Virus record (IMG/VR): IMGVR_UViG_3300028886_000045
Origin: a virus
Lineage: Duplodnaviria > Caudoviricetes
Length of the DNA stretch: 64,000 nucleotides
Strand: one strand, 5' to 3'
Part shown: piece by piece, positions 1 to 64,000 of the stretch
Numbering within the stretch: position 1 is the stretch's first letter
How the letters are laid out: the number at the start of each line of letters is the position of its first letter
Made by a program: the position numbers and the translations under genes
Notes under the pieces: model-generated
Told to the model about the DNA's origin: nothing
The model's database searches: none
The model's input: only the letters and a program-made list of their open reading frames with translations

Positions 1-330
1 TTACAACAGAATACCCACCCATACACCCATTCCTATTAAACAAGCGCACCTCTAATGGATATTGCGGATGGCTTTCACACAACTCCTTCAGCCGTTTTGT
101 GTAGAAATCGCTTTCGTTCCTTTCTTTCGGCTTTATGTATTCTGCAATAGAAGCGTAAACGAATATCACGTCTTCATATATTTTGAATCTGTCACACCTA
201 CCGAATGCCAACCAACTTATATAAAGGGTCAAAGGGCGCGTTACCACCCCCATAAAGGAACATACGCACATTAAGGGAAACCCCACAATGTAGTACAATG
301 ACAACAGAAATCTTCTTAATACGTTCATGC

Positions 331-579
331 CTACTTTATTCTGAAACTTGATTTTGAAAAGCCTACGGAATCACGCATATCATAATACGCACTAACCTCC
401 CTTTTGCGATTTGCAAAAAGTCTATTATCCCTAAACCAAGGGTCTTGCCACGTTTTAGAACTATGGCTAAAATCGCACAGACAATACAAACCGCTACGCC
501 TTGACCCTTTGTTAGCGTATGGCTTTCTGTGTTCTTTTCCGCTTTCTATCGCCTTGAATAACATTTTGAATCCCCCCAA
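331..579 (-). CDS. hypothetical phage protein
   Basis: ORF on dominant coding strand; no recognised motif. Confidence 0.6.
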   Translation of the reverse strand: MGGFKMLFKAIESGKEHRKPYANKGSRRSGLYCLCDFSHSSKTWQDPWFRDNRLFANRKREVSAYYDMRDSVGFSKSSFRIK

Positions 580-756
580 AGTCTAATGCACAACTATCCC
601 CTATTATCCGCACATCTTTCCGCTTCCAATTTTTCATATCGTCTTTGTGCGTCCTTCATCGCGGAATCATACCCACACCTATATCCTATAAGTATGCCTA
701 CGAGAACGGCAATCATACCGCTCATAACACCCAAAATTAAATATGCTACTGCCATT

Positions 757-1026
757 TTACCAACCTCCTAATTGTTTTATGAATTTATCTACCTTTTCGC
801 ACAATGCAACCTCGCATTGACTGAATGGACATACTACCTTACAGAAAGCCTCTTGCGCTTTCCATTTATCTATCTTTTCTTGGTCTTGCGCACCTTTCTT
901 GTAGGCTTCCAACACAGACGAAACCCCATAGTCTTGTGAACTGTCTGCAAGTGCCACGTTGTACTTTTCGCTTTCTGCCCTATCCTTGATAGGAACATTC
1001 ATATCCTTTCTTGTTATCTTATCCAT
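757..1026 (-). CDS. small phage protein, 'AYxxGA-D' paralog family
   Basis: EAYKKGAQDQEKID...AFC motif shared with 1014..1301, 12478..12732, 5214..5429. Confidence 0.65.
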   Translation of the reverse strand: MDKITRKDMNVPIKDRAESEKYNVALADSSQDYGVSSVLEAYKKGAQDQEKIDKWKAQEAFCKVVCPFSQCEVALCEKVDKFIKQLGGW

Positions 1027-1301
1027 ATCAACGCCTCTAATTTTTCCTTGAACGCCCTATAACTTGCGCACGTCCCCCTTTCCGCACATTCGGCAATTCT
1101 ATCAATTATTGGGCATTCAGCCAAACAATGCGCTTTAAGTGCCTTTTCCATTGCGTCCTTTGCACACTTTTCGTACCCTTGCACATAGGCTTCACGTTTC
1201 TTTATCTGCAAATCCATCAAAGTGGTGTTTATATCCACTTCTGCATCTGCACCGATAATAGGGTATTTTTCCCTCGCATTCTGTTTTGCTAACTTTAGCA
1301 T
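1014..1301 (-). CDS. small phage protein, 'AYxxG' paralog family, C-terminal Cys cluster
   Basis: EAYVQGYEK...C-x3-C...C...C; overlaps neighbours as in an operon. Confidence 0.65.
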   Translation of the reverse strand: MLKLAKQNAREKYPIIGADAEVDINTTLMDLQIKKREAYVQGYEKCAKDAMEKALKAHCLAECPIIDRIAECAERGTCASYRAFKEKLEALIWIR

Positions 1302-1723
1302 ACACTATCGTATTTCGTACCTATCACTTCCAACGAATCGGTACAATGTTGGTATTCTGAAATATTAAACGCACCGCCTTTGAACTGAACCTCCAAATCT
1401 TCGTAATTTTCCTCCCATTCCGTTCCACACAAAGGTTTTTTCTGACCCATTGAAATCCTTACAATATCCCCTTCAAAGATTTTTCTTTTGTTCTTATCGC
1501 ACAACCCTGTGAACTGCCCCACCGTGTCTGAATCTACGAGGTGTATCAAGTCAAACCCCTCGCCATTGGCTGTATATCCGCTAACGTGTATCATATCACC
1601 GCCCATCTTATTCTTAACAAGGCTACCATACACGAAAGTACCGCTCGGAACATCATAGCCACCATCCCATCGCTTTAGACTATCAAATATCGTCTTTCCG
1701 CGAAATTCTATCGTTCTATTCAT
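1295..1723 (-). CDS. YopX family protein
   Basis: Start re-assigned to MNRTIEFRGK (ATG 1723); TVGQFTGLCDKN..IFEGDIV..EVIG motifs. Confidence 0.9.
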   Translation of the reverse strand: MNRTIEFRGKTIFDSLKRWDGGYDVPSGTFVYGSLVKNKMGGDMIHVSGYTANGEGFDLIHLVDSDTVGQFTGLCDKNKRKIFEGDIVRISMGQKKPLCGTEWEENYEDLEVQFKGGAFNISEYQHCTDSLEVIGTKYDSVC

Positions 1724-1982
1724 TTTCTTCTTCTTCTGCATCTTCAAACCAATCCAACAAAGTACCCGCGTCTTCGTTTCCGTCTTCGCGGTGCATTTGC
1801 TTGATAGTTTCAACATCTACTTCGTCAAATTCAATCGAGGGCATATATTTGAATGAAGGTATGTATATCTTACCACAATCATATTCACCCACCGACATCC
1901 CATCTGTTGCACTTGCTATTGCTTCTAATAGCCTTTCACAAAGCAAACGGATATTTTTCTGTTTGTCTGACTGCTTTTCCAT
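1716..1982 (-). CDS. hypothetical protein
   Basis: Tightly packed minus-strand ORF. Confidence 0.6.
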   Translation of the reverse strand: MEKQSDKQKNIRLLCERLLEAIASATDGMSVGEYDCGKIYIPSFKYMPSIEFDEVDVETIKQMHREDGNEDAGTLLDWFEDAEEEENE

Positions 1983-1984
1983 AT

Positions 1985-2203
1985 CTACATTAAATAACTA
2001 AGGCGTTCTATCGTTTCCGAATCCACCCAATCATTAAATTTCCTACAACTTGTTTGGTGTAACCCCGTAGCCAAACGACCACAACAGCAAAACATACCAC
2101 ATTCATTAGAAAGTTCGTCAAACACATCTTTGCGTGTCTTGACAAACTCACCCAAATGTTCGCGCTTTAGGACTTCCAACTTTTCCGCTTTCTTCATGTC
2201 CAT
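1985..2203 (-). CDS. hypothetical protein, possible Zn-binding (CCCG..H..C)
   Basis: FCCCGRLATGLHQTSC. Confidence 0.6.
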   Translation of the reverse strand: MDMKKAEKLEVLKREHLGEFVKTRKDVFDELSNECGMFCCCGRLATGLHQTSCRKFNDWVDSETIERLSYLM

Positions 2204-2466
2204 TCTGTGTCAATTTCAAACTCGGCTACACTATCTATGTAGTCATTTTCACTTCTCGTATAGCCCAAAAATTCACCATTTGCGAAATCCGCGTTTGTGA
2301 ATGTAGGGGTCTTTCCGAAATTGTGATATTCGGCAAAACCTTCATCTTCGTGTAATATTTCCAATATCACATCACTTGTTTTTCTGTGTCTGTAATAATT
2401 GTAGTTATATACGGATTTTGAAGGTATATGCTCGAAATCACGACTTACTATCTTATAGTGTGCCAT
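2194..2466 (-). CDS. hypothetical protein
   Basis: Tightly packed ORF. Confidence 0.6.
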   Translation of the reverse strand: MAHYKIVSRDFEHIPSKSVYNYNYYRHRKTSDVILEILHEDEGFAEYHNFGKTPTFTNADFANGEFLGYTRSENDYIDSVAEFEIDTEWT

Positions 2467-2469
2467 ACA

Positions 2470-2769
2470 CTAACGCTGATGTGACGCGCACCACTCGTTT
2501 GCTTGTGTTACAGACTTGAAACGCTTATCAATCACCTTTCCGTCTGCTTCCACGCGGAAATCACCCTTTCCCATCTTTACAATAGTAAGGTTATCGTACA
2601 CCTCACCCTTTGGCTTGAAAACCGTTGGTGTTACAACTGCCTTTGGCTTCTCTATTGTAGGCAATACAACCGCCTTTGTAGCATTCTTTACATTTGTAGC
2701 AACTGACTTGCAGAAATCCAAAGCCTCAGCGAGTGCCTTGTCTGCCTTACGCATTTTCTTGTTATTCAT
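2470..2769 (-). CDS. hypothetical protein
   Basis: Tightly packed ORF. Confidence 0.6.
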   Translation of the reverse strand: MNNKKMRKADKALAEALDFCKSVATNVKNATKAVVLPTIEKPKAVVTPTVFKPKGEVYDNLTIVKMGKGDFRVEADGKVIDKRFKSVTQANEWCASHQR

Positions 2770-2773
2770 ATTC

Positions 2774-2980
2774 TTATCTTTTGTTTTGTTTATTAAATAT
2801 TGCTTCTATCTTATCGGCAACCTCTTGCGCTTCTTCTTTTGTACGAAAGTAATTACCTTTTTCATATCGTTTCGTATCAGAAATTCTGTATATGTCAAAA
2901 TCGTAGTTTATGAATACATAATCATATACCCATACGAACCAATACAAACCGCCCTTTACGGCTCTCCATCTTTTTTCCAT
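2774..2980 (-). CDS. small phage protein, 'GNYF-T/S-xEA' family
   Basis: GNYFRTKEEAQE shared with C-terminus of 28537..29108. Confidence 0.65.
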   Translation of the reverse strand: MEKRWRAVKGGLYWFVWVYDYVFINYDFDIYRISDTKRYEKGNYFRTKEEAQEVADKIEAIFNKQNKR

Positions 2981-2998
2981 ATACTTTTGTTTTTGTAA

Positions 2999-3087
2999 AG
3001 AAATCGCAAAGCGTGGCTCAAAGGTGCTTGGTTTTCACCCCAAACCGCTATGTAGGACTTCAAACCTCGTTTCCCCTTGCGATTTCT
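2999..3087 (-). ncRNA. candidate structured intergenic RNA
   Basis: Closed by AGAAATCGCAA/TTGCGATTTCT inverted repeat; GC-rich interior with internal stems. Confidence 0.4.
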
Positions 3088-3096
3088 GTATTTTCT

Positions 3097-3369
3097 TTAA
3101 TCGTTGAATACCAATGTTGGCTTTAGTTCTTTGTATGTAAGATGTACCTTACGGCTTGAATACTTTCGGATAACCTTACCAACCACCTCGCCATTCAGCA
3201 AAATCTTGGTGTCCTTAATCCTATATCCTAACTTTAGAACATCGTAAACCTCACAAGGCATTACATTCTTGCTTGCATAGTTGGATTCAAAGCCGTTGAA
3301 TCTGTTTACCTTATCTATGCCTTCGCATACATATTGCATTAACGCTTGCTTTACCTTGTTATCTACCAT
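3097..3369 (-). CDS. hypothetical protein, first gene after a promoter
   Basis: ORF preceded by pseudoknot leader and promoter 3439..3470. Confidence 0.7.
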   Translation of the reverse strand: MVDNKVKQALMQYVCEGIDKVNRFNGFESNYASKNVMPCEVYDVLKLGYRIKDTKILLNGEVVGKVIRKYSSRKVHLTYKELKPTLVFND

Positions 3370-3377
3370 ATTTATAT

Positions 3378-3405
3378 ATGACCTTGTTATTCTCTCGGTC
3401 GTGAG
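3378..3405 (-). promoter_or_regulatory. conserved 5'-leader H-type pseudoknot motif, copy 1
   Basis: CTC-ACGACC-GAGAG-AATAACAA-GGTCAT, 8 nt before ATG 3369; near-identical at 59769 and 60034. Confidence 0.7.
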
Positions 3406-3438
3406 TTCTAAAATTTGTCTTTGTTTTTAATTACAATG

Positions 3439-3470
3439 CAAAGATACTACATTTTTCTGATATTTGCAAA
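3439..3470 (-). promoter_or_regulatory. Bacteroidetes primary-sigma promoter (representative of about 26 copies)
   Basis: TTTG-N20-TATCTTTG. Other -7 boxes (lowest coordinate) at 3673, 3910, 4382, 4549, 8033, 14996, 18660, 20886, 26326, 29470, 34754, 37346, 40041, 43943, 44686, 45451, 50472, 50730, 54161, 54466, 55207, 58820, 60095, 61379 on minus and 35099 on plus. Confidence 0.9.
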
Positions 3471-3542
3471 TTTTTTGCCAACTTTTTTCGATAAATTACC
3501 AACTTTTACCAATTTTGTAATCCCAACATGGCAATTACGCAT

Positions 3543-3665
3543 AAAAAAACGATGTAATCTTCACAGACTACACCGCTTTCCTTTAATTATATACCACGCT
3601 TTTCTCCGCTGAGAAAAGTAAATTAAAGAACCTATGATTAATTACTATTATATAACTACCTTTTC
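3543..3665 (-). ncRNA. candidate sRNA (promoter 3673..3704 to GUGA-loop terminator)
   Basis: No ORF; ends CGGUGUAGUCU-GUGA-AGAUUACAUCG-U7; internal CUUUUCUC/GAGAAAAG hairpin. Confidence 0.55.
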
Positions 3666-3726
3666 TTGGTTGCAAAGGTACTGCTTTTTTCTGACACATA
3701 CAAACTTTCTGCCAACTTTTTTTTGA

Positions 3727-3903
3727 TAAAAAAAATTAGGCACTATCCTCTCGGATAATACCTAATCAATTCGACTCCAAATTACGTCTGAAAAAAGAAA
3801 TATCTTATATTAACTAAAAACAGTATCTTTCAAAAAGTAAGGGGTATTTATCACAAATACCCCAAACCGCCTAAAATCCTAAATCATGAGTAAAATTCAA
3901 ATC
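3727..3903 (-). ncRNA. candidate tandem sRNAs (promoter 3910..3941, two hairpin-U units)
   Basis: GGGGUAUUU-GUGAU-AAAUACCCC, then AUUAGGUAUUAUCC-GAGA-GGAUAGUGCCUAAU-U tract; no ORF. Confidence 0.55.
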
Positions 3904-3959
3904 CCATTGCAAAGATACAAACATTTTTTGTATTATGCAAATTTTCTGACAACTTTTTT

Positions 3960-4295
3960 TCAAAGCGTTTCCAACCGCTTGCAAAAAAAACGATAATCTC
4001 TACACGCCCCTTCCGCGCATACCCTCCCTACCTTTTTTCCGCAACGTGTCAAACAGAATGCATCCTTTGCCCTAAATATCATTTCCTCTATACAATCGCT
4101 GAATGTAGGTATGCGGTTGTTCCTTTCGGTAAACTTTGTGACATACGAGATTTCCCTTTCGGCTTGCTCATCCGTCAAGGCATCACACGCTTTCAGTCGG
4201 TTGGCTTCCATTTCTTCACCACGGAACTTATAGCCATCCTCGTACCCCTTGCGATAAATCTTTTCCTCGCTGTCCTTTCTTTTCAATTCTTCCAT
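3960..4295 (-). CDS. phage protein, 'PTFSD' paralog family
   Basis: NRL.AC...ERE...F.E.....PTFSD.IE shared with 13826..14284. Confidence 0.7.
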   Translation of the reverse strand: MEELKRKDSEEKIYRKGYEDGYKFRGEEMEANRLKACDALTDEQAEREISYVTKFTERNNRIPTFSDCIEEMIFRAKDAFCLTRCGKKVGRVCAEGACRDYRFFCKRLETL

Positions 4296-4435
4296 ATTCT
4301 TTCAGATTAAAAATATGCGCAACCGCAAAGTGTCACGCATACTAAAATAACATAAAATGACAAAATAGAATAACTTTGGTACAAAGGTACGTTTTTTTTC
4401 TGATTTATGCAAATTTTCTACCAACTTTTTGACAC

Positions 4436-4543
4436 AAAAAAAAAGATGTACATTCTCACGAATATACATCCCTATCGCCTAAATTAATTTTTTAGTGTCA
4501 TCAAAAAAATTCTAAAACCTAAATATAAAATTATCTCTATGTC
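4436..4543 (-). ncRNA. candidate sRNA (promoter 4549..4580 to GUGA-loop terminator)
   Basis: GAUGUAUAUUC-GUGA-GAAUGUACAUC-U9; no ORF. Confidence 0.55.
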
Positions 4544-4642
4544 ACTTGCAAAGGTACGCTTTTTTATCCTACTATGCAAATTTTTTACCAACTTTCTTTT
4601 GTCTGCTACCAACTTTTACGGATTTTGCTATCTACACATTAC

Positions 4643-4676
4643 AAAAAAAGGTATCTACGCTCACGCGCAAATACCT
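4643..4676 (-). terminator. intrinsic terminator with GNRA loop
   Basis: AGGUAUUUGCGC-GUGA-GCGUAGAUACCU-U tract after 4729..4989. Confidence 0.8.
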
Positions 4677-4728
4677 CCCATTCAATAATTAATGTAACTG
4701 TGTAAATCAAAAAATCAAAACAAAAGTA

Positions 4729-4989
4729 TTATTCGGTATCATATATCCGCTCCCCTAACTTGGTTATTGCCATTTTAGCCACGGAATTATATTTGTCAAA
4801 CAAACTTAGCGAATCCACACTACCATTTACAACCCATTCGCCTACGGAGATTAACAACGCCACGCACGCCACAATCACCTTAACCTCTAAATATACCATA
4901 TATGCGATACAATAGTAAAGCACAAACAATATTCTTCTTATTATGCCGTTTATTCTTTTCATTCTTCTTATCCTTTCTGTACATCGCAA
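4729..4989 (-). CDS. membrane protein
   Basis: Hydrophobic ILFVLYYCIAYMVYLEVKVIVACVALLISV segment. Confidence 0.55.
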   Translation of the reverse strand: MRCTERIRRMKRINGIIRRILFVLYYCIAYMVYLEVKVIVACVALLISVGEWVVNGSVDSLSLFDKYNSVAKMAITKLGERIYDTE

Positions 4990-5210
4990 CTATCCCTATC
5001 CTTGTAATAGCCACACGCCTTATCTGTCACCTTTATAGTCTTAAATCCGCTATTGCTTCTTTTGCTTGGTAGCAACTCGCAACATTGCACGACCTTTGGA
5101 CTGAACTCATTCAATGCGAACCTTGCACGATACAAGCAAGTGCGACAATATTTCTGCTCCCCATTCTTCTGCTGTGGAACATCATCGAACAAAGACAACT
5201 CCTTACACAT
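4968..5210 (-). CDS. small Cys-rich protein
   Basis: CRTC..CC..AC; N-terminal ELSLF. Confidence 0.65.
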   Translation of the reverse strand: MCKELSLFDDVPQQKNGEQKYCRTCLYRARFALNEFSPKVVQCCELLPSKRSNSGFKTIKVTDKACGYYKDRDSCDVQKG

Positions 5211-5213
5211 ACA

Positions 5214-5429
5214 CTACACCCCCTTTTCTTCTTTTAAGGCTTTTGCGACTTCACCACCACGGAAACGCGATTTGTTCTCGCTTATCCATTCGCAGAACTT
5301 TTCACTCATATCTGACGCGCCCTTTTCGTAAGCCTCCTTTATCATACTATAAATAGTGTCGGAACGATATGGTAACGCCTTCATCATATCGTCTGCATAC
5401 TTTGTTGCCATTTCACTTATTCGTGCCAT
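5214..5429 (-). CDS. small phage protein, 'AYxxGA-D' family
   Basis: EAYEKGASD..EKFCEWI. Confidence 0.6.
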   Translation of the reverse strand: MARISEMATKYADDMMKALPYRSDTIYSMIKEAYEKGASDMSEKFCEWISENKSRFRGGEVAKALKEEKGV

Positions 5430-5673
5430 ACTTCTTTGCCCTTTTTATCCCTTTTCGCTTACGTTCTTTTCCATAACCGCTAAAATTCAACCGTAACTTT
5501 CACTTTCTTTATTTCTACCTTTTCCCCCTCGCTTACCATTCTGGCTATACGCATAGCCAAACTTCTAAACTTAAAGAACTTTGCGTATTCCAAATCTTCT
5601 GAGAATGCAAAATGTGGTGTATAAAACATTCCATCAGAACGCTCTATAATCCACCGCGTCAATTCCTTTTTTG

Positions 5674-6132
5674 TCATTTTCCTAACTCTGATAAAGTTTT
5701 TGTTACATTGCTTTCCGTTGAAATCGCGAGACCCTTATCAATCAATCGCATAAAGTCAAAATGCTTTCGCAAAAGCCAATCCAATCCACCCATTATATGC
5801 GATATGTCACCGATTGCATCCCACGGCTCATTATCTTCAAGCACATCAATTCGCCACCCTAACGCTTCAAACTCTCTTCTTTCCGCAAGGGTCATAGAAG
5901 ACATAGGTCTTAAAAATGGTCTGATATGTTCAACACCTACTTGATGGCAAAAGCCGAAAGAAAAAGAATTTGCCCTACCACTTCCGCATTCACCATTTAT
6001 AAAGAAACGAGTAAGTTTTGCAGTAGTACCACGACCGACCATGACAGTAAGGTCATACGTTGAAGCCATTGTAAGGAAACGCAAAAGCAAATTCTTTTCT
6101 TCTTCTGTTATGTTCAATCTCTTTATTTTCAT
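5674..6132 (-). CDS. phage protein, 'PYLRPMSSMT' paralog family
   Basis: LLLRFL..PFLRPMSSMT..DWL..HFDF..LI..GLAI; four copies in window. Confidence 0.75.
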   Translation of the reverse strand: MKIKRLNITEEEKNLLLRFLTMASTYDLTVMVGRGTTAKLTRFFINGECGSGRANSFSFGFCHQVGVEHIRPFLRPMSSMTLAERREFEALGWRIDVLEDNEPWDAIGDISHIMGGLDWLLRKHFDFMRLIDKGLAISTESNVTKTLSELGK

Positions 6133-6563
6133 TCTACCTTGAAATTATCTGCCACTTCATCCTCACCGCACAACCTCAAAGCGTGTTGCAGTTCGTGAAC
6201 GTAGGTTATTTCTACACCGCCCAACACCAAGAAAGGCGCACAGAATCCAAATATCTTTAGTTTATGGTTACATTCCCTAAACCAATCATACGTTGTCCCA
6301 TCGAACAAATATCCGTTTGCGACCAATATTTCAAATGTAAGCCTTATCGGAATACAAGTATTAAAAGGTCTTGACGCAATCCCCTTTGTTCGTGGTAACG
6401 TAACCTCCACCGTAATATCGTTAGGATTCTCGTAAGGGTCAAACACGCTTATTGATGTTACCCTCGCTGGGTACAAATCCTTTTCTTTTGGGTTGTCATT
6501 TGGGAATGAATACACATTTACCCAATCCCCCAACATTAACGACTTTATTTCTTGCATTTCCAT
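6129..6563 (-). CDS. phage protein, 'VHELQHALRL' family
   Basis: PI.LT..IL.ANG...VHELQHALRLCG..ADNFK shared with 11003..11461. Confidence 0.7.
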   Translation of the reverse strand: MEMQEIKSLMLGDWVNVYSFPNDNPKEKDLYPARVTSISVFDPYENPNDITVEVTLPRTKGIASRPFNTCIPIRLTFEILVANGYLFDGTTYDWFRECNHKLKIFGFCAPFLVLGGVEITYVHELQHALRLCGEDEVADNFKVE

Positions 6564-7261
6564 TTCCGCTATCTGTTATAGTTCGTATGCTTATGCAACC
6601 CCATAGACTTTACCTTGCTTTGAATACGTTTCTGCAAATGGCTTTCACCCTCTATCGTAAGTGACCCACCTAATTGCTTTTCCACGAAACCCATTATCTC
6701 CCTATTTGTAAACCCCCTTGCATTGGGATTACATCTTACAAAGTTCATGGTTTCCACTACAACCTTTTCAAATTCATCTCTTGACATATTGTTTCTGTAT
6801 TATTTTAGGTATCTGTTATTCTTTTATTTCGGACATTGAAAAATTTAACGACCACAACTTGCAATTAGGGTCAAAGTAGCCATGCTTATAGCATACTATT
6901 TCACCGATTTGTCTATGCACCGCGAAAAAGTAATCATTGTCATAGACATAACCGCTAAGAGTGCGTACCGCTAAAAGCCTACGAATGTTTTCCTTCTTGT
7001 TTTCCAAGAAAGTTTTCAAGTCGTGTGGGTACTTGTATTTCTTACTTTCTGAAACTTTCATACATTCTTTTTCTTTGTCTTTCAAACATTTCTTTATGAT
7101 ACTTTTCTGCCATTTCCGCGCGATGTTCAACCGACCAACTGAGCGCATAATCAAATCCCGCCAAATACGCGCGTTCTATCTGCTCCATGACTGCATCATC
7201 GTCTTTCAGTTTGAACACGCGCTTTCCGTATATACGCCCACGCTTCTTTATTTCCTTTCGA

Positions 7262-7732
7262 TTATACGTTTTCATTTTCATTCTTTAGGGAAATTCTAAT
7301 ATCCAAATTCTTATACAAAAGTTCTTCGTTTATAAGGTTGTAAGCGACCTTTTGCCTTATTTCACTTTGCATAATCTTTTGCAGACTACTTGAATATGTG
7401 CCGTGAATGATTTCACCCACTTGTCTCTTGACCTCCTCGGCAATCATATCCCTTATCATTTCCTTGGAAACTCCCACATCATTAATGATAAAGTTCTTAA
7501 CCGCCTTAAAGTTGGTCTTTCCGTCAATCAGCAACACAACCTCAATCGGTTCTTCATTATCCCACTTTGGGGTAATGTTAGGTGACAAATGGAACTGCTC
7601 GACATTATCAAGCCTTATCATGCACCTATTGGCATCATCATAAGTCCAAATGCCGTTTTCCTTATCCTTGTATGGTTTGTTTAGTGACAACCAAACCGAA
7701 CCATCCTTATCTTCGCAAAGCCATGCTTTCAT
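7262..7732 (-). CDS. phage protein, 'WLxxDKxG' family
   Basis: MKAWLCEDKDG..KP..P.W..EEP.EV shared with 24181..24387. Confidence 0.65.
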   Translation of the reverse strand: MKAWLCEDKDGSVWLSLNKPYKDKENGIWTYDDANRCMIRLDNVEQFHLSPNITPKWDNEEPIEVVLLIDGKTNFKAVKNFIINDVGVSKEMIRDMIAEEVKRQVGEIIHGTYSSSLQKIMQSEIRQKVAYNLINEELLYKNLDIRISLKNENENV

Positions 7733-8082
7733 AATTTAACCTCCTTTAATTAATTTATCTTTCTACTATTGCCCTTCTCTTGACTTCATTGTTTGGGTTC
7801 TTTAAGTATGTTTATGAATTTTCTGAGACGAGGGCAGATATTACCCTTGCAACGATATTTCCGCTTTTGGCAATCCAAAGCAAAGCACTCATATACTTCT
7901 TTTGTGCCATCATGCTTTTTCAGCACAGAATTATTCGGACACGACCACCGATAAGCCTCAATAGCCCTTTCTATATCCTCTTTTGTCATAGCACATACTT
8001 TTGTTTTTATTGTTACATTCTTAATTACGTTGCAAAAGTACAAAAATTATTTGAATTATGCAAATTTTTTACCAACTTTTTT

Positions 8083-8343
8083 CTATTTGTCGGTAATTTT
8101 TAACAAAGGAGGGTCATTTGGTCTTTTGTTCCAATTATAGATAGCAATACCCTCCAACCATTCAAGCGTATAACCATGCTTGTTTATTATGGCATCCGTC
8201 CTTTGCACCCTACACCTCGGACACTTCACGACTATCTTCTGCGACTTGGTGTATTCGTTCCCTATCCTATGCCATTGGGGAGTCGCACCACAGAAAGGAC
8301 ACGGCTTTAACCTTTCGTCTGTTGAATCATAATTTTGTACCAT
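8083..8343 (-). CDS. Lar-like restriction alleviation / Zn-ribbon protein
   Basis: LKPCPFCG..CPRC..AIYNWNKR pattern. Confidence 0.75.
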   Translation of the reverse strand: MVQNYDSTDERLKPCPFCGATPQWHRIGNEYTKSQKIVVKCPRCRVQRTDAIINKHGYTLEWLEGIAIYNWNKRPNDPPLLKITDK

Positions 8344-8384
8344 ATCTTTTAATCTTGTAAATCGCGTAATGTGTAACTAATGCG

Positions 8385-8530
8385 CCACAGTATATTAAAA
8401 TTTGAACAAACTTATCTGTTCGTTATTAACTTCTTGCTTCAACCTACCACTACTTTTTAGGTGGTAAAACCACGTTCATCCATAGTCGGATAGTCCGCAA
8501 GCGTAAATTTGGGTGTACTGCACCCTATTA
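8385..8530 (-). ncRNA. putative TnpB omega-RNA / element right end (approximate)
   Basis: Expected position overlapping tnpB 3' end; hairpins including GAACAGAU/GUUUGUUC at about 8404..8421; TTGAAC(A) motifs also upstream at about 9686..9703. Confidence 0.4.
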
Positions 8531-9650
8531 TTCTTAAACCCTCGTCAAGTATATTCAATGCTGCATTGTAGTCCCTTTCAACCACTTCACCACATTGGGA
8601 ACAAACCCATCGTCTGTCATTTAATGTGAGGCTTTTGTTGATGTAGCCACAATTATGACACGTTTTACTTGATGGGTAAAACCTATCAACAAACACTATC
8701 TTTCGGTTATACCACCGTGCCTTGTATTCAAGCATCCTACGAAACTCGCCAAAATTCATTTCACAGATACTTTCAGCAAGGTTGTGGTTTTTAACCATTC
8801 CTTTCACGTTCAAGTCTTCCATACATATGACTTGGTTTTCGTCAATGAGTGAATTACTTACTGCGTGGAGATAGTATTGCTTCCTATCGTTTATCTTCTT
8901 ATATGTTTTTGCAAGCCTTATCCTTGCCTTGTTTCTGTTGTTACTTCCTTTTCGTTTCCTTGCCAACTGACATTGTAGCCTCTTAATCTTCTTTGTCTCA
9001 GGCTTCTTAAAATGAAGATTTTTGAATACTTCTCCGTCACTTGTTATCACAAAGTCCTTAATACCTAAATCTATGCCAACGGCAGACTTTGTTTCTTTTA
9101 CCTTATGCGTCAAATCACCGTCAACCAATATTGACAAATAATATTCGCCACATGGTAGTCTTGTTAATGTTGCTTGCTTTATATTGTCGTGATGTTTCTG
9201 CAAATACTGAGCATATTTCTCATTACATCTGAACTTGACATTTCTTATATTAGCAAGTGAAAGATGATATGTTGTATAGTCGTTACGTTTGGATATTGCA
9301 CCAAGTTCAAATCTGCAACTTTGCTTGTTGTCGTGCTTTGACTTGAATTTAGGAAATCCATTATGCTTTTCAAAGAAATTATTGTATGCTGACAACATAT
9401 CTTTCACGGCTTGTTTGAGAACCTTTGTATTCTGTTCTCTAAGCCAAATGAAATTATCATCCTTCAATAGTTCGTGATGTACAAACAGCCCAAGCGTAGA
9501 AAGGTTTTCCGATTTACCGTCATTCTTGTATGATTCAATCTTTCTGTTAAGGCATTGGTTATAGACAACACGGTAGCAACCAAGCAACTTGCTTATCATT
9601 GTTGCTTGCTCCTTGTTTGGATATAATCGTATCTTTACCGCCCTTAACAT
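8457..9650 (-). mobile_element. tnpB: RNA-guided endonuclease TnpB (IS200/IS605/IS607 superfamily), no transposase alongside
   Basis: MLRAVKIRLYP N-terminus; RuvC-I GIDLG; RuvC-II MEDL; CHNCG/CSQCG Zn finger; RuvC-III RDYNAA. Confidence 0.95.
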
Positions 9651-9920
9651 TGCTTTTGACTTTTATTTCCCTTATTTTACTAAAATGTTCAATTTTGTTC
9701 AAATATTTATTTTGCTATTAAGTACACCCTTATTTGCCGATTCACTTTGTCTATTACCCACATATAATCATTATCAAACAGAAAGAATCTCCGTAAATAA
9801 TACTTATCCTCTTTCAGTAATTTTAGAATGTTCTCTTTTTTATTCTTTAGGAATAATTCTTTATTCGGTTCAAATCTGTATTCCATATAAACCTCCCTAC
9901 AAAACTTTGCAACACAAAAA

Positions 9921-10361
9921 TCAAATCTTTGCTTTTTTTGGGGGTAATGGTGGTAACATTCTCCAATGTGTCACTTCGTATTTTTCCTCAACGGAAAAGC
10001 CTGCTATATTCCACTCTCCCCTTGCAAAATCATAAAACGCCCTTTGTTGGTTGCAACCATTTGTAACCAACACATGAACGCTGAAATCTTTACATTTGGG
10101 GTCTTCATCCCTCGGTGGCAATCCGTCCGAAATCTCATGCCACCCATTTTCATCCATTATGGCAATACTTTCCTTTAATGCACGGATATACGCATCTTTG
10201 TACCCTTTTTCGTATTCAAGTTCACATACGCGCTTTATTATTTCCTTACATTCTTGCACGTTTTTCTTGATTACGTCTTCCACCTGTTTCTTAAACTCCG
10301 TTGGTATCATATCTATTTCTGTTTTATCCGATACTTGTATGTGGTGTTTTCCCAATCCCAA
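9921..10361 (-). CDS. DUF551-like phage protein (start probably internal)
   Basis: WHEISDGLP..VLV..VTHWRMLPPLP. Confidence 0.75.
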   Translation of the reverse strand: MGLGKHHIQVSDKTEIDMIPTEFKKQVEDVIKKNVQECKEIIKRVCELEYEKGYKDAYIRALKESIAIMDENGWHEISDGLPPRDEDPKCKDFSVHVLVTNGCNQQRAFYDFARGEWNIAGFSVEEKYEVTHWRMLPPLPPKKAKI

Positions 10362-10616
10362 TTTGGCTCATCCACACCCACATACCTCATCGTACTAAAA
10401 TTTACAAGTTCTTCTATTTCCGCGCCATTGACATACGCTTGCATTACCTCAATGACTTTCCGCGTTTCGTTCTTTGTCATTTCTTGCTTTCCTCATACCA
10501 TTACAAACGCCAAGGATTACAGCCAAAGCGAACATAAGAGCACCGCCCCAACCAAAGACAAATAACAATATCCCCAAAACCAAGGCGAAACACACACTTA
10601 ACTTTAACATAGCACA

Positions 10617-11000
10617 CTAATTTATTTTTACGATTTCCCTTCGTGTCTTTTCGCGTTCAAACTTCCAACAAACCATTTCGTAAAGCGCATCAAAAAGGCA
10701 TTCCGTTGAAGACGTTACTTTCTTTTTTCCATCCCAACAATTCATATAAGATACCTCATGATAGTCACAATGACTTTCCACGGAAACATAGTCCTCATCG
10801 CGTTTGTCTGTTGTCGGTAGCAACGCCATTAATGCAGATTCACTCCAACAAGGGATTGCGCCTTTTTCCAAAACCTTTCCATCCCACACCCAAGGAATGT
10901 TATTGTCAAAGACGGTGTATCGCATATCTGCCGTACTGACATCTACCCCTAATCTGATAAGGTTTTCACTTTGTTGTTCTGTTGTGTATCTTCTTTTCAT
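10617..11000 (-). CDS. phage protein, 'T/SADM..WS.SAL' family
   Basis: Motifs shared with 17156..17518. Confidence 0.7.
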   Translation of the reverse strand: MKRRYTTEQQSENLIRLGVDVSTADMRYTVFDNNIPWVWDGKVLEKGAIPCWSESALMALLPTTDKRDEDYVSVESHCDYHEVSYMNCWDGKKKVTSSTECLFDALYEMVCWKFEREKTRREIVKIN

Positions 11001-11002
11001 AA

Positions 11003-11461
11003 CTATTCCGTTTTGAAATTATCTGCCAATTCATCCCATCCGTTCAAACGCAAAGCGTGTTTCAGTTCGTAAACACTTTCTATATCGCAGTTGTGCATAT
11101 AGTTGCAACCGTCCCTATGCTTACACCTTTTTTCAATATCTGTTACTATCCTTGACCCTTTGCCTACAAAGAAAGTCAAACGTACACACCCATCACGCCT
11201 TCCGTCTTTGTCACAGAAATAGCACTCATACTGTTCGCATATTTCCGTAGTCACCGAAACCTTGAAACCATTTAACAAAAGGATTTTTGGGGAAATCGGT
11301 ATTGTCTTTTCCGCGCAACTTTGCTCCTTTGCGCCACGGATATACATTTGTACTGCAATATCCATTACATAAGGGGGTATATGGTCATTCGGAATGCCCA
11401 CCGCGCTACATTCATTCACCACACTTGTATATTCTGCTATCGCCTTTTTCTCAATGTTCAT
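11003..11461 (-). CDS. phage protein, 'VHELQHALRL' family
   Basis: VYELKHALRLNG..ADNFK. Confidence 0.7.
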   Translation of the reverse strand: MNIEKKAIAEYTSVVNECSAVGIPNDHIPPYVMDIAVQMYIRGAKEQSCAEKTIPISPKILLLNGFKVSVTTEICEQYECYFCDKDGRRDGCVRLTFFVGKGSRIVTDIEKRCKHRDGCNYMHNCDIESVYELKHALRLNGWDELADNFKTE

Positions 11462-12477
11462 ACTTTCTAACCTTTTAATTGTTTTACAAAATCATCAAGC
11501 CTTAAACTTCCATTGCCTTTGTTTCCTTTAGGGGGATTTCCGTGTGTGAAACTGCTTATCCCATCCGTATCTATCTTTATACGCCTCCTCATATTGCAAT
11601 AACTGAATATGCCTATCCTTTGGAATTGTCACGCTTTCTTCATCACGAACAAAATAATCCACTCGGTTCTTCTCCCCTATCAATTTACAAAGAAAGTTGT
11701 TACCGCACTCTTTATACAAAGAACAATTTCCGCAAGTGCCACTCTGCTTATTGTCCCTTATCAGCCTATGCCGTACCCCATCTATTTCTATTACTACATT
11801 TTGCATAATGAAAGTTCTTCTTTAATTAATGCCCACCTTATTTGCGCCCTCCAACTCATATCTATGTCCTTTGTGCTCAGAATCCTATCCCTTAACGGCT
11901 TTAGCAAATCTATTTCCGTTATTAGAAATCCGTTTGCAAACATATCAATCGTTTGGCTATCCCAAACCTCGGCTTTCGCGAACACTTCAACCGCTTCTTT
12001 GTATTTCCCATTATTGAGAAACTTACACATTTCAACCTTACTTTCCCATTCCATAGTTTTGTGTGTTTACATTGTTCTCGTTAATATACTTTTCCGCGTT
12101 CTTTTCCGCGATTTTCCTTGCTTTCTCACATTCTGCCTTTGTACCATAGAAGGGAGGTATGAATGGAAGAGTAGGAATCCAAACCATCCAACGATTCACT
12201 TGCAAAGGATGTGGCTTGATAATAGTGTACTTATAAAACCTACCCATTCCAATGTGTCGTTATGTAATTCTTTCTCCTTTCCATTTCGTTAAAATGGACT
12301 TCACATCTGTTTGTCCTTTCGTATTCTTCTAAAAGTTCAAACACCCTATCTAACGCCTTGTTTGAGGGTAGGTCATGGTGGTTATTCTGCTTTTGAAACT
12401 CAATCATTGCTTCGTTTCTGCCCTTTAACAAACCCATTCTATACCCTTCAATATACAAATCCCTTTTTGCCATACTA

Positions 12478-12732
12478 CTATTTCAAAAATCCCACAAACA
12501 CGCCATACCACATAGCACGGTCTTCTGATTCATCCAACGTGATACGACCGCTTTCATGCAAATAGTCAATAAACTCGTCAAAGGCATTTTTTGCCTTTTC
12601 CATGTCAATCTGCTTTTGGTCTATCGCGCCTTGGTAATATCCCTCGGCAAATCTTTCGCATTCAGTAGCACTAACGCCTTTCTGTCCGTACTCCTTCCGC
12701 TTTTCCGTTGTCCTTAACTTGATACTTTCCAT
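12478..12732 (-). CDS. small phage protein, 'YxxGA-DQ' family
   Basis: GYYQGAIDQKQIDMEKA. Confidence 0.65.
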   Translation of the reverse strand: MESIKLRTTEKRKEYGQKGVSATECERFAEGYYQGAIDQKQIDMEKAKNAFDEFIDYLHESGRITLDESEDRAMWYGVFVGFLK

Positions 12733-12851
12733 ACGCTATTTCTTTTCTGTTTTATGCTTACATTTCAGAACGCCCATTTTTGCCATGCATCTTAGGCATA
12801 TTGAAATTTCCATTTGTGGGTCTAACATCTGCCCATAGTAACGGCAATAGT

Positions 12852-13037
12852 TCATTTCTTTTCGTTGGATAATGTCATTCTTGTCGCACTCCAATCAATT
12901 CCGTCATAACCGATTGTACCGCCACACAACTCCATCGTATCGTTATCCGTTGTTATCACAACCGCTTTTCTGACATACTTACGGTTACAGCCACACAACA
13001 GACTTGCACACAATAATAAAAATACTACCTTTTTCAT
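12852..13037 (-). CDS. putative lipoprotein
   Basis: MKKVVFLLLCASLLCG-C signal peptide with lipobox-like Cys. Confidence 0.55.
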   Translation of the reverse strand: MKKVVFLLLCASLLCGCNRKYVRKAVVITTDNDTMELCGGTIGYDGIDWSATRMTLSNEKK

Positions 13038-13462
13038 TTGCTTTCAAATTTATTTCCTACAATTTCGATTTCCACCCTTTGCCCATCTATGGTTGCATTC
13101 ATAAAATCCCCTATACTTAGGCAATCTACATTCTGCAAATCTTTCTTTCCGAAAGACTCGTCAATACAGAAATACCCATTAGGATGCCACCTTACCTCGC
13201 CAAACGCCTTTTCGTGAAACTGCGTCTTTACAATATCACCCCCATAGATTTCTTTGCCGTTCTTATCGCGCAACCCTACATACATACCGACCGTTTCCCA
13301 TTCCACCCACAAAGGAAAATCACTCGTCTGTCTTATATGGTGTCCGTCCCTTTCCATATCGGACTCGCTTACGATATAGTAGCCATCATCCAAATGCACC
13401 AACGCCCCATAAAGCCATTGGCTCAAAGTTTTGCTATATCCCCTAAACTTGTACTCTTTCAT
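13034..13462 (-). CDS. YopX family protein
   Basis: YKFRG..WLYG.L..TVGMYVGLRDKNGKEIYGGDIV..EIVGN. Confidence 0.9.
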   Translation of the reverse strand: MKEYKFRGYSKTLSQWLYGALVHLDDGYYIVSESDMERDGHHIRQTSDFPLWVEWETVGMYVGLRDKNGKEIYGGDIVKTQFHEKAFGEVRWHPNGYFCIDESFGKKDLQNVDCLSIGDFMNATIDGQRVEIEIVGNKFESK

Positions 13463-13825
13463 TCTGTTTCCGTTTCATTGCTTCCATAAAGGAATCTATT
13501 ATCTGTTTCCGTATCTCCTTATCCAATTCCACCTCGTTAGGGTAGGTTAGATAATCCTTCCACCAAGCGCAAGCATCGTTTATTGCGTCTGTGTACCCTT
13601 TTTTATACGCCTTCATGCTTTTGCGTTTTTGAAAGTTCTACCACCAAAGCATCTGCATACGTTACCGCCATTTTAGCAACTGCTTGCATTACGGTGGTTT
13701 CAGCCTCTATCTTTCCACCTCGTATTAATGCTTCTTTAACTACTTCTAAGCATTTAGGCAACATTATAATAGATGCCCTTTTTCTTATTTCACTATCTGT
13801 CATAATAATATTTCTATTTATTTTT

Positions 13826-14284
13826 TTAATCGGTTTCCATTTCCCTTCGTATCAGTTGCAACTCGTTACACTCGTTGTACTTGAAATCATTCTTGATTTG
13901 CCCCTTATGGTCATGTTTATGGTAACACATACCACACATACCCCTTTCACACATCAAGTCGCAATAAGTCTTGCAAGCCTTCTCTATCATCTGCATTCGC
14001 GTGGTTTCAATAGCATCTGAAAAAGTCGGTTGGCAGTTATGCTCCTCAATGAAATCATACACAAAGTGCATTTCTCGCGCCAATTCTTCACCACTTGCCT
14101 TTTCACACCTTGCAAGTCTGTTGTTTTCCAACTCTTCTACCATGCGTTCACAGCCTTTCAAAAAGAACTTTTCCGCACATTTTACAAGTGCCCAACCTTG
14201 CTCATCCAAGTCCTTTTCCCTATATTGCAGAATGCCCTTGACTATATCGACTATATTGTTTTTTATATTTTCTAATTTTGCCAT
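13826..14284 (-). CDS. phage protein, 'PTFSD' family
   Basis: Paralog of 3960..4295. Confidence 0.7.
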   Translation of the reverse strand: MAKLENIKNNIVDIVKGILQYREKDLDEQGWALVKCAEKFFLKGCERMVEELENNRLARCEKASGEELAREMHFVYDFIEEHNCQPTFSDAIETTRMQMIEKACKTYCDLMCERGMCGMCYHKHDHKGQIKNDFKYNECNELQLIRREMETD

Positions 14285-14702
14285 ATTGCCAAACCTTTAA
14301 GAATTACTAATCCAACTTTTTTACGATATTAAAGCGTGGGGCTTTCTGCCAACAGCAAGTACCATCATCCATATAAGGCACTTCAATACAAGAAATCCCT
14401 TGTTCTACCAAAAGTTTATGTATGAACGGTATTCTATTTTCTACATAAACCGCCAATTTCCCACCCTTGGTTTTGTATCTATCGCCAAACTTTGCGTCCT
14501 TGAACATTTTCTCCATACTACTTTTCTGTTTCAAAGTGTTTATTCTCGTCTGAAAATATGATTGAACAAAGTGCATCCGATGTTTGATAGCATACGACTT
14601 TCAACGAACACGGTTTGCATCCTTCCTTTTTCTTCGTGTCTGCTACCAAAACGTGCTTTACACCTTTTATTGTTATAGAATTTTCCATATTCTGTTTCGT
14701 TT

Positions 14703-14951
14703 TTAAGCATCATGCAAATCCAAAAACAAAGAATTTAATGTAGTATCGAGTGAAACACGATAATCCCTACATGGTGTTTCCTTACCGAAAATGCGTGCAG
14801 TAAAATAAATATTGTAATTACAAAAATACAATTCAAAAGAACCACGCTCACCATTCGCGGTAACAAAACCCGAACGATAAGAACTTTTGCGTGACAATCT
14901 GCCATTCTTTACCAAGTCCTTAATCTGTACGTTATATCTTTCTTTTGCCAT
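14703..14951 (-). CDS. hypothetical protein, first gene after a promoter
   Basis: Follows promoter 14996..15027. Confidence 0.65.
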   Translation of the reverse strand: MAKERYNVQIKDLVKNGRLSRKSSYRSGFVTANGERGSFELYFCNYNIYFTARIFGKETPCRDYRVSLDTTLNSLFLDLHDA

Positions 14952-15102
14952 TTTGTTTGTTGTTTTGATTTTACTTTTGTTACTTAATTACGTTGCAAAG
15001 ATACAAAGAAATATTGACTTTTGCAAATTTTTTACCAATTATTTTATGTCTGATACAAACTTTTACCAATTTTGCAATCCCTACTTAGCAAACGCACATA
15101 CT

Positions 15103-15131
15103 AAAAACCCTCCACCCTTTCGGATGGAGGG
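15103..15131 (-). terminator. intrinsic terminator with GAAA loop
   Basis: CCCUCCAUCC-GAAA-GGGUGGAGGG-U5. Confidence 0.8.
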
Positions 15132-15332
15132 AAAAAACAATTATAAAACAAAAAAAAGTACACCACTTTCTTATCTTATCCTTTCTTCATATCAAAACGC
15201 GCCTCTGCATATCCCCTACAATAAGCGGATTCAATAAGATTCTTTGTCTTTTCATCAACGCTATTGTATTGCGCTACTGTTTTGGCATATTCCCTTGCCT
15301 TTTCTTCTGTTGATTTCATGATTCTTTAATAT

Positions 15333-15575
15333 TTAATATTTTGTTATCGCTTCGTACATTTGCCGTGCCTCTCTTGGTGTTATAGTTACGCCATTTGACG
15401 CACATTTCAAGCGGTCTGCTATATCCGCGATATTTCCTATAATAAAACCACTACCCTTACAGTTGCTACATTTTAAGCGTGTAGGAATATCATGCTCCCA
15501 CGCCCAAACAGACGAGCGACTATAATACCTTGGGTTGGAAACGTAACCGCTACCATTACATTTTGGACACTTCAT
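15333..15575 (-). CDS. DnaJ-type Zn-finger protein
   Basis: CPKCNGSG and CSNCKGSG repeats. Confidence 0.75.
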   Translation of the reverse strand: MKCPKCNGSGYVSNPRYYSRSSVWAWEHDIPTRLKCSNCKGSGFIIGNIADIADRLKCASNGVTITPREARQMYEAITKY

Positions 15576-16744
15576 CGCTTGTAGTTTCTTCTGTAACTTT
15601 CCCTATTCAGTTTCCAATATACTTGTCTGACCTTTCGGTAAAACATTTCCTCTGTCATTCCGAAACGCCACACTTGATATGGCTTGTAATCTGCGACACC
15701 ATAGCCAACGCTAACCCCTACAACACGCTCTTTCCCATTCCATAGCCTTTCAGTCGTTACGCTGTTTATGTGCGCACAGAAACGCGCCCTCGCTATTACC
15801 TTTCTTAGCAACTTTACCTTCATGCCTTTACGATAAAATGGAAATACAAATTATTTCTTCTGAAATTGAAATACCACTCATCGGCATTCAGCATTTTCTT
15901 CATTCCGCGAATAAAATCCTCATCATAATCAAAAGCCGAACTCATAGTTAAATTCACCATATATCCGTTATAGGAAATGGTGTTGTTATATACCCTTGGT
16001 GATATATCCCAATGCTTGATAGTGTCCTCATCGCACTTTTCCTTCAGCCTTTGGATTTTTCCAAATATTTCCGCTATCGTTGTGCTAACTTGTCCACTTA
16101 CAGCATCACACGCTTCTTTTGTTGCTATCATTTCGCAAACATCAATCCCTTTTTCCATTATCTTTCCCTTTTGTTATCCACGACTTTACCAATTCTTCAA
16201 CTTGACACACTTGTTTCGTAGATAAGTAAGCCAAATGCACCTTGAAAAAACCCTCGCCCTCGCTAAAGTCTTCCATTGTGATACACGCCTTTGGGTGCGC
16301 GTCATTTTTCCTACCACCACAATCTATATCGGATAGGCACTTATTGACATCTGCCAATTCTGAGGTTGTTCGCTCCCACGGCATAGGAATATCTACCTCC
16401 AATGGGCTGTTTTCAATCGTAACAAAATCGCCTACTTCTTTAGGTGACAATGGCAAATAGAAACCGCCCCCATATTCCCCAAAAGTCCAACGATACCTCC
16501 CCAAAAAAGAGTCATATATCCTTTTAGGCTTTTGGAAGAACATAAAGATAGTGTCCTCTGTACTTGTTTTTTCCCTTGTAAGCCAAACTTTCATATTTGC
16601 TTTCTTTATTTTACATCCGATATTTCCATACGCACACGCTACAATCCTTTGCAGAACACCAACGGCACTCACTATTGATATTTGCCACGATTTCCTCAAG
16701 ACTGCGGTCGTGTGGGGCTTGATTTATAGGTCTCATCGCTCTTT

Positions 16745-17149
16745 CTATTTAGAATAATAGCAAGTAAAAGGCTTAAAACAGACAATTCCGTAAAACGGAT
16801 TTGTGATACCATTTCTGAAATTTGAAAATGTTTCAGAAATTGCTTCCATTATAAACCCATCATCTGTGTCACCATCCAAATCGGGCATTTCTTCGTGCTT
16901 TTGTTTCGATAAAAATTGAATTATTATCTTTGACACTATATCTATATCAAAATCAAATTGGAATTTCTGCCAACCCAAAAAAGGTTCACCCTTACCATCC
17001 CACCAACCTAAACAATACTTTCCGTCTTCGGTTGTTTGGAAACAGAGTTTATTTGGGTCTGTACCATCGTACTTTAACGCAAATTCCAACGCTGATTTTA
17101 ATTGATTATAATCGCCCGATATTACTAATTTCTGATTGCTACTAAACAT
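16745..17149 (-). CDS. hypothetical protein
   Basis: Minus-strand ORF, 134 aa. Confidence 0.65.
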   Translation of the reverse strand: MFSSNQKLVISGDYNQLKSALEFALKYDGTDPNKLCFQTTEDGKYCLGWWDGKGEPFLGWQKFQFDFDIDIVSKIIIQFLSKQKHEEMPDLDGDTDDGFIMEAISETFSNFRNGITNPFYGIVCFKPFTCYYSK

Positions 17150-17155
17150 ATCGCC

Positions 17156-17518
17156 TTAATTTAATAAGCCTCTTTCTTTAAGTTTGCGTATCATTTCGTA
17201 GCAAGCATCAATAGGATTCAAATAGGAATCAGTCATAAATCCATTTGCTTCAAAATAATATCCACCTTCATACATCTGTAACTCGTATCTACCACTTTTA
17301 CGAATTACTTCCAAAAGTGCTGACGCGCTCCAAGCATGATAGAATTTCACTCCCCCATCACCATCCTTTACACAATCCCAATCATTAATAGGGAGAATCC
17401 TTGTTGTGTCATCAACAAAAACATTCCATCCCATATCTGCACTATCAAGTGGCAGTATCTCAGCAAGTATCTTGCTTTGTGACAAATCTGTATATGCTTT
17501 CATAACAAATCCCCTCAA
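17156..17518 (-). CDS. phage protein, 'T/SADM..WS.SAL' family
   Basis: QSK.L..SADM..AWSASALL..DACYEMI. Confidence 0.7.
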   Translation of the reverse strand: MRGFVMKAYTDLSQSKILAEILPLDSADMGWNVFVDDTTRILPINDWDCVKDGDGGVKFYHAWSASALLEVIRKSGRYELQMYEGGYYFEANGFMTDSYLNPIDACYEMIRKLKERGLLN

Positions 17519-18150
17519 TTTGAAATTCTTAATATTTTATATCTATAACTTCTTTTGGTCAAAGTCACTCGCTTTTTCCAAATTTCCATTTTGTTTTTTT
17601 TACGAATGTTCTTCCAACTGTTCCAATCGGAGCAGTTTCTTCATATCTAACTATTCGCCTTATTGGAATACTTTTTGCGCTAATGTGTAACCAACAATGG
17701 TTTTCGGAATCTTGCTCATGTGGAGCACAACATTCAAAGTCACAGCAACACTCATCGCGCCAAGGATTATGAATTGCAATTCCAAACCATTGAAATAGGC
17801 TTTGTATTCTTGCAGAAAATGCTATATTTTTACTAAAAGCGGTTCTAAGATAATAATTGTAAAATATTTTTTTCATATATCTATCATTTCGTAAGTTTTA
17901 AGTACAATTCGTATAACTCTTCCTCGGAATACTTATACCAAAGATGATAGTTAGGGTATTGCCAATCAAACTTATCTACAAATCCCCCAATATAGTGACC
18001 AAGCCCCATATCCTCTACTATACCCATTTTGTCATAACTTGGTTCAACACCCCTAAGTAGATTTATGATGTCTTTTTTGGTTAATTCTACATTCATAGAT
18101 ATTGTTATTTAAGTTCTACTATTTATGTTTTAGCGTTTACCCCCAACAGC

Positions 18151-18615
18151 CTAAATACAAGCCTTTGGGGGATAAACATAACCATCGCTCGTTCTGTGTT
18201 CTGCAAGAAACTCGAATTGCTCGACAATGGACACCCTACCATTTTCCTTTTTTTCGTCACAACCCCTAATTGTGAAATGTGCTATTCCGACATTACACCC
18301 ATTTGTACCCCCATCAAAGAGGCAGTAGCGATAATAGCAACTCATATCCATTTCATAAGAGCCGTTTTCTTCGTTCTTACGCAACCGACCTTCACATTCT
18401 ACACGCACCTCGCGAAACATTACAGGCATGGTATTAAAAGGTGTGCTAATCGCCTTGATAAGCAAAGAGCCATCGTAAATTATCTTTTCGCTTATCTCAA
18501 AATCCACATTTACGCCCATGCGTAAGAAAGTGGTTTTCAGACTATCGCACATATCTTTGATACTGCCCTCGTTCAAAAGCGAGAATATGCTTACTCTGTT
18601 GTTCTTCTTTTCCAT
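18151..18615 (-). CDS. hypothetical protein, probable paralog of 35765..36151
   Basis: First gene after promoter 18660; shared FR.(V/L).V..ENG..YY..F..G..VGI pattern. Confidence 0.65.
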   Translation of the reverse strand: MEKKNNRVSIFSLLNEGSIKDMCDSLKTTFLRMGVNVDFEISEKIIYDGSLLIKAISTPFNTMPVMFREVRVECEGRLRKNEENGSYEMDMSCYYRYCLFDGGTNGCNVGIAHFTIRGCDEKKENGRVSIVEQFEFLAEHRTSDGYVYPPKACI

Positions 18616-18953
18616 ACTACTTTTTTTGTTTTATTATACTTGTTTTCTTAATTACAATGCAAAGGTACGAATAAATTTTGAATTATGCAAATTTTTTACC
18701 AATAATTTTCTTCTTTTATCGCATTTTTAACATTTCACCACGACAATATAGGCTTCTGTGACTTCATTCACACCTATCATCCAAAATTTCGTCAATCCAC
18801 ACCTTTGTTTCCTTTAGGGAATATCCGTGCACAAAACCGCGCCTATCCTTATCTTTTGCCTCCCAACATATACGATGTTTGGGGTGATAATACCCTACGC
18901 ATATCACCTCAAGACCACGATACAGATAATGCCCCCTACTTATCCGTTTTGCC

Positions 18954-20858
18954 TTATATCCCATTTCGTACAAAATATTTGTCAATAAACGATTTTGAGA
19001 ATAAAGTCCGTTCCACCAAAGTATATGTTTCCTTTTCCTTTGCCGTAATTGGGCGTTTCCACTTCAAACGATTCTTCACGGTTTCTATCGCCACCCTTAC
19101 GACTTCTTCCAACCCATAACCACCTTTTGCCTTCAGTTCACGCGCCATAATCTGACCCACAAACATCTTTATATACTCATTTTCTGCGACCCTTTCCTTT
19201 AGGTATAAATCCTTTACCTTTTTCAGCAATCGCACAAAACGGAAATACTGCGACCTATGCAAACGCGAATTAAGATAGTATTCTATATCATCCATATTCA
19301 CATCGTCATAGTTTAATACACCATATATTGTATCATTATATTGCGACTTCACTTGCACACGAATTGAAACGCGGTTTTTCCGCGAATGATACCAATAGTA
19401 ATCATCCTTTGGCTTATACTTAATCGCATAGTCGTATGTCTTATAATATCCTTTTTTCTGTTCTTCGCCTATCGCCTCTAATGTGTATATGCCTTCCGTT
19501 GGAATAGATGGTGTAGAGAACTTATTGCTATAATACTTAATAAAATCGTAGTCTTTATCAAACTCATAGCCGTATTCCAATCCGAATTGTTTAGGTATAA
19601 GCACTATGCGCTTTCCCTCGCACAACGTACTATTCACCTTTCTTAGCCAATCCTTTATCGGCAATCTACCATCACCAAGCGCGTGCGATAAGTCAAGTTC
19701 ATATCGCAAACAAATCTGACCGTCCTCTATCCCCTCCAAGTTAAGGAAACTACCCTTTACGTTATGTGGCGAAAAGACATCTGAGCGGTCTATCAGTCCT
19801 TGCATAAGAAATGCCACTTGCGTATATCGCTTTCGGAACGTCTCACTTTCCGTCTGATTGTGTCTGATTACGTTTCCCTTTTCCGCACTTTCTGCTTTAA
19901 GTATGTTTTCGTATTCGTCTTTGTTCGGAAACATTCTATCTGTAAGGATTATATGCTCGGATTCAATCTTATACAGATTTTCACCATTACGAACAAGAAA
20001 GACAGTTTGGTGATTATTTTCATTCATCATCCAATTATACAAACGGTCGCTTGCAGTATTTCCGTCTGTATATAATTTATCCGTCCTACGCGGTTTCAAG
20101 GCTACCATTGATTTCTCATCGGGCATCAAATCCTTATAGTGGTTATCTTCCAACAGCCACTTATCAAACCTATCCGATTTTTGCCAATCGAAATCATCAT
20201 CTATTAGTGCCATTTCTTCATCCATGAAAATAACCGCCTGTCGGAATACAATAGGTGTCGTTTCACTTGAAGGCTCACCCTTTTGCAATCGTATCAAGTC
20301 CTCTTTGATACCCATATAGGTCTCTATCGTCTGAATTACATAATCCAAGCGTTTGACCTCGTTTTTCATTTTCTTCACCATATCTTGTATCGGTTGCATA
20401 CGCGCCTTCAAATCCTTTATTTGCTGTTGCATTATCAACTCTGCGTATTTCCGCGTCTTTTCTGCTACCGCACAAGCCTTACTAATATCATCCTTTAACG
20501 CCAAAAGTGTTTCCTTGTTGTTAAGGGACATCAAAGCCGTATCGTCACTTTCCGTAAACTCCTCTATGGTCTCGCCATTTAACACACGTTCTGCCAACGC
20601 CTTTATTTCTTCGGCATCAGCACCAAGCACCTTATAATATTCTTCAAGACTGCTTTTTGAAATATGATAGCCTTTGTAATAGCCATCCTTGGTTACTTCC
20701 AAAGTTATGGGATTTATCTCATCCACGATAACACCCCCATCTTCTTTAATGGCTGAAATCTGATACAACCTTTCGCGGTCATACAGATAACCACCAACCA
20801 TTAACTTCTCGCTAACGGCTAAAGTCAAATCGGATTTCTTTATGATACTTGTTTTCAT
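18954..20858 (-). CDS. large uncharacterised phage protein (coiled coil + conserved-looking core)
   Basis: 634 aa, own promoter (20886); FMDEE, KPRR, RNGENLY, GLIDRS motifs; family not identified. Confidence 0.8.
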   Translation of the reverse strand: MKTSIIKKSDLTLAVSEKLMVGGYLYDRERLYQISAIKEDGGVIVDEINPITLEVTKDGYYKGYHISKSSLEEYYKVLGADAEEIKALAERVLNGETIEEFTESDDTALMSLNNKETLLALKDDISKACAVAEKTRKYAELIMQQQIKDLKARMQPIQDMVKKMKNEVKRLDYVIQTIETYMGIKEDLIRLQKGEPSSETTPIVFRQAVIFMDEEMALIDDDFDWQKSDRFDKWLLEDNHYKDLMPDEKSMVALKPRRTDKLYTDGNTASDRLYNWMMNENNHQTVFLVRNGENLYKIESEHIILTDRMFPNKDEYENILKAESAEKGNVIRHNQTESETFRKRYTQVAFLMQGLIDRSDVFSPHNVKGSFLNLEGIEDGQICLRYELDLSHALGDGRLPIKDWLRKVNSTLCEGKRIVLIPKQFGLEYGYEFDKDYDFIKYYSNKFSTPSIPTEGIYTLEAIGEEQKKGYYKTYDYAIKYKPKDDYYWYHSRKNRVSIRVQVKSQYNDTIYGVLNYDDVNMDDIEYYLNSRLHRSQYFRFVRLLKKVKDLYLKERVAENEYIKMFVGQIMARELKAKGGYGLEEVVRVAIETVKNRLKWKRPITAKEKETYTLVERTLFSKSFIDKYFVRNGI

Positions 20859-20951
20859 ACCTTTGTTTTGCTCTTAATTACAATGCAAAGATACTAATAA
20901 AGTTTGTAATATGCAAATTTTTTGCCAACTTTTTCACTATCTTACCGATTT

Positions 20952-21275
20952 TTAACACTTTTCGGCTTTCTGTGTTTTATTGTTTTTCGCCCATTCTTCA
21001 AGCAAGTTATGTTCCTTGTCAGTATATTTAGGCGTTACCAAATGTGCGTCACACGCTATTAGATGTTCAGCAAGTACACCCAAAGCATCCAAATCCACCT
21101 CTTTTACTTCAAGGGTGTTGATAGTCTCTTTTACCACATTCAAGGCTTGTAATTCGGCTGCGGTCATACACTCTTGCACATTGCCAAATGGATTTGGCTT
21201 GCAAGCGTTTTTCAATGCTTTTTCAATTTTTTCTATCTCTTCCACTACTGCGTTTAATTCAATGTATCGTGCCAT
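20952..21275 (-). CDS. hypothetical protein
   Basis: Minus-strand ORF. Confidence 0.6.
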   Translation of the reverse strand: MARYIELNAVVEEIEKIEKALKNACKPNPFGNVQECMTAAELQALNVVKETINTLEVKEVDLDALGVLAEHLIACDAHLVTPKYTDKEHNLLEEWAKNNKTQKAEKC

Positions 21276-21312
21276 AACTTTTCCTCATTTTTATTATTCT
21301 GTTACTTCAATA

Positions 21313-21738
21313 TTAATATATATTTAAGCCTATACAATCTATTGCCAACCCACGCCCTATAAGGTTACGATAATCAAAGTGATTAGCATTAAGCCAATCA
21401 ATAGATTCTGTTCCAACGATTATAGGGAATAACAACTGTTGCAAATGGTCACTTCTATCCATAAGACTAAGTGCCATATCGCTATATCTTTTCCTAATTT
21501 GATAATATTCATACTCTTCTTCTGTGGTCATGCTTGACATTGGACGGAGGTAGGGTTTTACTTCTGCACAATCAAATACTATGTCTGCGTGTTTAGTTCT
21601 AATAGAAATCTTATTTTCAATAGATATTCCCGATATTACGCCTAATTCCACAGAAGGGTTTGTTGTGGTTACTTTCACCCCATAACGTAGCCTTGCGCAA
21701 AGGTCTTTAAGTAAAAGTTCTTTATCCTCTTGTTTCAT
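21313..21738 (-). CDS. phage protein, 'PYLRPMSSMT' family
   Basis: KPYLRPMSSMT..DWL..HFDY..LI..GLAI. Confidence 0.75.
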   Translation of the reverse strand: MKQEDKELLLKDLCARLRYGVKVTTTNPSVELGVISGISIENKISIRTKHADIVFDCAEVKPYLRPMSSMTTEEEYEYYQIRKRYSDMALSLMDRSDHLQQLLFPIIVGTESIDWLNANHFDYRNLIGRGLAIDCIGLNIY

Positions 21739-21740
21739 GA

Positions 21741-22178
21741 CTAAACCTCCGTTTTAGTATAAGGGTCATTTTCTTTGGTTACTTTGATTGCAAGGTTTCT
21801 TGGGATTAATTCCATAAAGTCAAAATAATTTTCAAGTAGCCATTGAATTTGATTATAATTGGCTATATGTATCTTGCATTCTGATTCTCGGAGATAATCC
21901 TTGAAATGCTGAAACTCCCCTATCTCTTTCAATGTCATACTTGACATAGGACGGAGATATGGTTTGTAATCTAAAACGCTTAAAGGTTCTATAATACTGT
22001 GTTCGTCTTTTTTACCCCCTTTCAAGGTGTATATAAACCTATCATCAATCCCTATCAATGTTTCAACGGAACTAAAATCACAATCTCTGTCATAGTCCCA
22101 ATCATTATGTAGAATTTTCACATTATAAGGTATTGCCATAGACAAATACCTTAATAGCAAATCTTTATCTTGTTTCAT
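21741..22178 (-). CDS. phage protein, 'PYLRPMSSMT' family
   Basis: KPYLRPMSSMT; 50-bp exact identity to 61271..61320. Confidence 0.75.
   Translation of the reverse strand: MKQDKDLLLRYLSMAIPYNVKILHNDWDYDRDCDFSSVETLIGIDDRFIYTLKGGKKDEHSIIEPLSVLDYKPYLRPMSSMTLKEIGEFQHFKDYLRESECKIHIANYNQIQWLLENYFDFMELIPRNLAIKVTKENDPYTKTEV
22119..22168. repeat. 50-bp exact direct repeat (second copy 61271..61320)
   Basis: CACATTATAAGGTATTGCCATAGACAAATACCTTAATAGCAAATCTTTAT at both loci. Confidence 0.9.
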
Positions 22179-22733
22179 AACTTATCGTTTTTAAGTTTCA
22201 CTTTACCTCTATTAAAAGTTGTCTTCAACAAAACTTCTTATTTTTACGCATACTTTATATGCTTCGGCTTGTTCTTTACTTATTCTATCATCAATAGCGG
22301 TTGCTTTTATTGCATCTTGCAATCTTTCTATCTCCGCTATTAAAGTATCTTTTTCTTCATTTGTCATTGTTTATTCCCCCATTGTTTTATTTTTGCTACC
22401 GATACCATACCCTAAACAGAAAGGGTTTTTTGGATATTGTTTTTATATTGATTATACTAACTTCAAAATGTATTGATAACCAAGCATTAAAACTTGTGCG
22501 ACTTGCAAAATCTTTATATTCTATCATGCTTTCATACAGATATTACTTTGGTTTTTATGCCTCAACTATTTCCCCAGTTTCAATCACATAGCCTTGTTTG
22601 CCACACCTCGGACATTCAAGGTCTTTAAGCAAGGTTTTAGTTGGTCTTACCGCCAACCATCTGTACTTGCAATCAATACAAATAACCTCGCTTACTTTGT
22701 GTGGTTGATTTTCGTTTATATCTTTAATCATAT

Positions 22734-22988
22734 TTATTCAATCATTGCTTTTTTAAGGTCATCGACTACTAAATCAGTATCAACCCAAGTTCCTTCATTA
22801 TCGCGGAATAGATATGCTTCATCATAGAGATGTTGCTTTATCCATTCGCAAACCTTATCAATCATTGTTTTATCTGCCCATTCTGCACCCTCTTTGAAAC
22901 GATGATAGCATTCGTTCCATTCAACGGGATGTGAATATTGGTCAGCACGATTCTTTGAAGCCTTTTCTCTTTCTTCTTTTCTTTTCAT
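22734..22988 (-). CDS. small phage protein, paralog of 23927..24184
   Basis: IDKVCEWI..AYL.R..EGTW.D..DLKKAM in both. Confidence 0.7.
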   Translation of the reverse strand: MKRKEEREKASKNRADQYSHPVEWNECYHRFKEGAEWADKTMIDKVCEWIKQHLYDEAYLFRDNEGTWVDTDLVVDDLKKAMIE

Positions 22989-23548
22989 ATTTTATCCCCC
23001 ATCAACTTCTTATTATACCAATCTACCCACTTTTGGCGGTCTTGTTTGTAGGTTTCCAATGCAACGACCAAATTTTGATTAAACTCATCCCTTATGGCAT
23101 ATACAATTTCCTTCCAATCTGCCGTTGTTCTTGTGCGCATAAGGTAATGTTCCCTCCAATAATCGAAGGACTCAACGCATTTGCGATATTCTTCTTGTAT
23201 TTCTTCTTTTGTCATATCTGCGTATCTTCTTCCATGATTGTGTTCTAAGCGTATGCCCAAAATTTTCCATTATATAGAGCCACCATCCTTTGTCGTAATA
23301 AGGCTTTTGCTTCAACGCGACATTGGCGCGGTGATACAAACCATAATTCAAGGGAACTTGCGACCATAAGCCATTACGGTTGCAATACCATACCATGCGA
23401 TTAAGTATTTTATTTGCTTTTCTTCTTCTCATTTCTATCTTTATAGTTCTTTAATATGATTCTGAAACTATCCATAGCAAATATCTGTTCTTTAATATCG
23501 CATTTATTGAATGGTTTCCCATTTATCTTGCACGACACTAAAGCACCA

Positions 23549-23923
23549 TTATAATCTATTTCTATTTTCACAATATTGCTTTTCTAACACACTTTTCGTT
23601 TCATCATAATCGGGCTTTGGAAATTGGTTTTTCCTTATAATGACACCTTTTATATGTGTCTTTCCGTCAAGGTAGGCATGAACCAATCTGTGAGCACCGT
23701 CAACTAACTTGTATTCTTCATCAAGAATTATAGGATAAGAGTAGTCTGCTTTTAGAACTGACTGCATTTCCCTTGCAAGTTCCTTGAAACTTCCTATATT
23801 CCAATAGTTATCTTGATTAAGAAAGGTTTCTATGTTGATGTCTTTTTGCGGATTGTCTTTGGTTGCATTCCAAAGTTTAACAACATCCCACGACTTGCCT
23901 CCTTTGTAATAATATCCGTGCAT
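23549..23923 (-). CDS. small ParB/Srx-like protein
   Basis: YPIILD..LVDGAHRL..A motif. Confidence 0.75.
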   Translation of the reverse strand: MHGYYYKGGKSWDVVKLWNATKDNPQKDINIETFLNQDNYWNIGSFKELAREMQSVLKADYSYPIILDEEYKLVDGAHRLVHAYLDGKTHIKGVIIRKNQFPKPDYDETKSVLEKQYCENRNRL

Positions 23924-23926
23924 ACA

Positions 23927-24184
23927 TTATATCTTCATTGCTTTTTTGAGGTCACTTATTAACGAATTACTATCAAACCAAGTACCTTCTTGATTTCTGA
24001 TTAGATATGCTTCACTATGTTGGTATATCCAATTACAAACCTCATCGATTATCAGATTTCTCCCTTCGTCTTTACCTACAAGGAAGCCCCCAGTTATAGC
24101 ATGGGTTATTGCATCAACTAAAGGTTTATTTAATATAGCAGCACATTGTCTGCTTGTTTCCGCTATTCTTTCTTCTGGTTTCAT
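23927..24184 (-). CDS. small phage protein, paralog of 22734..22988
   Basis: IDEVCNWI..EGTWFD..DLKKAM. Confidence 0.7.
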   Translation of the reverse strand: MKPEERIAETSRQCAAILNKPLVDAITHAITGGFLVGKDEGRNLIIDEVCNWIYQHSEAYLIRNQEGTWFDSNSLISDLKKAMKI

Positions 24185-24387
24185 ATCTTTTCTATTTTAA
24201 GTCTAACTTCTTGTGGCTCTTCATCTTCCCAACTTGGATTAACACCTTTAGGTAGGTCTTTTTCTTCGATTGGCAGAAAACAAACACCCCATTGATATAC
24301 CCATATACCCATTGTTTTTATAGGTTTTTGGTCATACAAAAATATTTTACCATTTTTGTCCCTTGCTAACCATGCTTTCATTTCCAT
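24181..24387 (-). CDS. phage protein, 'WLARDKNG' family
   Basis: Paralog of N-terminus of 7262..7732. Confidence 0.7.
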   Translation of the reverse strand: MEMKAWLARDKNGKIFLYDQKPIKTMGIWVYQWGVCFLPIEEKDLPKGVNPSWEDEEPQEVRLKIEKI

Positions 24388-24778
24388 AGCAACAGCACAT
24401 ATTTATTTGGGTTTTTATTCATATCTTTCAAAACGCACTCTGCCTCCTCCTTTGTTTGGAAACGTGTACTTCCATTCCAACTAAAGTAAACTTCAACACT
24501 TTCCATTCTCAAAATCTTCCAACCCAAATCTTTTACACAATTTGGATAACCGATAATCACAACAGTACCAAGCCTTCTACCTAACCAATTAACCCTATCT
24601 ATCGTATAGGTTTTAACTATCTTTGTTGGCTTTCCGAAAACATTCCATTTGAGAATTTCCGTATGTTCTTTTATCTTTAACCGCATAGTTCTTTTCCGAT
24701 TAATCCGTATTATCAAGCATTTCTATAAACAATGCCCCCACGGAAATCCCTTTAGGGAATTTCCTTGAAAGTCACTTG

Positions 24779-25402
24779 TTACTTCTTTTCTACTACCCCA
24801 TCCGCATTCACGACATACTGACCTATCTTTCCGTTCTCGTCTTGCTTGACGATTTTCAGCCACCAATAATCACCGTAGTGGTCATTTCCGTTTTCCTCAC
24901 ACTTACGCTTGTATTTCAAAGCGGAATCCACAGCCTCCTTGTAATCCGTGTGCATAGACTTCACCAACGAACTTACACCATCAGTAAAGACAACCACATA
25001 CATTTCCACGCGACCCCCCACCGCCTTGATTTTGATAGGCTCACCGCTTTCTGCGCAACGCAAGGTTTCATGCTGACTATACACATTGTTAATGCCTTTT
25101 TCCAAAGCAAGAAAATGCCTAATATCCCTATAAATAGGATATGACTGCGCAATAAACCTACGTTGGTAATCATTCTCGCATCCATGTCCACTCCAATCGT
25201 AGGAATCATAACCGCCTAAGTTGGGAACAACCAAGTCCTTTGCCCCTTTCAGAAACTTACGCACCTTTCCGAACTTATCAAGCAAAGCCGTGGTGTTGCC
25301 CATTATCGTATCGCCACTTGCAAAGCGGTGACAGTCTTCCACGCAATCCGCGATTATGCGTAATGCACTTTCGGTTACTTCCAATGTGTATTTCTTTTCC
25401 AT
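24779..25402 (-). CDS. hypothetical protein
   Basis: 207-aa ORF. Confidence 0.7.
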   Translation of the reverse strand: MEKKYTLEVTESALRIIADCVEDCHRFASGDTIMGNTTALLDKFGKVRKFLKGAKDLVVPNLGGYDSYDWSGHGCENDYQRRFIAQSYPIYRDIRHFLALEKGINNVYSQHETLRCAESGEPIKIKAVGGRVEMYVVVFTDGVSSLVKSMHTDYKEAVDSALKYKRKCEENGNDHYGDYWWLKIVKQDENGKIGQYVVNADGVVEKK

Positions 25403-25590
25403 ATTATTTCCTTTCCGCTAAACTGCTGACCTTTTGTAAAAAACGCCTTGTTACGCCCCATGCTTCGCTTGCAGATTGGGGAACAAACCAACTACTTAGT
25501 ACCCATGCAATACCATTGTACGCAATCAGTAACAAAGCCAACAAAGCCAATACGACCAAGGCGATGATGTTTCTTAATTCTTTCATGCAA

Positions 25591-25851
25591 CTATTCCGTT
25601 TCGTCTGCCCAATCTGCTTTTTCTGCGAGATAATCAGCAAACCAAAGAATGAAACTTACCAAAACCATTTTGTGTGACTGCCTTTTCTTTTTGCAGTATA
25701 TCACCTTACCGAATAATAGCATACCCACCATATCAATAAAGTTACTGACTACCGTGAATATCATACACGCGATAAAAGCCACAACAAATGAAACCGCATA
25801 AACAACCAACCATAGGATGTTTAGCATTAAACGCTTTAACTGACCTAACAT
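25591..25851 (-). CDS. membrane protein
   Basis: Long hydrophobic segments. Confidence 0.55.
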   Translation of the reverse strand: MLGQLKRLMLNILWLVVYAVSFVVAFIACMIFTVVSNFIDMVGMLLFGKVIYCKKKRQSHKMVLVSFILWFADYLAEKADWADETE

Positions 25852-25923
25852 TTCTTTTCTTTTCTAAATAGGGGATGCAATGCCACCAACGACACCCCAT
25901 CCCCTTACATTATGTATAGCACT

Positions 25924-26256
25924 TTAGAATCTATCCAAGTACATTGTGTAGTACATCTTACACTTTTTACAGATGATTTCCAAGGCTTCTTCAACCGACT
26001 TGCAATCGTGCCAATATCCACGACTTGAAGAAACGACTGCCTTTGTATCGTTGTCAAACATCTCACCGTCTGCTGAGAAATCCACCATATAGTAAAAGTA
26101 ATCCCCACCGTTTCTTATTACGCTGAGTTCTTTTGGGTTCTCTATTTCGATAACCAAGCGACACTCGAAACGCTTTGCCCAACACTTATCAAAAAGTGCC
26201 TGTAACTTCTGTTTGTTACTTTCGTTCATGCGGTGGTATGGATGATTATTTGCCAT
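25924..26256 (-). CDS. hypothetical protein (start re-assigned to MANNHPY)
   Basis: ATG 26256 follows pseudoknot motif and promoter 26326..26357. Confidence 0.65.
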   Translation of the reverse strand: MANNHPYHRMNESNKQKLQALFDKCWAKRFECRLVIEIENPKELSVIRNGGDYFYYMVDFSADGEMFDNDTKAVVSSSRGYWHDCKSVEEALEIICKKCKMYYTMYLDRF

Positions 26257-26263
26257 ATTTCTT

Positions 26264-26293
26264 GTGACCTTTTTATCCACTTAGTCATGTGGT
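26264..26293 (-). promoter_or_regulatory. 5'-leader pseudoknot motif, covariant copy
   Basis: CCAC-AUGACU-AA-GUGG-AUAAAAA-GGUCAC; stem 1 is CCAC/GUGG. Confidence 0.6.
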
Positions 26294-26584
26294 CTTATTT
26301 TTACCTTTATCTCTTAATTACAATGCAAAGGTAGTCATTTTTTTTGAAATATGCAAATTTTTTACCAACTTTTTTCGCCTTTTACCAAAATTTTAACACT
26401 TTCGGTTAAAGATATGCGTCTTTATGCCAAAGACATTCAGCAAGTGAAGCCAATCCATACCTTGCGCCACCCAATAAGGTTACATCTTTCCACTTATTCC
26501 AAAAATGCTTTCGGTACTGCATATAATAGGTGGCATCATTCCTTAACACACGGAAATGTAAACTTCTGTAAACAATCTTTTCCA

Positions 26585-27166
26585 TTATCCTACCAATTTG
26601 AAATCCAACACATACACGGGGGTATCTTCTGATTTGTCATAATCCTTGAAAACTTTGTCTATCAGCGCACAATAGGCTTCGCGTGGGGTCTTGAACTTAT
26701 AGGAACGTCCCTCTCCCTCAAATCCATATCCTTGCACATCCCACGCTTCAAAAACCTCTACGCCATTTCTTATGCAATCCGCGTCCGATATGTCATAAAG
26801 GCTACCAACCCTTACGTTGGTAACTTCTATCCTATGTGGCATTAACACGCCCATTACCTTGTTTCTGTCCGTAACACCTTCATCCCCACTTTGAACTAAT
26901 GCAATAATCGCATCCTCTATTTCTTTAGGTAGGTATTCCGTTTCCATCAGTTCTTTATAGGTCTGTGCGACTGCGATTTCTTCACCCTTTACAAAAGGGT
27001 TACGCAAAACCATAAAGTCCCTTAATGACATACTTTTATATTCTTCTGTAAGGCTGTTGAACTCGTCCATCATACACTTAGGGCACATAATACGCGCTTG
27101 CGTCTTCGTTCCCCTTATTACGGCTTTTATCATGCCGTATTCGCTATTTAGACTTATTACTTTCAT
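26585..27166 (-). CDS. phage ASCH/PUA-fold-like protein
   Basis: AVIRGTKTQAR..MP..IEVTNVRV..L.DISDADC..G..PVYVLDFK. Confidence 0.65.
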   Translation of the reverse strand: MKVISLNSEYGMIKAVIRGTKTQARIMCPKCMMDEFNSLTEEYKSMSLRDFMVLRNPFVKGEEIAVAQTYKELMETEYLPKEIEDAIIALVQSGDEGVTDRNKVMGVLMPHRIEVTNVRVGSLYDISDADCIRNGVEVFEAWDVQGYGFEGEGRSYKFKTPREAYCALIDKVFKDYDKSEDTPVYVLDFKLVG

Positions 27167-27489
27167 TTCTTTTTGCCTATTACTTGTTTATTGCAACTTA
27201 GCGAATCCCAATAGAACTGACTGCCATTTAGGTAAACGTGCAATACATAGATACCATCGTTCAACAATATGGTATCAAGGAACAATGTAGCCTCCGAAGG
27301 CACTCTATCCCCCGTGCAAACCAAGAAAACCTTTATCTTCTTAGTCTCCTTTATATCATCACGCACTTCTGCATATAGCACAATGCTATTTCTTTGATTC
27401 TTCACAGAAAGAACGCGCGAATGTAACGGCAATTCAATCTCTTGCTCTGTTTGTATCTTCAACTGATACTTGAAAACCCTTTTTATCAT
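27163..27489 (-). CDS. hypothetical phage protein
   Basis: VFKYQL..LP..VLSV..LYAEV..TG..VLHVY pattern. Confidence 0.7.
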   Translation of the reverse strand: MIKRVFKYQLKIQTEQEIELPLHSRVLSVKNQRNSIVLYAEVRDDIKETKKIKVFLVCTGDRVPSEATLFLDTILLNDGIYVLHVYLNGSQFYWDSLSCNKQVIGKKK

Positions 27490-28536
27490 ATATCGTTACG
27501 GCTTAAATATTAAGACTTTTCCCTTGCGCCTTTCTCATTTCTTCAAAAACGCCTTTCCCCATATTTCATTTTCCCTAAACCTTGTGGCTACCCTTTGCCC
27601 CAAAGTTTTATCATCATTCAACACCACGACCTTGTACCATACCTCGGTTTCAGTCTTTGGCTTTACCTTTACCTCTGATATTGGTAGGGAACTATTTGGC
27701 TTTACGTTTATACTGCAAGTCTGTGCTATATCACGTTGGATAATCATACCGCACACACCAACATTGTTAAAGCAGAAATTCACAATATCGCCTACTTCGT
27801 ATTTTCCGATTTTTTCCATATCACTTATCTTTATCGGGGTTCAAACAAGTCCAAACCCACGTTATTCTCTGTATAAACGCATCTTGATAGTCGTAAACCT
27901 TATAGTCATTTTCCATCATTTCCTTTTTGCCATAGATAAGCCATTGAGCATAAGACAAACCATGATACACAACGCTTATTGCCAACACGCCAAACATAAT
28001 GACGAAAATCCCCACGACCACGCTTACTATCAGTAAAATTCTCCTAATCGGTTTCATTACTTTATTTTGCTTTTGCGTTCTGAATTATCCAACTTTCAAG
28101 CCTTTTCTTATCTTGTCGGCTTGCTTGCATATAGTCACCTATGTTACCATACCATTCCGCAAACGGCTCTTGCGCCTTTTTCGCGCCTTTGTTGAATAAT
28201 AGGCAAAAGTAGAAAACCTCCCCATTATCCCCAATATGGTGTACCTTTGCAATAGTACCATCATTGTGTACTATCACATCCGCGTAATGTGCATCTTCTT
28301 TCTTCATCAGTCCTTTTTGTTTTTATCTGTTGGCTTGCGGTCAAAATCACATTGTCTTACAACTTTTCAAAATAATAATCTGCCTTGCCCTTTGTCAAAG
28401 CCATGCACGGCAAATCGTGTTTCCCCACATTGCACCTCATTTTCAATGAACACTTCAAACAAGTTTCATTGTACGTTTCCGACCTTTTTAGTTGGTGGCG
28501 AACACCATCTATTTCGACTATAATTTTTTGTGCCAT

Positions 28537-29108
28537 TTAGTCACGACTTTTGAATATTTGATTTATCCTATTCGCACATTCTTGCGCTTCTGTTTCCGAC
28601 TTGAAATAGTTACCCCTATTATAGCGTATGTTATCAACGGCATCCCTCATATCCTTTGTCTTTACGACATAAGCGCATGAGTACGATTCATTCACATACC
28701 AATAGTCACCATCGCGCTCGGTTTCCTCTTTTTCCGCGCTTACGTTCTTTAATGGTTGTACTTCTGTGTAGAACTTTTCAACCATCCTATACAATGGTGT
28801 TGAACTATTTGATACAATGGTGATACAATTTCCAATAGGGGAAATGAAATACAGCGCATCCGTATTCTTGAACGAAAGCGGAAATTCATAGTTTCCACCA
28901 TGCTTTAACAACACTTCTTTCACGCCTACACCGCTTTCCGTGCCACGACAAAAGACCTCTTTGTTGTCGCGTGCTTTATCACCGCGCTTGCAAAAATCAT
29001 ACCCTACACGGATGGCATCGTAGCACATCCGCATTTCGGTATCTGAGGAGTCATACTCGCACCCAAACATATCCCCTATCTTTTCTTTTGCAAATTCTTC
29101 TATGTTCA
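28537..29108 (-). CDS. hypothetical protein with C-terminal 'GNYF' module (start MNIEEF)
   Basis: Likely ATG at 29108; GNYFKSETEAQE. Confidence 0.6.
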
Positions 29109-29533
29109 TAGCAAAGCCCTTTCTTCTTAAAGTGACGCAATCAGTTCTTTCTTTGTGGCGAACACATCCTTTTCCTTCAAGGATGTTACGGCATTGGTAC
29201 ACAAATCATCCTCAATCAGACACACATGGTACAAAGTATCTACCTTAGTATCTACCGCATAGTGGCGCAAATCCCTTATGTTCTGACCTACCACCTTTGC
29301 GAATGACTGATAGTTAAAGCCAACGCTATATATTACGCCCTGTCTTACCTTGTTCTCAAACAAGAACCAAACGACATCTAAAATGTCAAACTTTACGTTG
29401 ATTTCCTTTTTCTTCATATTTACTTAACTTGGTTGTGAATGTTTATACTTTTGTTTCTTAATTACGTTGCAAAGTTAGTAAAAAGTTTGCAATATACCAA
29501 ATTTTTTAACACAATTTTTCATATTTTTTATAC

Positions 29534-29574
29534 AAAAAAAGGGACGCGCCCATTTCACAATGTTGCGAGTCCCC
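29534..29574 (-). terminator. intrinsic terminator with GUGA loop ending the packaging operon
   Basis: GGGACUCGCAACAUU-GUGA-AAUGGGCGCGUCCC-U7. Confidence 0.75.
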
Positions 29575-29816
29575 AAAATTCAACAATAAAGAAAACTATT
29601 CTTGCTTTTCACCTTCCTTTTTCGGTTCGCATTCTGCCTCCAATATCGGCTTTAAGTCTGCAAACTCGTTTTCCGTGATTTCGTACTTCTTTCCGTTCTG
29701 CAAATTTATCGTCCATTTGCCGTTTATGAAGAACACCGTGGAAATCTGCATTACGTTAATGTAAGTGCGAACCCTTTGAATGTAATAAAACCTTTTCATC
29801 TGACCTACTTTTTATG

Positions 29817-30125
29817 TTATACAATCTTACGACCTAACTTTATAGCAAACGTGGTATGATGCGAATACACCTTTATATCCAACACTTCCACCACCATTTG
29901 CCTATCGTTACAGAAAAACGTAATGGTATCTACCTTTCTCGGATAGAACTTACCGCCTTTCCTCAGAATTTCGGCAATATCATCCGCGCTTTTACCATTG
30001 TACTTTTCCATATCCACAAACTTCTCTATATAATACGGTGTCATATCCCTATATTCCACCGTCTTCACGCCCCTACTTATCGCGTTAAAGTAAGGATGAA
30101 GGATTGAAAGATTTTCGTTTACCAT
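29817..30125 (-). CDS. ASCH-domain protein
   Basis: LSI..YFNAISRGVKTVEYR (GxKxxExR)..FAIKLG. Confidence 0.8.
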   Translation of the reverse strand: MVNENLSILHPYFNAISRGVKTVEYRDMTPYYIEKFVDMEKYNGKSADDIAEILRKGGKFYPRKVDTITFFCNDRQMVVEVLDIKVYSHHTTFAIKLGRKIV

Positions 30126-30127
30126 AC

Positions 30128-31582
30128 CTATCCCTCCGCCTTTTGCATTTCTGCCATCCTATCCTTTTGTTCCTGTGATTCCACTTGTGCCAAGTTAGCC
30201 TCGTATGCCTTTTCCATTTCTTCCGCATACAGCCTATCAATCTCAGCCTCTTCATCTTCAACCAACCCCAATTTCCTTACAGCCGTTTCCAATGACATCA
30301 ACCCTGCGTCCCTTAACTTGATAATCCTATCAATCTTTGTATCTTCACTATCCTCAAAAGGCTCACCGAACTTGAAAGCAATCTTCATTCTTTCCAACCC
30401 TTCCGACTTCGCGGATTCCGTAACCTTCAGAATACCGACAATGACACTACGCAATCGGTCTATCATTTCCCCATAATGCTCCGTGAGGTTGTCGCGCTTG
30501 ATATAACCAAGCATAAGGGCATTGCGCATCGCTGCACCCGAAAGCGTTCCCATACCCTTCAAGTTGTCATAACTGAAATCGGGCGTGAACGTATCAAATA
30601 GCGTGGATTTCTCCAAATCTTGCTTTTCCTCTACCCTTGATGCGCTATTCTGCGGTGGGTTTATGTAGTCAAAGCGTGAATTTGCGCCCGTGAGTTGTAT
30701 CAGTCTGCCCGGTCTGTCCGTTGCTCCCAACCTATCTATAACATCAGCCGTAGCCATAGCCATAGGGTCGCTAAAGTAGTTGTTCGTGTCACCCCTCTTG
30801 CTATCCAACATTTCCATTCTCTGCAACCTTGGAACTGCACCATCCCACGCTTTCAGTTGATGGAAATACACGGCATTGATTTTTCCCGTTGGGTTTGGAA
30901 ATGTCTCTACCTCCCAACCCTTTTCACCATATTGGCATTCAAAGATAAAATCCTTTGTCAGTATATCCCAATGCCTTACCGTCTTTCCTTCCTTTCCCCT
31001 TAGTCTGTAACCATACGCGAAACTTACCAAGTCACCGTATTGGTCAAACAAAGTCCTCATTCTGTAACCAAGGGAACGTGCCACCACAAAAGGCTTTACG
31101 TTCATCCTTTCACCATTCTTACTCTTCGTAAGGTGGAATACAATAGCACTTTCCGTTTCACTTCCCGCCAATCTTTTAGCCTTTCTTATCAGCGAGTTCA
31201 TTCGGTACTTATCCATGAAACCCTCAAACAATTCAAAGGCTTCCTTTTCGTCATTCTTCAATTCCCATTCAATAGGCTTTCCCAATAGGAAGAACAACTC
31301 GATTTCGTTTATGTACCTTTCCTTCGTGCGCGGTAACTTCTCCGTGATATAATCGGTGTCATTCTTGCGCTTTTTGTTTGGGCGCATCATAACGGGGTGG
31401 TTTTGTGGGTTGTATTCGGAAAGCGCGTTATCCACCTCCCTATCGTTGTTATCCATCATATTGACAACTTTCCACACCTCCCCTTTGTCTATGTATTCGT
31501 ACAACGTGCGCTCCGCGCCCCTTGCATTCAAAGACACATTCTTAAAATGCGTCTTGACATCGTTAATGTAGTTATTATCCAT
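30128..31582 (-). CDS. portal protein (SPP1 gp6-like)
   Basis: 484 aa after TerL; FLLGKP..NPTGKI..NNYFSDP..GTLSGAAM..SLETAV. Confidence 0.85.
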   Translation of the reverse strand: MDNNYINDVKTHFKNVSLNARGAERTLYEYIDKGEVWKVVNMMDNNDREVDNALSEYNPQNHPVMMRPNKKRKNDTDYITEKLPRTKERYINEIELFFLLGKPIEWELKNDEKEAFELFEGFMDKYRMNSLIRKAKRLAGSETESAIVFHLTKSKNGERMNVKPFVVARSLGYRMRTLFDQYGDLVSFAYGYRLRGKEGKTVRHWDILTKDFIFECQYGEKGWEVETFPNPTGKINAVYFHQLKAWDGAVPRLQRMEMLDSKRGDTNNYFSDPMAMATADVIDRLGATDRPGRLIQLTGANSRFDYINPPQNSASRVEEKQDLEKSTLFDTFTPDFSYDNLKGMGTLSGAAMRNALMLGYIKRDNLTEHYGEMIDRLRSVIVGILKVTESAKSEGLERMKIAFKFGEPFEDSEDTKIDRIIKLRDAGLMSLETAVRKLGLVEDEEAEIDRLYAEEMEKAYEANLAQVESQEQKDRMAEMQKAEG

Positions 31583-31584
31583 TC

Positions 31585-32022
31585 CTAACCCTCCTTTTCA
31601 TCTTCGTAAGAACCAATCAGCACGCCATTCGCAAAGAAACATACACCGTCTTCCAATATCAAGTTATACATTTCCTCACTTGGTCTGTGTATGCCCCAAA
31701 CCGCGCTAACGTGCGTGAAACTCTGTTTGCCGTTCAGCATAAGAACCATTACGGCATCCTTGTTCCCAACCCTACCCATTTCAACATCACCGCCTTGCGT
31801 CATAATCGCATTGTGTGGCGATGTCGTAAGGTGATAGTAACCCTTTGGGGATTTCAGCACATACTCGAAAACCCTTAACGGCTTGTTTACGCAAACCACC
31901 TCCTTGACTACCTTGTACCCATCATCGGTCAAAACGCTTTCGCCTACTTCAACCTCACTTATCGGCTTGACACCTTTAGGGTACACAATCAATGTCTTGC
32001 CACTTACTCCGTTACTATTCAT
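31585..32022 (-). CDS. free-standing degenerate Hint (intein-like) domain protein
   Basis: KPISEVEVGESVLT..HLTTSPHN..MYNLILED..FFANGVL; lacks Cys1 and terminal His-Asn. Confidence 0.75.
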   Translation of the reverse strand: MNSNGVSGKTLIVYPKGVKPISEVEVGESVLTDDGYKVVKEVVCVNKPLRVFEYVLKSPKGYYHLTTSPHNAIMTQGGDVEMGRVGNKDAVMVLMLNGKQSFTHVSAVWGIHRPSEEMYNLILEDGVCFFANGVLIGSYEDEKEG

Positions 32023-32034
32023 GTCCTATACTTT

Positions 32035-33324
32035 TTAGAAAATTCCCAAATCATCCTTGTTTACTGCCCTTGGGTGCATAACCTTACCGAATATCTTACC
32101 CATTACCGCATATCTGAATGCGTCCATGCAATGGTTGTATGCGTCTATCGGTTCGTTTATGTACTGACCGTCCTTATCCTTTGCCCATGTGTAGTTACGC
32201 AATTCCTCTTGTAGGTTGTACGACCTCCGCGTAACGTAGATATTATCAAAGTCCAATATCTTAGTGATACCTGCAACGATTGAACCTGCACCCTTCATCA
32301 CGGGGTAGATTATCACGCCACCCAATCCTACCTCGTCTATAAGTCGTGGGTCTGCACTATCGCAGTAAACAAACAAGTCACCATCCTCACTTTTTAGCCT
32401 ACTGATAATGTCACTTGTCAAAAGTCCCTTTTCGTATATCTGCTCGTCCAAATACAAATCGTTCCCAACGACACCGATTTTGACGCAAGCCGTTTCATCG
32501 TTTGTATATCCCCAGTCGATACCCTTGCAAACGTGCTTCGCGTAACTTGGGAACTCATCAACAATGCCCCATTTCTTGTATATCGCGCCCTCTGCTACAT
32601 CTGCCCATTGACCCATCACGATATGCGCGTACTTCTGTGGGTTGTTCTGCTTCATAGCCTCAACCTCCGCCAAAAAGTTGCTTGCACAATGCGCCTTGTT
32701 ATCCAAGTACGTTGTATGTATGTGCAACACGTTTGGGTGGGTGCTTATCTGTATGGGAACACCATCATACTCTACGATTTTGTGCGTGTCCTTGATAAAC
32801 CGCTTATACACGAAATGGTTACTGTCCGTAGGATTCATGATTATTATTATCCTATTCTGCAACCCTTGCTGACGGATTGAAAACATTATCGTGTCAAATT
32901 CTTCTTCGCTCGTCCATTCCTCTGCCTCGTCCACTACAAACGTAGTTATACCGTGAATGGATTTCAGTTTCGCGGTCTGATTTCCCGAACTCGTCTTTAT
33001 TCCCCTAAACATTACATGACTGCCCGTTTTCTTGTTTATCACGTCCGTCTTCGTGCTTCGGAAAAACTTCGTTGTTCCATCCGCGTCCACTTTGTCAAGA
33101 AATTCGGGGATTACGGAGATATTTGCTGACACCATAGTATAACGTGTGTATAGTATCTGATGCGCGATGCGCTTTCCGTCTGCTTCACCCAATTCAAACG
33201 TAAGCCTTTCTATGAATGTTCCCACCGAAAAGGATTTACCACTACCTCGACCGCCCGTTATCAGCAGTATGAACTTTTCCTTATCTTTGTACATCGGCAT
33301 ATACACAGAGTGCGACCTAATCAT
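32035..33324 (-). CDS. terL: terminase large subunit, PBSX family
   Basis: GGRGSGKS, VVDEAEE, MNP, GIDWG, DSADP, NHCMDAFRYA. Confidence 0.95.
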   Translation of the reverse strand: MIRSHSVYMPMYKDKEKFILLITGGRGSGKSFSVGTFIERLTFELGEADGKRIAHQILYTRYTMVSANISVIPEFLDKVDADGTTKFFRSTKTDVINKKTGSHVMFRGIKTSSGNQTAKLKSIHGITTFVVDEAEEWTSEEEFDTIMFSIRQQGLQNRIIIIMNPTDSNHFVYKRFIKDTHKIVEYDGVPIQISTHPNVLHIHTTYLDNKAHCASNFLAEVEAMKQNNPQKYAHIVMGQWADVAEGAIYKKWGIVDEFPSYAKHVCKGIDWGYTNDETACVKIGVVGNDLYLDEQIYEKGLLTSDIISRLKSEDGDLFVYCDSADPRLIDEVGLGGVIIYPVMKGAGSIVAGITKILDFDNIYVTRRSYNLQEELRNYTWAKDKDGQYINEPIDAYNHCMDAFRYAVMGKIFGKVMHPRAVNKDDLGIF

Positions 33325-33539
33325 ATCCGACCCTCCTTCTTTCCGTATGTGGCTTTCTTTACTTTCATTGAAAATTGTTCTATTTTTCCGTATTGCCGTG
33401 AAACATTCTTTCTGACGAGATTTTTTTGTATCACCCTCGGAAAAAGTCTTACTTTTTGCACAGATTTACAACAAATCCACCTAATTGTTTCACGGATTAT
33501 AACAATTTTTCCCAAGTTAATTGTTCGATTTTTCCACCT

Positions 33540-33863
33540 TTACGCTATCTCCTCTAACATATCCCTTATCCGCATAGCGTTCCTATACGCACATGGATAG
33601 TAGTTTACACCCAATTCATAGCATACCAAATCTAATGTGTCTATCAACCGCTCCCTATATCGCCTATCTATTACCGACAATTCGCCTTTCAAGCCTTTGC
33701 CACTCGCGTAATCCATATAACGGTCTTCCGTTCCTATTATCTTAGGCAATACTACCCTACGCCAAATATCATCCAATATCTTTTCTTCCCTATATATATG
33801 GGAATATGCGCGTATTATATATGCGCGGTTGTTAGGTACAACAGATTCAAATCTATGCTTCAT
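33540..33863 (-). CDS. hypothetical protein
   Basis: Between terS and terL. Confidence 0.6.
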   Translation of the reverse strand: MKHRFESVVPNNRAYIIRAYSHIYREEKILDDIWRRVVLPKIIGTEDRYMDYASGKGLKGELSVIDRRYRERLIDTLDLVCYELGVNYYPCAYRNAMRIRDMLEEIA

Positions 33864-34425
33864 CTTCCAATTCCTTTTCGTCCATTTCCTTGCTTATCCA
33901 CTCGCTTATGTCAATACCACGCTTTGCAGGTTCGGTATCGTCACTATCCATTTCCTCACCGCGTTGTATCTTGCGCCATTCGGGGCTGTGGTGATACATC
34001 CACATACTTAACGCTTGCAGATTTGGCGGTGTTTCGTTCTCTACCTCCGTAGTCTGTATCAGTTGGTTGTCCGTAAGTTCCCCATCTATCTCCATCCTAC
34101 GCTTTACCACCGTCTTAGACTTTACCTTGACACCGCCCAAACCTACTTTCAGAATACGCCCCAATACAAGTCTGTTGGTATTGTCACGCGCCTTTTCCAA
34201 TGTGGCTTTCATACGCTTTGAACGCCTTTCGTTCTCCTCGGCTGTCCAATTTCCGTATTTTCCCGCCAACATCTGACTGAATGCGACCTTACCTATTGTT
34301 ATTCCCAACTTATCCTCCAATGCTGACGCGATTTGTGAATCATACGCGCCATTAAAGGCTAATTGGTATAGTTCCAAGTAGAACTCATCGCAATCGTAGT
34401 CGTAGTATTTGGTAATCTTTTCCAT
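33853..34425 (-). CDS. terS: probable terminase small subunit
   Basis: N-terminal HTH-like D.QIA..L; PPNLQALSMW..PEWR; upstream of terL. Confidence 0.7.
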   Translation of the reverse strand: MEKITKYYDYDCDEFYLELYQLAFNGAYDSQIASALEDKLGITIGKVAFSQMLAGKYGNWTAEENERRSKRMKATLEKARDNTNRLVLGRILKVGLGGVKVKSKTVVKRRMEIDGELTDNQLIQTTEVENETPPNLQALSMWMYHHSPEWRKIQRGEEMDSDDTEPAKRGIDISEWISKEMDEKELEDEA

Positions 34426-34436
34426 ATATATATAGA

Positions 34437-34682
34437 TTATTCCGCGTCTGTTACCTCGGTAGCCTCAGCCTCTTGCATTTCCCTTGCCTTTGCTTCAATG
34501 AACTTATCTATTTCCGCATTCAGCGCGGTTTTCCCCTTGATATACGCTTGTGCATACTTAGGCGTTTTGGCTATTGTGCCAAATGGTAGATTCAGTTCCA
34601 TCTCGCATTGCGGAACTGTTGCGCCCACTTGTGCCATAAGTTTAATTAATTCCGTTTTGCTTTCCTTTTTGTTTCCTTTCAT
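34437..34682 (-). CDS. small helical protein
   Basis: First gene after promoter 34754. Confidence 0.55.
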   Translation of the reverse strand: MKGNKKESKTELIKLMAQVGATVPQCEMELNLPFGTIAKTPKYAQAYIKGKTALNAEIDKFIEAKAREMQEAEATEVTDAE

Positions 34683-35074
34683 TGTGTTGAATTTTTATGA
34701 ATTTGATATAAACTCGCCCCGATTTAATAAAATCGTATTTGGCTATTTCTTTGCAAAGATACTAAAAAACCGCATTCTATATATGTATATTGGGTGTTTT
34801 TCTATTCACTTTGCGGATAGTGAATGCGATATGTGGTATTTGTTTGGTCTGTTGCGATTAAGTGGAACGTGTAGGCGCACGGAAAGAAATGATATATGCG
34901 CACGGTTCGGTATATTGCGTTTTGGGTAAAAACATTTAAGTGACTGATTTATAACACATTGCGCCAAGGTTGTAAAAATCGCCCCTATTTTGCATATATA
35001 AGATGATGTAAGTTATGGTGCAACGTGCAGTTAGGGTGCTTATTCGTTAAACGATGTTAAATATTTTGTAAATA

Positions 35075-35106
35075 TTTGGTAGTGTCACAGAAAATGCGTA
35101 CCTTTG
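35075..35106 (+). promoter_or_regulatory. divergent plus-strand Bacteroidetes promoter
   Basis: TTTG-N20-TACCTTTG followed by CAGTGTAATTAAG. Confidence 0.85.
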
Positions 35107-35158
35107 CAGTGTAATTAAGAAATAAACCAAATGTCTAACTTTTAATTAGTATGTTACT

Positions 35159-35401
35159 ATGACTTTTGAAGAAAAGCAAAAAATCGAACGCGCATCACTT
35201 AAAGTATGCGAGGTATCTAACCACTATGCGCAGGCTGTAAGATACAGCAAGATTGGTCGTTTCTTGGACGAGATAGATTGGAAGCGTGAGGACACCCCAC
35301 AATGTCGTGAAGAACTGCGCCAAATGTGTATGCAGTACAAAAAGGACTTTCTTTCTTCGCTTGAAGCATCTTTGGATGCGCTTGTAGATAGTATCTGTTA
35401 A
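35159..35401 (+). CDS. hypothetical protein (plus-strand island)
   Basis: Follows plus-strand promoter. Confidence 0.75.
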   Translation: MTFEEKQKIERASLKVCEVSNHYAQAVRYSKIGRFLDEIDWKREDTPQCREELRQMCMQYKKDFLSSLEASLDALVDSIC

Positions 35402-35456
35402 GCATTAGGGGCTTCGCGCCCCCCTTGCTTTTAACTTAACCAAATAGAATTACGCT

Positions 35457-35747
35457 ATGAAGAAAAGAGAATACCTCAAGGTTTCGGATGCGCTTAAAAA
35501 GTGCGACCACGAAATATGCAGTCTGCAATACCAATGCTTCAATGATATGCAGAATGCCGTTCTGCCCCTTGCTGACAAAGACGATTTTGATGCTTTGATT
35601 TTCTTTGGTGTGGATTTCGTAGAAGACACCCCACAGAACCGTGAAAATATCGTCAAGGCGTTATATGCCCAAAAGATACATTTCCTTACAGAATGTGGAA
35701 AACTTTTCGATGTGGCTATTGCGTCTTTGAAATGTGACAATAAATAA
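35457..35747 (+). CDS. hypothetical protein (plus-strand island)
   Basis: In operon with neighbours. Confidence 0.7.
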   Translation: MKKREYLKVSDALKKCDHEICSLQYQCFNDMQNAVLPLADKDDFDALIFFGVDFVEDTPQNRENIVKALYAQKIHFLTECGKLFDVAIASLKCDNK

Positions 35748-35764
35748 AAATCCCCCATACGCTT

Positions 35765-36151
35765 ATGAGTAGTCTTTTTGAAAAATCCGTGTGTCCTAAA
35801 CTTAGCGACAACGATGTTAGCAGACTGAAAGAAAATGTTTGTAGGTTCGCAAACGCTAATCTGCATCTTTCACTTGCGCCAAACGATTTCATGTATGAAC
35901 GACACGAAACCGAATACGGTGGCGAAACTTGCACGCTTGAATCTGTGGATGTCGATACCAACGTGGCTTGTTTCTTTAGACACCTAACCGTCCTTGCGCG
36001 TTGTCGTATTGAAAACGGCTTGTTTAGGGCGCGTGTCGATTGGTACTATGACACTTTCGAGTCAAGTGGTCATTGCGTACAAGTCGGTATTATTGACATA
36101 GACCCCCACACGATGAAGGAGGTAAAATCGTGGGTTTTCAGTCATAAATAG
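35765..36151 (+). CDS. hypothetical protein, probable paralog of 18151..18615
   Basis: FFRHLTV..ENG..WYYDTF..QVG. Confidence 0.7.
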   Translation: MSSLFEKSVCPKLSDNDVSRLKENVCRFANANLHLSLAPNDFMYERHETEYGGETCTLESVDVDTNVACFFRHLTVLARCRIENGLFRARVDWYYDTFESSGHCVQVGIIDIDPHTMKEVKSWVFSHK

Positions 36152-36178
36152 GCTTTGCTTTCATAGCAGAGCCTTTTT
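36150..36178 (+). terminator. intrinsic terminator of plus-strand island
   Basis: AGGCUUUGCU-UUCAU-AGCAGAGCCU-U tract. Confidence 0.75.
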
Positions 36179-36299
36179 CTTTGCCCCCTCGCTTTCATTT
36201 CGGCTTGGTTTTTGCCACGTTTGCGCCTATCTGTGCGCGTTTTACGCTTGTTTACAGACAACTATACCGCCCACTCGCTTTTATCGCCTTAGAACCACC

Positions 36300-37019
36300 T
36301 TAAAACAAGTCAAGTGTCGGTTGTCTTTTTTCTGCGTCTATCCGCTTTTTCGCGATATTGAAGTATTCGCACTTGATTTCATACCCTATGAAGTCGCGCT
36401 TTTCCCTTATGCAAGCGATGGCGGTTGAACCGCTACCCATGCAACTATCCAAAACCACGTCCCCCTCGTTTGTGTATGTCCTTATCAGATATTGCAGTAG
36501 TGCCGTTGGCTTCTGTGTCGGTACTAACGGCTTGGGAACGCTATCGAAAAACAATATGTCTGTCGGTTGTCGCTCACCCAATGACACCGTTTCCTTTCCC
36601 TCGGTATCTTCATACACGTTACTGCGACCCGAACGCGCCTTATACGGAGCACCTATGCCGTATTGTGGGTTATACGTTCCCCCATCCGTGCCACCCCTAA
36701 ACACCAACACGTTCTCATGCTGTGTCAATGGTGCGTGTGCCGTATTCAGAAATCCCCCCAACCTTGATTTTATCCAAGTCCACTCATAGCGCAACATTCC
36801 TATGTTCGAGTAACCCAAAACCTTATCAAAGGGTGCTTTCGCAAATAACACTATCGCGCCATTCGGCTTTATCACCCTTTTGTACTGCCTCCAAAGGTTT
36901 CCCAAACTCAAAGCACATTCGCGACCGCTATACGGCAAATCCGTAAGTATCATATCCACGCTGTCGCTTTCCAATGCCTTCATGCCTTCTAAGCAATCCG
37001 CGTTAAAAATCCGTTCCAT
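36300..37019 (-). CDS. N4/N6 DNA methyltransferase (beta class)
   Basis: DCLEGM, LTDLPY, PTQKP, VLDSCMGSGST; ends QPTLDLF. Confidence 0.9.
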   Translation of the reverse strand: MERIFNADCLEGMKALESDSVDMILTDLPYSGRECALSLGNLWRQYKRVIKPNGAIVLFAKAPFDKVLGYSNIGMLRYEWTWIKSRLGGFLNTAHAPLTQHENVLVFRGGTDGGTYNPQYGIGAPYKARSGRSNVYEDTEGKETVSLGERQPTDILFFDSVPKPLVPTQKPTALLQYLIRTYTNEGDVVLDSCMGSGSTAIACIREKRDFIGYEIKCEYFNIAKKRIDAEKRQPTLDLF

Positions 37020-37341
37020 CGAATAAATCAGTCTTCAACCGCTTTGTTTCCGCTTTTCCGAAATACCCCACATCTGCCAAATGTGACAAAGCCTCCGCCA
37101 ACGCGCTTTCCTTTTCTTCGTAGGATTCCGACACCCAACCTTGGATTTCCAAAGGCTTTCCGTCAAGGCTCATCCCCCAACTGCCTACATACCACCCTAC
37201 TTGTGGAAACTCTGCCCATTGCGTCCGCATTTCCAAACCTTTTTCCTTGGAAAGCCACCCTATCACATCGCCTATTTCACTACTGTCTTCTTTGTAGCCG
37301 TAGGCACGCAAAACACGCTCGGTTTCTTCTTTAAGTTTCAT
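37003..37341 (-). CDS. hypothetical protein (start MKLKEET)
   Basis: ATG immediately after -7 box at 37346. Confidence 0.6.
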   Translation of the reverse strand: MKLKEETERVLRAYGYKEDSSEIGDVIGWLSKEKGLEMRTQWAEFPQVGWYVGSWGMSLDGKPLEIQGWVSESYEEKESALAEALSHLADVGYFGKAETKRLKTDLFDGTDF

Positions 37342-37471
37342 ACTGCAAAGGTACAAAAAATATCTGATAATCAGAAAGATAAAGTGTTAAAATTTACTTA
37401 CGCACAATAAAAAAAGCCAACGGCTTAATACCATTGACTTTCTTTCGTTTTCGTTCATCGGTGCTCTTCTG

Positions 37472-38809
37472 TTACTCGCTTTGTTGCGTAACTTTCTTAA
37501 TCGGACGGATTGGAAGAGGTGTATAAAAATACCCCTCTGTTGAAAAAACTCCCCATTCGCCAAGTTCTTGTGATACCGAACCCCCAAAACTATCGTTTCC
37601 GTCCATCCTCTTTGTGTGGAATTGCGTGTATTCCGAATCCCATTGATAGTCGATATGTGTTATAGGGAACACTAATTGATTTCCGTTAATCTTTGATGTT
37701 ACTACAATAACTTCCATATCGCTACCTTTGTAGTTTCGTACTTTTTCAAAGGTGCAATTACTTGACAATTCTGCCCACTCGTTCTCGTTTGGTATATCCC
37801 ATTCGGGATTTCCTACTACTTTTGCAGCATTGTAAGCATCGGTTATCTCGTAATTTGCCCACTTATCCTCATACGCGCCCTTATCTTGTTGCCCCCATAT
37901 TATGCGCGACCATGTTTCAAAAGGTGATACATGATTCTGTGCTTGTATTGCTTCCAACGATGCGCCTTGATAACCTTGTGTTTCACCGAAATAGTAATAA
38001 TCCCCTTTCCCTATTTCTGTTTCAGCACCAAGGTTTTTGTTTGCCCACAAAGTGCCACTTGGTAAGCCCATATCTACAAACAGCATTTCGGTTGGGAATA
38101 CATACTTTTTGATAGGACGGATAGGACACGGCAAACTCACGGGGGAGGAGGAGAATGCTGCATAATTAGAATCCCCATCTATCATTGTCGTTTCTATTAT
38201 ATCTTCACCGCCACCACCACTCGACCTACAAGGAGACTGATAATATACTACGCCCGTATAATATATGTTACTAAACCAACATGGCATTATCAAAACATTT
38301 CCGTTAATTTTTGATGTTAGTTTCAAACCCTTGTTGTTTACAATACCATTACGACCGTTGATTTCGATAATTTCCATATCAGAATTATCTACCAATTCAG
38401 AGAAATCACTATGCTTCGGAATATCAAAGCCGTTTCCCATAATGACCTTTACGGCATTATTCTTGTCTGTAATCTTGTTATTTTCATAGTTTCCTTCCTC
38501 ACTACCCCACCATCCACTCTCATACGATTGTGGCTTGTAGTCTTCGTTTATCTTAGCCTCTAATTCCGCGCCTTGATAACCTTGTGTTTCACCGAAATAG
38601 AACCTATCGCCCGTGTCGGCTTCATCTTCTGCACCAAGGTTTACTTTCGCCCATAGCGTTCCACTTGGTAAACCCATATCCACAAAAGTGTCCAACAATG
38701 GGTCTCCATCAAGGTAAACGATTTTGTTCTCCCCCTTGACGAATGCCACTACAACCGTACCTTGTTGTACGATGTTTGCCCTCGCTTTTACTTCTTGTAT
38801 ATACTTCAT
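37472..38809 (-). CDS. protein with two tandem 'VDxGLPSGTLWA' Bacteroidetes domains
   Basis: FVDMGLPSGTLWA..NLGA..YFGETQGYQGA..SKINGN..PIRPIKK twice; DNA repeat at about 37962 and 38568. Confidence 0.8.
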   Translation of the reverse strand: MKYIQEVKARANIVQQGTVVVAFVKGENKIVYLDGDPLLDTFVDMGLPSGTLWAKVNLGAEDEADTGDRFYFGETQGYQGAELEAKINEDYKPQSYESGWWGSEEGNYENNKITDKNNAVKVIMGNGFDIPKHSDFSELVDNSDMEIIEINGRNGIVNNKGLKLTSKINGNVLIMPCWFSNIYYTGVVYYQSPCRSSGGGGEDIIETTMIDGDSNYAAFSSSPVSLPCPIRPIKKYVFPTEMLFVDMGLPSGTLWANKNLGAETEIGKGDYYYFGETQGYQGASLEAIQAQNHVSPFETWSRIIWGQQDKGAYEDKWANYEITDAYNAAKVVGNPEWDIPNENEWAELSSNCTFEKVRNYKGSDMEVIVVTSKINGNQLVFPITHIDYQWDSEYTQFHTKRMDGNDSFGGSVSQELGEWGVFSTEGYFYTPLPIRPIKKVTQQSE

Positions 38810-38830
38810 AGTCTTGTTCCTTTTAACGAA

Positions 38831-39160
38831 TTAACCTTTTGAACCGCTTGCACGCCTTACACCGCCCATGTAGGTACTGCGTGAATATTGCTTTTCAAGC
38901 GTTCTTTCGTATAAAGCATCTTGCTCCCCTATTGGTTTTCCCTTTGCTTGTGCGAGCATGGCTTCATACGCCTTTTTATAAGAAGGGGAATTTTGAATGT
39001 TTTTGGCATACCTTTCAGTAATACCCATTACCCTTTGCGCCCTATTCCTAAACTCTTCACTACTTATCTTTTTGGCATCCGCTAACGCCTCATTACGTTC
39101 ACGGATTCGGAACTCTTGGTTTGCCAAATCGCTAATACTTTTTGTCCTTCCCTTTGCCAT
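38831..39160 (-). CDS. small basic protein with C-terminal KG tag
   Basis: MAKGRTKS...QYSRSTYMGGVRRASGSKG*. Confidence 0.85.
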   Translation of the reverse strand: MAKGRTKSISDLANQEFRIRERNEALADAKKISSEEFRNRAQRVMGITERYAKNIQNSPSYKKAYEAMLAQAKGKPIGEQDALYERTLEKQYSRSTYMGGVRRASGSKG

Positions 39161-39172
39161 AACCTATTTTTT

Positions 39173-39517
39173 TTAACCTTTAGAACCACTTGCACGCCTA
39201 ACGCCACCCATGTATGTTGAGCGCGAATATTGGCGTGTTGAAGCCTTTTGTATGTCACGCGCCATAGCACGCAACCTTTCCCTATAATCACCGCTTGCAT
39301 TATTGCGATTAAAGAAAGCGTTCTTCGTCTTTTGGTACGAAGGTGTGCTTTCTATATTCCGCAAATACCTATCACCCGTCCGCGCTATCCTTTCCGTGCG
39401 CGTCCTAAATGTTTCTTCGCTTATCTTTCCGCTATCCCTTAATGCAGTAGCCGTATTATAAGCACGTTGATATTGGTTGTATATCTGCTCTGCGGATTTC
39501 GTTCTTTGCTTTGCCAT
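39173..39517 (-). CDS. small basic protein with C-terminal KG tag
   Basis: MAKQRTKS...QYSRSTYMGGVRRASGSKG*. Confidence 0.85.
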   Translation of the reverse strand: MAKQRTKSAEQIYNQYQRAYNTATALRDSGKISEETFRTRTERIARTGDRYLRNIESTPSYQKTKNAFFNRNNASGDYRERLRAMARDIQKASTRQYSRSTYMGGVRRASGSKG

Positions 39518-39520
39518 ATC

Positions 39521-39652
39521 TTAACCTTTTCCACCACTTGCGCGTCTGATTCCACCCATTGCGCCACCATTAAACGCCCTATCACCTAACGCCCTTCTTA
39601 CATTTCCGCTATATGCCCTACGGAAATATGCCATTCTCATATCTGTACGCAT
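39521..39652 (-). CDS. 43-aa peptide with C-terminal KG tag (absent from ORF track)
   Basis: Hand-translated MRTDMRMAYFRRAYSGNVRRALGDRAFNGGAMGGIRRASGGKG*; start may be a later Met. Confidence 0.8.
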   Translation of the reverse strand: MRTDMRMAYFRRAYSGNVRRALGDRAFNGGAMGGIRRASGGKG

Positions 39653-39667
39653 ACCCTAACCCTTTCT

Positions 39668-40009
39668 TTATCCTTTGCCACCACTTGCACGCCTTACACC
39701 GCCCATATAGGTGGAACGTGAGTATTGACGAGCGTCATTTTTTTCTATATATGGTTTATCTGCTTCAATCAACGACATTCCTGTCAAATGTGCATTCGCC
39801 TTATCCATCCTTTTGACGGTATTCTGATAGGAAGGGGTTTGGCTGATATTATGCGCATATTTCGCCTCTAACCTTGACGCAGTTTCCTTTCGCGTGTCAT
39901 ATTGCCGACTGTTATATCTTCCTTGTGCCAATCCTTCTTGTGCCAAACTCTGAATACGGATAAATTGATTGTATAAATCGTTAATGCTTTTTGTTTTTTG
40001 TTTTGCCAT
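39668..40009 (-). CDS. small basic protein with C-terminal KG tag
   Basis: MAKQKTKS...QYSRSTYMGGVRRASGGKG*; -7 box at 40041. Confidence 0.85.
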   Translation of the reverse strand: MAKQKTKSINDLYNQFIRIQSLAQEGLAQGRYNSRQYDTRKETASRLEAKYAHNISQTPSYQNTVKRMDKANAHLTGMSLIEADKPYIEKNDARQYSRSTYMGGVRRASGGKG

Positions 40010-40179
40010 ATTGGTATATTTTTTTATTGATTATTTTTTGCAAAGATAATACATTTCCGTTTCTTTGCTTATTGTATTTTTGCTTTCTTAATCACTTGAA
40101 ACACAATGAAGAAATACAAACAAAGAAAACCGCCTATCAAATGATAAACGGCTTTCGTAATAACAAACACATATATATA

Positions 40180-41064
40180 CTATTCACTTTCTTCTTCTGA
40201 AAATGCGTCATAGTCACCATCAATGTCTATAATATCCACCCTTTCCAACATATACGATGCTTGAAGGGTCTTTTCCATTGGGTCGCGGTGCATTTGCTCC
40301 ATAAACGCCATTTTCTCAGAGGGGGAGTTGAAACTAAGGATAACGTAACTAAGCATACCCCCATCATTTTCCAAATCGCTTTTGTTGTTTATCCTTTCCT
40401 TGATTTTTGCGACTTCGTTGTGTCTTGCAAGTTGGTTTTCTTCTGTATCTTCGTAGAAATCCACTTTGCGGTTTATCTTCGTGTTTTCTTCTGTTTCTTT
40501 GGTCTGCTTATCAACCTCTGCAAGTTCCTTGTTTTCCTTTGTCACGTCTTCTTTGCGCCATTGCCTTTCTTCTTTCGGCTTTTCTTCTGCGTCCACTTTC
40601 GAGCGTGCCTCCTCTTCTGCCAAATCCACGACTTCCAAGCCAAGCATTTCCATATCGAAATCGTCAAAGCCCGCGCTCTTGTAGTCTATATCCGACAACA
40701 TTTCCCTTAACATATCATCGTCATATTCACCTTGCGCCTTTCTGTTGTTCATGAAAAGGTTTTGTTCCTTTTCCGTCTGCAAGTCCAACTCTACGACATC
40801 AACCCTTAACATATAGTCGGTTTCCAAGTCGTTCTCGTCATACTTGTTTACCTCGTCCAATATGCTTACTTTCTGATGCCCCGAAACAATATTTCCCGTG
40901 GTCTTGTTATAGACAATTCCACCCATAACGCCAACCTTTTTCAAGTTAGCCTTCAGTAGTTTGCGCGATTCTTCGCTTATCTTTCGTGGGTTGTATTCCG
41001 CTAAGTGTATCTCACTCCTCTTGATTTCAACACTTTGCGCTTGCTTTATCTTGCTTTGCTTCAT
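40180..41064 (-). CDS. ParB/Srx N-terminal-like protein with acidic tail (copy 3)
   Basis: YNPRKI..GGIVYN..TGNIVSGHQ..EKEQNLFMNN..QGEYD. Confidence 0.85.
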   Translation of the reverse strand: MKQSKIKQAQSVEIKRSEIHLAEYNPRKISEESRKLLKANLKKVGVMGGIVYNKTTGNIVSGHQKVSILDEVNKYDENDLETDYMLRVDVVELDLQTEKEQNLFMNNRKAQGEYDDDMLREMLSDIDYKSAGFDDFDMEMLGLEVVDLAEEEARSKVDAEEKPKEERQWRKEDVTKENKELAEVDKQTKETEENTKINRKVDFYEDTEENQLARHNEVAKIKERINNKSDLENDGGMLSYVILSFNSPSEKMAFMEQMHRDPMEKTLQASYMLERVDIIDIDGDYDAFSEEESE

Positions 41065-41755
41065 AGTCTGCTATTATTTTGATGCTATACGGAAACTGCT
41101 TAATCATACGCGCGTAATCATTCGGAAACTTTTCGCGCATTACCAACATAGTATCTAAGTCTATACCAAAGCCTTGTGATACCATATTGGGATTATAGAC
41201 AAACGGCTTTATAAGATTTCGCGATTGTATATACTGCAACACTTCTTTGTTTGTCCACACCGCCAAAGGATAAACCATACCCTCCTTCCTTATGTACCCC
41301 GTCTTTGCGTACATCTTCAACCGCATACGCTTCATATAGCCATCAACACCCTTCATGCCACTAAACGCATAGTGCTGTCCGCTATCGTTCCTTACCCATT
41401 CCTCAACCTCGCCAACACTTCTTTCCCTTTTGTGGTTTGGGTCTTTCTTTGGCAGTTTGTACCTATCGTCTTCATCCATGAAGAAACCGAACTTCTCAAA
41501 CGCATCCGCTTGATAGTGCTTTATCTGCCTAACTTCGACATTGCCGTAACTTTCTGCCCACTTGATATAAGGCTGAACGTGGTCTAAATTGGGAACGAGG
41601 TACATATAATAGCAAATAACCTTATTGAAACGTGTTGCCAACATATCCAATAAGGCTATGCCATCTTTGCCACCCGCAGAATAGAACAAAACGGCTGTGT
41701 CCGTTTCCTTGCGGACGGTGTTTATTATCGCTATCGTATCAGCAAACTTTCCCAT
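41027..41755 (-). CDS. PAPS-reductase-like PP-loop protein (copy 3)
   Basis: YSAGGKDG PP-loop, GMKGVDG..R, YPLAVWT..VLQYI. Confidence 0.85.
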   Translation of the reverse strand: MGKFADTIAIINTVRKETDTAVLFYSAGGKDGIALLDMLATRFNKVICYYMYLVPNLDHVQPYIKWAESYGNVEVRQIKHYQADAFEKFGFFMDEDDRYKLPKKDPNHKRERSVGEVEEWVRNDSGQHYAFSGMKGVDGYMKRMRLKMYAKTGYIRKEGMVYPLAVWTNKEVLQYIQSRNLIKPFVYNPNMVSQGFGIDLDTMLVMREKFPNDYARMIKQFPYSIKIIADYEAKQDKASAKC

Positions 41756-41758
41756 ATC

Positions 41759-42427
41759 CTACAATTTTTTCAGATAATCGTAAACCTCATCTATCGCGGA
41801 AACGACCTTTTGGGTCTTTTCCTTATCCATTGCCATATCGTCACGCATATATATACGCTTGTTTAACTCAATCATAAAAGATAGATACTGCTTGCTACAT
41901 TGTGGGGTTAGGGAGTTTCCGTAAGGCGTATTAACGCCCACCTTGAAACCATGCTTTCTGAAAATGTCACAAACTGAATCTATAATATTTTCATTCGGCT
42001 TGCTCCAATCGTCATTATACCCAATACACACATCCACATCGCTCAACTCCTTTGGGAATGAATGGCAATCTACCAATATAGGGTTTTCGGCTTCTGTCAG
42101 CGATTTGCTAATCTTTGCCAAATAATCCTTTCGCGCGTCCAAAAGAAACTTTCGCGTGCTGTTGTTTAGTGGTTTTCTTGTGGCTCTCCCCATATATTCG
42201 TATAGGATGCCTTGACCCATGCTTTCCATTATGTCATTTTCCAACCTTTCAACATCGCACACGAAACGCGACCAACCGCAAATGTGTGAAATGATGCCTA
42301 CCCTATCAAAAATGACATCGGTAAACCAATCAGTCCACACATTAACGTACTTTATTACTTCTTTACCCCAACCGAAAAGGAAAACGCCCTTATCGCTTGA
42401 ATGTGGTATATTCAGTATAATATCCAT
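41759..42427 (-). CDS. N-formylglutamate amidohydrolase family protein
   Basis: IPHSS, TDWFTD, SRFVCDVER, DCHSFP, CIG, N.PY, MIELNKR. Confidence 0.85.
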   Translation of the reverse strand: MDIILNIPHSSDKGVFLFGWGKEVIKYVNVWTDWFTDVIFDRVGIISHICGWSRFVCDVERLENDIMESMGQGILYEYMGRATRKPLNNSTRKFLLDARKDYLAKISKSLTEAENPILVDCHSFPKELSDVDVCIGYNDDWSKPNENIIDSVCDIFRKHGFKVGVNTPYGNSLTPQCSKQYLSFMIELNKRIYMRDDMAMDKEKTQKVVSAIDEVYDYLKKL

Positions 42428-42435
42428 TTCTTTGT

Positions 42436-43149
42436 TTAGCCTTTGCTACCCATTGCCCTTCTCGCGCCATTCGCGACACCACCGCTCCGCTCGTTTCTTA
42501 TTATTTCCGCTAACTTATCGTTTCGCGCGTTAATCAAGCGGTCATACGCGGGGTCTTCGTTCTTTTCGCCATAGGACTTATAGGTGTCCATTTTGAAATC
42601 CTCTTGCTTGGTGTTTCTTGCTTTTATCAAGGCACTTAAAGACTTTGGCAAAATCATCGCAACCACATTAGGCTCACCATCCCTTGCTTGGTTATACCCA
42701 GTGGGTTCAAAATGATGATTAAATGGTATATATCCGAAAGCCTTTGCACCAAATTTCGCATACATACTTGGTAAGTTGCTTTTGCCCGTCCCCTCGAAAC
42801 AATCCAAGGAACGACCTCCATTTGCAACCGCGTGCGCCATGATAGTAGCCATGCCACCTTTTACCCCCGAAACATTGTAAACCGAAACCACGTCCCTTCC
42901 GTGCAACGCATATCCGATTTTTCCGTCTTTAGACATAAAGCACCGATATTCGCTTTTGTTCGCATATTCTTTTTGTTCGTGAACATCTACCATCCACCTA
43001 TTCGCGCTTGGAATACTTGCTTTTGCCTTAGATATTGCGTTAAAGAAACGATTTCCGTTTGTTGGTGACAATTCTATATTTGCGTGTTCAATCCCCGCCT
43101 TTGTTAAGGCTTTGAGCACCGCCTTTCCACTTACCGACTTCTTTCTAAC
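42436..43149 (-). CDS. GNAT-like protein with C-terminal KG tag; proposed GTT start (237 aa)
   Basis: Frame open from GTT at 43149 (VRKKSVSGKAVLK) directly after TGA; GGAGG 8 nt upstream; DVVSVY..GG.SLDCF..LP.MY.KFG; ends ARRAMGSKG*. ORF track uses GTG 43119. Confidence 0.7.
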   Translation of the reverse strand, partial: VRKKSVSGKAVLKALTKAGIEHANIELSPTNGNRFFNAISKAKASIPSANRWMVDVHEQKEYANKSEYRCFMSKDGKIGYALHGRDVVSVYNVSGVKGGMATIMAHAVANGGRSLDCFEGTGKSNLPSMYAKFGAKAFGYIPFNHHFEPTGYNQARDGEPNVVAMILPKSLSALIKARNTKQEDFKMDTYKSYGEKNEDPAYDRLINARNDKLAEIIRNERSGGVANGARRAMGSKG

Positions 43150-43161
43150 TCAGCAACCCTC

Positions 43162-43359
43162 CTATTGACTTATGAAATCAGCATAGTCTTTTGGTGACAT
43201 CTTATCACCAATCGCAGTTCTGATTTCCCTATTGGAAACCGCCCCCATTTCATTCTCCAACTCCCTTTTGGTATAAACGGGCTTTCCGTTCTGTTGCATA
43301 GACTCCAACTCCTTTCTGAGTGCGTCCTTATACTTTTCAATCTGCTTTTCTGTTACCAT
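43162..43359 (-). CDS. small hypothetical protein
   Basis: 65 aa between ASCH gene and GTT gene; its TAG overlaps the GGAGG. Confidence 0.7.
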   Translation of the reverse strand: MVTEKQIEKYKDALRKELESMQQNGKPVYTKRELENEMGAVSNREIRTAIGDKMSPKDYADFISQ

Positions 43360-43371
43360 AACTTACACTTT

Positions 43372-43758
43372 TTACTTGTTTATATTTTCGACATCAAGCA
43401 CCGCGCCCAAATGATACCACACTTGACTTTCGTAGTATTCAATGCCGTTTTCTTCAAACGTAATATCGTTTCCGTTCTCGTCCACACAGATAACAAACTC
43501 CGCGCTTTCCACTTCCACCAACATACGCGGTGCGTTCTGTCTCCGTCCGTTTATCAGATACAACGCATCATATTCGCGTGGCTTGATTTCCGCGTCCTCA
43601 TCTTCCATTTCCGCAATATACTTGTTTGCATTGCTTGGATATATGTAGCGGTGCTCTACCTTTTGCCTACCTTGCATGATTTCAACGAAATTGTTTCTTG
43701 TAATCTGTAAGGTAAGCACTTTATGATTCTGTGCGTATTCTTTTACTTTTGCGTTCAT
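43372..43758 (-). CDS. ASCH-domain protein
   Basis: LTLQI..FVEIMQGRQKVEHR..YDALYLING..YHLG. Confidence 0.8.
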   Translation of the reverse strand: MNAKVKEYAQNHKVLTLQITRNNFVEIMQGRQKVEHRYIYPSNANKYIAEMEDEDAEIKPREYDALYLINGRRQNAPRMLVEVESAEFVICVDENGNDITFEENGIEYYESQVWYHLGAVLDVENINK

Positions 43759-43767
43759 ATTCTTTGT

Positions 43768-43846
43768 TTGTTACGACTTTTTAGGGGTTGTTACGACTTG
43801 TTACGAGGGTTGTTACGACACAAAACCGTAACAAAAATCGTTACGA
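43768..43846. repeat. cluster of six (T)TGTTACGA-like motifs
   Basis: Direct copies at 43768, 43788, 43798, 43810, 43838 (TCG variant); inverted CCGTAACAA at 43826. Confidence 0.8.
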
Positions 43847-43859
43847 CCCACCCCCTTTG

Positions 43860-43933
43860 TTGCGGATAAAGGACTCGAACCCTTGACCACTTGCAAGTTA
43901 AACAAGTATGCTAACCAACTGCACCAATCCGCG
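43860..43933 (-). tRNA. non-canonical tRNA: initiator-type acceptor stem, anticodon AAC, U37/U38
   Basis: CGCGGAT-TG-GTGC AGTTGGTTA GCAT-A-CTTGT TTAACTT GCAAG-TGGTC-AAGGG TTCGAGT CCTTT-ATCCGCA-A; promoter 43943..43974; CCA not encoded. Confidence 0.85.
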
Positions 43934-43989
43934 ATGTTGGTACAAAGGTACTAATTTTTTCGCGTCCTTACAAAGTTTTACCAACTTTT

Positions 43990-44424
43990 TTATTCACTTT
44001 GATATTCGTGCAAAGCATCCTCAACCATTTGCAAAGCCTTTCCGTGCTTCTTCTGCAAATCGGGGTACTTCACGCCACGCCTATAATTGTGAAGCAAATC
44101 ATTGTGCTTTACTTTCAATGCAAGCATATTGTGCGAATCTATGATTTTCTGAACGTAGTCAAAATATCCGATTTCCTTTTTTCTGTGGGTTAGCAATTTT
44201 AGGGCTTCAATGCAATCCTCAGATATGCCCAACACTCTTAAATCTTCACCGCACACGTTACAGTCTTCCATAACATCATGAAGAATGCCAACAACTTTCT
44301 CGTTGTAATTCTCACCCATCATGCCAACTGCCAAAGGATGCAGTATATAGGGCTTGTTATCCCTATCATACTGCCCTTCGTGCATTTTGCTTGCATATTC
44401 TATGACTTTGAATATTGATACCAT
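43990..44424 (-). CDS. HD-domain hydrolase, SpoT/Mesh1-like (small alarmone hydrolase type)
   Basis: HEGQ..PYILHP..V..LHDVMED..LLT..VK..D..HN. Confidence 0.9.
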   Translation of the reverse strand: MVSIFKVIEYASKMHEGQYDRDNKPYILHPLAVGMMGENYNEKVVGILHDVMEDCNVCGEDLRVLGISEDCIEALKLLTHRKKEIGYFDYVQKIIDSHNMLALKVKHNDLLHNYRRGVKYPDLQKKHGKALQMVEDALHEYQSE

Positions 44425-44426
44425 TT

Positions 44427-44645
44427 CTAACCGATTTTTACATTCTCGTACTCGTCCTTTGAAATCTCAACACCGTAGTTGTAGCAATCGCTTGCAACCT
44501 TAGAATTTGTGATTTCGATTTCATTGCCACCGCTTACCTTGCGCACACACTTGATATATCCCTTTGTCGTGTGCCAATAGTGGCAGTAAACCATTACGTT
44601 GTCCTCGTACTTTTTGTAAATCTCGTAAATAACATTCTTTTTCAT
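44427..44645 (-). CDS. small hypothetical protein
   Basis: Follows promoter 44686..44717; ends EISKDEYE. Confidence 0.65.
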   Translation of the reverse strand: MKKNVIYEIYKKYEDNVMVYCHYWHTTKGYIKCVRKVSGGNEIEITNSKVASDCYNYGVEISKDEYENVKIG

Positions 44646-44731
44646 ATCTTTGTCGTTTTATAAGGTTTATCTCCTAATTACACTACAAAGGTACAATATT
44701 TATTTGAAATTACCAAATTTCTTAACACTTT

Positions 44732-45430
44732 TTAAGAAAAAACTGAATAATACCTTCTTGACGCTTGCCTTACACCTTGTTTATTTCTGCGTCCCTTGGT
44801 TGTGCCACCGCGTGACTGCTCGTAGTACATATGACCCTCGCCCGCGTTATAACCCGTGGTTCGCTTTATATTAAGGTATTCGTCACGACCGAGTATCTTG
44901 GCAGCACGCGCAGGCGGTTCTTTGGCGTAAATCATCTTTGGCGTATTGACTTGTATCTCAGCCACGACCTTTCCAACCTTGACATTTACGATATTACCAC
45001 TATACCCATCGAATTTGTCTGCCGTTTGCACCTTTGTCCTTATGTGCCTACTATCCGCGCCCAAATCCCTCAGTATCTTAGGAATATCCGCTTTGTTCGC
45101 AACAATCGTTGTCCTTACGGCATCCTTGATGTCTGCGACCTTATCACCAGCCTTGACTTTCCTTTCAATCGAATCCTTACCCTTTAGGTTTATCGGTGTG
45201 ACCCTTGCGCCATACTTCTTAGCAATATCCACCGCCATACCTTGCACTTCACCGCTAACAGCCTTTGCCCTTGACATAAGGCTATCAATCGCGCGATTTA
45301 CTGCCTTTGGTAGTTGCACGTTGGCTTTGCCACTATTCAAGCCACCACCGCCACCGCCTTTCCTTGATGCTATCGACTCCATAAGGAACATACCATAGCA
45401 CTCATATTCTATTCTTTTCAGTATTTCCAT
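44732..45430 (-). CDS. RelA/SpoT-type small alarmone synthetase-like nucleotidyltransferase
   Basis: LK..SIERK, DAVRTTI, GYSG, EIQVNT, H.YYE; Gly6 tract near N-terminus. Confidence 0.8.
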   Translation of the reverse strand: MEILKRIEYECYGMFLMESIASRKGGGGGGLNSGKANVQLPKAVNRAIDSLMSRAKAVSGEVQGMAVDIAKKYGARVTPINLKGKDSIERKVKAGDKVADIKDAVRTTIVANKADIPKILRDLGADSRHIRTKVQTADKFDGYSGNIVNVKVGKVVAEIQVNTPKMIYAKEPPARAAKILGRDEYLNIKRTTGYNAGEGHMYYEQSRGGTTKGRRNKQGVRQASRRYYSVFS

Positions 45431-45524
45431 ATCGCTTTTGTATTTTTCTGCAAAAGTAATATTTTGAAATCTAAAAGCCTTGTTTTACAACCTCGTATTA
45501 TTCAATATTTTCATAATGAATATT

Positions 45525-46022
45525 TTATGATAGGTTTGTGTCTAATATTTCGTCTATGACAAAGAAGAATGCTTTTGGTCTTTCCGTTTCGCTTATCGTG
45601 CCTTTCCTTATGTCATCCTCAACAGCCTTTAGGCTTGAATCCATTTCGTGACAACCGTACTCGCTTTGCAGAAATCCCACATCATCCGCGTCAATAGTCA
45701 TATTTCCGTTATACGACACACTTACATCCAAATACCAAGTATTATTGTAGTTGTGAAAGTGTATCTTACCGACCTCCCTTTGCAAGTCCACCACGGAATA
45801 CACCTTTTCCTTATCATAGCCTTTCTTCACCATTTGCTCCGACCACTTGTAAACATCATCGTCTAAAAGCCTATCACAATAGAAATCGCTGTAATCCCTA
45901 AATTCAACATTCTTTTCCCCCTTGACTATGCGCATAGCCTCATCACGCTTCATTATCAGACTTAGCGTTTCTATTGGCTTTGCGTTTGGGGGTGTTGGTA
46001 ATTCTTTATTCTTCATATTCAT
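45525..46022 (-). CDS. ASCH-domain protein
   Basis: LSLIM..IVKGEKNVEFR..IHFHNYNNTW.LDV; paralog of 49819..50346. Confidence 0.8.
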   Translation of the reverse strand: MNMKNKELPTPPNAKPIETLSLIMKRDEAMRIVKGEKNVEFRDYSDFYCDRLLDDDVYKWSEQMVKKGYDKEKVYSVVDLQREVGKIHFHNYNNTWYLDVSVSYNGNMTIDADDVGFLQSEYGCHEMDSSLKAVEDDIRKGTISETERPKAFFFVIDEILDTNLS

Positions 46023-46852
46023 TCAATGTCTAACGCTTCTATAATCACTTGTGGGTCTATCACCATATTAGGGGTACACCTTATGCCTAACACTTCACAA
46101 AACGCTTCTTTCTGCGCTTGTGTCTTAAAGTCCAAGACTACATACCTATCCGCATTATCCAACAACTTTTCCCCTTCGTTCCTAACGTGTTCTTTCTGCG
46201 CCTTGACTTCTTCTTTCGTCATGTGTGGCTGTGCGTCCAAGCGTGATTGAAACTCCGCGTTGGTTTCTTCCACCTTTGGCAGTACCGTGACCGCTTCACG
46301 CCTTTGCGCTTGTGGCTCTGTCTTTTCCCTTACCTTTTCCGTTTCTTCTGTTTCCGTGGCTTGTTTCGGTGCAAAGGCATCCTCTATGGTTTCAATTTCC
46401 CCTAAATCGTCATTGTCGGTTTCATAGTCGCGCAAATCAAGTATTTGGTTATATTCTTCATCGGAAATGCCTATTTCCTTGTAGTCAATATCCTCAATGA
46501 TATTTGCCACCAAAGCATAATCCACCTTAGAATTAGCCATTGCCATAAACGAAAGTTGGTTTTTCTCCTCCTTCTCGTCCATTTCCACAACTTCCACCTT
46601 TATATCGTAATCGGTGTTTGGTGTCCCATCGTACTTCTGTATCAAATCAACAGACATTAGCCTTTTGTGACCATCTACCAAATTACCCGTCCGTCTGTTC
46701 CAAACCATACCGCCCAATAATCCGACCTTTCGGATATTCTTTACTTGCAGTTTGATTTGCTCATCGGAATGGTTCTTAATATTGCAAGGGTTCATGTTTA
46801 TCTGTGAACGCTTGACAACCAAAGTTTCGCTTCTGTTTATATCCTTTGCCAT
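46019..46852 (-). CDS. ParB/Srx-like protein (copy 2)
   Basis: NIKNHSDEQIKLQ..GG.VWN..TGNLVDGHKR. Confidence 0.85.
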   Translation of the reverse strand: MAKDINRSETLVVKRSQINMNPCNIKNHSDEQIKLQVKNIRKVGLLGGMVWNRRTGNLVDGHKRLMSVDLIQKYDGTPNTDYDIKVEVVEMDEKEEKNQLSFMAMANSKVDYALVANIIEDIDYKEIGISDEEYNQILDLRDYETDNDDLGEIETIEDAFAPKQATETEETEKVREKTEPQAQRREAVTVLPKVEETNAEFQSRLDAQPHMTKEEVKAQKEHVRNEGEKLLDNADRYVVLDFKTQAQKEAFCEVLGIRCTPNMVIDPQVIIEALDIE

Positions 46853-46853
46853 A

Positions 46854-47630
46854 TTACGTTTCCTCTTCTGTGTAAACCTTAACGCCTTTCATTCTTGATA
46901 GCCTTTTCAGTTCTTTTTCTGCTTCTTTCTGTGCTTTCCTTTCGGCTTCTTCTGCCTCCCATTTCGGTATGATAACGCGCGTTGCGGGAAACTGCGAATA
47001 TATCAATTCCAAATCATCGGGGAAATCCCTTTCCAAGAATTTCAAGTAATGATAATCTATAATATCATCACCACTTGTTACCTCTTTCTTATTCGACCAT
47101 TCGGGGGATTTTAGGCAATTTTCTGCTATATACTCCATGCAATCCCTATTCTTGTACGTTGAAAGCGGATAGAACATTTTACCCTTCCAACTTATAGCCA
47201 TTTTGCCATCTTTATAGGAACGTAGCATTAACCGCCTATTCAACGAGTCCGCTTGCTTGAATCCCACACAACACCATTCAATCCCTACCTTTTCCCTTAC
47301 CTTTCCCACTATCTCCGTAAACCGCCAATACCTTTGATTGGGATTTCCCCTCATGCCTTGGAATCCGTACTTTCTGTATGAAAACAGCGTGTAATGTGGT
47401 ACTTGTATCAATTCCACGTTTGGGTATCTTCGCTTTACGAAAAGAAAATAACGCCTTATATGGCGCATATTGGGTACTATATACATAAAGCACACCACTA
47501 CGCGCCTAAACTTAGGGTAAACCAAATCCATTAATACTATGCTGTCTTTCCCCGACATACTGTGCATCAGTATTATTTCATCCGTTTCCCTTGCTATATC
47601 GTCTATTATTTCTTTTGCCCTATCCAACAT
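46854..47630 (-). CDS. PAPS-reductase-like PP-loop protein (copy 2)
   Basis: HSMSGKDS, GFKQADSLNRR, YPLS. Confidence 0.85.
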   Translation of the reverse strand: MLDRAKEIIDDIARETDEIILMHSMSGKDSIVLMDLVYPKFRRVVVCFMYIVPNMRHIRRYFLFVKRRYPNVELIQVPHYTLFSYRKYGFQGMRGNPNQRYWRFTEIVGKVREKVGIEWCCVGFKQADSLNRRLMLRSYKDGKMAISWKGKMFYPLSTYKNRDCMEYIAENCLKSPEWSNKKEVTSGDDIIDYHYLKFLERDFPDDLELIYSQFPATRVIIPKWEAEEAERKAQKEAEKELKRLSRMKGVKVYTEEET

Positions 47631-47632
47631 TT

Positions 47633-48565
47633 CTACTCAAACATACTGAGGAACTTTGAGGCTTCAATTACCAAATTTGCCGTGTTGTTAAATCCAAACA
47701 TTTCACAAAAATGCTCCTTTTCTTCCATATTGGCAAAACTTATAACCACATATTTCTCCGCATCGTCTAACTGATTGGATGCGTGCACTTCACAATGTTT
47801 CTTTGCACCCTTGACCTCTTCTTTCGTCATGTGTGGCATTTCTTCGTGCATTTTCACAATTTCTTCGCTTGTCATTTCCCTACTTGGTAGTTCTGTGACT
47901 GCTTCCCTTTGCGGTGCTTGCTGTGGCATTTGCTGTGGTACTTGATACGTTTGTTCCCCACCGTCACCTTCTGACACCCCACTCGCTTGCATTGCGTCTG
48001 TCTGTGGTGTTTCCGTCTGTGGTGTTTCCGCTTGTGGTACTTCGTCTTTCGGCTGTTCTGTTGCCTTTGGCTTTGGTGCAAACGCATCTTCCATTGTAGC
48101 CATCATGCCAATGGTGCTTTCTTCGTAATCAGCCTCATATTCTTTCAAGTCCAAAATCTGCTCATATTCCTCTTCTGAAATGCCGACCTCCTTGTAGTCT
48201 ATATCGTCTATGATATGTGCAACAAGGTTGTAATCAGCCTTTGAATTTGCCAAAGCCATAAAAGCCAACTGCTCCTTTTCGGCTTTCGCGTCCAATTCGG
48301 TTACTTCGACCTTGATTTCATAATCGGTTTCGGGCGTGCCATCATACTTGTTAAGTATATCCAATGACTGAACGCGCCTATTTCCGTCTATGATATTCCC
48401 CGTTACCGAGTTAATCAGCACACCGCCAAAATATCCCTTTGTCCTAATGTTTTTGGCTTGCAACTTGATTTGCTCATCGGAATGGTTCTTAATATTGTAA
48501 GGTGTTAGGTTGATTTCCGACCTTTTAATTACCTTGGTTTCGCTTTTACTATAATTCTTTGCCAT
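47633..48565 (-). CDS. ParB/Srx-like protein (copy 1) with low-complexity linker
   Basis: NIKNHSDEQIKLQ..TGNIIDGNRR; PQ(A/T)ET repeats. Confidence 0.85.
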   Translation of the reverse strand: MAKNYSKSETKVIKRSEINLTPYNIKNHSDEQIKLQAKNIRTKGYFGGVLINSVTGNIIDGNRRVQSLDILNKYDGTPETDYEIKVEVTELDAKAEKEQLAFMALANSKADYNLVAHIIDDIDYKEVGISEEEYEQILDLKEYEADYEESTIGMMATMEDAFAPKPKATEQPKDEVPQAETPQTETPQTDAMQASGVSEGDGGEQTYQVPQQMPQQAPQREAVTELPSREMTSEEIVKMHEEMPHMTKEEVKGAKKHCEVHASNQLDDAEKYVVISFANMEEKEHFCEMFGFNNTANLVIEASKFLSMFE

Positions 48566-48568
48566 ATG

Positions 48569-49282
48569 CTAAGATTGTTTTTGCTCTTGTTTCATTTTAC
48601 TTTCTGTCTGACTGATAATAACGCACGTTGCAGGAAAAGCGTTGTATATCTTTTGCAAGTCGCTTGGAAAGTTCTGTTGCAGATACTTTAAGTAACTATA
48701 ATTCGTTATATCTACTCCGTTACTTTGAAATTTTCCGTTAGTGCTATACCTTTCGGGGTTCTTCAAATGGTTCTTTTCGATATAATCCAATACATCGCTA
48801 TTCTTGTAGGTTGAAAGCGGATAGCACATTTTGGTCTTCCAATTTATCGCTTCCTTTCCGTCCTTATAGGAACGTAGCATTAATCGCCTATTCAAAGAAT
48901 CCGACTGCTTGAAACCCAAAACACACCATTCTATGCCGAACCTTTCCCTCACCTTTCCTATGATTTCCGAAAGATTGTATTTCCTTTGTCTGCCATCGCC
49001 TACCGTACCCATAAAACCCTCTTTTCGGTACTGCATCAAGCCGTAGTGCGGAATCTGAACAAACTCGACATTTGGGTATTTCCTTTTCGTGTACGCATAG
49101 TATCGGTTTATGTGTGATAGGTTAGGAACAACGTACATATAGACACACAAAACCCTCTTGAAATGTGGGTAAACCAAATCCATTAACGCTATTGAATCTT
49201 TACCCGACATTGAATGCAACAGAATAACGCTATCCGTTTCCTTTGCAACGTCTTCAATAATTTCTTTTGCCCTATCTAACAT
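48569..49282 (-). CDS. PAPS-reductase-like PP-loop protein (copy 1)
   Basis: HSMSGKDS, GFKQSDSLNRR, YPLS. Confidence 0.85.
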   Translation of the reverse strand: MLDRAKEIIEDVAKETDSVILLHSMSGKDSIALMDLVYPHFKRVLCVYMYVVPNLSHINRYYAYTKRKYPNVEFVQIPHYGLMQYRKEGFMGTVGDGRQRKYNLSEIIGKVRERFGIEWCVLGFKQSDSLNRRLMLRSYKDGKEAINWKTKMCYPLSTYKNSDVLDYIEKNHLKNPERYSTNGKFQSNGVDITNYSYLKYLQQNFPSDLQKIYNAFPATCVIISQTESKMKQEQKQS

Positions 49283-49344
49283 TATTTTGCTATTGTGTAA
49301 ACCTATAAGGGATGGAATTTGTTAAACCCCATCCCTTTCGTTTC

Positions 49345-49806
49345 TTACTTCTTTGACTTTCTTGTGGTCTTTGCGCCCTTTCTGCGTGAAGAACGCCTTG
49401 ACCCCCTTTGGGTCTGTTTCTTTGCACTCATTCGTTGCGCCCTTGAACCCTTATCTGCGACACCTACGGTTTTACTGCCTATATGTGTCATTGTAGATTC
49501 TATCCCCGAATACTTGTAGTTCTTACCCTTTACGACCATTTCGCCCGTAGATTTATTGGTAATACCCTCAGAGGTGATATGACCTACAACCCTAAACTTA
49601 CCATTTGCATCCCTTTTGTAAATGGCTTGCTTTTCCAAGTCACGGATGCCCATTTTGTTCATAGGCAATTTGTTTCCGTGCTCGTCTTTGTTCTGCGCAT
49701 AATTGGCTATTCCAATCTCGTAATCACCTTGACCGAAAGCCTTAATTACTGCTTGCTGTGTTCGTGTGTTTGAACCGCTACCTAATGCACGTTTAATCTC
49801 TGGCAT
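49345..49806 (-). CDS. basic hypothetical protein
   Basis: Lys/Arg-rich C-terminus; between ASCH and PP-loop genes. Confidence 0.75.
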   Translation of the reverse strand: MPEIKRALGSGSNTRTQQAVIKAFGQGDYEIGIANYAQNKDEHGNKLPMNKMGIRDLEKQAIYKRDANGKFRVVGHITSEGITNKSTGEMVVKGKNYKYSGIESTMTHIGSKTVGVADKGSRAQRMSAKKQTQRGSRRSSRRKGAKTTRKSKK

Positions 49807-49818
49807 AATAATAAAGTG

Positions 49819-50346
49819 TTAAATGTTAAACCTTTTCACTATCTTTCCGAGAGCAAAATAGAAAACATAGAACGGCTTAAAATTTTCACCTTCTTTTTCA
49901 ATAAAACGCAAACACTCCAAATCACCGTACTCGTCAAAAATCCAATCGGCAATTTCTTCATCCACAAACACCAAGTCATTCTCAGTACATTCAACATCTA
50001 ACGACCAAGTGTTATTGTAGTTATGGAAATGGATTTGTCTAACGATGCGTACAGGGTCTAATATATCCTTGACTTCATCGGGCGCACAAATCGCTTTTAC
50101 TTGCTCATTGTCTTTGTAGCAATTCAAAGCGTTCACTATTTCCTCATCCATTACCCTTTTGATGTAGAAATCCGTGAAATCCCTATACTCAACCTTCTTG
50201 CTTCCGTTAATTATATCTTCTGCATTCTGCTTTGTAAGAATCAAATCAAGAACTTCTATCTCTTGTGGCTCTTTTAGTGTTCTGTGAATCTTCGCGATTG
50301 CATCAAACTTTCTTTTCCAATTTTCGTACTCTGCCTCGTAATCCAT
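49819..50346 (-). CDS. ASCH-domain protein
   Basis: LDLIL..IINGSKKVEYR..IHFHNYNNTWSLDV..YFALG. Confidence 0.8.
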   Translation of the reverse strand: MDYEAEYENWKRKFDAIAKIHRTLKEPQEIEVLDLILTKQNAEDIINGSKKVEYRDFTDFYIKRVMDEEIVNALNCYKDNEQVKAICAPDEVKDILDPVRIVRQIHFHNYNNTWSLDVECTENDLVFVDEEIADWIFDEYGDLECLRFIEKEGENFKPFYVFYFALGKIVKRFNI

Positions 50347-50384
50347 AATTTAAGTGCAAATTTATTAATTATTATGCTAATATG

Positions 50385-50450
50385 ATACGCTTGTACTGCC
50401 TTGGCTTTCACTTAAAACAAAATGAAAAAACCACCAGCAGACAAACGTAT
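50385..50450 (-). promoter_or_regulatory. long irregular hairpin in 5' leader of ASCH operon
   Basis: AUACGUUUGUCUGC...GCAGUACAAGCGUAU with inner UGGUUUUUUCA/UGAAAGCCA; promoter 50472..50503. Confidence 0.55.
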
Positions 50451-50818
50451 TTTTACCCCTTTTTGTCGCTACAAAGTTAGCGATTTATTCTGAAATTACC
50501 AAATTTTATCCCACCTTTTTGCTTAGTAGGTATTCAGATATTCTAATTCGTCACAAACTGCAAACCATCCATGCTTTCGCGTCCCCTTGGGCATTTTGAA
50601 AATGTGAAGAAAATCGCTTTCCAAACGCCCTGTGGCTCTTTCTGCATCAAGTGCCTTTTGTGCTTCTTTCTTTGTTCTATAATACTTTCTTTTCATACTA
50701 CATGATTTTGTTTATTCTTGTTTACATTACAAAGGTAGATAAAAATCTTTGTTTATGCAAATTTTTTACCAACTATTTTTGCATAACTATACGATAATCC
50801 GCATTTTGTAATGTCCAC

Positions 50819-51157
50819 TTAGCAATTTTGGGCGTATTTATGCCTTAATTCTACCAACGATGGCACATTATATCCCTCTTTGCGCATTAGATACAAATGT
50901 GTCCTTACGCTTTCCATTGTAACCCCTAACGTATCGGCTACTTGCACGACATCCATTCCGTCAAGAAACATTTGCAACATGGTTTCTTTCTTTTCCTTGC
51001 TCCAAAACCTTTCTTTCCGAAAGTTACGTTTCTGTATCTGATAATACACGGCTTGTCGCGAGCACCCTATCCAATCGGCAATTTCGGAAATCTTTCTTCT
51101 GCCTAAATTGTCGCTTATATAACGTAGTTCATCCTTGGTAAATCGCGTATATCCCAT
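50819..51157 (-). CDS. tandem HTH-repeat protein
   Basis: EIADWIGCS and VADTLGVT units. Confidence 0.8.
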   Translation of the reverse strand: MGYTRFTKDELRYISDNLGRRKISEIADWIGCSRQAVYYQIQKRNFRKERFWSKEKKETMLQMFLDGMDVVQVADTLGVTMESVRTHLYLMRKEGYNVPSLVELRHKYAQNC

Positions 51158-51160
51158 TTG

Positions 51161-51493
51161 TTATATCTTCCTTCTGTATGGCACATTGTAGCCTTTCTGC
51201 CTTAGTATGGATAATTCCATATACACGGCATGGGGCGTTACTTTCAGTAAATCGACTATTTCCCCCACTTTTGCACCATCCCTATACATTTGCACCAACT
51301 TCGCGTTTCTTTCTGCATTCCAAAAGTTAAACCGCCCCGTCTTGATACCCCTTTTCTTCAAATGATACCTTATTGCATCAGTCGTGCAACCTATCCATTC
51401 CGCAATCTCCCTTGGGGATTTCGTATAAGCATTATCCAATATGTATTGAATATCGCTTTTATCTAAACCTATGTAATGCCTTTTAGTACCCAT
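51161..51493 (-). CDS. tandem HTH-repeat protein
   Basis: EIAEWIGCT..FWNAERN..LR.KGYNVP. Confidence 0.8.
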   Translation of the reverse strand: MGTKRHYIGLDKSDIQYILDNAYTKSPREIAEWIGCTTDAIRYHLKKRGIKTGRFNFWNAERNAKLVQMYRDGAKVGEIVDLLKVTPHAVYMELSILRQKGYNVPYRRKI

Positions 51494-52526
51494 TTCGTTT
51501 CTTTTCTGCCCAAAATTCTTTTAGTGTTGGCAATTTCATACCTTCCTTACGCATTATTGTAAGTTGTGCGCTTATCGCCCTTTTACTGACTTTATACACA
51601 TCTGCCAATTCTTCTAAAGTCATACCCTTCTTTCGTAGTTCCAACAATTCCGCTTTACGCAAATTACTCCACTTGCTGAACCTTTCCACTTGGATATGGC
51701 GTTTATTCAGATTGTAGATAATCGTAGAAATATGGCATCCTAACTCATTAGCCATTTCCCCACTACTTTTCTTTCCTACATTTTCCAAAATGTATTGGAT
51801 TTCTTTTTCTGTTAATTTCGTGTAACCTTTATATGGTGACATTTTTTCCTTTAACCTTTCTTTTATTTGCCATAAAGTAGGCACTTCCATTCCGCTTTTT
51901 CGCGCTTCGTGCAACTGATTTCTAATTGCTACTTTCGTTGTTTCAAATTTTTCCGCTACTTCACCTAACGCCTTCCCACTTTCGAGCATCCGTATTATTT
52001 CTATTCTTTTTGATGGACTCCACCGACTGAAACGCGCAGCCTCTATACCCATAGCCTTTTGGTATGCCCTAATAGACACACTACTACACCCTAACCATTC
52101 AGCCATTTCCCTTGTGCTTAATATATTGGTGTTGTCTTTGATATATTGCTTATCCTCTTCTGTAAAACCGCCCTTTTCACAGAATGCAGACAATTTCTTG
52201 CGTTCTTTGAACAAAGGCACATCCACCCCTTGCGCACGCAACAGAACCAAACGGACATACACACTATTTCTTTTCATGTGGAACTTATCAGCCAAAACGT
52301 GCGCGGAATACCCTTGCTTTACCATTTCGATAAACTCACCGCTTCGCTTGCTATCCCACTTCAAATGACGCTTTAGTTTTATATTCTGTCGCTTGATATG
52401 ATTTCGGACACTCATCTCACAACACCCTATTTCATCCGCGATTTCATAGACGGATTTCTTATTGGCGTTTTCGACAATATATCGTTTGTCATTCTCTGTA
52501 AGTTTATAGTTTCCTTTTTTCTTCAT
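51483..52526 (-). CDS. multi-HTH-repeat protein (three double-HTH units)
   Basis: Three T.EDK.YI..N..E(I/M)A..(I/L)GC..W..G..P units. Confidence 0.8.
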   Translation of the reverse strand: MKKKGNYKLTENDKRYIVENANKKSVYEIADEIGCCEMSVRNHIKRQNIKLKRHLKWDSKRSGEFIEMVKQGYSAHVLADKFHMKRNSVYVRLVLLRAQGVDVPLFKERKKLSAFCEKGGFTEEDKQYIKDNTNILSTREMAEWLGCSSVSIRAYQKAMGIEAARFSRWSPSKRIEIIRMLESGKALGEVAEKFETTKVAIRNQLHEARKSGMEVPTLWQIKERLKEKMSPYKGYTKLTEKEIQYILENVGKKSSGEMANELGCHISTIIYNLNKRHIQVERFSKWSNLRKAELLELRKKGMTLEELADVYKVSKRAISAQLTIMRKEGMKLPTLKEFWAEKKRNGY

Positions 52527-52528
52527 AC

Positions 52529-53173
52529 TTACTTTGTTCTTATTTTGTACTTAGGAACTTCATACCCTTTCTTACGCGCAATAGCAAGCCTACACGCCAC
52601 GTTAAAGTGTGTAATGCCCATCCTTTGCGCTATTTCCTTGTGTGGCATTCCGACTTTCGCATATTCGCTTATCTCCTTGTACTTCTCATCCGTCCAAATA
52701 ATCCTTTTGTTCTTCAAATCGTGCTTTCGCTTGTAAATCCTTACTGCGTGCGCTGAAAAACCTATCATTTTCGCAATTTCCGTATTGGTCATTTTTTCTG
52801 CGTTTTCTTCAATACATCGCTTGTTCTCGTCCGACATACGCACAATGACACCTTCGTATTTGGGTCTGTCAAAGAAAGGAATATCATAGCCTTGCGCCCT
52901 TAACATTTGGGCGCGTCTGCGAACATACTCCACCGTCATACCCATTTTTTCGGCTATCACCGAACAATTTCTTTCCGACATTGCATAATGCAAGAATCTT
53001 TGGGTTCTTTCTTCATCCCACACCTTATTAAGCCTATCCTTTAGGTTGTACTTGTAATAAAGCACGGTCTTCACGTTTACCCCCAAAAATGTTGCTATGT
53101 CAATATTTGACATTTTACCCATGTTTTCGCGGATAAATGCTATTTCATTTATATTCAGTCTTTTCTTTGTCAT
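52529..53173 (-). CDS. multi-HTH-repeat protein (two double-HTH units)
   Basis: Same repeat unit twice. Confidence 0.8.
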   Translation of the reverse strand: MTKKRLNINEIAFIRENMGKMSNIDIATFLGVNVKTVLYYKYNLKDRLNKVWDEERTQRFLHYAMSERNCSVIAEKMGMTVEYVRRRAQMLRAQGYDIPFFDRPKYEGVIVRMSDENKRCIEENAEKMTNTEIAKMIGFSAHAVRIYKRKHDLKNKRIIWTDEKYKEISEYAKVGMPHKEIAQRMGITHFNVACRLAIARKKGYEVPKYKIRTK

Positions 53174-54122
53174 TCTTATGTTTCTCTGCGTTTCTTTTAA
53201 TTACATCCGAAAACAACTTATCGTGTGAGCATATATCAATTTTGTGCTCACTCTTCATAACTTGCAACACCGTCACGCAATACATAAAAACTAACTTGTA
53301 TTGCTTTAGGAAATCCGCACCCTTTGCCTTAATATCTTCACCCATAAAGCGCGATGCGTACAAATCCCACATCAAATCCAAATCCCCCTCGCCATTTGGG
53401 ATTAAGGCTAAAATCACACACGCGACCATAAAAAGGTTTCGGCAATCCTTTAGGTTCTTATCAATAAAGCCTTCTTCATAGCCATCTATTACCTTTGCAC
53501 CATCCTTTACCAAGTCAAAGATATTGCAAAGTATTTCCATTTTCTTGTAGTTCGCCTTTTCTTCTTCTGCTGTCGGCTCTTTCCTACTTTCCACGGCATC
53601 CCTTAACGAGCGCAAATCCGTGCATGAATAACCTTGACTTACCGCCCATTCGTACATGATAGATGAATGTGTCAAATCAAGGGGAATATTACCTTTTTCG
53701 ACATATCCGATTATCTGCTCCCTCGTCCACTTTTCCAACCACAACTTTACCTTTGCAACATACGCGCATTCTAAGACTTCACATATAGCCTCAATCATGC
53801 TTTCGTCTGTCACCTTGCAGTCTTCCACCACAGTATCTATACAGACACGCGCTTGTAGGCTTAAATCCGTTTCGCTTTTGTTGTCAATGTACTTGTTTTT
53901 GTTTTCTTCAAAAAACTCGTCCATCGTACATAGCACGGATATAGCCTTGTTTACGGCTACTTCTACGGCTTTATTCTCGCCAATCTTTTGAAATGCTTCA
54001 TTCTGAAACATTAAGCAAGTGCAAATGATAAGGTAATGCGCCTCACCTTCCGACTTGACACGGTTCTGCAAACCGTCCAAAAGCATTGCGCGTGCAATCC
54101 TCTTGTTAAATTTTCTTTCCAT
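53145..54122 (-). CDS. hypothetical helical protein
   Basis: 325 aa; follows promoter 54161. Confidence 0.75.
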   Translation of the reverse strand: MERKFNKRIARAMLLDGLQNRVKSEGEAHYLIICTCLMFQNEAFQKIGENKAVEVAVNKAISVLCTMDEFFEENKNKYIDNKSETDLSLQARVCIDTVVEDCKVTDESMIEAICEVLECAYVAKVKLWLEKWTREQIIGYVEKGNIPLDLTHSSIMYEWAVSQGYSCTDLRSLRDAVESRKEPTAEEEKANYKKMEILCNIFDLVKDGAKVIDGYEEGFIDKNLKDCRNLFMVACVILALIPNGEGDLDLMWDLYASRFMGEDIKAKGADFLKQYKLVFMYCVTVLQVMKSEHKIDICSHDKLFSDVIKRNAEKHKNDKEKTEYK

Positions 54123-54211
54123 TCAATTTTTATCTTAATTACAAACTTAAATTTCTTCTGCAAAGGTACGAAAAATTTGTATATCTACCAACTTTTTTAA
54201 CGCTTTTTTAT

Positions 54212-54378
54212 AAAAAAATGGCTCTTGTATCACTACAAAAGCCACCTTACCATTAACTTCTTAAAATTTTTATAACTATGACTTTATCTAAACAGACAAT
54301 CTATTTCAAAGAAAAAGGGCGCATTTCTTACGAAAAAAGCACCCTTAAACATTCATGTAAATATGGAAAAAAAATTCG
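54212..54378 (-). ncRNA. tRNA trailer with two hairpin-U units (candidate sRNAs)
   Basis: GGGUGCUUUUUUC-GUAA-GAAAUGCGCCC-U5 and UGGCUUUUGUA-GUGA-UACAAGAGCCA-U7. Confidence 0.45.
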
Positions 54379-54451
54379 TTGCAGGGGATGGACTCGAACC
54401 ACCGACCACAAGGATATGAGCCTTGTATGCTACCGACTGCACTACCCTACG
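54379..54451 (-). tRNA. tRNA-Met(CAU), initiator-like C1:A72
   Basis: CGTAGGG-TA-GTGC AGTCGGTA GCAT-A-CAAGG CTCATAT CCTTG-TGGTC-GGTGG TTCGAGT CCATC-CCCTGCA-A; promoter 54466..54497. Confidence 0.9.
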
Positions 54452-54506
54452 ATATTTTCATGTTGCAAAGGTACGACTTTTCTTTGAAACCACCAAACTT
54501 TTACCA

Positions 54507-54800
54507 TTATTTTTTGGTATAACTTTCTAAATTTTTGGTATAGTATTCAAACTCCTTGAATTGCATAACCACATCTTGCGCCTTTTTCATTACTTTCTCC
54601 ATAGTCATAATCTTTGATTTCAGATTTCGTATGTCACGTTTCGCGTACTGCAACTCGTTCATTAATCGCCTACGTTCTTCATTCACATACTGCTTTTTAT
54701 AGTATTTCTTTCCCTTTTGGAAAGCATACTCAAAAACTTCATCTTTCTTCATTTGGCGCAACGCTTTCTTATCGTGCTCATTCAGTTCAATTTCCATCAT
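54507..54800 (-). CDS. coiled-coil hypothetical protein
   Basis: Heptad-like K/E-rich sequence. Confidence 0.6.
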   Translation of the reverse strand: MMEIELNEHDKKALRQMKKDEVFEYAFQKGKKYYKKQYVNEERRRLMNELQYAKRDIRNLKSKIMTMEKVMKKAQDVVMQFKEFEYYTKNLESYTKK

Positions 54801-55174
54801 TTCAGAATCTTTACTTTTACGTTTTCTATCTTTATGCGCTTGGAATTTTTAGGGTGTATCAGTATGTCAATTCGGTGTTTGTGTCGCTTATTCATAAGGT
54901 CACGCACCTCGTACACGCCAAACCCTTCAATCCAAACCCTTTTCGGCTTACCCTTTGGGAACAACCAAACCAAATCCCTACTTATCGCACACCATTGTAT
55001 TTTGCCGTGCTTTAGGTGCTTTAGGTTTATCTTGCTCCCATCGGCTGTTATCAATGGTTGGCTATTGCATTGTGCCTTTATTGGTTGATAGCACGTTAAA
55101 GTAACGTGTGTTGTCTGTGCGCTCATCGCAATCGTAAGCAACAAAGACAATAAAGATATTATTATTTTCTTCAT
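54797..55174 (-). CDS. secreted 3D-domain (MltA-like) protein
   Basis: Signal peptide; TCY..TADG..AISRD..VWIEG.G.YEVRD..IDI. Confidence 0.75.
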   Translation of the reverse strand: MKKIIISLLSLLLTIAMSAQTTHVTLTCYQPIKAQCNSQPLITADGSKINLKHLKHGKIQWCAISRDLVWLFPKGKPKRVWIEGFGVYEVRDLMNKRHKHRIDILIHPKNSKRIKIENVKVKILK

Positions 55175-55273
55175 ATTTCTTACTATTACTTAAAAGGTTT
55201 TCAATGCAAAGATACCAACTTTTACCAACTTATCCAAACATTTTAACCCTTGAAAGAACTAATTAACCTTTGT

Positions 55274-57496
55274 TTACAAAGGCACGTTTGTAAGTTGTCT
55301 TCTGTCATTATACAAATTCCAATCACCCACGGCATTTTGACGGAATACCAATTTATGAACTTCACCGAACCTATAAGTGTTTCCGCATAAGTCCACTATC
55401 CAACCATCCTTTCCCTCAAATGGTCTGATTCCGCGCCCCACTTCTTGATAATAACGTGATAGGCTCATTGTAGGCGTACCCAAAACGATTGTGTCCAAAT
55501 CGGGTCTGTCGTAACCGCAAACCAAAGTAGAACAATTCAAAAGAACTTGGAACTCGCCCCTATTGAACTCGTCCAAAATCCTTTCCCTTTCTTTCTTTGG
55601 GGTCTTTCCGCTAACCATTTTCGCGCTTGGTATCGTCTTGGTCATGTGTTCTGCCAATTCCACCAATCGGACAAATACCAATATACCGTGTCGTGGCACA
55701 CCGCTTTTAGGGTGTTGCAAACGCTTGATTATACTTTCCATGTGTTCGTAGAAATGGCAATGCTCCTCCATCCACCTCAAACTCGACTTGGAAAAATCAG
55801 TACCCACGGTATTCTTGAATACTTTCTCCATATTCATTTTTGGCGGTCTGACATCAAAGTATCGCAAAGGTGCAAGGAAACCCTCACGCAACAGATATTG
55901 GGTATCTACATTATACAAAACCTCGCTAAACACTTGACCGTTACCGACTATGGGAACTAACATAGAAACCGCATCGGACATATCCATTTTCTTATTCTTC
56001 CAATCCCATTTCTGTCCTTCCGTCTGCAATCTGTAAGGCGTTGCAGTAAGTCCGATTATCTTTCTGTTCATTATATTAAAGAAATCGAAATACATACCCT
56101 CAGAAGGATTGATTGTGTGTGCCTCGTCCACAATTATATACTTGAACTGCTTGAACAAAGACGGATAGGACTTAGCACTACCAATCGTTGCAAACGTAAC
56201 CTTTGCAATGTTCTTTTTTCCTACTGATGCCGAATACATAGCGCAATCATCCGTATAGGTTTTCATTTTCTTGTAATTCTGCATCAATATTTCCTTTGAA
56301 GGTTGGAATACCAACACCTCGCTATTCAGTTTCTTTGCTATATCGGCAATAACAAGGCTTTTTCCGCAATTATGGTGTATGAAATACTGCCAATCCGCAT
56401 ATAGATGGTTTCCGTCCAACGTAAATCCGTAGTATTCACCGCGTCCTATACTTTCGACTGAAAAACCCTCCACATAGATACTTTTCCGTTGCTTTCGTGG
56501 CTTACCCTTGCGTTCTGCAACCCTATTGGGTATTATATCCAAATCACCGCTTATCTGCAATCTGTAATAATTCACGCCCTCCACAAACTTATCCCTAATA
56601 CTTGCATACAAACCCACCGACCTACAAAGAAACTGAATATCATAAGCCAAACGCTTTGACTTAGTGCAATACTCGTACACGTTCTTTTCTTCGTCATAGT
56701 AGGTATCTGTATCTATCAAGCCACCCAAAAGCAAAAGCCTATCCTCTCGCCTTGCATACTTGAACTCCTTGGGAATAAACTTATCCCCCGACCTTGATTC
56801 AAACAATTCATAGCGCATCAAGTACGATTTTAACGGATTAAAGTTGTTTTTGTCGGCTTCTCTATGCGTAAACATATACGATGACGCAATACCGCTCCCC
56901 TTTGGCACGACCCTTATATTAAAGCCGTATTTGTCGGCAAAGTCATAAAGGAATGATACTACTTCCTTATGCCTTGTCGTTATCCCCAATCCGCTAACGG
57001 AGCATCCGTCACCGATAAACAAACCCATAAAATAAGGTTCTACCGCCCAACCATCGAAGCAATCCAACCCCTCCAATCTGTATAACTTATGTAAATGCTT
57101 GTAGGATTTGTTTTGGCGCAAATAATCCCTTACGGATATTTCGTCATACGCGATTTTATCACCGCTCCATCTTCGTGTGCGATATAAAGAAAGAATATGC
57201 CCACCGTTCACCACAAACGGCTCGCCCTTTTTGGGAACTATCCTATACATATCATCCTCACCCCTATGCAAAGACAATACGTTTCGCGGTTTTCCATCAT
57301 CACCCATTACCTTATCACCCACCTTAATATCTTCAACATTCTTTAACGAACCATCCGACATCATAATTGGATAACCTTTTGCGTGACACCCCGTAGCCAT
57401 CACCAACAATCCGTTTCCCTTTCTTCTATCGTCAGTAAGGAACTTTACGGCTTCTTCTGAGGCTTCTTTCTGATATGGTCTTAACTCGTACTTCAT
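55274..57496 (-). CDS. SF2 DEAH-box helicase with intein
   Basis: LRPYQ; Walker A MATG|CGKS split by intein; VDEAH; GLTATP; G.DRP; QEVGRGIR. Confidence 0.92.
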   Translation of the reverse strand: MKYELRPYQKEASEEAVKFLTDDRRKGNGLLVMATGCHAKGYPIMMSDGSLKNVEDIKVGDKVMGDDGKPRNVLSLHRGEDDMYRIVPKKGEPFVVNGGHILSLYRTRRWSGDKIAYDEISVRDYLRQNKSYKHLHKLYRLEGLDCFDGWAVEPYFMGLFIGDGCSVSGLGITTRHKEVVSFLYDFADKYGFNIRVVPKGSGIASSYMFTHREADKNNFNPLKSYLMRYELFESRSGDKFIPKEFKYARREDRLLLLGGLIDTDTYYDEEKNVYEYCTKSKRLAYDIQFLCRSVGLYASIRDKFVEGVNYYRLQISGDLDIIPNRVAERKGKPRKQRKSIYVEGFSVESIGRGEYYGFTLDGNHLYADWQYFIHHNCGKSLVIADIAKKLNSEVLVFQPSKEILMQNYKKMKTYTDDCAMYSASVGKKNIAKVTFATIGSAKSYPSLFKQFKYIIVDEAHTINPSEGMYFDFFNIMNRKIIGLTATPYRLQTEGQKWDWKNKKMDMSDAVSMLVPIVGNGQVFSEVLYNVDTQYLLREGFLAPLRYFDVRPPKMNMEKVFKNTVGTDFSKSSLRWMEEHCHFYEHMESIIKRLQHPKSGVPRHGILVFVRLVELAEHMTKTIPSAKMVSGKTPKKERERILDEFNRGEFQVLLNCSTLVCGYDRPDLDTIVLGTPTMSLSRYYQEVGRGIRPFEGKDGWIVDLCGNTYRFGEVHKLVFRQNAVGDWNLYNDRRQLTNVPL
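56369..57388 (-). mobile_element. intein (340 aa) with LAGLIDADG homing endonuclease
   Basis: Starts CHAKG, ends IHHN, +1 Cys; FMGLFIGDG and LLGGLIDTD motifs. Confidence 0.92.
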
Positions 57497-57501
57497 TCTT
57501 T

Positions 57502-57993
57502 CTACTGCTTTGGATAACTGATGCCTAACCTTGCAGAAAGACTATCCAACCGCCCCCCTACGAGGTATTTCTGCATCATATCCCCTAATTCTTCAACCTT
57601 TTCCGTGTCCGACATTTCGTCTTCGCCATGCAGATAGCGACAATGAAGAAACTTTGATATTTTGCCATTATCGCCAAACATTCTGCAAAGTTGCGGTCTT
57701 TGCAAGTATATGTTACACTTGCAATCCGCGCGTAAGAAAGGGCATTTGTTCTTTGCCAAACTTTCATCCGTTATCGGTAACACCACATTTGCGTCCCCAA
57801 ATTCATCACTATAACGTATAATTGGATTCACGATTTTCTTACGATACGCGCCAATCAGTTTCTTATCCAATGGTACGTTATAGCAACAATTTGCATGGCA
57901 TACGTTAGTCTTGCATTTGTTCATCTTCACAAGTAGGTAACTGATAGTTCTTTGGGTACTCCTTGACATACTCACGTCTTCCATTTTCTGCAA
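57502..57993 (-). CDS. YkgJ-like Cys-cluster protein (start likely internal)
   Basis: C..CHANCC..CPFL..C.C.IY..RP.LCR.F. Confidence 0.8.
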   Translation of the reverse strand: MQKMEDVSMSRSTQRTISYLLVKMNKCKTNVCHANCCYNVPLDKKLIGAYRKKIVNPIIRYSDEFGDANVVLPITDESLAKNKCPFLRADCKCNIYLQRPQLCRMFGDNGKISKFLHCRYLHGEDEMSDTEKVEELGDMMQKYLVGGRLDSLSARLGISYPKQ

Positions 57994-58923
57994 TCAGCAC
58001 CAACCGCCAACGTATCTCGCCCAATCGCGGAAACAGCAAACGCGCCCTACATTCTGCCATTTTGATAGTTTCCTCATATGTAGGTCTTAACTTTACTATG
58101 ACCGTCCCATAGTAATTTTGCCCATCCATAAGGTTTAGGTTTTCAATTTCAAAAACCACTTTCTTTGTACTTTGTTCTTTCTTTTCCATACTTCTTATTT
58201 TACATAAATCTTCGTTTCATAATCACCGCTTGCAAAAAGTCTGTATATATCCCTTAATGCAAGACTTGTTTCGCTTATATGATTTCCGATTACCAAGTAA
58301 CCGCAAACGTGTAATGACAAATTCAAGTCACACCGCAATTCCTTTAACTGAATGTAAAACACATCCCTTACTTGATAATAGTTTTTATCACTTGTAGGGG
58401 TTACGGTGTAAAGCACTTCTTTCATGCAATACTTTTCAAGGAAACGCAACCCCACCTTTAGTTTTCTTTCGCGTCTGATTTCATTATACACTACAAAACA
58501 TAGTGCAAGAATGCCAACGGCAAACCATACGCACAATATGATATTTGCAATTTTCATTTATCCCTCCTTTCGCACCAATTTTGAAACTCGCCAACATTTT
58601 TGAAACGTGGATGTCGTGGCAGTTCAAAACCGTCTTGCGTCAGTTTGAAATCAAACAAACCATATATATATTCGCGTTCTTTGTTGTAGTACATTACTAC
58701 CCTTTCGCCTATCCGTTTCAATGTTGCATCTTTGCGGACAGGCTTCTTTTCCGACAATTCAATTTCCATATTTATCTTAATCTTAAAAGGTATGTAAATA
58801 TTGGTTCAGCAACCACTTGCAAAATTACCAACTTTTTTCCACTTTACCAAATTTTGTTGGTATTTTTACCATTTATTAACAATAGGCGGTGCATTCGTTA
58901 ATCAGAACACACCGCCTTTTGTC

Positions 58924-59130
58924 TTAATGTACATCCATCACCTTCAGTACCTTCTTGTTTCCGACAATGGAAACTTCTGCCAAAGCATCATAGCCTAACT
59001 TTTCAGCAACTTCTTTTGATGCCACTTGGTAGCCTTTTCTTTCCTTTATGGCTACAAGGTAACTAACACCATGCTTTAGATTAGCCACAGAAACAGCAAA
59101 GGCTATGCTTTCGATTTCTTGATATGTCAT
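58924..59130 (-). CDS. hypothetical protein
   Basis: Preceded by pseudoknot motif. Confidence 0.65.
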   Translation of the reverse strand: MTYQEIESIAFAVSVANLKHGVSYLVAIKERKGYQVASKEVAEKLGYDALAEVSIVGNKKVLKVMDVH

Positions 59131-59136
59131 AATTAC

Positions 59137-59164
59137 GCGGTCTTTTTACCTCTGACCATGAGGG
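59137..59164 (-). promoter_or_regulatory. intercistronic pseudoknot motif, covariant copy
   Basis: CCUC-AUGGUC-A-GAGG-UAAAAA-GACCG; stem 2 is GGUC/GACC. Confidence 0.65.
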
Positions 59165-59500
59165 TTACTTGTTACCGATTAAAAACATTTCAGATTCTTG
59201 CTTTTTTGTAAAAGGGATTACATAACCCTTTTCAATATCGCTATATTGTGCCATGCTATACTGCTTATCACAGAATAGGCGAACCTCGTACACCTTTGAC
59301 AACTTCTTGAAAGCCTCTGCCTTTTCTTTCAGATATTTACGCGCATTTTCCTCAGATGCAAAGTGCTTTCGTGCATTCTTTCCGTAACTATCACCAAACG
59401 CACTATCCATAAGAATCTTTGAATCTTTCTTTGTGACTATGCCTTTCTGTGCGCGAAACTCCACCCAAACAATTTTATATGATGATAATACCATTTCCAT
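59165..59500 (-). CDS. hypothetical protein
   Basis: Operon after promoter 60095. Confidence 0.65.
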   Translation of the reverse strand: MEMVLSSYKIVWVEFRAQKGIVTKKDSKILMDSAFGDSYGKNARKHFASEENARKYLKEKAEAFKKLSKVYEVRLFCDKQYSMAQYSDIEKGYVIPFTKKQESEMFLIGNK

Positions 59501-59521
59501 ATCGCTAATTTTTTTGTTGTT

Positions 59522-59761
59522 CTACATTTTTAGACCTTTCACAAAGATTTCTCCTATCTTTGTTGGTTTACGCCATTTCTCATTAGGGTAATTACCCCTA
59601 AAATCCCATTGCACAAGGGTACTCCACTCCCTTTCCCAAATAACACCATCGTTCAACTCCTTTAACTTTTCCGCTATGGCTTTGCAAGCCTTGGCGTTTT
59701 GGCTTACTTCTGAATTTTTGCTTTTAAGTTGTACTTCCAACTCTGCTAATAGGTTGCCCAT
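59522..59761 (-). CDS. hypothetical protein
   Basis: Preceded by pseudoknot motif. Confidence 0.65.
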   Translation of the reverse strand: MGNLLAELEVQLKSKNSEVSQNAKACKAIAEKLKELNDGVIWEREWSTLVQWDFRGNYPNEKWRKPTKIGEIFVKGLKM

Positions 59762-59768
59762 AATTTCT

Positions 59769-59798
59769 ATGACCTTGTTATTCTCTCGGTCGTGAGGG
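59769..59798 (-). promoter_or_regulatory. intercistronic pseudoknot motif
   Basis: CCCUC-ACGACC-GAGAG-AAUAACAA-GGUCAU fills most of the gap between stop 59799 and ATG 59761. Confidence 0.7.
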
Positions 59799-60026
59799 TT
59801 AATTGATTTCTATTACTTGGTACTGTCCTTCCATTGGGAAAGCCTTTGCCACTTCGTTTATTTCGGCTATTGCTTTAGATACTTCATTGTCTGCAAACAC
59901 CTTTGCGTACCTCTTGTATCTGCAAGTTCTGAAACTTACCCCATTTTCTCCTTTCTGATAATAACTAAGGTAATTAACCTTGCAGTCCTTAACTTGCATT
60001 ATAACAAATTTCTTTTCTTTCTTCAT
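59799..60026 (-). CDS. hypothetical protein
   Basis: First gene after promoter 60095..60126. Confidence 0.65.
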   Translation of the reverse strand: MKKEKKFVIMQVKDCKVNYLSYYQKGENGVSFRTCRYKRYAKVFADNEVSKAIAEINEVAKAFPMEGQYQVIEIN

Positions 60027-60033
60027 ATCCTTT

Positions 60034-60061
60034 ATGACCTTGTTATTCTCTCGGTCATGAG
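60034..60061 (-). promoter_or_regulatory. 5'-leader pseudoknot motif
   Basis: CUC-AUGACC-GAGAG-AAUAACAA-GGUCAU, 7 nt before ATG 60026. Confidence 0.7.
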
Positions 60062-60525
60062 TTTTAGATTTAACTTTGTTTCTTAATTACAATGCAAAGG
60101 TACTATTTTTTCTTGAATTATGCAAACTTTTTGCCAACTTTTTTACAAACTTTCTACAATTTCTAAACTTTTGCCATGTACGGATGGCAAAACGCCCCTT
60201 TTTTACGACTAACACACACAATAATCCCCCAAAAATTATGCTCAAAGGTTTATACAACCCTATCCGCATATCCTTGGGGGATTCTTTCTTTTTTATGACT
60301 GCTTTTCCATATCTTTACGGTAGTCGCTAATCATCATATCTATATCAATACCTAACCTTGAATTGTTTAAGTATTCCACATAGTTATCTTTCAACCATTT
60401 ACAAGTCTCCTCTATATCCGCTTGCTTTTGGTCGGTCGCGATTTCCGTTAATTCCCTTTCAACCGCCCACCTTATTGCATGGTCAGCCCATGCGCTTGCT
60501 TTCTTCGCTATTTTTTCTTTAATTG

Positions 60526-60822
60526 TCATATTTCGCTGTTTTTGCGTTTTCTGTTTAACGCCCTCATCGGAGCATCATATGAATTGTGGCATTTTTGACA
60601 CCATGCGCGTAAATTGCTTTCGTCACAATTTTCGGGCGTGTGGTCGAGGTGAGCAATCGTAAGGACTATCTTAACCATTTTTCCGTTCTTTGGATTCAAC
60701 CTATAAGAATGATTCGGAACACCGCAGTTTTCGCAACAATTATTCGCGCGTCTTAAAATATTTTGTCTTATTTCCTTCCAATTTTTTGGATAACGGTTTT
60801 TGTTTTCGGGTTTTATTGGCAT
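60526..60822 (-). CDS. HNH endonuclease-like protein
   Basis: CENCG..LTIAHLDH..N..NLRAWCQKCHN. Confidence 0.85.
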   Translation of the reverse strand: MPIKPENKNRYPKNWKEIRQNILRRANNCCENCGVPNHSYRLNPKNGKMVKIVLTIAHLDHTPENCDESNLRAWCQKCHNSYDAPMRALNRKRKNSEI

Positions 60823-60829
60823 AATACTT

Positions 60830-61339
60830 TTAACCTTTATATGGATTATCTACTTCGCCTACTTCGATAGCAAGACCTTTGGGAATTAAATCCATAAAGT
60901 CAAAATGATAACGCAACAAGAAATTTTGCACATCGATAATCTCTGTATAACATATATGACCGCAAAGTACATCGTCTTGTACGGATATATTGTGATAGCA
61001 CAGACAATTCAGTTCATCCAACTCTCGCTCCGTCATACTTGACAAAGGTCTGAGGTATGGCTTTACATTTTCAATGGCAATATACCCTTTATTGCACATC
61101 TGCTCGAAATATACTTTTTCTCTGTAACTTTTCCCCTCTAATATAGGTCTAATGCAAGCCCTATTAGACAATTTATCTATCAGAAACAAAGTACCATCGC
61201 CTTTATAAGTAGGGTGATTTCCTTTTTCTTTTTCCTCTGTATTGTAGTCTATGATTATGCACGACACAACCACATTATAAGGTATTGCCATAGACAAATA
61301 CCTTAATAGCAAATCTTTATTTTCTTTTTCCTTTGTCAT
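60830..61339 (-). CDS. phage protein, 'PYLRPMSSMT' family
   Basis: KPYLRPLSSMT..HFDFMDLIPKGLAI. Confidence 0.75.
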   Translation of the reverse strand: MTKEKENKDLLLRYLSMAIPYNVVVSCIIIDYNTEEKEKGNHPTYKGDGTLFLIDKLSNRACIRPILEGKSYREKVYFEQMCNKGYIAIENVKPYLRPLSSMTERELDELNCLCYHNISVQDDVLCGHICYTEIIDVQNFLLRYHFDFMDLIPKGLAIEVGEVDNPYKG

Positions 61340-61481
61340 TTCTTTAATCCAACTTAATAAAAAATCTTAATTACATTGCAAATGTACACACTTTTTCTTA
61401 ATTACACAAATTTTATGTCATTTTTATATCCCAACACCCTTGATTTCTGCATTTTTGCCATCCCTACATGGCATTTTTACC

Positions 61482-62282
61482 CTAAAACAAAGTCGGTTGT
61501 CTTTTATAGTCTGCTATCCTACGGCTTGTAATATCAAAATACTTGCTATCCAATTCAAACCCCAAGAAATTACGTTTTTCAGCCATGCAAGCAATCGCAG
61601 TCGTACCGCTACCCATACAATTATCAAGCACGGTTTCCCCCTCGTTGCTATACGTTCTAACCAAGTACCGAATCAGTTCCAACGGCTTTTGTGTAGGGTG
61701 CATCCTATAATCGCCATTCTTCACCCTTGACTCTTTCTTTGGCGTGTAGGGAACTTTGTAAGCCATTACCGATATAGGGTCACGCATACCATCATCCTTG
61801 TGTCGCATTCTGCCCTTTACCTTTGCCCCAATGATATTGTTTTCCTCTTCCAATATTTCGTAGGTCTTTCTTTGCGTCAAAAACTGTTTGTCTGTCACTA
61901 CCCACTTTTGGGGATTGAATGTATAACTCCCACTTTTGGAAAACACGATAATATCCTCATGCAACTTCTGATGTCGCTTTCCGCTTTGCAATCCGCTTGG
62001 TGACTTATTCTTTAGCCACACAAGGCTTTCGCGGAAATCCCCCATATTACTTGCAATAAGCGATGTCGTAAAGGGTTGTGAACCGAACAACACAATAGCA
62101 CCATTTGGCTTTACTATGCGCTTGTATTGTGCCCACAGTTCGTCAAACGGAATTACTGCGTCCCACTTGCATGATGTCGTACCAAACGGAAGGTCACATA
62201 TCACGCAATCTATACTATTTTTGGGAATATCACGCATTCCCACCAAACAATCTATATTGTATATTTTATTCAGTTCTAACAT
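61482..62282 (-). CDS. N4/N6 DNA methyltransferase (beta class)
   Basis: ICDLPF, HPTQKP, LDNCMGSGTT; ends QPTLF. Confidence 0.9.
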   Translation of the reverse strand: MLELNKIYNIDCLVGMRDIPKNSIDCVICDLPFGTTSCKWDAVIPFDELWAQYKRIVKPNGAIVLFGSQPFTTSLIASNMGDFRESLVWLKNKSPSGLQSGKRHQKLHEDIIVFSKSGSYTFNPQKWVVTDKQFLTQRKTYEILEEENNIIGAKVKGRMRHKDDGMRDPISVMAYKVPYTPKKESRVKNGDYRMHPTQKPLELIRYLVRTYSNEGETVLDNCMGSGTTAIACMAEKRNFLGFELDSKYFDITSRRIADYKRQPTLF

Positions 62283-63053
62283 CTAAAATAAACTTAATTG
62301 TGACATTTCAGATTCTATACGTTTTTTTGCCTTATTATAGTATTCGCTATCCAATTCAAAGCCTATAAAATTTCGCTTCTCCTTAATGCAAGCAATCGCG
62401 GTTGTACCCGAACCCATACAATTATCCATTACCAAATCTCCCTCGTTAGTATAGGTACGCACCAAGTAACGGATTAACTCAATAGGTTTCTGTGTAGGGT
62501 GCAACAATTCCTTTCCGTGCAACACATTGGAAAATTCAAGTACGCTTTTGGGGTATCTGTGGTTTCCACCCCACACGGATATATAACCTTCCTTTTCCCC
62601 CGTCTTTCCTAACGTGCCTTTACTTCTGTCTGTATTCGTGTGTTGTACCTTTCTTTTCTGTGGCGTGCCATCATCCCAAAACTGAGGGTTAAACGTAGGC
62701 AAAGCGCGATAAAACACCGCAATATCCTCAGTCCAATTCATAAACTGCTTTTTGGCGTTCATTACGTTTGTCGGTCTATTCTTCAACCATGTTAGTTTCT
62801 GACGGAATATCTTAGGGTTGCTCATTATCAAGGCAGAGGTGAAAGGCTCTGCACAAAACAAAACAATCGGTGCATTCTTCTTACACACCCTTAGATATTC
62901 TTTCCACAATGGCTCAAAGGGAATAATGCTATCCCACGCGCATTTGGTATATCCATAGGGCAAATCACAGATAATGCAGTCCACTACACCGTCCGCGATT
63001 TTCTGCATACCTACAAGACAATCCTCATTGTATATCTTATTTGTTTCCAACAT
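62283..63053 (-). CDS. N4/N6 DNA methyltransferase (beta class)
   Basis: ICDLPY, HPTQKP, MDNCMGSGTT; ends QLSLF. Confidence 0.92.
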   Translation of the reverse strand: MLETNKIYNEDCLVGMQKIADGVVDCIICDLPYGYTKCAWDSIIPFEPLWKEYLRVCKKNAPIVLFCAEPFTSALIMSNPKIFRQKLTWLKNRPTNVMNAKKQFMNWTEDIAVFYRALPTFNPQFWDDGTPQKRKVQHTNTDRSKGTLGKTGEKEGYISVWGGNHRYPKSVLEFSNVLHGKELLHPTQKPIELIRYLVRTYTNEGDLVMDNCMGSGTTAIACIKEKRNFIGFELDSEYYNKAKKRIESEMSQLSLF

Positions 63054-63057
63054 ACCC

Positions 63058-63483
63058 TTACAGATTCTTTTCTTTCTTTAGTTGTGCCACCCTTGCAGTA
63101 TAGTATTTTATCATTTCCTCTAACTCGAAATCGTGCCATTTCTTAGCCAAATGCCCCCTTACTTCGATTTCATTTACTTTCTGCTCCCCATACAACTTAA
63201 CCATTGCCCTACGATATGCAAGCATATTTCCGTGCATCATCACGTTACACGCCACACATTGCGAATGGCAGTTTTCCTCGGAAAACCTTACCGACATTGC
63301 AGAACGCCCCACATAGTGACCGTTCTGTATCTTTGTCCAATGGTGTATTCTTCCACACGAAATGCACTTTACCAACCCCGAATGTGGCATTGCATCCCTT
63401 AGTCTTATGTATATAGAAAAAATCCTATCTAACTTTTCTATAAGTTTCTGTCTATCCGTTTTCTTTCTTCTTTGTAGTGCCAT
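63058..63483 (-). CDS. ninG: NinG/Rap-like endonuclease
   Basis: FSIYIRLRD..CISCG..GHY..RFSEENCHSQCVACN. Confidence 0.88.
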   Translation of the reverse strand: MALQRRKKTDRQKLIEKLDRIFSIYIRLRDAMPHSGLVKCISCGRIHHWTKIQNGHYVGRSAMSVRFSEENCHSQCVACNVMMHGNMLAYRRAMVKLYGEQKVNEIEVRGHLAKKWHDFELEEMIKYYTARVAQLKKEKNL

Positions 63484-63538
63484 ATCTTAATTACTAAAAA
63501 AGGACGGACATCACCCCTTTGTCCGTCCCTTTATTTAC

Positions 63539-63985
63539 TTATGCAAGGTATAGTGCCAAATACTTCAATAACACATCCTTGTTTACCAACTCACTTTCTT
63601 CAAGCCTATCCATTACTAAAGAATTAACCCTATCTACCATTTCCCTATATTTTTGATACCTTTCATAAAGGAAAATCAAGTTTTCGGAATTGTGAGAAAT
63701 AAGGCTTTGCCTACTTTGCGTTACGTTACAGATAGCACGCATAACGCTTTTGGAAATCTTACCACCTGCCAATTTCTGAGGTGAATAGTACAAAAGTACA
63801 ATCGTTAGGAAAACTTGCTTTCTTTCCGTAGGCTGTATGTAAGGGTACTCCTCATTGCATATATCCCATATATCTTGTATAAAGGACTCTTCAATCAACA
63901 ACGGCTTGTAAAGATGCCTTACCACCTTGTTTATGTGTTTCCGTTGTTCATTGAGCGATGTTAGTTGTTTTATATTCTTGAACAT
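63539..63985 (-). CDS. hypothetical Bacteroidetes phage protein
   Basis: RKQVFL..YYSP..IS..LIFLY..Y; followed by hairpin at about 63500..63531. Confidence 0.7.
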   Translation of the reverse strand: MFKNIKQLTSLNEQRKHINKVVRHLYKPLLIEESFIQDIWDICNEEYPYIQPTERKQVFLTIVLLYYSPQKLAGGKISKSVMRAICNVTQSRQSLISHNSENLIFLYERYQKYREMVDRVNSLVMDRLEESELVNKDVLLKYLALYLA

Positions 63986-64000
63986 ACGCGCCTACTATCT

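Follow-up and report, generated by a model that had tools for sequence, protein, structure and literature searches.

The 179-kb genome of a Bacteroidota phage carries 29 copies of a compact mRNA element, an H-type pseudoknot whose substitution pattern shows selection for pairing, and these precede 29 small genes; every copy is on the coding strand, with no match on the opposite one. From its sequence and placement, the knot is most likely an uncatalogued signal that would set where and how well ribosomes start. Five copies lie in the window (the whole 64,000-nt stretch of DNA analysed), all on its minus strand; they had been claimed in a preliminary description, and each was found at its place.

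60036..60061, minus strand: knot copy 1, CUC-AU-GACC-GA-GAG-AAUAACAA-GGUC; AUG at 60026, 9 nt away
59771..59796, minus strand: knot copy 2, intercistronic, with the upstream TAA ending 2 nt before it; AUG at 59761, 9 nt away
59139..59163, minus strand: knot copy 3, the indel variant CCUC-AU-GGUC-A-GAGG-UAAAAA-GACC, intercistronic; AUG at 59130, 8 nt away
26266..26292, minus strand: knot copy 4, CCAC-AU-GACU-AA-GUGG-AUAAAAA-GGUC, with one U.G wobble; AUG at 26256, 9 nt away
3380..3405, minus strand: knot copy 5, of consensus sequence; AUG at 3369, 10 nt away

The element spans 26 nt and has the form S1(3 bp)-AC-S2(4 bp)-RA-S1'-RAUAAMAA-S2', followed by 8-10 nt and the AUG. Stem S1 (C-N-C/G-N-G) has 3, rarely 4, bp and stem S2 reads G-R-Y-Y/R-R-Y-C, while the loops are nearly invariant, with L1 = AC (variants A-C/U/A), L2 = RA (its A invariant) and L3 = RAUAAMAA. 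The stems had been correctly recognised before, except that S1' takes up the second GAG in GAGAG, a register revealed by the CAC/GUG and CCC/GGG variants and leaving a 2-nt loop 2 (RA). Across the whole genome, a covariance model recovered 28 copies at E<=1e-9 and the indel variant, copy 3, at E=0.64; in this copy S1 has 4 bp and both stems depart from the consensus, with the topology kept. A sequence-blind structure descriptor gave 37 matches genome-wide versus 1 on the opposite strand, and a 21-nt core occurred exactly three times in the window versus never in 100 shuffles. One decayed knot copy lies near genome position 154100.

Among the 24 distinct sequences, all 168 of 168 stem cells are paired, whereas slid registers reach at most 46% pairing. 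Two-sided changes affect four of the seven base pairs, pairing survives at least six independent double substitutions without a mismatch, and 32 cells are changed on both sides versus 9.5 +/- 3.2 in shuffles (0 of 500 reach 32), a covariation drawn wholly from paralogous copies within one genome. Three wobbles are compatible with the sense strand only, as each G.U would be A.C on the other. Full pairing, two-sided changes and sense-only wobbles together mark the element as an RNA H-type pseudoknot under selection. The H-type fold, the compensation seen in each stem and the richness of loop 3 in A, first proposed from the five copies, stand more firmly genome-wide.

The distance from the last base of S2 to the ATG is 8-10 nt in 29 of 29 copies, which extends the proposed tie to start codons to the entire genome; the 6-8 nt given earlier is the same spacing, because the trailing AU/AC had been counted into the motif. 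The knot thereby occupies about -35 to -10, with S2' spanning -13 to -10. Upstream of 23 copies lie a Bacteroidota-type promoter and a common leader, and these knots begin 33-46 nt from the start of the -7 box, a 13-nt spread. The other six are intercistronic and promoterless and begin 1-7 nt after a stop codon; in the two that had been described as filling the intercistronic gap, the knot indeed follows the upstream stop by 1-2 nt, in gaps of 34 and 37 nt. Likewise borne out are the consensus promoters of the remaining three copies in the window, where the distance from the end of TTTG-N-TAnnTTTG to the knot is 33-34 nt.

60095..60126, minus strand: promoter of copy 1 (TTTG ... TAccTTTG)
26326..26357, minus strand: promoter of copy 4 (TTTG ... 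TAccTTTG)
3439..3470, minus strand: promoter of copy 5 (TTTG ... TAtcTTTG)

Promoter and leader are highly alike around most copies. Some 20 further promoters belong to this class, share the leader start and have no knot. The knot is a module in its own right, separable and tied in position to the start codon; it occurs in promoter-proximal leaders as well as between cistrons. Its placement is gene by gene, with runs in which three neighbouring genes each have their own knot. A conserved UUAGAA, or a near variant of it, stands just upstream of most copies, and in three intercistronic ones it is not the stop codon.

The proteins encoded behind the knots are mutually unrelated, comprising small ORFans, one DUF2958 protein and one to two MutS-domain-I proteins. 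In the window, the genes are as follows.

59799..60026, minus strand: 75-aa ORFan after copy 1
59522..59761, minus strand: 79-aa ORFan after copy 2
58924..59130, minus strand: 68-aa ORFan after copy 3
25924..26256, minus strand: 110-aa ORFan after copy 4, with an ATG start
3097..3369, minus strand: 90-aa ORFan after copy 5

Early expression of the knot-bearing genes is plausible because they are small ORFans behind host-type promoters.

Rfam comparison returned no family match, either at the gathering threshold or at E<=10 (the latter on stretches with three copies each), in line with the first impression that the knot belongs to no named family, and no copies were found in searched genomes other than this phage, a set that left one 188-kb relative outside. 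At the same leader position, phages other than this one whose leader is homologous have another hairpin or knot, NGUGAGRCACACN...CUG, hereafter the sister motif. It also occurs in conjugative elements and, in Bacteroidota chromosomes of many genera, upstream of cysS and of mobile-element entry genes; ssb, ardC and parB-like genes are among those it precedes. An ATG follows it after 7-10 nt in 51 of 63 contexts; its second stem is poorly supported, and it is tied to the phage knot by analogy.

Bacteroidota ribosomes cannot use Shine-Dalgarno (SD) pairing, and the phage genes show no enrichment of an SD signal (15% versus 14% in the control). Phage genes are A-rich at -12 to -14, which agrees with the published rules for Bacteroidia, where efficient initiation goes with low structure and A at -12/-13 (PMC9976891). 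The knot violates both rules, as it adds structure and S2' places G at -12/-13 in about two thirds of the copies, a departure that a damping or repressible element would fit equally well.

We tentatively propose, at somewhat short of even likelihood, that the knot acts in cis on translation initiation by docking the 30S subunit or protein S1 of the host. The 30S subunit would bind the folded knot and A-rich loop 3, most likely via bS1 and/or the platform, and binding would load the ribosome at a set distance from the AUG, so that the knot would perform SD-type recruiting and positioning for selected small accessory genes, probably early ones. S1 has nanomolar affinity for H-type pseudoknots, one of which anchors the 30S subunit on tisB mRNA (PMC7708055). 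The tisB +42 knot resembles the phage knot in its H-type fold upstream of a start and in the A-rich or ACA single strands that adjoin the helices, making S1 docking a candidate here, but it is a single copy ~100 nt from a sequestered ribosome-binding site and works with an SD, whereas the phage knot has 29 copies, keeps 8-10 nt from the AUG throughout and occurs in an SD-blind host. An S1-dependent A-rich element, RAYARAA, and an ACA triplet have been reported among S1 ligands (PMC1702504); loop 3 resembles the former and contains ACA in 20 of 28 loops, a likeness that is weak because RAYARAA occurs at 2.2 per kb throughout the phage genome. The strict conservation of the loops would suit a dedicated protein just as well. 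Two further observations count against the start-signal reading: the stems are weak singly (about -2 and -2.9 kcal/mol), and the knots sit on small ORFans instead of the structural genes, which are obviously high-output. A later-acting repressor binding the same knot would also be compatible with it.

A bolder form of the start-signal reading, which we regard as unlikely, takes the knot as a cis-folded stand-in for the SD/anti-SD helix, a bacterial IRES-like start signal. Its stacked 7-bp helix would sit at the mRNA positions of an SD and dock on the platform of SD-blind ribosomes, fixing the AUG in the P site, and the knot and the sister motif would be sequence-diverse members of one class serving rapid expression on entry. 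The E. coli rpsO (S15) operator likewise places a leader pseudoknot on the 30S platform to govern initiation; it differs in containing the SD and AUG and in controlling a single autoregulated gene, while the phage knot leaves the AUG 8-10 nt outside itself and precedes unrelated genes.

Cluster K mycobacteriophages also have lineage-specific motifs, the Start-Associated Sequences (SAS/ESAS), which are repeated in one orientation a few nt ahead of the ATG in many non-structural genes without mutual relation; like the knot, these motifs are absent from the host (PMC3203893). The SAS is a 13-bp sequence of the GGGATAGGAGCCC type with an SD core, AGGAG, 3-7 bp before the start, and its authors found little compensatory support for the ESAS hairpin (PMC3203893). 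We rejected an identification of the knot with SAS/ESAS given its other sequence, other host phylum, lack of an SD core and perfect covariation.

The main rival, though rather unlikely, is a shared translational operator, in which an RNA-binding protein of the host or the product of a phage ORFan would bind the knot, block 30S loading at the AUG 9 nt away and silence some 29 small early genes as one regulon in a RegA-like manner. Such a protein would explain why the loops stay invariant while the stems covary, the spacing would put it on the ribosome-binding region, and the knot brings in structure and takes the place of the A preferred at -12/-13 (PMC9976891). Placement is gene by gene, even in the three-gene runs, and since one promoter class serves genes with and without a knot, post-transcriptional sorting would be useful. 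Precedents are T4 RegA, which acts on about 30 mRNAs, and the gene 32 pseudoknot operator (PMC3014915). RegA likewise exerts phage post-transcriptional control over many early mRNAs at the initiation region, but its sites are unstructured, A/U-rich and overlap the AUG (PMC3014915), unlike a knot ending 8-10 nt before it. The T4/T2 gene 32 operator shares the compact coaxial leader pseudoknot (PMC3014915) and lies ~67 nt upstream of one autoregulated gene; a gene 32-type operator was rejected, since it predicts a single knot far upstream of one gene for an ssDNA-binding protein, with an unstructured nucleation tract behind it, rather than 29 copies at 8-10 nt before 29 unrelated genes.

Against the operator, the phage gave no match to PF01818 (RegA), a weak negative as the control genomes also gave none; nor did we find a recognisable RNA-binding protein in the phage, including RRM or S1-domain proteins. 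Genes for S21 and RegB were likewise not seen in it. Moreover, host cysS and mobile-element entry genes follow the sister motif in many genera, where a phage-specific repressor would be a misfit, and genes expressed on entry need to be translated before any phage protein exists.

A role in mRNA processing or stability appears improbable, whether UUAGAA serves as an endonuclease site with the knot capping the new 5' end and slowing decay or the knot simply stabilises the transcript. Repeated intercistronic structures have a precedent in the RNase III sites of T7, UUAGAA or a near variant precedes most copies, and the knot is near the 5' end of 23 transcripts. However, so strict a distance to the AUG (8-10 nt) would not be needed for stability, a knot with 7 bp and about -5 kcal/mol would block nucleases poorly, and knotless operons share the 5' leader start.

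Very small H-type knots are also found in the preQ1-I riboswitch (RF00522) and in compact luteovirus-type frameshift signals such as that of BWYV. Their loop 1 spans 2 nt, their A-rich loop 3 can pack into the minor groove of stem 1, and they share the fold class of the phage knot. A small-molecule switch of the preQ1-I type, in which an H-type fold whose 3' loop is rich in A adjoins the start site, would match this topology; some preQ1-I tails contain UAACAA, as does loop 3 of the knot, which is marginally stable and could therefore need a ligand. It is nonetheless very improbable, because no PreQ1 or other riboswitch matched at E<=10, S1 has 3 bp whereas P1 has about 5, and with L1 = AC and L2 = RA the preQ1-reading residues, U in L1 and C ending L2, are absent. 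The phage has no preQ1-pathway genes, neither TGT/DpdA nor QueC, and the 29 copies precede unrelated ORFans with no link to queuosine or 7-deazaguanine genes. RF00522 was rejected as an identity for the knot. Of the functions first offered (translational enhancer, nuclease block, ligand- or protein-binding switch), the evidence leans towards a translation-start role through the host machinery and away from a preQ1-type ligand switch. A frameshift or read-through knot, expected 5-8 nt past a slippery site or leaky stop, was also rejected, as 23 copies have no upstream ORF; the six intercistronic knots start only 1-7 nt after the stop.

We give just as little credence to a transcription element, a nut- or put-like RNA that would modify RNA polymerase or a DNA operator downstream of the promoter, to which the 33-46 nt distance of 23 copies from the -7 box of one promoter class would point: six copies have no promoter, the distance to the ATG varies far less than that to the promoter, and all copies lie on one strand. 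Interleaved repeats, changing half-sites and G.U wobbles exclude a protein-read DNA palindrome, and a symmetric, strand-independent DNA operator was rejected because the half-sites vary yet stay complementary and 29 of 29 copies are on one strand. Hardest to credit is a neutral passenger of a duplicated promoter-leader cassette, which the similarity of promoter and leader around most copies suggests, given the mismatch-free double substitutions, the occurrence of knots without the cassette and of the cassette without knots, and a decayed copy implying that unselected copies erode.

How start codons are chosen without SD pairing in Bacteroidota, a dominant gut phylum, is only partly understood, upstream adenines and low structure being the known factors there. 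The tiny, strictly placed, covarying knot and its sister motif offer an easily mutated handle on this SD-free choice. If the knot recruits ribosomes, it would represent a novel type of start signal in bacteria and a ready-made expression part for Bacteroides and Prevotella engineering; if it is an operator, it would define a phage translational regulon.

All five pseudoknot sites proposed in the preliminary description were found at their claimed positions when the minus-strand sequence of the window was inspected.

Pseudoknot copies in the window
60036-60061, minus strand, pseudoknot
59771-59796, minus strand, pseudoknot
59139-59163, minus strand, pseudoknot
26266-26292, minus strand, pseudoknot
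3380-3405, minus strand, pseudoknot

The 21-nt core GACC...GGUC has three exact occurrences in the window and none in 100 dinucleotide shuffles. The window covers, on the reverse strand, the first 63.5 kb of a 178,667-bp IMG/VR phage record with an estimated completeness of 96%, and its genes all run in one direction. In the whole genome, an ungapped consensus scan returned about 26 coding-strand copies and 0 on the opposite strand. A sequence-blind descriptor, which asked for stems S1 and S2 of 3 and 4 bp, loops L1 and L2 of 1-3 nt each, a 5-9-nt A-rich L3 and an ATG at a distance of 4-13 nt, marked 37 start positions on the coding strand versus 1 on the opposite strand. The descriptor output minus four obvious chance matches gave the census of 29 copies used here. 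A covariance model, R1, built on 28 of these regained all 28 from the genome at E<=1e-9 and the window indel variant at E=0.64, and returned no others. The shared geometry reads C-N-C / AC / G-R-Y-Y / RA / G-N-G / RAUAAMAA / R-R-Y-C / AY, followed by 6-8 further nt and AUG. One point in the drawing of the preliminary description changes: the 3′ strand of S1 is the second GAG of GAGAG, on which the copies with CAC...AA-GUG and CCC...AA-GGG leave no doubt. A decayed copy, which R1 did not detect, lies behind a normal promoter and leader outside the window, at about 10100-10135 (plus strand) of the stretch L017 (genome about 154100); its stem 1 (CUC/GAG) is kept and stem 2 is gone, with an ATG still about 10 nt downstream.

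The claimed covariation in both stems held in a larger alignment of 24 distinct sequences, all of them paralogous copies within one phage genome, against both shuffles and slid registers. Standard pairs occupy 168 of the 168 stem cells, and four of the seven base pairs show changes on both sides: the middle pair of S1 is U-A in 15 sequences, C-G in 6 and A-U in 3, and in S2 pair 2 alternates between A-U and G-C, and pairs 3 and 4 between C-G and U-A. Cells changed on both sides numbered 32, versus 9.5 +/- 3.2 after shuffling (0 of 500 shuffles reached 32), sliding the 3′ partners by 1-3 columns reduced pairing to 46% or less, and no fewer than six independent double substitutions are needed to account for the stem combinations observed. 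The single-side stem changes, three in all, give G.U or U.G on the sense strand and would give A.C on its complement; the helices are interleaved, and the half-site sequences vary. The paired cells, double changes, sense-only wobbles, interleaved helices and varying half-sites therefore identify a pseudoknot in the transcript under selection, and the last three features rule out a DNA operator. The copies at 59139-59163 and 26266-26292 have an S1 of 4 bp and shorter loops, and thus the topology survives indels. The single helices, at about -2.0 and -2.9 kcal/mol, are each weak alone, and tertiary contacts or a partner are probably needed for the fold.

The knot is locked to start codons. An ATG follows S2 by 8-10 nt in all copies, a much tighter lock than that to the promoter: a Bacteroidota-type promoter (TTTG-N17-21-TAnnTTTG) precedes 23 of the 29 copies, with 34-46 nt from the start of its -7 box to the knot. 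The same leader start, CATTGTAATTAAGAAAC, is found at about 20 intergenic promoters of this class whose short A-rich leaders contain no knot; 2 of these promoters drive tRNAs. Given these knot-free promoters and the tight ATG lock, the knot is an optional module on individual start codons. Six of the 29 copies sit between cistrons, 1-7 nt past the upstream stop, two of them in the window, as had been described. The downstream proteins span 58-203 aa, only three pairs of them are related, and Pfam recognised among them one DUF2958 and one to two MutS-domain-I proteins.

The promoters form a highly uniform cassette (A-rich block AAAAAAGTTGGYAAAAAA, TTTG, TAnnTTTG and conserved transcript start CATTGTAATTAAGAAAC) with about 45 sites genome-wide.

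Promoter cassettes in the window
3439-3470, minus strand, promoter cassette
26326-26357, minus strand, promoter cassette
60095-60126, minus strand, promoter cassette

L014:11311-12300 (plus strand; genome 101311-102300), which lies outside the window, encodes a 330-aa phage protein that carries HTH_17 and RNA polymerase alpha C-terminal (PF03118) domains and may be a phage factor reading the A-rich block upstream of the cassette promoters. Three knot genes lie within 1.2 kb after its gene, and one relative is encoded on a 188-kb contig. Stand-alone MutS domain I proteins of about 100 aa, directly behind knots, are encoded at L016:4778-5062 (plus strand, E=6e-14) and L012:16787-17101 (plus strand, E=3e-3) in two further stretches of this genome; these small proteins may be decoys or inhibitors of host mismatch repair. 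The window also contains tRNA genes at 54379-54451 and 43860-43933 (minus strand; Rfam 58 and 49.5 bits), each with a same-class promoter and no knot, a 397-aa transposase at 8457-9650 (minus strand; phrog_506, E=2.8e-119) within the phage genome, and two paralogous ParB-like/methyltransferase-like proteins at 40180-41064 and 47633-48565 (minus strand; phrog_9353, phrog_498, phrog_620). Its last 758 bases (63243-64000) are 99.5% identical to positions 177910-178667, at the far end of the contig, and the first about 215 bases of the contig are duplicated as its last about 215 in a record labelled linear; these end repeats suggest terminal redundancy or a circularly permuted genome.

Rfam 15 identified only the two tRNAs in the window, and in stretches with three copies each no match overlapped a knot even at E<=10, in keeping with the earlier failure to recognise a named family. 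The preQ1-I aptamer and luteoviral frameshift knots share its fold class. Membership of the former fails on the lack of a model match, the absence of ligand-reading residues and the absence of TGT or QueC from the phage, in which no 7-deazaguanine pathway proteins were found, and membership of the latter on the lack of an upstream ORF at most copies. In T4, RegA acts at unstructured sites overlapping the AUG (PMC3014915), whereas the phage knot is structured and lies 8-10 nt before it; gene 32 has one knot, an operator at a distance (PMC3014915), whereas the phage knot has 29 copies close to AUG. The mycobacteriophage SAS/ESAS elements are likewise start-associated, phage-private and placed before many unrelated genes, with an SD core inside and compensatory support lacking (PMC3203893).

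Exact-pattern scans of IMG/VR (four matches, all chance), JGI metagenomes and GTDB genomes gave no genuine copy, and no close relative was found among GenBank phages. A structure-descriptor scan of related phages, reached via TerL (63-66% identity), helicase-primase (41-50%) and the alpha-CTD/HTH protein, detected no copy, and at the geometry of the knot itself its hits were not in excess of those on the opposite strand; R1 had no match in five whole related phage records. The best lead to relatives is a contig of 188 kb, which encodes a protein (P0002) with 45% identity.

From the transcript start, about 15 leader bases are common to at least 119 further IMG/VR contigs (60-130 kb). In these, many other gut phages among them, the homologous leader continues into NGUGAG(A/G/U)CACACN, an A-rich run and CUG(U/C/A) instead of the knot. 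This sister motif (IMG/VR loci L253-L371 and GTDB loci L372-L436; for example L290:3335-3360, L290:3635-3660 and L399 upstream of 623-2161, minus strand) has no Rfam match and was not found in this phage. It reads as a 4-bp hairpin whose outer pair covaries in bacterial genomes (G-C 35, C-G 27, G.U 1), and support for a possible second stem of 3 bp is only partial, the third pair of that stem being formed in 48 of 63 contexts. It occurs in 65 GTDB genome stretches, mostly Bacteroidota (Alistipes, Prevotella/Segatella and others), 7-10 nt ahead of an ATG in 51 of 63 contexts, and in 37 of 86 distinct viral contexts the ATG lies 8-10 nt past it. The genes behind it include cysS (five Bacteroidales MAGs), large ParB-like proteins, SSB and ArdC; a tRNA-Cys-like reading before cysS was rejected because the loop misfits an anticodon loop. 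We regard the motif as an analogue, not a proven homologue, of the phage knot.

Bacteroidia ribosomes sequester the anti-SD in a bS21/bS18/bS6 pocket, and initiation depends instead on low structure together with A at -3, -6, -12 and -13 (PMC9976891). The phage genes agree with these published rules, being A-rich at -12 to -14 and lacking Shine-Dalgarno enrichment (15% versus 14% in the control). In knot genes, the 3′ strand of S2 occupies -13 to -10 and loop 3 -21 to -14.

We tentatively favour, at somewhat below even chances, a start signal that acts in cis and is read by the host 30S/bS1, because host and conjugative-element genes in many genera are served by an element that shares its architecture and spacing, because entry-expressed genes need translation before any phage protein exists, and because S1 binds H-type pseudoknots and uses one as a 30S anchor (PMC7708055). 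Loop 3 adds a weaker point: it lies at most 1 base from RAYARAA, an S1-dependent element (PMC1702504), in 25 of 28 copies, and ACA is present in the loops of 20 of the 28, a resemblance weakened by how common the consensus is in this genome. The main rival, to which we give perhaps one chance in a handful or slightly better, is an operator for a repressor, which the invariant loops fit as well as they fit a start signal, as do the structure that the knot adds and the loss of A at -12/-13 to it; no bS21, RegA, RegB, RRM or S1-domain protein was found in the phage, a weak negative with two T4-family controls silent. A processing or stability element is improbable, a ligand switch or a transcription-level element very improbable, and a neutral repeat hardly credible.

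Several narrower readings were rejected. In the search for an antisense partner, reverse-complement 9-mers of the knot module gave only scattered matches of 14 nt or less, and a phage sRNA showed no pairing with the knot; an ATG lies within the knot in only 3 copies, arguing against a uORF, and a role of UUAGAA as an in-frame stop was dropped, since it is out of frame with the ATG. Mimicry of 16S rRNA was dropped too: UAACAAGGU matches it around 1498-1506 (chance about 0.1), a match not kept in covarying copies. The knot is real and uncatalogued, and it is one phage's version of an apparently wider habit among Bacteroidota mobile elements.

Follow-up and report, generated by a model that had tools for sequence, protein, structure and literature searches.

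A portable C-terminal tail shared by unrelated proteins of a large Bacteroidota phage is a candidate docking peptide for capsid loading

The DNA analysed here (the window, 64,000 nucleotides, to which all positions refer) is part of the 178,667-bp genome of a large uncultured Bacteroidota phage, IMGVR_UViG_3300028886_000045. On its minus strand it carries a group of genes whose products end in the same short tail, together with packaging genes and other neighbours. The features that matter for the following are:

30128-31582, minus strand: portal, in the packaging module 30128..34425 downstream of the tailed genes
32035-33324, minus strand: TerL, same module
33853-34425, minus strand: TerS-like protein, same module
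38831..39160, minus strand: small basic protein, paralog A, 109 aa, pI 10.0, ending ..YSRSTYMGGVRRASGSKG
39173..39517, minus strand: small basic protein, paralog B, 114 aa, pI 10.8, tail as in paralog A
39521..39652, minus strand: 43-aa ORF of a second tailed mini-family, ending ..MGGIRRASGGKG, with D-M-R-M-A-Y-F followed by the tail
39668..40009, minus strand: small basic protein, paralog C, 113 aa, tail ..VRRASGGKG
40180..41064, minus strand: ParB-like protein (phrog_9353, phrog_620), without tail, a conserved neighbour of the tailed genes
41027..41755, minus strand: PAPS-reductase-type PP-loop protein (PF01507) with the motif S-A-G-G-K-D-G, without tail, a conserved neighbour
41759..42427, minus strand: N-formylglutamate amidohydrolase family protein (PF05013)
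42436..43151, minus strand: free-standing GNAT-fold protein, 227 aa from the GTG at 43119, ending ..GARRAMGSKG
43990-44424, minus strand: SpoT-type HD hydrolase, in the three-gene block 43990..45430
44427-44645, minus strand: weak Tis1-like match, same block
44732-45430, minus strand: Tas1/Apk-like (p)ppApp synthetase domain without MuF, same block
46019..49282, minus strand: two more tandem PAPS-reductase/ParB pairs (48569-49282 with 47633-48565, and 46854-47630 with 46019-46852)

The block 43990..45430 is a second cargo-type module, which is free-standing in this phage (PMC10083569), and the PF05013 gene lies between the GNAT and PAPS-reductase genes in this phage's lineage only.

A six-frame regular-expression scan for stop-terminated frames ending in RRA.G.KG, covering the window and the whole 178,667-bp genome, returned exactly five ORFs ending in RRA(S/M)G(S/G)KG and no others; the number agrees with a previous reading made from the sequence only. 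The five frames are all on the minus strand and span at most 4.3 kb. Their tail codons differ synonymously (Arg-Arg is AGG CGT or AGA AGG, and Ser is AGC, AGT, TCA or TCT), and the conservation is therefore, as had also been proposed, at the protein level; it does not reflect a recent DNA copy. The tail is portable, i.e. it is present on otherwise unrelated proteins, and at the protein level this part of the earlier interpretation stands. The DNA methylases of this phage have the C-termini QLSLF, QPTLF or QPTLDLF, which we read as C-terminal docking peptides.

The three full-length paralogs align end to end and are 44-47% identical; they do not, as had been suggested, share only their ends around divergent middles, while the common N-terminus MAKx(R/K)TKS is correct on an alignment of all three. 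All three fall into a family of basic proteins of ~100 aa (81 clusters, pI 10-11) that is not catalogued, has a variable middle and is present in phages of 100-190 kb in up to 19 copies per genome, with 7 matches in lineage G1 and 19 in G2. The body of these proteins is rich in helix-forming residues, as judged from sequence composition. No Pfam family was matched, ThiS and ubiquitin included, and no homologs were found among GenBank phages. The genes are located just upstream of terS-terL-portal, often interleaved with the PAPS-reductase/ParB pair. The usual C-terminus of the family is ..YSRSTYMGLSNG, in 49 of the 81 clusters a Y-M-G motif begins 7 residues from the end, and the tail is conserved far above the level of the protein bodies. 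All five proteins in the window stop at a terminal Gly, as previously noted; among homologs this residue is not invariant, being present in 69 of the 81 clusters (other termini are S, R, K, Q, A, T and I). The 43-aa ORF had been described as little more than the tag; in fact it contains the module found at the C-terminus of a second small family, in which the motif D-[LMV]-R-x-A-[FY] precedes the tail.

The 227-aa protein is predicted to have a GNAT fold (AlphaFold2, pLDDT 89.8); the top PDB matches of the model are all GNAT acetyltransferases (probability ~1.0, target-normalised TM-score 0.48-0.57), and there was no Pfam match even at E<=1. The frame probably opens at GTT 43149, adding (M)RKKSVSGKAV, and the gene is a free-standing frame of 227-238 aa with stop codons on both sides and no fusion. 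In the model the last ~8 residues form a flexible tail (pLDDT about 60) after a long C-terminal helix. Comparison with the small family gave an hhalign probability of only 1.4%, and this GNAT-like protein is, as previously noted, unrelated to the paralogs outside the tail.

Comparison across phages shows that the domain family of the GNAT-fold enzyme is of cargo type. Of 80 IMG/VR loci, about 68 have the GNAT-type domain (phrog_2563) within frames of 800-3900 aa encoding polyvalent proteins, those sampled carrying LPD1, LPD38 and a YgjP-like metallopeptidase, and the best BFVD fold matches are proteins of >1000 aa. In Microbacterium phages the domain is the C-terminal domain of a 'minor capsid protein' whose gene adjoins that of the portal, e.g. 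Barnstormer gp4, the N-terminus of which matches VG15 and phrog_193 and the C-terminus phrog_2563. Both polyvalent and minor-capsid proteins are considered to be packaged and then injected (PMC5512222, PMC5576092). The segment G-G-(R/K)-K-L-D is conserved in the family of the 227-aa protein. The tail is restricted to the free-standing copies of ~220 aa, and the giant proteins lack it. A terminal Gly is present in 22 and absent in 23 of 45 GNAT-family proteins, which keep R-x-A-(L/M)-G-G-G-(K/R) tails over long divergence.

Tails in most relatives have the form (Y/A)(M/L)GL(S/T)xG or R-x-A-(L/M)-G-G-G-(K/R). The general form, which covers the tail of this phage as well, is a basic or aromatic patch, a small hydrophobic residue, a Gly and a further 2-4 small residues, in this order; the penultimate position is unconstrained (N, A, Q, K, G, S), and non-Gly termini of homologs in the two families are K, R, N, T, S, Q, A or I. 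Within this phage lineage the tail is found on five or more protein groups that are unrelated to one another: the small family, the GNAT-fold family, a 176-aa protein (L001:7378-7908) ending in ..YSMGLSAG, a group in G2 ending in ..EYRxRR(R/K)(A/S)(Q/K)GLSxG, and a mini-family ending in ..YYD(M/V)RV..GL(A/S)GG. The variants are lineage-specific and mostly common to the unrelated carriers of one genome: RRASG(S/G)KG and RRAMGSKG in this phage (G0); ..MGL(S/T)NG, ..MGLSAG and ..LGLTSG in G1; ..LRAAAGSEG and ..LRTALGGSN in L035-type loci; and ..IRAAGGTTG and ..VRGALGGGK in L025-type loci. The latter are in part discordant, with a small-family member ending in ..YMGLI and the GNAT protein in ..ALGGGK. 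This match of variants within genomes suggests that the tail has co-evolved with a phage-encoded reader.

The tailed genes adjoin the packaging genes, lying directly upstream of terS-terL-portal in every locus, and a PAPS-reductase-like PP-loop/ParB pair is found beside them in every lineage with enough context (G0, G1, G2, L005, L025-type and L035-type loci, L107 and L108), in keeping with the co-occurrence predicted by the sequence-only reading. Because the synteny is real, the pair may handle the tail. The PP-loop domain matches PF01507 (E 4.4e-8), and the ParB-like assignment comes from PHROGs only (phrog_620, E 1.7e-19), with no Pfam ParBc match. In both domain types the phage pair resembles DndC/DndB, SspD and IbrA/IbrB (PMC12839542, PMC4490671), and phages often place such PAPS-reductase/ParB pairs just upstream of the terminase genes, as in Bacteroides phage BS-TP2. 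In contrast to the Dnd and Ssp systems no Dnd or Ssp partner genes were seen, and the connection of the phage pair to the tails is one of synteny.

What the tail does can be explained in several ways. It might dock its carriers on a hub outside the capsid, for which the PAPS-reductase/ParB module, the terminase and a host hub protein are candidates; the carriers would be accessory or specificity subunits, or competitors, of a complex for DNA modification or packaging in the infected cell. The constant company of the PAPS-reductase/ParB genes, the small genes placed between them in L005, L107 and L108, and the presence of C-terminal docking peptides elsewhere in the phage (the methylase endings given above) agree with such a hub. 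We consider it unlikely, however, given that BS-TP2 has the pair without any tailed protein, that the copy numbers of pairs and small genes are unmatched (3 to 4, 1 to 7 and 1 to 19), that in G1 12 kb separate the PAPS gene from the ParB gene, and that a single enzyme could hardly accommodate nineteen hypervariable paralogs as its subunits; a conserved host hub is made less likely by the changes of the tail from lineage to lineage. Quite unlikely in our view is that the tail has no dedicated reader and is an intrinsic basic, flexible element for nucleic acid binding or solubility, shared through recombination or convergence among the small proteins and retained by ancestry in the GNAT family. 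The carriers are basic, Arg/Lys/Tyr-rich stretches precede the tails, and the long-lived tails of the GNAT family fit with this. Against it, the register to the stop codon is exact (compare the fixed position of Y-M-G), the tail is far more conserved than the bodies, the same variant occurs on different families within one genome, and the tail is absent where the domain is embedded in polyvalent proteins.

Two further explanations appear very improbable to us. One, the mechanism originally put forward, is that the terminal Gly carboxylate is adenylated by the PAPS-reductase-type PP-loop enzyme and then thiocarboxylated or ligated to DNA, RNA or protein, as modelled on ubiquitin, ThiS, MoaD or TtuB. 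PP-loop enzymes can adenylate carboxylates, the Asn-synthetase-type lasso cyclases have peptide carboxylates as substrates, and TtuA uses the Gly-Gly thiocarboxylate of TtuB. Together with this chemistry, the frequent terminal Gly of the small family and the PP-loop enzyme that is always nearby count in favour, and the carriers resemble ThiS, MoaD, TtuB and Urm1 in small size, frequent C-terminal Gly and a nearby ATP-pyrophosphatase-type enzyme. They differ from these in that no beta-grasp fold is apparent (one carrier has a GNAT fold, the others are basic and rich in helix-forming residues), that Gly-Gly is not invariant and that an E1-like enzyme was not found near the locus, and in that the tail is common to a GNAT enzyme and many hypervariable paralogs. 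Nor is the terminal Gly conserved as expected: 12 of the 81 small-family clusters and 23 of the 45 homologs in the GNAT family lack it, and the residue before it varies. Searches with Pfam and PHROG identified no E1-like (ThiF/MoeB), cysteine-desulfurase or rhodanese gene among the annotated neighbours from 36300 to 49282, which comprise a methylase, PAPS reductases, ParB-like proteins, FGase, an HD protein and a Tas1-like protein. BS-TP2 and the unmatched copy numbers weigh against this mechanism as well, and the characterised relatives DndC/DndB and SspD act on DNA (PMC12839542). The other is that the tail is a C-terminal degron or protease-recognition signal that determines when toxic or early-acting proteins are cleared from the producing cell, in line with one carrier being an enzyme of a toxin-like cargo family and with the adjoining toxin/immunity trio (PMC10083569). 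It leaves the multi-copy expansion of proteins bound for degradation unexplained, and no dedicated protease gene was found in the block. Known C-terminal degrons of bacteria are non-polar and ssrA-like, and the tail is unlike them.

The explanation that we tentatively favour, at somewhat less than an even chance, is that the tail acts as a portable docking peptide at the C-terminus, by which cargo is brought into the procapsid and later co-injected. In its favour are the spread of the tail over unrelated proteins, the packaged proteins in which the GNAT-type domain is otherwise found, the agreement of tail variants within genomes, the flexible tail of the model and the position of the tailed genes beside the packaging module. 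Capsid loading was named as an alternative in the sequence-only reading, and as a predicted role it is the one towards which the evidence points; that the reader is a component of the head (shell interior, scaffold or portal) and that the carriers are present in virions is what we infer from it. A Phage_Mu_F (MuF) domain that could bear cargo was not detectable in the G0 genome, and the Tas1/Apk-like domain, another cargo of the MuF type, likewise stands alone (PMC10083569). With the T4 internal proteins the small family has in common a basic character, multiple copies and a variable middle (PMC3012670). On the other hand, the tight interleaving with PAPS-reductase/ParB genes in L005, L107 and L108 suits a reader there equally well, and the known capsid-targeting signals of phages (T4, P1 DarB) are N-terminal (PMC3012670, PMC9024508). 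Major capsid protein, scaffold and protease were looked for in this phage and none was identified.

Known targeting systems offer parallels. Encapsulins are HK97-fold shells loaded through a short C-terminal Gly/aliphatic/basic peptide, e.g. GSLxIGSLK, GGDLGIRK or LTVGSLRR (PMC10960027). Family 1 peptides and the phage tail are alike in being short, conserved and C-terminal on unrelated cargo, via a flexible linker, and in being rich in Gly/Ser with one to three aliphatic residues and often a basic terminus. The likeness is qualitative only, as the consensus of the phage tail, (Y/A)(M/L)GLSxG or RRAxGxKG, differs. The encapsulin reader is the interior of an HK97-fold shell, which is the fold of tailed-phage capsids, whereas binding of the phage tail to a shell is putative; encapsulin cargo is a metabolic enzyme, whereas that of an infectious phage would be a multi-copy basic family plus an effector enzyme. 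In T4 (internal proteins, Alt) and P1 (DarB) a short portable peptide is present on diverse, fast-evolving small basic proteins and an enzyme; it loads the prohead for co-injection and suffices for foreign proteins (PMC3012670, PMC9024508). These signals are N-terminal, and that of T4 is removed by the prohead protease, whereas the tail is at the extreme C-terminus with nothing downstream, without a T4-type leader with an aliphatic-x-Glu prohead-protease site or any sign of cleavage; the P1 Dar proteins have no common consensus (PMC9024508), whereas the tail has a clear one. Finally, the GNAT-type and Tas1/Apk-like domains are embedded in polyvalent, MuF or minor-capsid effectors in other phages (PMC5512222, PMC5576092, PMC10083569) but are free-standing in this phage, where the GNAT protein bears the tail and has no fusion partner.

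If the tail is a capsid-loading peptide, it would recruit otherwise unrelated proteins to the assembling procapsid, where they would be packaged together with the DNA, to be carried into the next host. The cargo would be a diversifying arsenal of small basic proteins together with free-standing effector enzymes such as the GNAT-fold protein. In most other phages the same GNAT-type domain is covalently fused to a polyvalent or minor-capsid protein, a fusion that the tail may replace in this phage.

The window covers bases 1-63457, in reverse complement, of a virus record that consists of a single contig (178,667 bp, estimated to be 96% complete), and nearly all of its genes are on one strand. 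A six-frame scan for frames ending in RRA.G.KG and a stop codon gave exactly five, and the same five only in the whole genome, confirming the five tailed proteins of the sequence-only reading:

Tailed frames in the window (six-frame scan)
38831-39160, minus strand, small-family paralog
39173-39517, minus strand, small-family paralog
39521-39652, minus strand, 43-aa ORF
39668-40009, minus strand, small-family paralog
42436-43119, minus strand, free-standing 227-aa GNAT-fold protein

The tail codons differ synonymously between the five copies, and thus the tail is conserved at the protein level, as had been proposed, and is not a recent DNA copy; the same variation rules out an overlapping RNA element as the cause of the conservation. 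The exact degenerate DNA pattern of this tail and an alignment of the close paralogs (A1) were both without match in IMG/VR and the JGI metagenomes, and the RRAxGxKG form is confined to close relatives, which are known only as proteins.

The three ~110-aa window proteins are basic (pI 10.0-10.8). They share the N-terminus MAKx(R/K)TKS, as noted earlier from the sequence, but the likeness is not limited to their ends since they can be aligned over the full length as paralogs with 44-47% identity. Close homologs are few and reside on contigs of up to 178-188 kb, while 81 clusters (defined at 50% identity) of 70-166 aa were recovered when 1.84 billion representative proteins were searched with a profile. 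The hallmarks of this family are MA(R/K)x(K/R)KSxxDI at the N-terminus, R..RYxxNIxxTxSY in the centre and a very conserved C-terminus, (R/K)YS(R/Q)STYMGL(S/N)xG-COOH, where the Y-M-G motif starts exactly seven residues from the end in 49 of the 81 clusters; the RRASGSKG extension is present only in the approximately eight clusters closest to the window phage. The small-family termini are among the most conserved in these genomes. No member matches a Pfam, PHROG or NCBIfam model, tblastn detected no homolog among 50,697 GenBank phages, and the small protein had no match in the ESM Atlas; these 81 clusters constitute an uncatalogued family. The number of matches is seven in one related complete phage (G1, 129 kb) and 19 in another (G2, 165 kb), and none was found in the Bacteroides phage BS-TP2 genome. 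Moreover, the family is present in two Bacteroidales MAG contigs and a third pattern match is in a Cyclobacteriaceae MAG, which assigns the hosts to Bacteroidota.

The 227-aa protein gave no match to Pfam or PDB sequences, and only unnamed viral clusters in the ESM Atlas. Its AlphaFold2 model (pLDDT 89.8, 38-sequence alignment as input) has GNAT acetyltransferases as all of its top PDB structure matches, and its last ~8 residues are unstructured and follow a 30-residue helix. The viral structures that match best (E 2e-13, query TM 0.79) are parts of proteins longer than 1000 aa, one of which bears the name large polyvalent protein. The domain lies inside frames of 800-3900 aa in about 68 of the 80 IMG/VR loci that encode it, and the sampled giants bear the marks of polyvalent proteins, as they also have LPD1, LPD38 and a YgjP-like metallopeptidase. 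Polyvalent proteins have been argued by Iyer et al. to be packaged and delivered with the phage DNA, and the domains listed there as recurring in them include GNAT, RelA/SpoT, ParB, methylase and MuF (PMC5512222). Microbacterium phages have the GNAT-type domain as the C-terminal part (phrog_2563) of a 524-aa "minor capsid protein"; its gene adjoins the portal gene, and its N-terminus gives matches to Pfam VG15 and phrog_193. The tail is present only on free-standing versions of ~190-240 aa, in three types: ..A(L/M)GL(S/T)xG, ..R(G/A)A(L/M)GGG(K/R), and ..LMPGIG and similar. No tail-like sequence was seen after the domain in the giant proteins, and the idea that the tail descends from a linker or processing site of these was rejected. 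Translation of the gene probably begins before the GTG, since the frame opens directly after a TGA (GTT AGA AAG AAG TCG) and the RKKS..LKALTKAGIEH encoded there can be aligned with the N-terminal region that is conserved in the GNAT family.

Apart from the tail, the small and GNAT families are unrelated (hhalign probability 1.4%), and further carriers were identified: a 176-aa protein ending in ..YSMGLSAG in two related loci (L001 and L003; its C-terminal fragment is in L002), four G2 proteins of 124-289 aa ending in ..EYRxRR(R/K)(A/S)(Q/K)GLSxG, and 99- and 119-aa proteins of the MAG contigs ending in ..YYD(M/V)RV..GL(A/S)GG. These had no match in Pfam, PHROG or NCBIfam. The 43-aa ORF, earlier described as little more than the tag, aligns with the 99-/119-aa group via D-M-R-M-A-Y-F and thus belongs, as a short member, to a second tailed family rather than being a first-family remnant. 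Comparison of four lineages suggests that tail variants tend to agree within one genome:

C-terminal tails of small or mini proteins and of GNAT proteins
Window phage: small/mini RRASG(S/G)KG; GNAT RRAMGSKG
G1: small/mini ..MGL(S/T)NG and ..MGLSAG; GNAT ..LGLTSG
L035-type loci: small/mini ..LRAAAGSEG; GNAT ..LRTALGGSN
L025-type loci: small/mini ..IRAAGGTTG; GNAT ..VRGALGGGK

An exception is an L025-type small-family member ending in ..YMGLI. A relative whose GNAT protein is 83% identical to that of the window has the tail RRANGSKG.

The best-supported reading of these data is that the tail is a portable C-terminal docking peptide with a reader that co-evolves with it and that, for this reason, is probably phage-encoded. 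A tail that acts intrinsically, with no reader, would have to be set against this agreement between unrelated carriers and we find it improbable; that it is a degron we consider very unlikely. In the same phage, a clamp-binding-type pentapeptide is a second, different C-terminal docking tail: many of the DNA methyltransferases of the genome end in QLSLF, QPTLF or QPTLDLF (36300-37019 and 61482-63053, minus strand, in the window; G000:C1:164200-168793 in the genome).

The tailed genes are part of a block leading to the packaging genes:

Other features of the window, the first five in order along the coding strand
46019-49282, minus strand, two tandem PAPS-reductase/ParB pairs, first in the block
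43990-45430, minus strand, Tas1/Apk-like (p)ppApp synthetase, weak Tis1-like match and SpoT-type HD hydrolase, after the two pairs
43859-43933, minus strand, tRNA with anticodon AAC, 0.7 kb upstream of the GNAT gene
43119-43151, minus strand, conserved N-terminal GNAT segment upstream of the first canonical start
40180-41755, minus strand, third PAPS-reductase/ParB pair, adjoining the tailed small genes
8457-9650, minus strand, transposase-family protein of 397 aa (phrog_506, E 3e-119)

After the tRNA come the genes for the GNAT protein, an FGase-family protein and the third pair, followed by the four tailed small genes, a 445-aa repeat protein, a DNA methylase, TerS, TerL and portal. The synthetase domain (232 aa; PDB 6ox6_A, E 6.7e-19), the Tis1-immunity-like ORF (72 aa, weak match) and the hydrolase form a predicted trio of the Apk2-Tis1-Aph1 type, which is described for a Bacteroides caccae prophage (PMC10083569); the window synthetase differs in having no MuF, and its first ~22 residues lead into a GGGGGG linker. 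The 445-aa protein (37472-38809, minus strand), encoded immediately downstream of the tailed genes, is built from an internally duplicated ~200-aa unit that has the motif VDMGLPSGTLWA..NLGA..YYFGETQGYQG, and had no match in Pfam or PHROG. In ~100-kb relatives, a ~200-aa protein with an N-terminus that looks like a GH108-type muramidase is encoded between the tailed GNAT gene and a small-family gene (L025:10652-11266 and L029:9933-10538).

The sequence-only reading had linked the tail to the neighbouring PP-loop/ParB genes, and the synteny is real: the order PAPS reductase, ParB, tailed GNAT, small gene, TerS, TerL and portal recurs, with permutations, in the ~100-kb relatives, and in L005, L107 and L108 the small genes have the PAPS-reductase gene on one side and the ParB gene on the other. 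BS-TP2, however, has a pair directly upstream of its terminase genes without a small-family match (nor did the GNAT-type query match this phage), in G1 the two genes are 12 kb apart, and three pairs in the window phage, against one in relatives just upstream of the terminase genes, do not match the tailed copy numbers, which rules out one small paralog per pair. A hub other than the capsid, the PAPS/ParB module being one candidate, has some support from gene order, and we regard it as rather unlikely. The PAPS-reductase-like protein adjoining the tailed genes (41027-41755, minus strand) ends in ..KASAKC, with a terminal Cys that the other two copies do not have. The TerS-like proteins end in acidic residues and lack the tail, and the idea that the tail is a TerL-binding tail of TerS was rejected.

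An ubiquitin/ThiS-type handle, as also suggested earlier, is disfavoured by several observations. The terminal Gly, expected to be conserved, is common and not invariant (69/81 small-family clusters, 22/45 GNAT-family proteins), and the penultimate residue is free. One carrier is a GNAT fold and the other a basic protein with a body rich in helix-forming residues and no ThiS or ubiquitin match, no E1-like enzyme is present among the annotated neighbours of the tailed genes, and DndC/DndB and SspD, which are the characterised relatives of the PAPS-reductase/ParB pair, have DNA as their target (PMC12839542). Activation of the tail carboxylate would need new chemistry tolerating K, R, N and T termini, and its probability appears very low.

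Loading into the head is the most likely role of the docking peptide, although we put it at somewhat below an even chance. Five observations point this way: the domain family of the enzyme carrier is welded into packaged proteins in other phages, the tail appears precisely when this weld is absent, the tailed genes are beside packaging genes, the genome gave no MuF match, and the other carriers resemble T4 internal proteins in being small, basic, multi-copy and hypervariable apart from a conserved address (PMC3012670). In T4 and for P1 DarB, capsid targeting by short portable signals has been proven (PMC9024508); these signals are N-terminal, in contrast to the tail of the window phage. Encapsulin loading signals are C-terminal Gly/aliphatic/basic peptides and the shells have the HK97 fold (PMC10960027). 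A check of ten candidates and a search with PF05065 did not turn up the major capsid protein, scaffold or protease. We tentatively suggest that in one lineage of large Bacteroidota phages an encapsulin-like consensus C-terminal peptide may load the HK97-type capsid with cargo for co-injection. The cargo would be a modular, fast-diversifying arsenal of free-standing effector enzymes together with small basic proteins, of which one genome encodes up to ~19, and loading by a tail would serve as an alternative, without fusion, to polyvalent and MuF-fused proteins.

If true, the tail would be the first signal for phage cargo loading whose C-terminal consensus can be recognised, and a functional link between phage heads and encapsulins; its likeness to the targeting peptides of encapsulins would also be informative on how encapsulins and phage capsids are related in evolution. 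As a capsid-loading signal, the tail would provide a readable sequence rule to predict the proteins that are brought into the host by large uncultured phages of gut and rumen, explain how effector domains normally welded into giant polyvalent proteins work as separate genes, and offer a short C-terminal tag to load foreign proteins into phage heads. Whatever the mechanism, an uncatalogued protein family has been defined.

Follow-up and report, generated by a model that had tools for sequence, protein, structure and literature searches.

The region between positions 40180 and 50346 of the 64,000-nucleotide window, from a cattle gut phage with a genome of 178.7 kb, contains, in triplicate, an IbrA/IbrB-type cassette conserved among Bacteroidota phages. 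An ASCH gene leads, followed by the genes for a small basic protein, the PP-loop protein and the ParB-like protein, an order found in Bacteroidota phages and prophages. Our best guess for its role, to which we give slightly less than an even chance, is an ATP-dependent covalent modification of nucleic acid around packaging.

The sequence-only reading had named three PP-loop genes, each followed by a ParB/Srx-fold gene, and three ASCH-fold genes; nine of the nine lie where it put them, on the minus strand, and the neighboring genes, the hairpin and the small paralogs described below are on that strand too. The whole genome has exactly three copies each of the PP-loop, ParB-like and ASCH genes, and an extra ASCH-like gene (29817 to 30125) adjoining the portal gene is a weaker, fourth member of phrog_625. 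A 28.7-kb contig from an independent study is collinear across 38800 to 50119, so the triplication is no assembly artifact. Block 1 opens with AS1, an ASCH-like protein of 175 aa (49819 to 50346), and continues with g49806 (49345 to 49806), a very basic protein of 153 aa in the slot between the ASCH and PP-loop genes, positioned as in other loci. Then come PP1 (48569 to 49282, 237 aa), a PP-loop ATP pyrophosphatase of the PAPS-reductase/CysD family; PB1 (47633 to 48565, 310 aa), of the ParB/Srx fold; their tandem paralogs PP2 (46854 to 47630, 258 aa) and PB2 (46019 to 46852, 277 aa); and, last in the block, the ASCH-like AS2 (45525 to 46022, 165 aa), which shares its first-read 4 nt of overlap with the end of PB2. 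Three conserved neighbors, g45430, g44645 and an HD phosphohydrolase (43990 to 44424), span 43990 to 45430. Block 3 begins with AS3 (43372 to 43758, 128 aa), of the ASCH fold, followed by g43119 (42436 to 43119, 227 aa, phrog_2563), whose C terminus reads ARRAMGSKG, and by a gene of the N-formylglutamate-amidohydrolase family (41759 to 42427; PF05013, E = 3.8e-21). PP3 (41027 to 41755, 242 aa), of a second, BS-TP2-like type, and the ParB/Srx-fold PB3 (40180 to 41064, 294 aa), also of the second type, overlap by 38 nt. Right after PB3 there is a terminator-like hairpin, a consensus match only, with a 14-bp stem and a T tract (40125 to 40156), and then three small basic paralogs, g40009, g39517 and g39160 (38831 to 40009; 109 to 114 aa, 44 to 46% identity). 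A tRNA-Val(AAC) gene is also situated inside the region. The packaging genes had been placed about 6 kb away, and the end of PB3 is 5.75 kb upstream of terS (33853 to 34425).

The PP-loop proteins match Pfam PAPS_reduct with E values of 1.5e-3 (PP1, whose score falls just short of the curated cutoff), 9.7e-5 (PP2) and 4.4e-8 (PP3), and phrog_424 with 6.6e-20 to 3.6e-15; the family profile also matches the PAPS reductases 7lhr and 2oq2. The motifs HSMSGKDS and YSAGGKDG are as first read, and copies 1 and 2 are close and copy 3 diverged, as had been said: PP1 and PP2 are 61% identical, and either is 31 to 34% identical to PP3. The family keeps the ATP-binding S-x-G-G-K-D motif together with G-x-K-x-x-D and YPL..W, and PP2 has every invariant residue of the family alignment. 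The only invariant cysteine of the alignments is in a beta-strand, and an ECGLH tail is absent. Since conserved redox and Fe-S cysteines are missing, these proteins are not PAPS reductases, which agrees with the earlier reading. Homologs carry database names such as “phosphoadenosine phosphosulfate reductase” and “sulfate adenylyltransferase subunit 2,” but that the genes are true sulfate-assimilation auxiliaries (PAPS/APS reductase or ATP sulfurylase) is vanishingly improbable, given the missing catalytic cysteine and tail, NCBIfam CysH/CysD scores of 12 to 23 bits against cutoffs of 154 to 413, and the fact that in phage late regions the PP-loop gene is always coupled with ParB-like and ASCH genes. 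CysD, the small subunit of ATP sulfurylase, transfers adenylyl groups in a reaction that its partner NTPase, the GTPase CysN, drives. It is the best solved-structure match of the PP-loop family (1zun, E = 6.4e-7), with the same ATP-binding loop, and CysD plus its NTPase partner is a useful analogy for PP-loop plus ParB, although the cassette scores far below the CysD/CysH family cutoffs, has a context unrelated to sulfur, and has a ParB fold where CysD has a translational-type GTPase.

As single sequences, PB1, PB2 and PB3 gave no match to Pfam. They match phrog_9353 (E = 2e-39 to 1e-69) and the ParB-like phrog_620 (E = 1e-10 to 2e-19), and their family profile matches ParB (4umk, E = 2.7e-4) and Spo0J (6sdk, E = 1e-3). 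The AF2 model of PB3 matched CDP-bound ParB 6sdk in Foldseek (E = 5.5e-5), with further matches to Noc, KorB, sulfiredoxin and SerK, and the profile and the predicted structure together support a ParB fold. PB1, which is 50% identical to PB2, has GNRR as its box II; its linker is acidic and rich in P/Q, and its C-terminal domain is small and conserved. The ParB domain is most like those fused to phage DNA methyltransferases (phrog_498, E = 2.8e-20; PADLOC MTase_II, E = 2.3e-11), and a relative of the ParB-like gene in phage phiEf11 coincides with or adjoins a gene annotated as a Mom-like DNA modification protein. An association of ParB with PUA-like/ASCH domains recurs; proteins in which ParB is fused to a methyltransferase or to DUF3850, a PUA-like domain, are enriched in phages (PMC12704722). 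The cassette differs from the methyltransferase fusions in that its partners are separate genes and that a PP-loop ATPase takes the place of the SAM methyltransferase as the enzyme. No fusion of PP-loop and ParB was found, weak evidence that we count against our best explanation.

AS1 (E = 1.9e-4, with a G-x-K-x-x-E-x-R signature), AS2, which is 39% identical to it, and AS3 (E = 6e-13) all match phrog_625. The best PDB matches of the AF2 model of AS3 (pLDDT 95) are all ASCH proteins (3iuw, Z = 7.5; ZmASCH, probability 0.99), and this model supports an ASCH fold; AS3 is also 57% identical to the ASCH protein of a Bacteroides prophage cassette. ASCH proteins are known for RNA binding and ac4C hydrolysis, and the structural matches take in the RNase ZmASCH and the ac4C amidohydrolase YqfB. 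These matches favor a counter-defense or translation-directed activity that would spare the phage DNA and instead modify RNA or tRNA or consume a nucleotide signal, with the neighboring HD hydrolase, a possible alarmone synthetase and the tRNA-Val gene, itself a point in favor, as partners. The HD gene (phrog_990, E = 1.6e-27; homologs in 60 loci) and g45430 have homologs alongside cassettes in other large phages, those of g45430 between the second PP-loop and second ParB-like genes in L028, L047 and L101. g45430 is possibly RelA/SpoT-like, a lead only, from an atlas at 0.90. Against such an activity, g45430 has no match to Pfam RelA_SpoT, the cassettes of small phages lack both genes, and the ParB domain has its nearest relatives among DNA-methyltransferase fusions; we consider it to have a small chance of being right.

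Conservation of pairing and synteny in other phages had been named beforehand as a test of the reading, and refutation failed: ASCH, PP-loop and ParB-like genes follow one another in about 150 of 163 loci, carried by phages or prophages, nearly all of Bacteroidota. The order is ASCH, PP-loop, ParB-like in 81 loci and ASCH, PP-loop, ParB-like, PP-loop in 58, with a median gap of -4 nt from PP-loop to ParB-like. TerL comes a median of 554 nt after the ParB-like gene (65 loci); the cassette lies at most 1.5 kb upstream of terL in 59 loci, usually with terS alone intervening, and in small temperate phages it stands directly ahead of terS-terL-portal. Cultured carriers are Bacteroides phage BS-TP2 (gp52 to gp57) and Riemerella phage RAP44 (gp34 to gp30).

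Late activators of other phages occupy such a position, upstream of terL. The pair could thus be a regulator of late genes or packaging, co-activators as IbrA and IbrB are genetically, with the ParB-like protein as an NTP-gated clamp on the DNA where the late operon begins, and the Arg-rich small protein as a nucleic-acid-binding cofactor. The ParB-CTPase fold does occur in transcription factors such as DndB and KorB, and pairs in Flavobacterium phages FCL-2 and 6H are annotated IbrA/IbrB (PMC4541368). We nevertheless regard this role as decidedly unlikely, as the ATP-pyrophosphatase active site, needless for a regulator, is intact throughout the family, and in the source phage and phages of 100 to 130 kb the cassettes are multiplied and distant from the packaging genes, an uncommon arrangement for a master regulator.

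Among known systems, IbrA/IbrB-type pairs come closest, with DndC/DndB and CysD at a greater distance; the analogies first drawn with IbrA/IbrB and DndC were in the right neighborhood. As described for E. coli ECOR-9, IbrA/IbrB likewise set a PAPS-reductase-family PP-loop protein beside a ParB-like one on prophage-type DNA. Beyond such a pair, the phage cassette encodes an ASCH and a small basic protein; it precedes the terminase genes in small phages and is triplicate in the source genome. To our knowledge, what is established for IbrA/IbrB, the closest pair that has a name, is solely genetic, namely that they activate prophage genes, which counts against our best explanation. The DNA-modifying phosphorothioation systems DndC/DndB and SspD/SspE also pair a PP-loop ATP pyrophosphatase with a ParB-superfamily NTPase (PMC10853773), whereas the cassette lacks Fe-S or sulfur-relay cysteines and its genome a cysteine desulfurase. 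PADLOC models of DndC, SspD, DndB and SspE did not match the cassette proteins, and the window showed no genes resembling DndD/E or SspB/C. Phage lambda NinC, a PAPS-reductase-family protein of the non-essential nin region (PMC10695390), is like the cassette PP-loop a phage-borne PF01507 protein at the end of the early region, but no ParB-like or ASCH gene adjoins it, and it shares one short motif only with the cassette PP-loop profile (hhalign E = 0.41).

PP1 and PP2 are sisters in the PP-loop tree (SH-aLRT 82), as are PB1 and PB2 in the ParB-like tree (SH-aLRT 98). On the question of duplication versus acquisition, the phylogeny shows pairs 1 and 2 as the product of tandem duplication in this lineage, and AS3, PP3 and PB3 as members of a separate old type, which Bacteroides phage BS-TP2 also has. 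Each of the three trees divides its component into the same two types, which shows co-inheritance of the cassette parts and fits the earlier notion of parallel machines.

In 137 of 151 loci, the gap between the ASCH and PP-loop genes is taken up by a basic ORF 30 aa or more in length (median K+R content, 21%); g49806, in this slot, has no Pfam or PHROG family match. Seventeen of 46 nonredundant gap peptides end in Gly, with 6.1 expected from shuffles, and 13 have GG within the last 7 residues, with 4.5 expected, enrichments that are inflated because the families are not phylogenetically independent. The paralogs g40009, g39517 and g39160 share the C terminus GGVRRASG(G/S)KG; their alignment to the slot protein of L099, the closest relative, is weak and covers the N-terminal half of that protein (E = 3e-4 to 0.03, small database), and a stretch after the ParB-like gene of L152 matches them (tblastn E = 4e-7). 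Homologs of g43119 lie downstream of the ParB-like gene in L153, L154 and L165 (tblastn E = 1e-33), Muribaculaceae/Porphyromonadaceae MAG or isolate contigs with terS-terL further downstream. The amidohydrolase-family gene has no homolog among the 163 related loci, and its insertion ahead of PP3 is, by this comparison, specific to this phage's lineage.

These small proteins could be substrates for protein or peptide tagging, the conjugation option of the earlier reading, each cassette having its own substrate paralog: the PP-loop enzyme would adenylylate a C-terminal Gly, or a tail Ser once the Srx/SerK-like ParB fold had phosphorylated it, and would then pass the small protein on to DNA or to a virion or host protein. 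The prevalence of the basic ORF, the Gly and GG enrichment, the match of three PP-loop/ParB pairs to three tail-bearing paralogs plus g49806 in the canonical slot, the placement of g43119 homologs and the amidohydrolase-family gene in block 3 all speak for it. On the other side, a C-terminal Gly is not universal, since V, R, S or K is the last residue in many gap-peptide families, the statistics are swollen by kinship, the window's tail-bearing proteins are missed by HMMs built from the prophage-type peptides, a partner resembling a ligase or an E2 is absent, and proteins of such low complexity could simply bind DNA. We judge tagging unlikely. The earlier proposal that each machine has its own small substrate stands as far as gene order goes, which does not tell a substrate from a DNA-binding subunit.

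The preferred reading, covalent modification of nucleic acid, is favored by the folds, the gene order, the likeness of the ParB domain to methyltransferase fusions and the enrichment of such fusions in phages, the Mom-like gene of phiEf11, the PP-loop/ParB pairs of the Dnd and Ssp systems and the joint sorting of the components in the trees. Features of the genome count against it. Restriction sites are avoided to an extreme degree (observed/expected: GATC, 1/449; AGCT, 0/333; CTAG, 0/298; GGCC, 3/263), and many 6-mers have zero occurrences. Such avoidance would be unexpected were virion DNA broadly protected by modification, and it therefore argues against blanket hypermodification. No known hypermodification route is present, since a genome search revealed no cysteine desulfurase, TGT or thymidylate-synthase-like hydroxymethylase. 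We propose that the ParB-like subunit would bind NTP and load the complex onto phage DNA, where the PP-loop subunit would use ATP to adenylylate a target group, perhaps a base carbonyl or a phosphate or carboxylate oxygen, releasing PPi; a nucleophile would then displace AMP to leave a covalent mark. The ASCH protein may recognize or flip out the target or modified base, and the small basic protein may be a DNA-bound cofactor or the attached moiety. Modification would come as the early phase ends or the late phase begins, on DNA shortly before its packaging, and the three copies, two recent paralogs and one old type, may differ in specificity.

The window corresponds to the first 63.5 kb (1-63457), reversed, of a 178.7-kb IMG/VR virus record whose completeness is estimated at 96%. 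Every gene of the cassette region lies on the minus strand. Seven of them, covering 50346 to 45525, follow one another with intergenic gaps of no more than 62 nt. In order, these are an ASCH-like gene (AS1, 49819-50346), g49806 (49345-49806), which encodes a very basic protein of 153 aa, a PP-loop gene of the PAPS-reductase family (PP1, 48569-49282), a ParB/Srx-fold gene (PB1, 47633-48565), a second PP-loop and ParB-like pair (PP2, 46854-47630, and PB2, 46019-46852), and a second ASCH-like gene (AS2, 45525-46022). After AS2 come g45430, a 72-aa open reading frame, an HD phosphohydrolase gene, and a tRNA-Val with the unusual anticodon AAC (43859-43933, minus), which is situated between the HD gene and the next block. 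That block, also tightly packed, runs from the ASCH-like AS3 (43372-43758) through g43359, g43119, and an N-formylglutamate-amidohydrolase-family gene (PF05013, E = 3.8e-21) to the PP-loop gene PP3 (41027-41755) and the ParB-like gene PB3 (40180-41064). Past PB3 there is a strong terminator-like hairpin at 40156-40125, identified as a consensus match only, and 3' of it are genes for three paralogous basic proteins (109-114 aa), a 445-aa protein, and a DNA methyltransferase. The genes for TerS, TerL, and the portal lie beyond, with terS starting 5.75 kb past PB3.

Two features flanking the cassettes are recorded here in their own right. The 445-aa protein (37472-38809, minus) has an apparent internal tandem duplication, in which VDMGLPSGTLWA, YYFGETQGYQGA, and PIRPIKK are each present twice, about 225 residues apart; it has no family match in Pfam or phrog scans. 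Just upstream of the cassette block, four successive genes (50819-53173, minus) form a paralog array matching phrog_323/phrog_664, the HTH DNA-binding and D5-like regulators.

The three PP-loop proteins match phrog_424 well and PAPS_reduct (Pfam) weakly; their PF01507 scores are 33.8 bits for PP3, 22.9 for PP2, and 19.0 for PP1, the last just below the gathering cut-off of 22.5. A profile built from 32 sequences matches CysD (1zun, E = 6.4e-7) and PAPS reductases. Invariant in the alignments are the S-x-x-G-K-D, G-x-K-x-x-D, and Y-P motifs and an S-x-G motif, with the C-terminus about 45 residues past the latter. Two of the alignments, A3 and A4, show no ECGLH tail, and the sole invariant cysteine is one in a beta-strand. 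Scores against the NCBIfam cysH/PAPS_reductase models are 12.3-15.1 bits (cut-offs, 154-254), and the best against CysD is 22.7 bits (cut-off, 195). Because the redox cysteine and ECGLH are missing and the NCBIfam scores fall an order of magnitude under the cut-offs, these proteins are not PAPS reductases, as the sequence-only reading had held. Their motifs and profile matches predict ATP pyrophosphatases or adenylyl-transferases of the PAPS-reductase/CysD superfamily. A role in sulfur metabolism was considered and excluded on the same grounds, namely the lack of catalytic or Fe-S cysteines and the missed CysH and CysD cut-offs. PADLOC gave no DndC, SspD, or BrxP match for PP1-3 at E ≤ 1, an hhalign comparison of the PP-loop profile with lambda NinC revealed no real similarity, and a search for PP3 within longer, fused proteins came back empty, which is weak evidence. 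The predicted complex of PP3 with PB3 scored 0.01, which is uninformative in either direction. A Bacteroides prophage with a type-B cassette (L011) carries a second, faint PAPS_reduct-like gene of 263 aa at 1609-2400, about 6 kb upstream of its cassette and with no ParB-like gene near.

Single-sequence Pfam scans of PB1-3 gave no match, and AS1-3 likewise had none to PF04266; since such scans are blind to these ParB and ASCH domains, profiles and structures were needed. The ParB-like family comprises 4,477 representatives at E ≤ 1e-3, and its profile matches ParB, Spo0J, and Noc (4umk at E = 2.7e-4); 11 of 40 members match PF02195. Residues 1-145 of PB3 are predicted with confidence by AF2, and the model matches CDP-bound ParB (6sdk, Foldseek E = 5.5e-5), with further matches to PadC, KorB, sulfiredoxin, and the serine kinase SerK. 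Profiles and model together place the ParB N-terminal NTP-binding fold in this family. The phosphate-binding Box II, canonically G-E-R-R, aligns as G-H-Q-(R/K), reading GHQK in PB3, GHKR in PB2, and GNRR in PB1, and PB1 and PB2 have diverged in Box I as well, where YNPR has become (Y/C)NIK. [quoted passage not shown] All three proteins have an acidic linker, for which prediction confidence is low. That of PB1 (47633-48565, minus) contains a short proline/glutamine/threonine-rich repeat, PQAETPQTETPQTD, which is absent from PB2.

The AS3 model (pLDDT 95) is predicted to have the ASCH (PUA-like) fold: all of its top 14 VIA structural matches belong to the ASCH superfamily, the comparison with 3iuw gives Z = 7.5 with an rmsd of 2.7 over 77 aligned residues, and Foldseek gives a probability of 0.99 but an E value of 0.05. 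AS1 and AS2 have in common the signature G-x-K-x-x-E-x-R. A fourth ASCH-like gene of phrog_625 (102 aa; 29817-30125, minus; phrog E = 3.9e-8) is located immediately 3' of the portal gene and is the only one with a PF04266 match, a weak one of 15.9 bits, below the cut-off.

Related DNA was compared in IMG/VR contigs, metagenome contigs with close homologs, GTDB genomes, and cultured phages. The profile scan picked up 374 viral contigs, 80 of them taken for analysis, and also 68 genomes, almost all from Bacteroidota (Bacteroidales, Flavobacteriales, Sphingobacteriales, and others). Pairing and gene order, on which the sequence-only reading depended, are kept in other phages: by HMM annotation, ASCH, PP-loop, ParB-like occurs in 81 of 163 loci and ASCH, PP-loop, ParB-like, PP-loop in 58. 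The PP-loop and ParB-like genes are separated by a median of -4 nt (n = 159 pairs), and in 65 loci terL lies downstream, a median of 554 nt past the ParB-like gene, with only terS in the interval. Two cultured phages carry the cassette, Riemerella phage RAP44 as gp34-gp30 and Bacteroides phage BS-TP2 in the order gp52 (ASCH), gp53, gp54, gp55, gp56 (TerS-like), and gp57 (TerL). Complete relatives of 130-220 kb have two PP-loop genes each, and three pairs is the maximum seen. The array is spanned collinearly by a contig from another study, and the stretch was found in runs from 16 ruminant-gut studies. One RNA library yielded contigs over the blocks AS1-AS2 and AS3-PB3 and none over about 45.9-47.6 kb (PP2, PB2); no conclusion on expression follows, since expression levels cannot be ranked from contigs and the library may contain carried-over DNA.

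The HD phosphohydrolase gene and g45430 (together 43990-45430, minus) have homologs, 44-49% identical, in three gut phages of 100-130 kb (L028, L047, and L101), where they lie on the opposite strand between the second PP-loop gene and a second ParB-like gene. Both genes are conserved cassette neighbors in large phages, and the HD homolog is present in 60 loci. A Pfam RelA_SpoT match is absent from g45430, and an atlas lead (0.90) points to a cluster with RelA_SpoT in 17% of its members. Beside these neighbors we weighed a role of the cassette in counter-defence, directed at RNA or nucleotides, and consider it improbable.

Phylogenies were used to distinguish duplication from acquisition. PB1 groups as sister to PB2 (SH-aLRT 98) and PP1 as sister to PP2 (SH-aLRT 82), and in each case the two relatives with which they nest are L099 and L022. 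This points to a tandem duplication, in this phage's own lineage, that took in the entire PP-loop/ParB pair and is old enough for identities of 61% (PP-loop) and 50% (ParB-like). PP3, PB3, and AS3 all fall within the clade typified by BS-TP2 (support 95-99), and so represent a second, anciently separate cassette type. The components sort by type in the same way in all three trees.

The gap between the ASCH and PP-loop genes has a median of 364 nt, and in 137 of 151 loci an open reading frame of 30 aa or more is present in it. The 69 distinct small proteins of this slot (median 21% K+R and 6% D+E) form recognizable families, with BS-TP2 gp53 as one member, and g49806 occupies the slot in the first cassette. 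The three small basic paralogs past PB3 equal in number the PP-loop/ParB pairs of the genome and show weak similarity in alignment to the protein that fills this slot in L099, which is closest to PP1 and PP2 among the relatives. A homolog of g43119 lies 3' of the ParB-like gene in three loci with terS-terL downstream. Slot proteins end in glycine, and also carry GG close to the C-terminus, more often than shuffles do, a soft statistic because the families are related to each other. HMMs of small prophage peptides do not match the tail-bearing proteins of the window, whose tail likeness to those peptides was seen by inspection only. The support for the earlier proposal that each pair may have its own small substrate comes from gene order. 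That the cassette tags these small proteins themselves, an idea to which the glycine-ended tails are relevant, seems unlikely.

Flavobacterium phage papers name the PP-loop/ParB pair IbrA/IbrB (PMC4541368), and the three pairs in the window resemble that type in having a PF01507-family gene beside a co-oriented ParB/Srx-fold gene on phage DNA; the type is assigned here from gene family and arrangement. Late-gene regulation as for IbrAB would fit this likeness, and we regard it as rather unlikely. PP-loop and ParB pairing recurs in the Dnd and Ssp systems (PMC10853773). In DndC/SspD phosphorothioation, a host IscS could stand in for the cysteine desulfurase (PF00266) that is absent from the 178.7-kb genome, yet the PP-loop proteins are without acceptor cysteines. 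PADLOC detected no DndB or SspE among the PB proteins, their sole match being to the N-terminal domain of the MTase_II model, and the TGT-like DpdA (PF01702) of Dpd 7-deazaguanine DNA modification is also absent from the genome. An analogous arrangement, in which a partner NTPase drives an adenylyl-transferase, is that of CysD with CysN.

The best single reading, which we hold tentatively and by analogy, is that the cassette may carry out an ATP-dependent, DNA-directed covalent modification. It is preferred because the closest ParB domains to this family are those fused to phage DNA methyltransferases, a related ParB-like gene occurs at or beside a gene annotated as Mom-like, similar pairs operate in Dnd and Ssp, phages typically have ParB fused to methyltransferases and PUA-like domains (PMC12704722), and the cassette precedes the packaging genes. 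The genome itself constrains this reading through extreme avoidance of short palindromes and known restriction words (observed/expected: GATC, 1/449; AGCT, 0/333; CTAG, 0/298; GGCC, 3/263), which extends to CCGG (4/216), CTGG (9/248), AACGTT (0/87), CAGTG (1/73), and GGACC (1/62), and GATATC, TTTAAA, CTTAAG, ACGCGT, TTCGAA, and GGTACC have zero copies. Depletion of GGA/TCC is not seen, and domain searches of the 178.7 kb found none of the known hypermodification starters. Site avoidance and the missing starters argue against blanket protective DNA modification. A more specific proposal, which we consider a long shot, is that each cassette is a self-contained peptide-to-nucleic-acid joining machine. 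The PP-loop enzyme would activate its cognate small basic protein at the glycine-ended tail, the ParB clamp and ASCH base reader would serve as guides, and the small protein would be attached covalently to phage DNA ahead of packaging; three cassettes and three substrate paralogs would then make three orthogonal sets in this genome.

It is routine to count phage PAPS-reductase-like genes among the sulfur "auxiliary metabolic genes," and the PP-loop family of this cassette is clearly different. To the conserved cassette the window adds its triplication, its history of one duplication and a second type, a matching number of small paralogs, and restriction-site avoidance as a constraint on the DNA-modification model. 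For studies of specificity, the triplicated genome supplies naturally occurring paralogs whose ParB nucleotide-binding motifs have diverged, and BS-TP2 and RAP44 are cultivable carriers. Hundreds of Bacteroidota phages from gut and rumen carry the cassette; solving its chemistry would bring annotation to a sizeable block of viral dark matter and may reveal a new ATP-dependent modification of nucleic acid or protein.

Follow-up and report, generated by a model that had tools for sequence, protein, structure and literature searches.

The gut phage DNA analysed here, a 64,000-nucleotide stretch of a Caudoviricetes genome (IMG/VR record IMGVR_UViG_3300028886_000045; the window in what follows), probably encodes an initiator tRNA of its own, which is predicted from sequence comparison to be charged with valine, to be formylated and to start translation at GUN codons preceded by YGA. 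The start codons of the genes that accompany this tRNA and its relatives track the anticodon according to the wobble rules, the combination of a GAC anticodon with GTT being a G.U case. To our knowledge, the (f)Met start from an initiator tRNA with a CAU anticodon is treated as universal, and we know of no natural genome in which a different amino acid and codon have an initiator tRNA of their own. A search of the literature for phage or bacterial initiator tRNAs that naturally have an anticodon other than CAU returned engineered systems only, so that the phage system looks like a natural counterpart of the private start codon otherwise found only in engineered E. coli. Such an initiator matched to a GUU-starting gene had been put forward in an earlier note on this DNA, and the interpretation is largely supported by the comparative evidence, except that the system, thought to be private to one gene of one phage, turned out to belong to a widespread family in phages and prophages of Bacteroidota.

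The tRNA gene, with anticodon AAC, is found on the minus strand at 43860..43933. That it is a real tRNA gene at these coordinates, as the earlier note had it, was borne out by ARAGORN, which calls tRNA-Val(AAC) at 43859-43933(-), and by Rfam, where the RF00005 match at 43860-43933(-) scores 49.5 bits (gathering score 29). The promoter (43943..43974, minus strand), recognized by sequence, consists of TTTG at 43974-43971, a 20-nt spacer and TAccTTTG at 43950-43943, and ends 9 nt ahead of tRNA base 1. We take TTTG/TAnnTTTG to be the Bacteroides promoter consensus and identify the element on this basis. It is one of six near-identical copies across the 178.7-kb phage genome, which carries five tRNAs. 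On the 3' side of the tRNA, a consensus scan found no intrinsic terminator.

At the acceptor end, the window tRNA has C1xA72 in place of a Watson-Crick pair, followed by the formyltransferase determinants G2:C71 and C3:G70, by G4:C69 and by the discriminator A73. An unpaired 1:72 is a formylation determinant and blocks both EF-Tu and peptidyl-tRNA hydrolase, while a paired 1:72 is needed for EF-Tu. Acceptor positions 1-6 and their partners match the Bacteroides host initiator exactly (CGCGGA.../...UCCGCA, including the CxA mismatch). The ValRS identity elements A35, C36 and A73 are all present, and two features of elongators, a paired 1:72 and a purine at position 37, are absent (C1xA72, U37). 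Other positions count against an initiator. The anticodon stem (C27-G43, U28-A42, U29-A41, G30-C40, U31.G39) keeps only the middle one of the three G-C pairs that initiators have at 29:41, 30:40 and 31:39 and on which, in E. coli, IF3-checked binding to the P site depends. The loop (U32 U33 A34 A35 C36 U37 U38) has AAC rather than CAU and U37/U38 rather than A37/A38. The D stem has the elongator-type pair U11:A24, which recurs in the close relative L007, the other 46 of 48 relatives having A11:U24.

Scans of sequence collections brought the family to about 70 distinct tRNAs in more than 200 phage or prophage loci, mostly from Bacteroidota. Both this tRNA design and the start context described below turn up again in numerous phage lineages independent of one another, more often than chance would give. 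Among the collected loci, ARAGORN called 213 tRNA-Val genes, the anticodon loop being UUGACUU in 146 and UUAACUU in 54, and the family loop can be written YU-NAC-UU, with A, G or U at position 34. The family was gathered with patterns that fix parts of the tRNA, so that the frequencies of its features are partly biased by ascertainment, a bias lessened but not removed by a search that began from the mRNA motif and by scans in which position 37 or 38 was required to differ from T; a first, over-strict tRNA pattern had found no members. The 1:72 position is unpaired in 47 of 48 tabulated unique tRNAs (CA 24, AA 12, CT 4, TT 3, TC 2, CC 2 and, as the exception, TA 1), 2:71 to 5:68 staying Watson-Crick, and in 38 of the 39 sequences of alignment A2. 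Since six different mismatch combinations keep it unpaired in 47 of 48, this hallmark of initiators is under selection, as judged from the sequences. In alignment A2, the G-C pairs 2:71, 3:70 and 4:69 are invariant (39/39); 94.7% of the cells are paired, 13 pairs have changed on both sides, and the covariation score was reached by none of 500 shuffles. A73 is present in 46 of 48 tRNAs, and A35 with C36 in every member but L092, whose anticodon is CAU, a constancy partly imposed by the search patterns. In the anticodon stem, 30:40 is G-C or C-G in 47 of 48 and 31:39 is U.G in 41 of 48, all three initiator G-C pairs being kept in few members (L143, L092, L159 and L161). The family tRNA of a Chryseobacterium prophage carries CxU at 1:72, as does the initiator of that host. 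Named strains and isolates are also represented, namely Bacteroides mediterraneensis Marseille-P2644T, Hallella bergensis DSM 17361, Parabacteroides sp. AM08-6, Chryseobacterium zhengzhouense CGMCC 1.15067 and a Bacteroides intestinalis isolate, which makes bench tests realistic.

The target gene of the window (42436..43149, minus strand) comprises 237 codons when read from GTT, with an N-terminal VRKKS tag, a GNAT-like core and a C-terminal RRAMGSKG tag. Its start module, GGAGG-gtt-GC-TGA-GTT (43147..43162, minus strand), was defined from the sequence and is made up of the Shine-Dalgarno GGAGG (43162-43158), G(-5) and C(-4) (43154-43153), TGA (43152-43150) and GTT (43149-43147), within the junction caaTAG GAG GGT TGC TGA GTT AGA, whose TAG is at 43164-62. 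The GTT at 43149 stands immediately 3' of the in-frame TGA and 8 nt behind GGAGG, just as first described. In this frame, canonical starts come only further downstream, first GTG at 43119 and then ATG at 42993. The GTG (43117..43119, minus strand), which had been named as an alternative start, is disfavoured by sequence comparison: over the 30 nt (10 codons) from GTT to GTG, the window and L007 show three differences, all synonymous and in third position, and the 35%-identical homologue in the distant relative L009 keeps the N-terminal extension, with conserved residues that precede its own first GTG. The client genes neighbouring the tRNA, that at 42436-43149 counted among them, were found to open at a codon readable by the co-resident anticodon and to have no usable canonical start, with the qualification that GTG 43119 stays usable in the target gene, which is a point against the GTT reading. 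All three database homologues of the target gene are annotated with a GTG start.

The protein itself, of which two homologues have 83% (P0002) and 35% (P0003) identity, corresponds to phrog_2563, where no function is assigned, and has no Pfam match. A search of viral contigs for homologues with the single target protein gave no match, and the locus has no blastn match in the annotated phage collection. A GNAT-like fold of the core is tentatively suggested by a weak structural model (pLDDT 61.6, built from three sequences only), for which the top Foldseek matches were all GNATs, with E about 0.01-0.05 and TM 0.3-0.5. No significant fold of a structured mRNA element was found at the target start (z = -0.99).

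The test of covariation between anticodon and start codon that had been proposed for homologous loci with the tRNA, the ASCH gene and a tagged gene was carried out, and the predicted pattern (AAC with GTT, GAC with GTC or GTT, TAC with GTA) emerged. Unique starts at loci with an AAC tRNA were GTT in 12 cases and never GTC or GTA; at loci with a GAC tRNA, 34 were GTC, 14 GTT and none GTA; at loci with a TAC tRNA, seven were GTA and none GTT or GTC. The opposite-strand control yielded 0 matched starts. In a tree of the neighbouring ASCH gene, the anticodon has switched independently at least five to seven times (a minimum of seven changes, five or six of them forced by well-supported branches), and every AAC lineage has GTT starts exclusively. 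Close and distant relatives illustrate the rule: L007 also has tRNA(AAC), with the junction CGA-GTT, and L009 has tRNA(GAC), with a frame that opens TGA-GTC. Client starts are in this way both complementary to the anticodon and changed along with it, as is expected of an orthogonal pair. In the reverse direction, a search from the mRNA motif found the tRNA upstream in 50 of the 52 loci with enough DNA. In some client ORFs, ATG, GTG and TTG are absent entirely or occur only near the ORF end. The stretch from GTN to the first canonical start varies like coding sequence, 49 of its variable sites falling in codon position 3, as compared with 19 and 17 in positions 1 and 2.

The sequence around the start is conserved beyond the codon itself, the family context being (GGAGG-N3)-G-Y-Y-G-A-GUN-A. 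In the logo of 67 unique starts, position -5 is G in 64, position -4 is always C or T, and position +4 is A in 54, G in 12 and C in 1; this set had been filtered on YGA, so that Y at -3, G at -2 and A at -1 were imposed rather than found. When the filter was left out (71 starts), the upstream triplet was TGA in 47, CGA in 13 and AGA in 3. An in-frame TGA directly before the start, part of the original description, holds for the window but is not a requirement, CGA and rarely AGA taking its place in relatives. Similarly, the proposed pairing of all seven loop bases with the mRNA is correct for the window as a matter of sequence, but comparative support for a function extends to positions 34-37 only. 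Pairing of U37 with A(-1) is supported at the sequence level by one compensatory change in a single lineage, the C37 variant (L141/L142), in which CGG-GTT replaces YGA-GTT, with G instead of A at -1. Pairing of position 38 with mRNA position -2 is unsupported, the sole G38 variant (L143) still having G at -2 with no compensation. Pairing of mRNA positions -4/-5 with tRNA positions 40/41 was not adopted, as it fits stems of the GGUAG type but not those of the GCAAG or GCACG types.

By taking these observations together, a reaction path may be outlined in which the phage supplies a second, initiator-type tRNA that would be charged with valine by the host ValRS and placed in the ribosomal P site, for initiation at GUU or, in the GAC and UAC relatives, at GUC or GUA. 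Valine charging is expected because A35, C36 and A73 are in place and because, in E. coli, N-terminal Val and formyl-Val were obtained at GUU when an initiator body carried the anticodon AAC. The 1:72 mismatch along with the 2:71 and 3:70 pairs would allow formylation by the host formyltransferase, and the acceptor stem, together with the behaviour of the E. coli i-tRNA(AAC), points to IF2-dependent P-site binding; EF-Tu would probably not accept the tRNA. The absence of the outer two G-C pairs of the 3-GC motif (U29:A41 in the window), of which the central G-C or C-G is kept in 47 of 48 tRNAs, may be an adaptation to charging by ValRS. Pairing of U37 with the conserved A(-1), and possibly of G39 with Y(-3), would lengthen the codon-anticodon helix and could offset the missing 3-GC/A37 module. 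Translation of the client genes would then likely require the phage tRNA, and their products would begin with (formyl-)Val-Arg/Lys. A more detailed version, to which we give somewhat less than an even chance, has this second, (formyl-)Val initiator recognize YGA-GUN as a private extended signal read by 4-6 base pairs (positions 34-36, U37 with A(-1), possibly U38/G39 with G(-2)/Y(-3)), the longer helix replacing licensing by the 3-GC/A37 module and the ASCH protein being a possible cofactor; the system would gate the synthesis of small basic proteins with C-terminal glycine and a non-Met N-terminus.

With bacterial initiator tRNA-fMet (E. coli metZWV/metY, Bacteroides), the phage tRNA has in common the unpaired 1:72, G2:C71, C3:G70, G4:C69 and A73; most of its relatives also share A11:U24, and the central G-C or C-G at 30:40 is kept. 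It differs in the anticodon (NAC, not CAU; the Bacteroides host initiators that were compared have the loop CUCAUAA), in the loss of G29:C41 and G31:C39, and in being encoded by a phage beside its client genes. Moreover, with U37/U38 it cannot form the 32-38 pair and the A37 base triple of the E. coli tRNAfMet (PMC2528185). The closest likeness is to engineered E. coli i-tRNA(AAC), which initiates at GUU to give Val and fVal, and in which the 3-GC motif is considered an obstacle to charging by ValRS, the middle G30:C40 being the critical pair (bioRxiv 10.1101/2021.05.25.445580; 10.64898/2025.12.21.695813). In both, an initiator body carries a valine anticodon and meets a complementary GUN start, and the codon-anticodon pair is the same as in the window. 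The engineered tRNA keeps the 3-GC motif and A37 and is limited by ValRS charging and formylation, whereas the phage tRNAs carry the ValRS-friendly U29:A41 or A29:U41, pyrimidines at 37/38 and a YGA context, and are natural, widespread and evolutionarily maintained. Initiator mutants of the GAC/GUC type are said to have been made earlier in the Schulman and RajBhandary laboratories. Gut phages with recoded TAG or TGA encode suppressor tRNAs, which likewise are brought by the phage, give a codon a meaning that it lacks in the uninfected host and can gate sets of genes; these tRNAs act at stop codons, in elongation and termination, while the phage valine initiator would act at initiation, with a first residue other than Met. 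Non-AUG starts with a first amino acid other than Met are also found in eukaryotes, with CUG/Leu-tRNA initiation and with the dicistrovirus IGR IRES at Ala/Gln codons, but these rely on ordinary elongator tRNAs, or on none in the P site, and have no dedicated initiator gene.

If confirmed, the phage system would be the first natural case of orthogonal translation initiation and would add a means by which viruses control a set of their own genes. It would offer evolved answers to the bottlenecks of the engineered i-tRNA(AAC), that is, ValRS charging versus the 3-GC motif and the efficiency of initiation, as well as a natural test of P-site licensing in the absence of the 3-GC/A37 module. On the practical side, gene callers would then be missing or shortening the client genes.

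Among the alternatives, the one that survives best, while still unlikely, accepts that the tRNA reads GUN, but not through classical, fMet-like de novo initiation: termination and reinitiation would be coupled, or a phage factor, perhaps the ASCH protein, would replace formylation and the IF2/IF3 checks, so that the amino acid and its formylation may differ. It would account for the in-frame TGA directly before the start in about two thirds of the cases, for the stop of the upstream gene, often 12-24 nt before the start and sometimes in the same frame, and for the missing 3-GC/A37 module of the normal pathway; an ASCH gene, with its RNA-binding fold, is adjacent in nearly all lineages, and Val-tRNA is reportedly a poor substrate for the E. 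coli formyltransferase. Reinitiation fits less well with the roughly one quarter of starts that have CGA or AGA instead of TGA and with the first gene after ASCH, which in several lineages has no close preceding ORF and in L014 is out of frame, and a bypass of formylation and IF2 would make the strict conservation of the formylation determinants difficult to account for.

Much less probable is an ordinary elongator tRNA-Val that supplements GUU decoding, with the gene starting by fMet at GTG 43119 and the TGA-GTT being coincidental. ARAGORN and Rfam do call a plain tRNA-Val, the GTG exists, the window tRNA has U11:A24 and no 3-GC motif, and GTT is common in this phage (19.2 per 1000). Yet GTT usage is not above that of GTA or GTG, which indicates no special demand, and a codon-supply explanation was rejected on account of this unremarkable usage. 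An elongator also would not be expected to keep 1:72 unpaired through six mismatch types, the elongator Val tRNA of L129 having G1:C72 and A37, nor would it explain why starts follow the anticodon over several independent switches, why many client ORFs are without any canonical start and why the sequence upstream of GTG is coding.

Least probable of all is a tRNA-like decoy or another non-translational RNA (anticodon-nuclease bait, a primer or a decaying pseudo-tRNA) beside small untranslated ORFs, which has in its favour the pyrimidines at 37/38 and the weak closing pair U31.G39, neither of them normal in a tRNA that decodes, and the known evasion of host nucleases by phage tRNAs with altered anticodon loops (PMC10264068), but which leaves without reason the tracking of position 34 by the start codon and of position 37 by mRNA position -1, the variability of the ORFs at third positions and their conserved peptide motifs at the N- and the C-terminus, and the conserved cloverleaf with its aminoacylation and formylation determinants.

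The genes around the proposed initiator tRNA and its target include an ASCH-domain gene of 128 aa (43372..43758, minus strand), which in nearly all lineages adjoins the tRNA directly. The window protein alone has no Pfam match, but 9 of 22 orthologues match Pfam ASCH (PF04266; best E 3.5e-5). Its AlphaFold2 model (pLDDT 93.8) has as top Foldseek matches ASCH structures such as 5gus, with a probability of 0.99 but an E of about 0.05. Membership of the gene in the ASCH group is based on the PF04266 match and on the ASCH/PUA-like beta-barrel fold. Between the tRNA and this gene (43769..43846, minus strand) lie four exact TCGTAACA direct repeats, which are four of the five exact copies in the window, and one TCGTAACG copy in a short inverted repeat; six (T)CGTAACA-like copies occupy the equivalent place in L007. 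The TCGTAACA/TCGTAACG repeats are candidate protein-binding sites.

Upstream of the target gene, an ORF of 65 aa with no function assigned (43162..43359, minus strand), which is kept in L007, ends in the TAG that overlaps the Shine-Dalgarno sequence. It is in the same frame as the target gene, and ORFs of this type share the frame of the target in the window, L007, L009, L012 and L014 gene 2. Read-through or fusion of the two was rejected, as it would need TAG and TGA, or TAA and TGA, to be read through with no suppressor among the five tRNAs of the genome, and as the two frames do not agree in L014 gene 1. TGA as a sense codon (code 4) was discarded as well, an earlier in-frame stop, with no ATG between, preceding the TGA in the window; the same arrangement was seen in L012 (30-nt context, read by hand). 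Translational bypassing of the kind known from T4 gene 60 was set aside for want of a matching take-off and landing codon. When compared by eye, the N-terminus of the 65-aa ORF resembles that of a 137-aa ORF ahead of the L009 target homologue.

The tRNA gene that the earlier note had placed at 43860-43933(-) was recovered by ARAGORN and by Rfam, the latter at 49.5 bits (gathering score, 29). Its cloverleaf carries C1xA72 followed by G2:C71, C3:G70 and G4:C69, with A73, an anticodon stem made of C-G, U-A, U-A, G-C and U.G, and the loop UUAACUU. The target gene (42436-43149(-)), on the same strand and about 0.7 kb further downstream, opens as had been proposed, with GTT at 43149 directly after an in-frame TGA and 8 nt 3' of a GGAGG (caaTAG GAG GGT TGC TGA GTT AGA AAG AAG TCG GTA AGT GGA AAG GCG GTG); canonical initiation is first possible at the GTG at 43119. 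A search for relatives of the 237-codon target frame gave two homologues. The closer one (83% identity), on the 90-kb ENA contig L007, has the gene order and tRNA(AAC) of the window, and its junction (TAG GAG GGA TGC CGA GTT AGA AAG AAA TCA GTA AGC GGA AAG GCG GTG) shows CGA in place of TGA, with the GTT-to-GTG stretch differing at three sites, all of them synonymous third positions. In the more distant one (35% identity, loci L009-L011), the tRNA shares this design and is a tRNA-Val(GAC), and the target frame opens ttgcTGA GTC AAA, the GTC lying 29 codons 5' of the first GTG, with residues R..S.S...V...L.KAG within those codons shared with the window protein. As judged from these comparisons, the N-terminal extension of the target gene upstream of the canonical GTG is coding. 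The predicted covariation of anticodon and start codon was first seen in L009-L011, where a GAC tRNA accompanies a GTC opening.

Sequence patterns were scanned against viral and metagenome contigs and against prokaryotes (one genome for each species). This gathered a family of initiator-type tRNAs with a valine anticodon, the total of 265 loci combining the tRNA-pattern scans, an mRNA-motif scan and a few loci for host comparison. ARAGORN identified 213 tRNA-Val genes in these loci (69 distinct sequences), with loops UUGACUU (146) and UUAACUU (54) and, in a few cases each, CUGACUU, YUUACUU, GUAACUU, CUAACUU, CUAACCU and GUAACUG. An unpaired 1:72 position is a hallmark of bacterial initiators, and it is found in 47 of the 48 unique sequences tabulated for their features (CA 24, AA 12, CT 4, TT 3, TC 2, CC 2, TA 1). 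In the same set, 2:71, 3:70, 4:69 and 5:68 are Watson-Crick pairs, the few exceptions being register shifts; A11:U24 and A73 are each present in 46 sequences, G-C or C-G at 30:40 in 47 and U.G at 31:39 in 41. In a family alignment of 39 sequences, 94.7% of the cells are paired in the cloverleaf, two-sided changes occur at 13 pairs, and the covariation score (0.526, versus 0.147 for shuffled alignments) was matched by none of 500 shuffles. Taken together with the almost invariably unpaired 1:72, these values indicate that the tRNAs are functional and that the open 1:72 position is itself under selection.

Almost every named carrier belongs to the Bacteroidota (Bacteroides, Parabacteroides, Hallella, Barnesiella, Paramuribaculum and Chryseobacterium). 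Outside this phylum, initiator-type tRNAs were found on the Kibdelosporangium philippinense chromosome (L159) and in a MAG (L161); they combine C1xU72 with the full set of three anticodon-stem G-C pairs and have UAC as the anticodon within the loop CUUACUU (U37 and U38). From its sequence, this type might decode GUA or GUG starts as valine.

Client genes were defined as ORFs of at least 40 codons downstream of the tRNA, with GTN right after YGA, a basic N-terminus, a terminal Gly and no ATG, GTG or TTG in codons 2-8, and were counted as unique contexts. Beside AAC tRNAs all 12 starts are GTT; beside GAC tRNAs 14 are GTT, 34 GTC and none GTA; beside TAC tRNAs all seven are GTA. The same filter applied to the opposite strand of these regions gave no match. 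This distribution of start codons is the one expected, by anticodon sequence, from wobble at A34, G34 and U34. Removing the YGA condition yielded 71 candidates (control, 0), the upstream triplet being TGA in 47, CGA in 13 and AGA in 3. Several client ORFs have no canonical start, or have the first one at codon 30-49 of approximately 53, and variable sites between GTN and the first canonical start fall at codon position 3 in 49 cases and at positions 1 and 2 in 19 and 17. On a maximum-likelihood tree of the ASCH protein, encoded next to the tRNA, the anticodon requires at least seven changes, five to six of them forced by well-supported branches. AAC loci form some eight lineages by our grouping (window/L007, the L012 group, L014, L026/L073, L141, L143, L157 and L160), and only GTT starts are found in them. 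Apart from G34A, the L160 tRNA essentially matches a GAC-type tRNA; the sole client gene of L160 opens TGA-GTT, as does the orthologue beside the GAC tRNA in L153.

The search was also reversed by taking the mRNA motif GGAGGNNNGCYGAGTNAGAAR as the query against viral contigs, which returned more than 109 loci (a lower bound); among the matches listed that had an ORF and enough upstream DNA, a family tRNA-Val lay upstream on the same strand in 50 of 52. One of the two exceptions, a giant-virus MAG, is probably a chance match. In L181 (IMGVR_UViG_2791355230_000001) a client-type gene (aggaggaatgcTGA GTC AGA AGA..., VRRSKSYNDL...) was observed, and no tRNA was found in the 10.9-kb locus around it; it may be located on another part of the 57-kb contig, or the phage may depend on a tRNA supplied in trans.

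Among 67 unique starts, 64 have G at position -5, pyrimidines occupy -4 and -3, and 66 have A or G at +4, with G at -2 and A at -1 in every start of the YGA-filtered set and in nearly all of the unfiltered one. U37 and U38 of the tRNA are likewise conserved. When a residue other than T was demanded at position 37, a single lineage matched (L141/L142), compared with more than 90 TT matches (a lower bound). In this lineage the loop is CUAACCU and the client gene starts aac CGG GTT, so that U37:A(-1) is replaced by C37:G(-1), a compensatory change seen in one lineage. The sole G38 variant (L143) retains G at -2 and leaves the 38:-2 pair without support. Of the whole-loop pairing with mRNA put forward in the earlier note, the 37:-1 contact is supported by the single L141/L142 lineage, and the 38:-2 contact is not supported. 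The pyrimidine at -3 lies opposite G39, behind the weak U31.G39 closing pair, and would be compatible with one more, putative pair. Pyrimidines at 37 and 38 also occur with a normal anticodon, as a phage tRNA(CAU) in L092 (10607-10683(-)), otherwise near-identical to canonical initiators and with three G-C pairs, has the loop UUCAUUU.

The host initiators compared show acceptor stems that match those of the family tRNAs. The Bacteroides initiator (CGCGGAG...CUCCGCAA) is CxA and has acceptor pairs 1-6 in common with the window tRNA; that of Chryseobacterium is CxU, as is the Val-type tRNA of a Chryseobacterium prophage. Unlike the family tRNAs, the ordinary elongator tRNA-Val present in L129 has G1:C72 and A37. 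The ValRS identity set consists of A35, C36 and A73. In E. coli tRNAfMet, A37, a 32-38 pair and G29:C41 give the anticodon arm a special conformation that is linked to the 3-GC motif (PMC2528185), a module that in the phage tRNAs is mostly replaced as a whole. The engineered E. coli i-tRNA(AAC), built on an initiator body, initiates at GUU only, gives Val and formyl-Val N-termini and is limited both in its charging by ValRS and in its formylation; the rigid 3-GC stem is presumed to impede ValRS, U29:A41 is favourable for this enzyme, and the middle pair G30:C40 is the critical one for initiation in E. coli (bioRxiv 10.1101/2021.05.25.445580, 10.64898/2025.12.21.695813). Exactly these two pairs, U29:A41 and G30:C40, are present in the window tRNA. 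Full-text literature searches returned engineered non-AUG initiators only, and no natural case.

On this comparative evidence, the window tRNA is likely a phage initiator tRNA, which we infer to be charged with valine and which is probably formylated via its conserved acceptor determinants. Translation would begin at YGA-GUN, where U37:A(-1) would extend the helix, presumably in a factor-dependent manner; such a tRNA could serve to gate the module or to provide a non-Met N-terminus.

The window corresponds to bases 1-63457, reverse complemented, of a 178,667-bp IMG/VR phage record whose completeness is put at an estimated 96%, and the minus strand of the window carries nearly all genes. The phage promoters, of the Bacteroides type (TTTG, approximately 20 nt, TAnnTTTG), include an extended sequence, a cassette of approximately 55 nt (AAAAAGTTGGYAAAA..TTTGYA....GTACCTTTG), present in at least six copies in the phage genome, one of them (43937-43991(-)) immediately 5' of the tRNA. 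Of five phage tRNAs, Arg(CCU), Leu(CAA) and Gln(UUG) are ordinary, and a 1:72 mismatch is found only in the Val-type tRNA and in a tRNA-Met(CAU) at 54379-54451(-). The latter has C1xA72, G2:C71, two of the three anticodon-stem G-C pairs (CAAGG/CCUUG) and the loop CUCAUAU, and is probably an initiator tRNA-fMet, so that the phage may carry two initiator-type tRNAs.

Clients are mostly small (approximately 50-120 aa) and very basic, begin V-R/K-R/K and end ...G(L/M)S(N/G)G or ...GSKG. In the window target gene, GTT-started, N- and C-terminal tags flank a core tentatively modelled as GNAT-like; three small paralogues at 38831-40009(-) have ATG starts (MAKxKTKS). The L073 ParB-like gene also opens TGA-GTT: in the AAC lineage L073/L140, this gene (VNSTALSKYIKSESVELKRS...) and a 149-aa gene, located approximately 1.5 and 2.3 kb 3' of the tRNA, open ggaggNNNTGA GTT AA, and the special start is thus not limited to small tagged proteins. 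Small, very basic proteins that share a conserved basic N-terminal region and end in a Gly motif (...RRASGSKG, ...GLSNG, ...GMSGG) were observed at 38831-40009 and 42436-42470(-) in the window, at 3068-3229 in L012, in L126, L081 and many other loci, always beside PP-loop (PAPS-reductase-like) and ParB-like genes; a terminal Gly beside an enzyme of adenylating type might point to activation or conjugation at the C-terminus.

The ASCH-domain gene (43372-43758(-) in the window) lies almost always directly 3' of the tRNA (5' of it in L009), and is followed by the PP-loop (PAPS-reductase-like) and ParB-like genes. The tRNA-ASCH interval of the window contains, at 43769-43846(-), four exact TCGTAACA direct repeats and one TCGTAACG in a short inverted repeat; six similar copies occupy the equivalent place in L007 (3232-3340). 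The TCGTAACA repeat is non-significant window-wide, yet four of its five exact copies cluster in this interval, and they look like putative regulator binding sites. Just 5' of the tRNA, 43990-44424(-) encodes an HD-domain phosphohydrolase (phrog_990) that by eye resembles RelA/SpoT-type HD hydrolases, and further upstream a 232-aa protein (44732-45430(-)) with an N-terminal poly-Gly stretch matches the head-morphogenesis PHROG phrog_7625.
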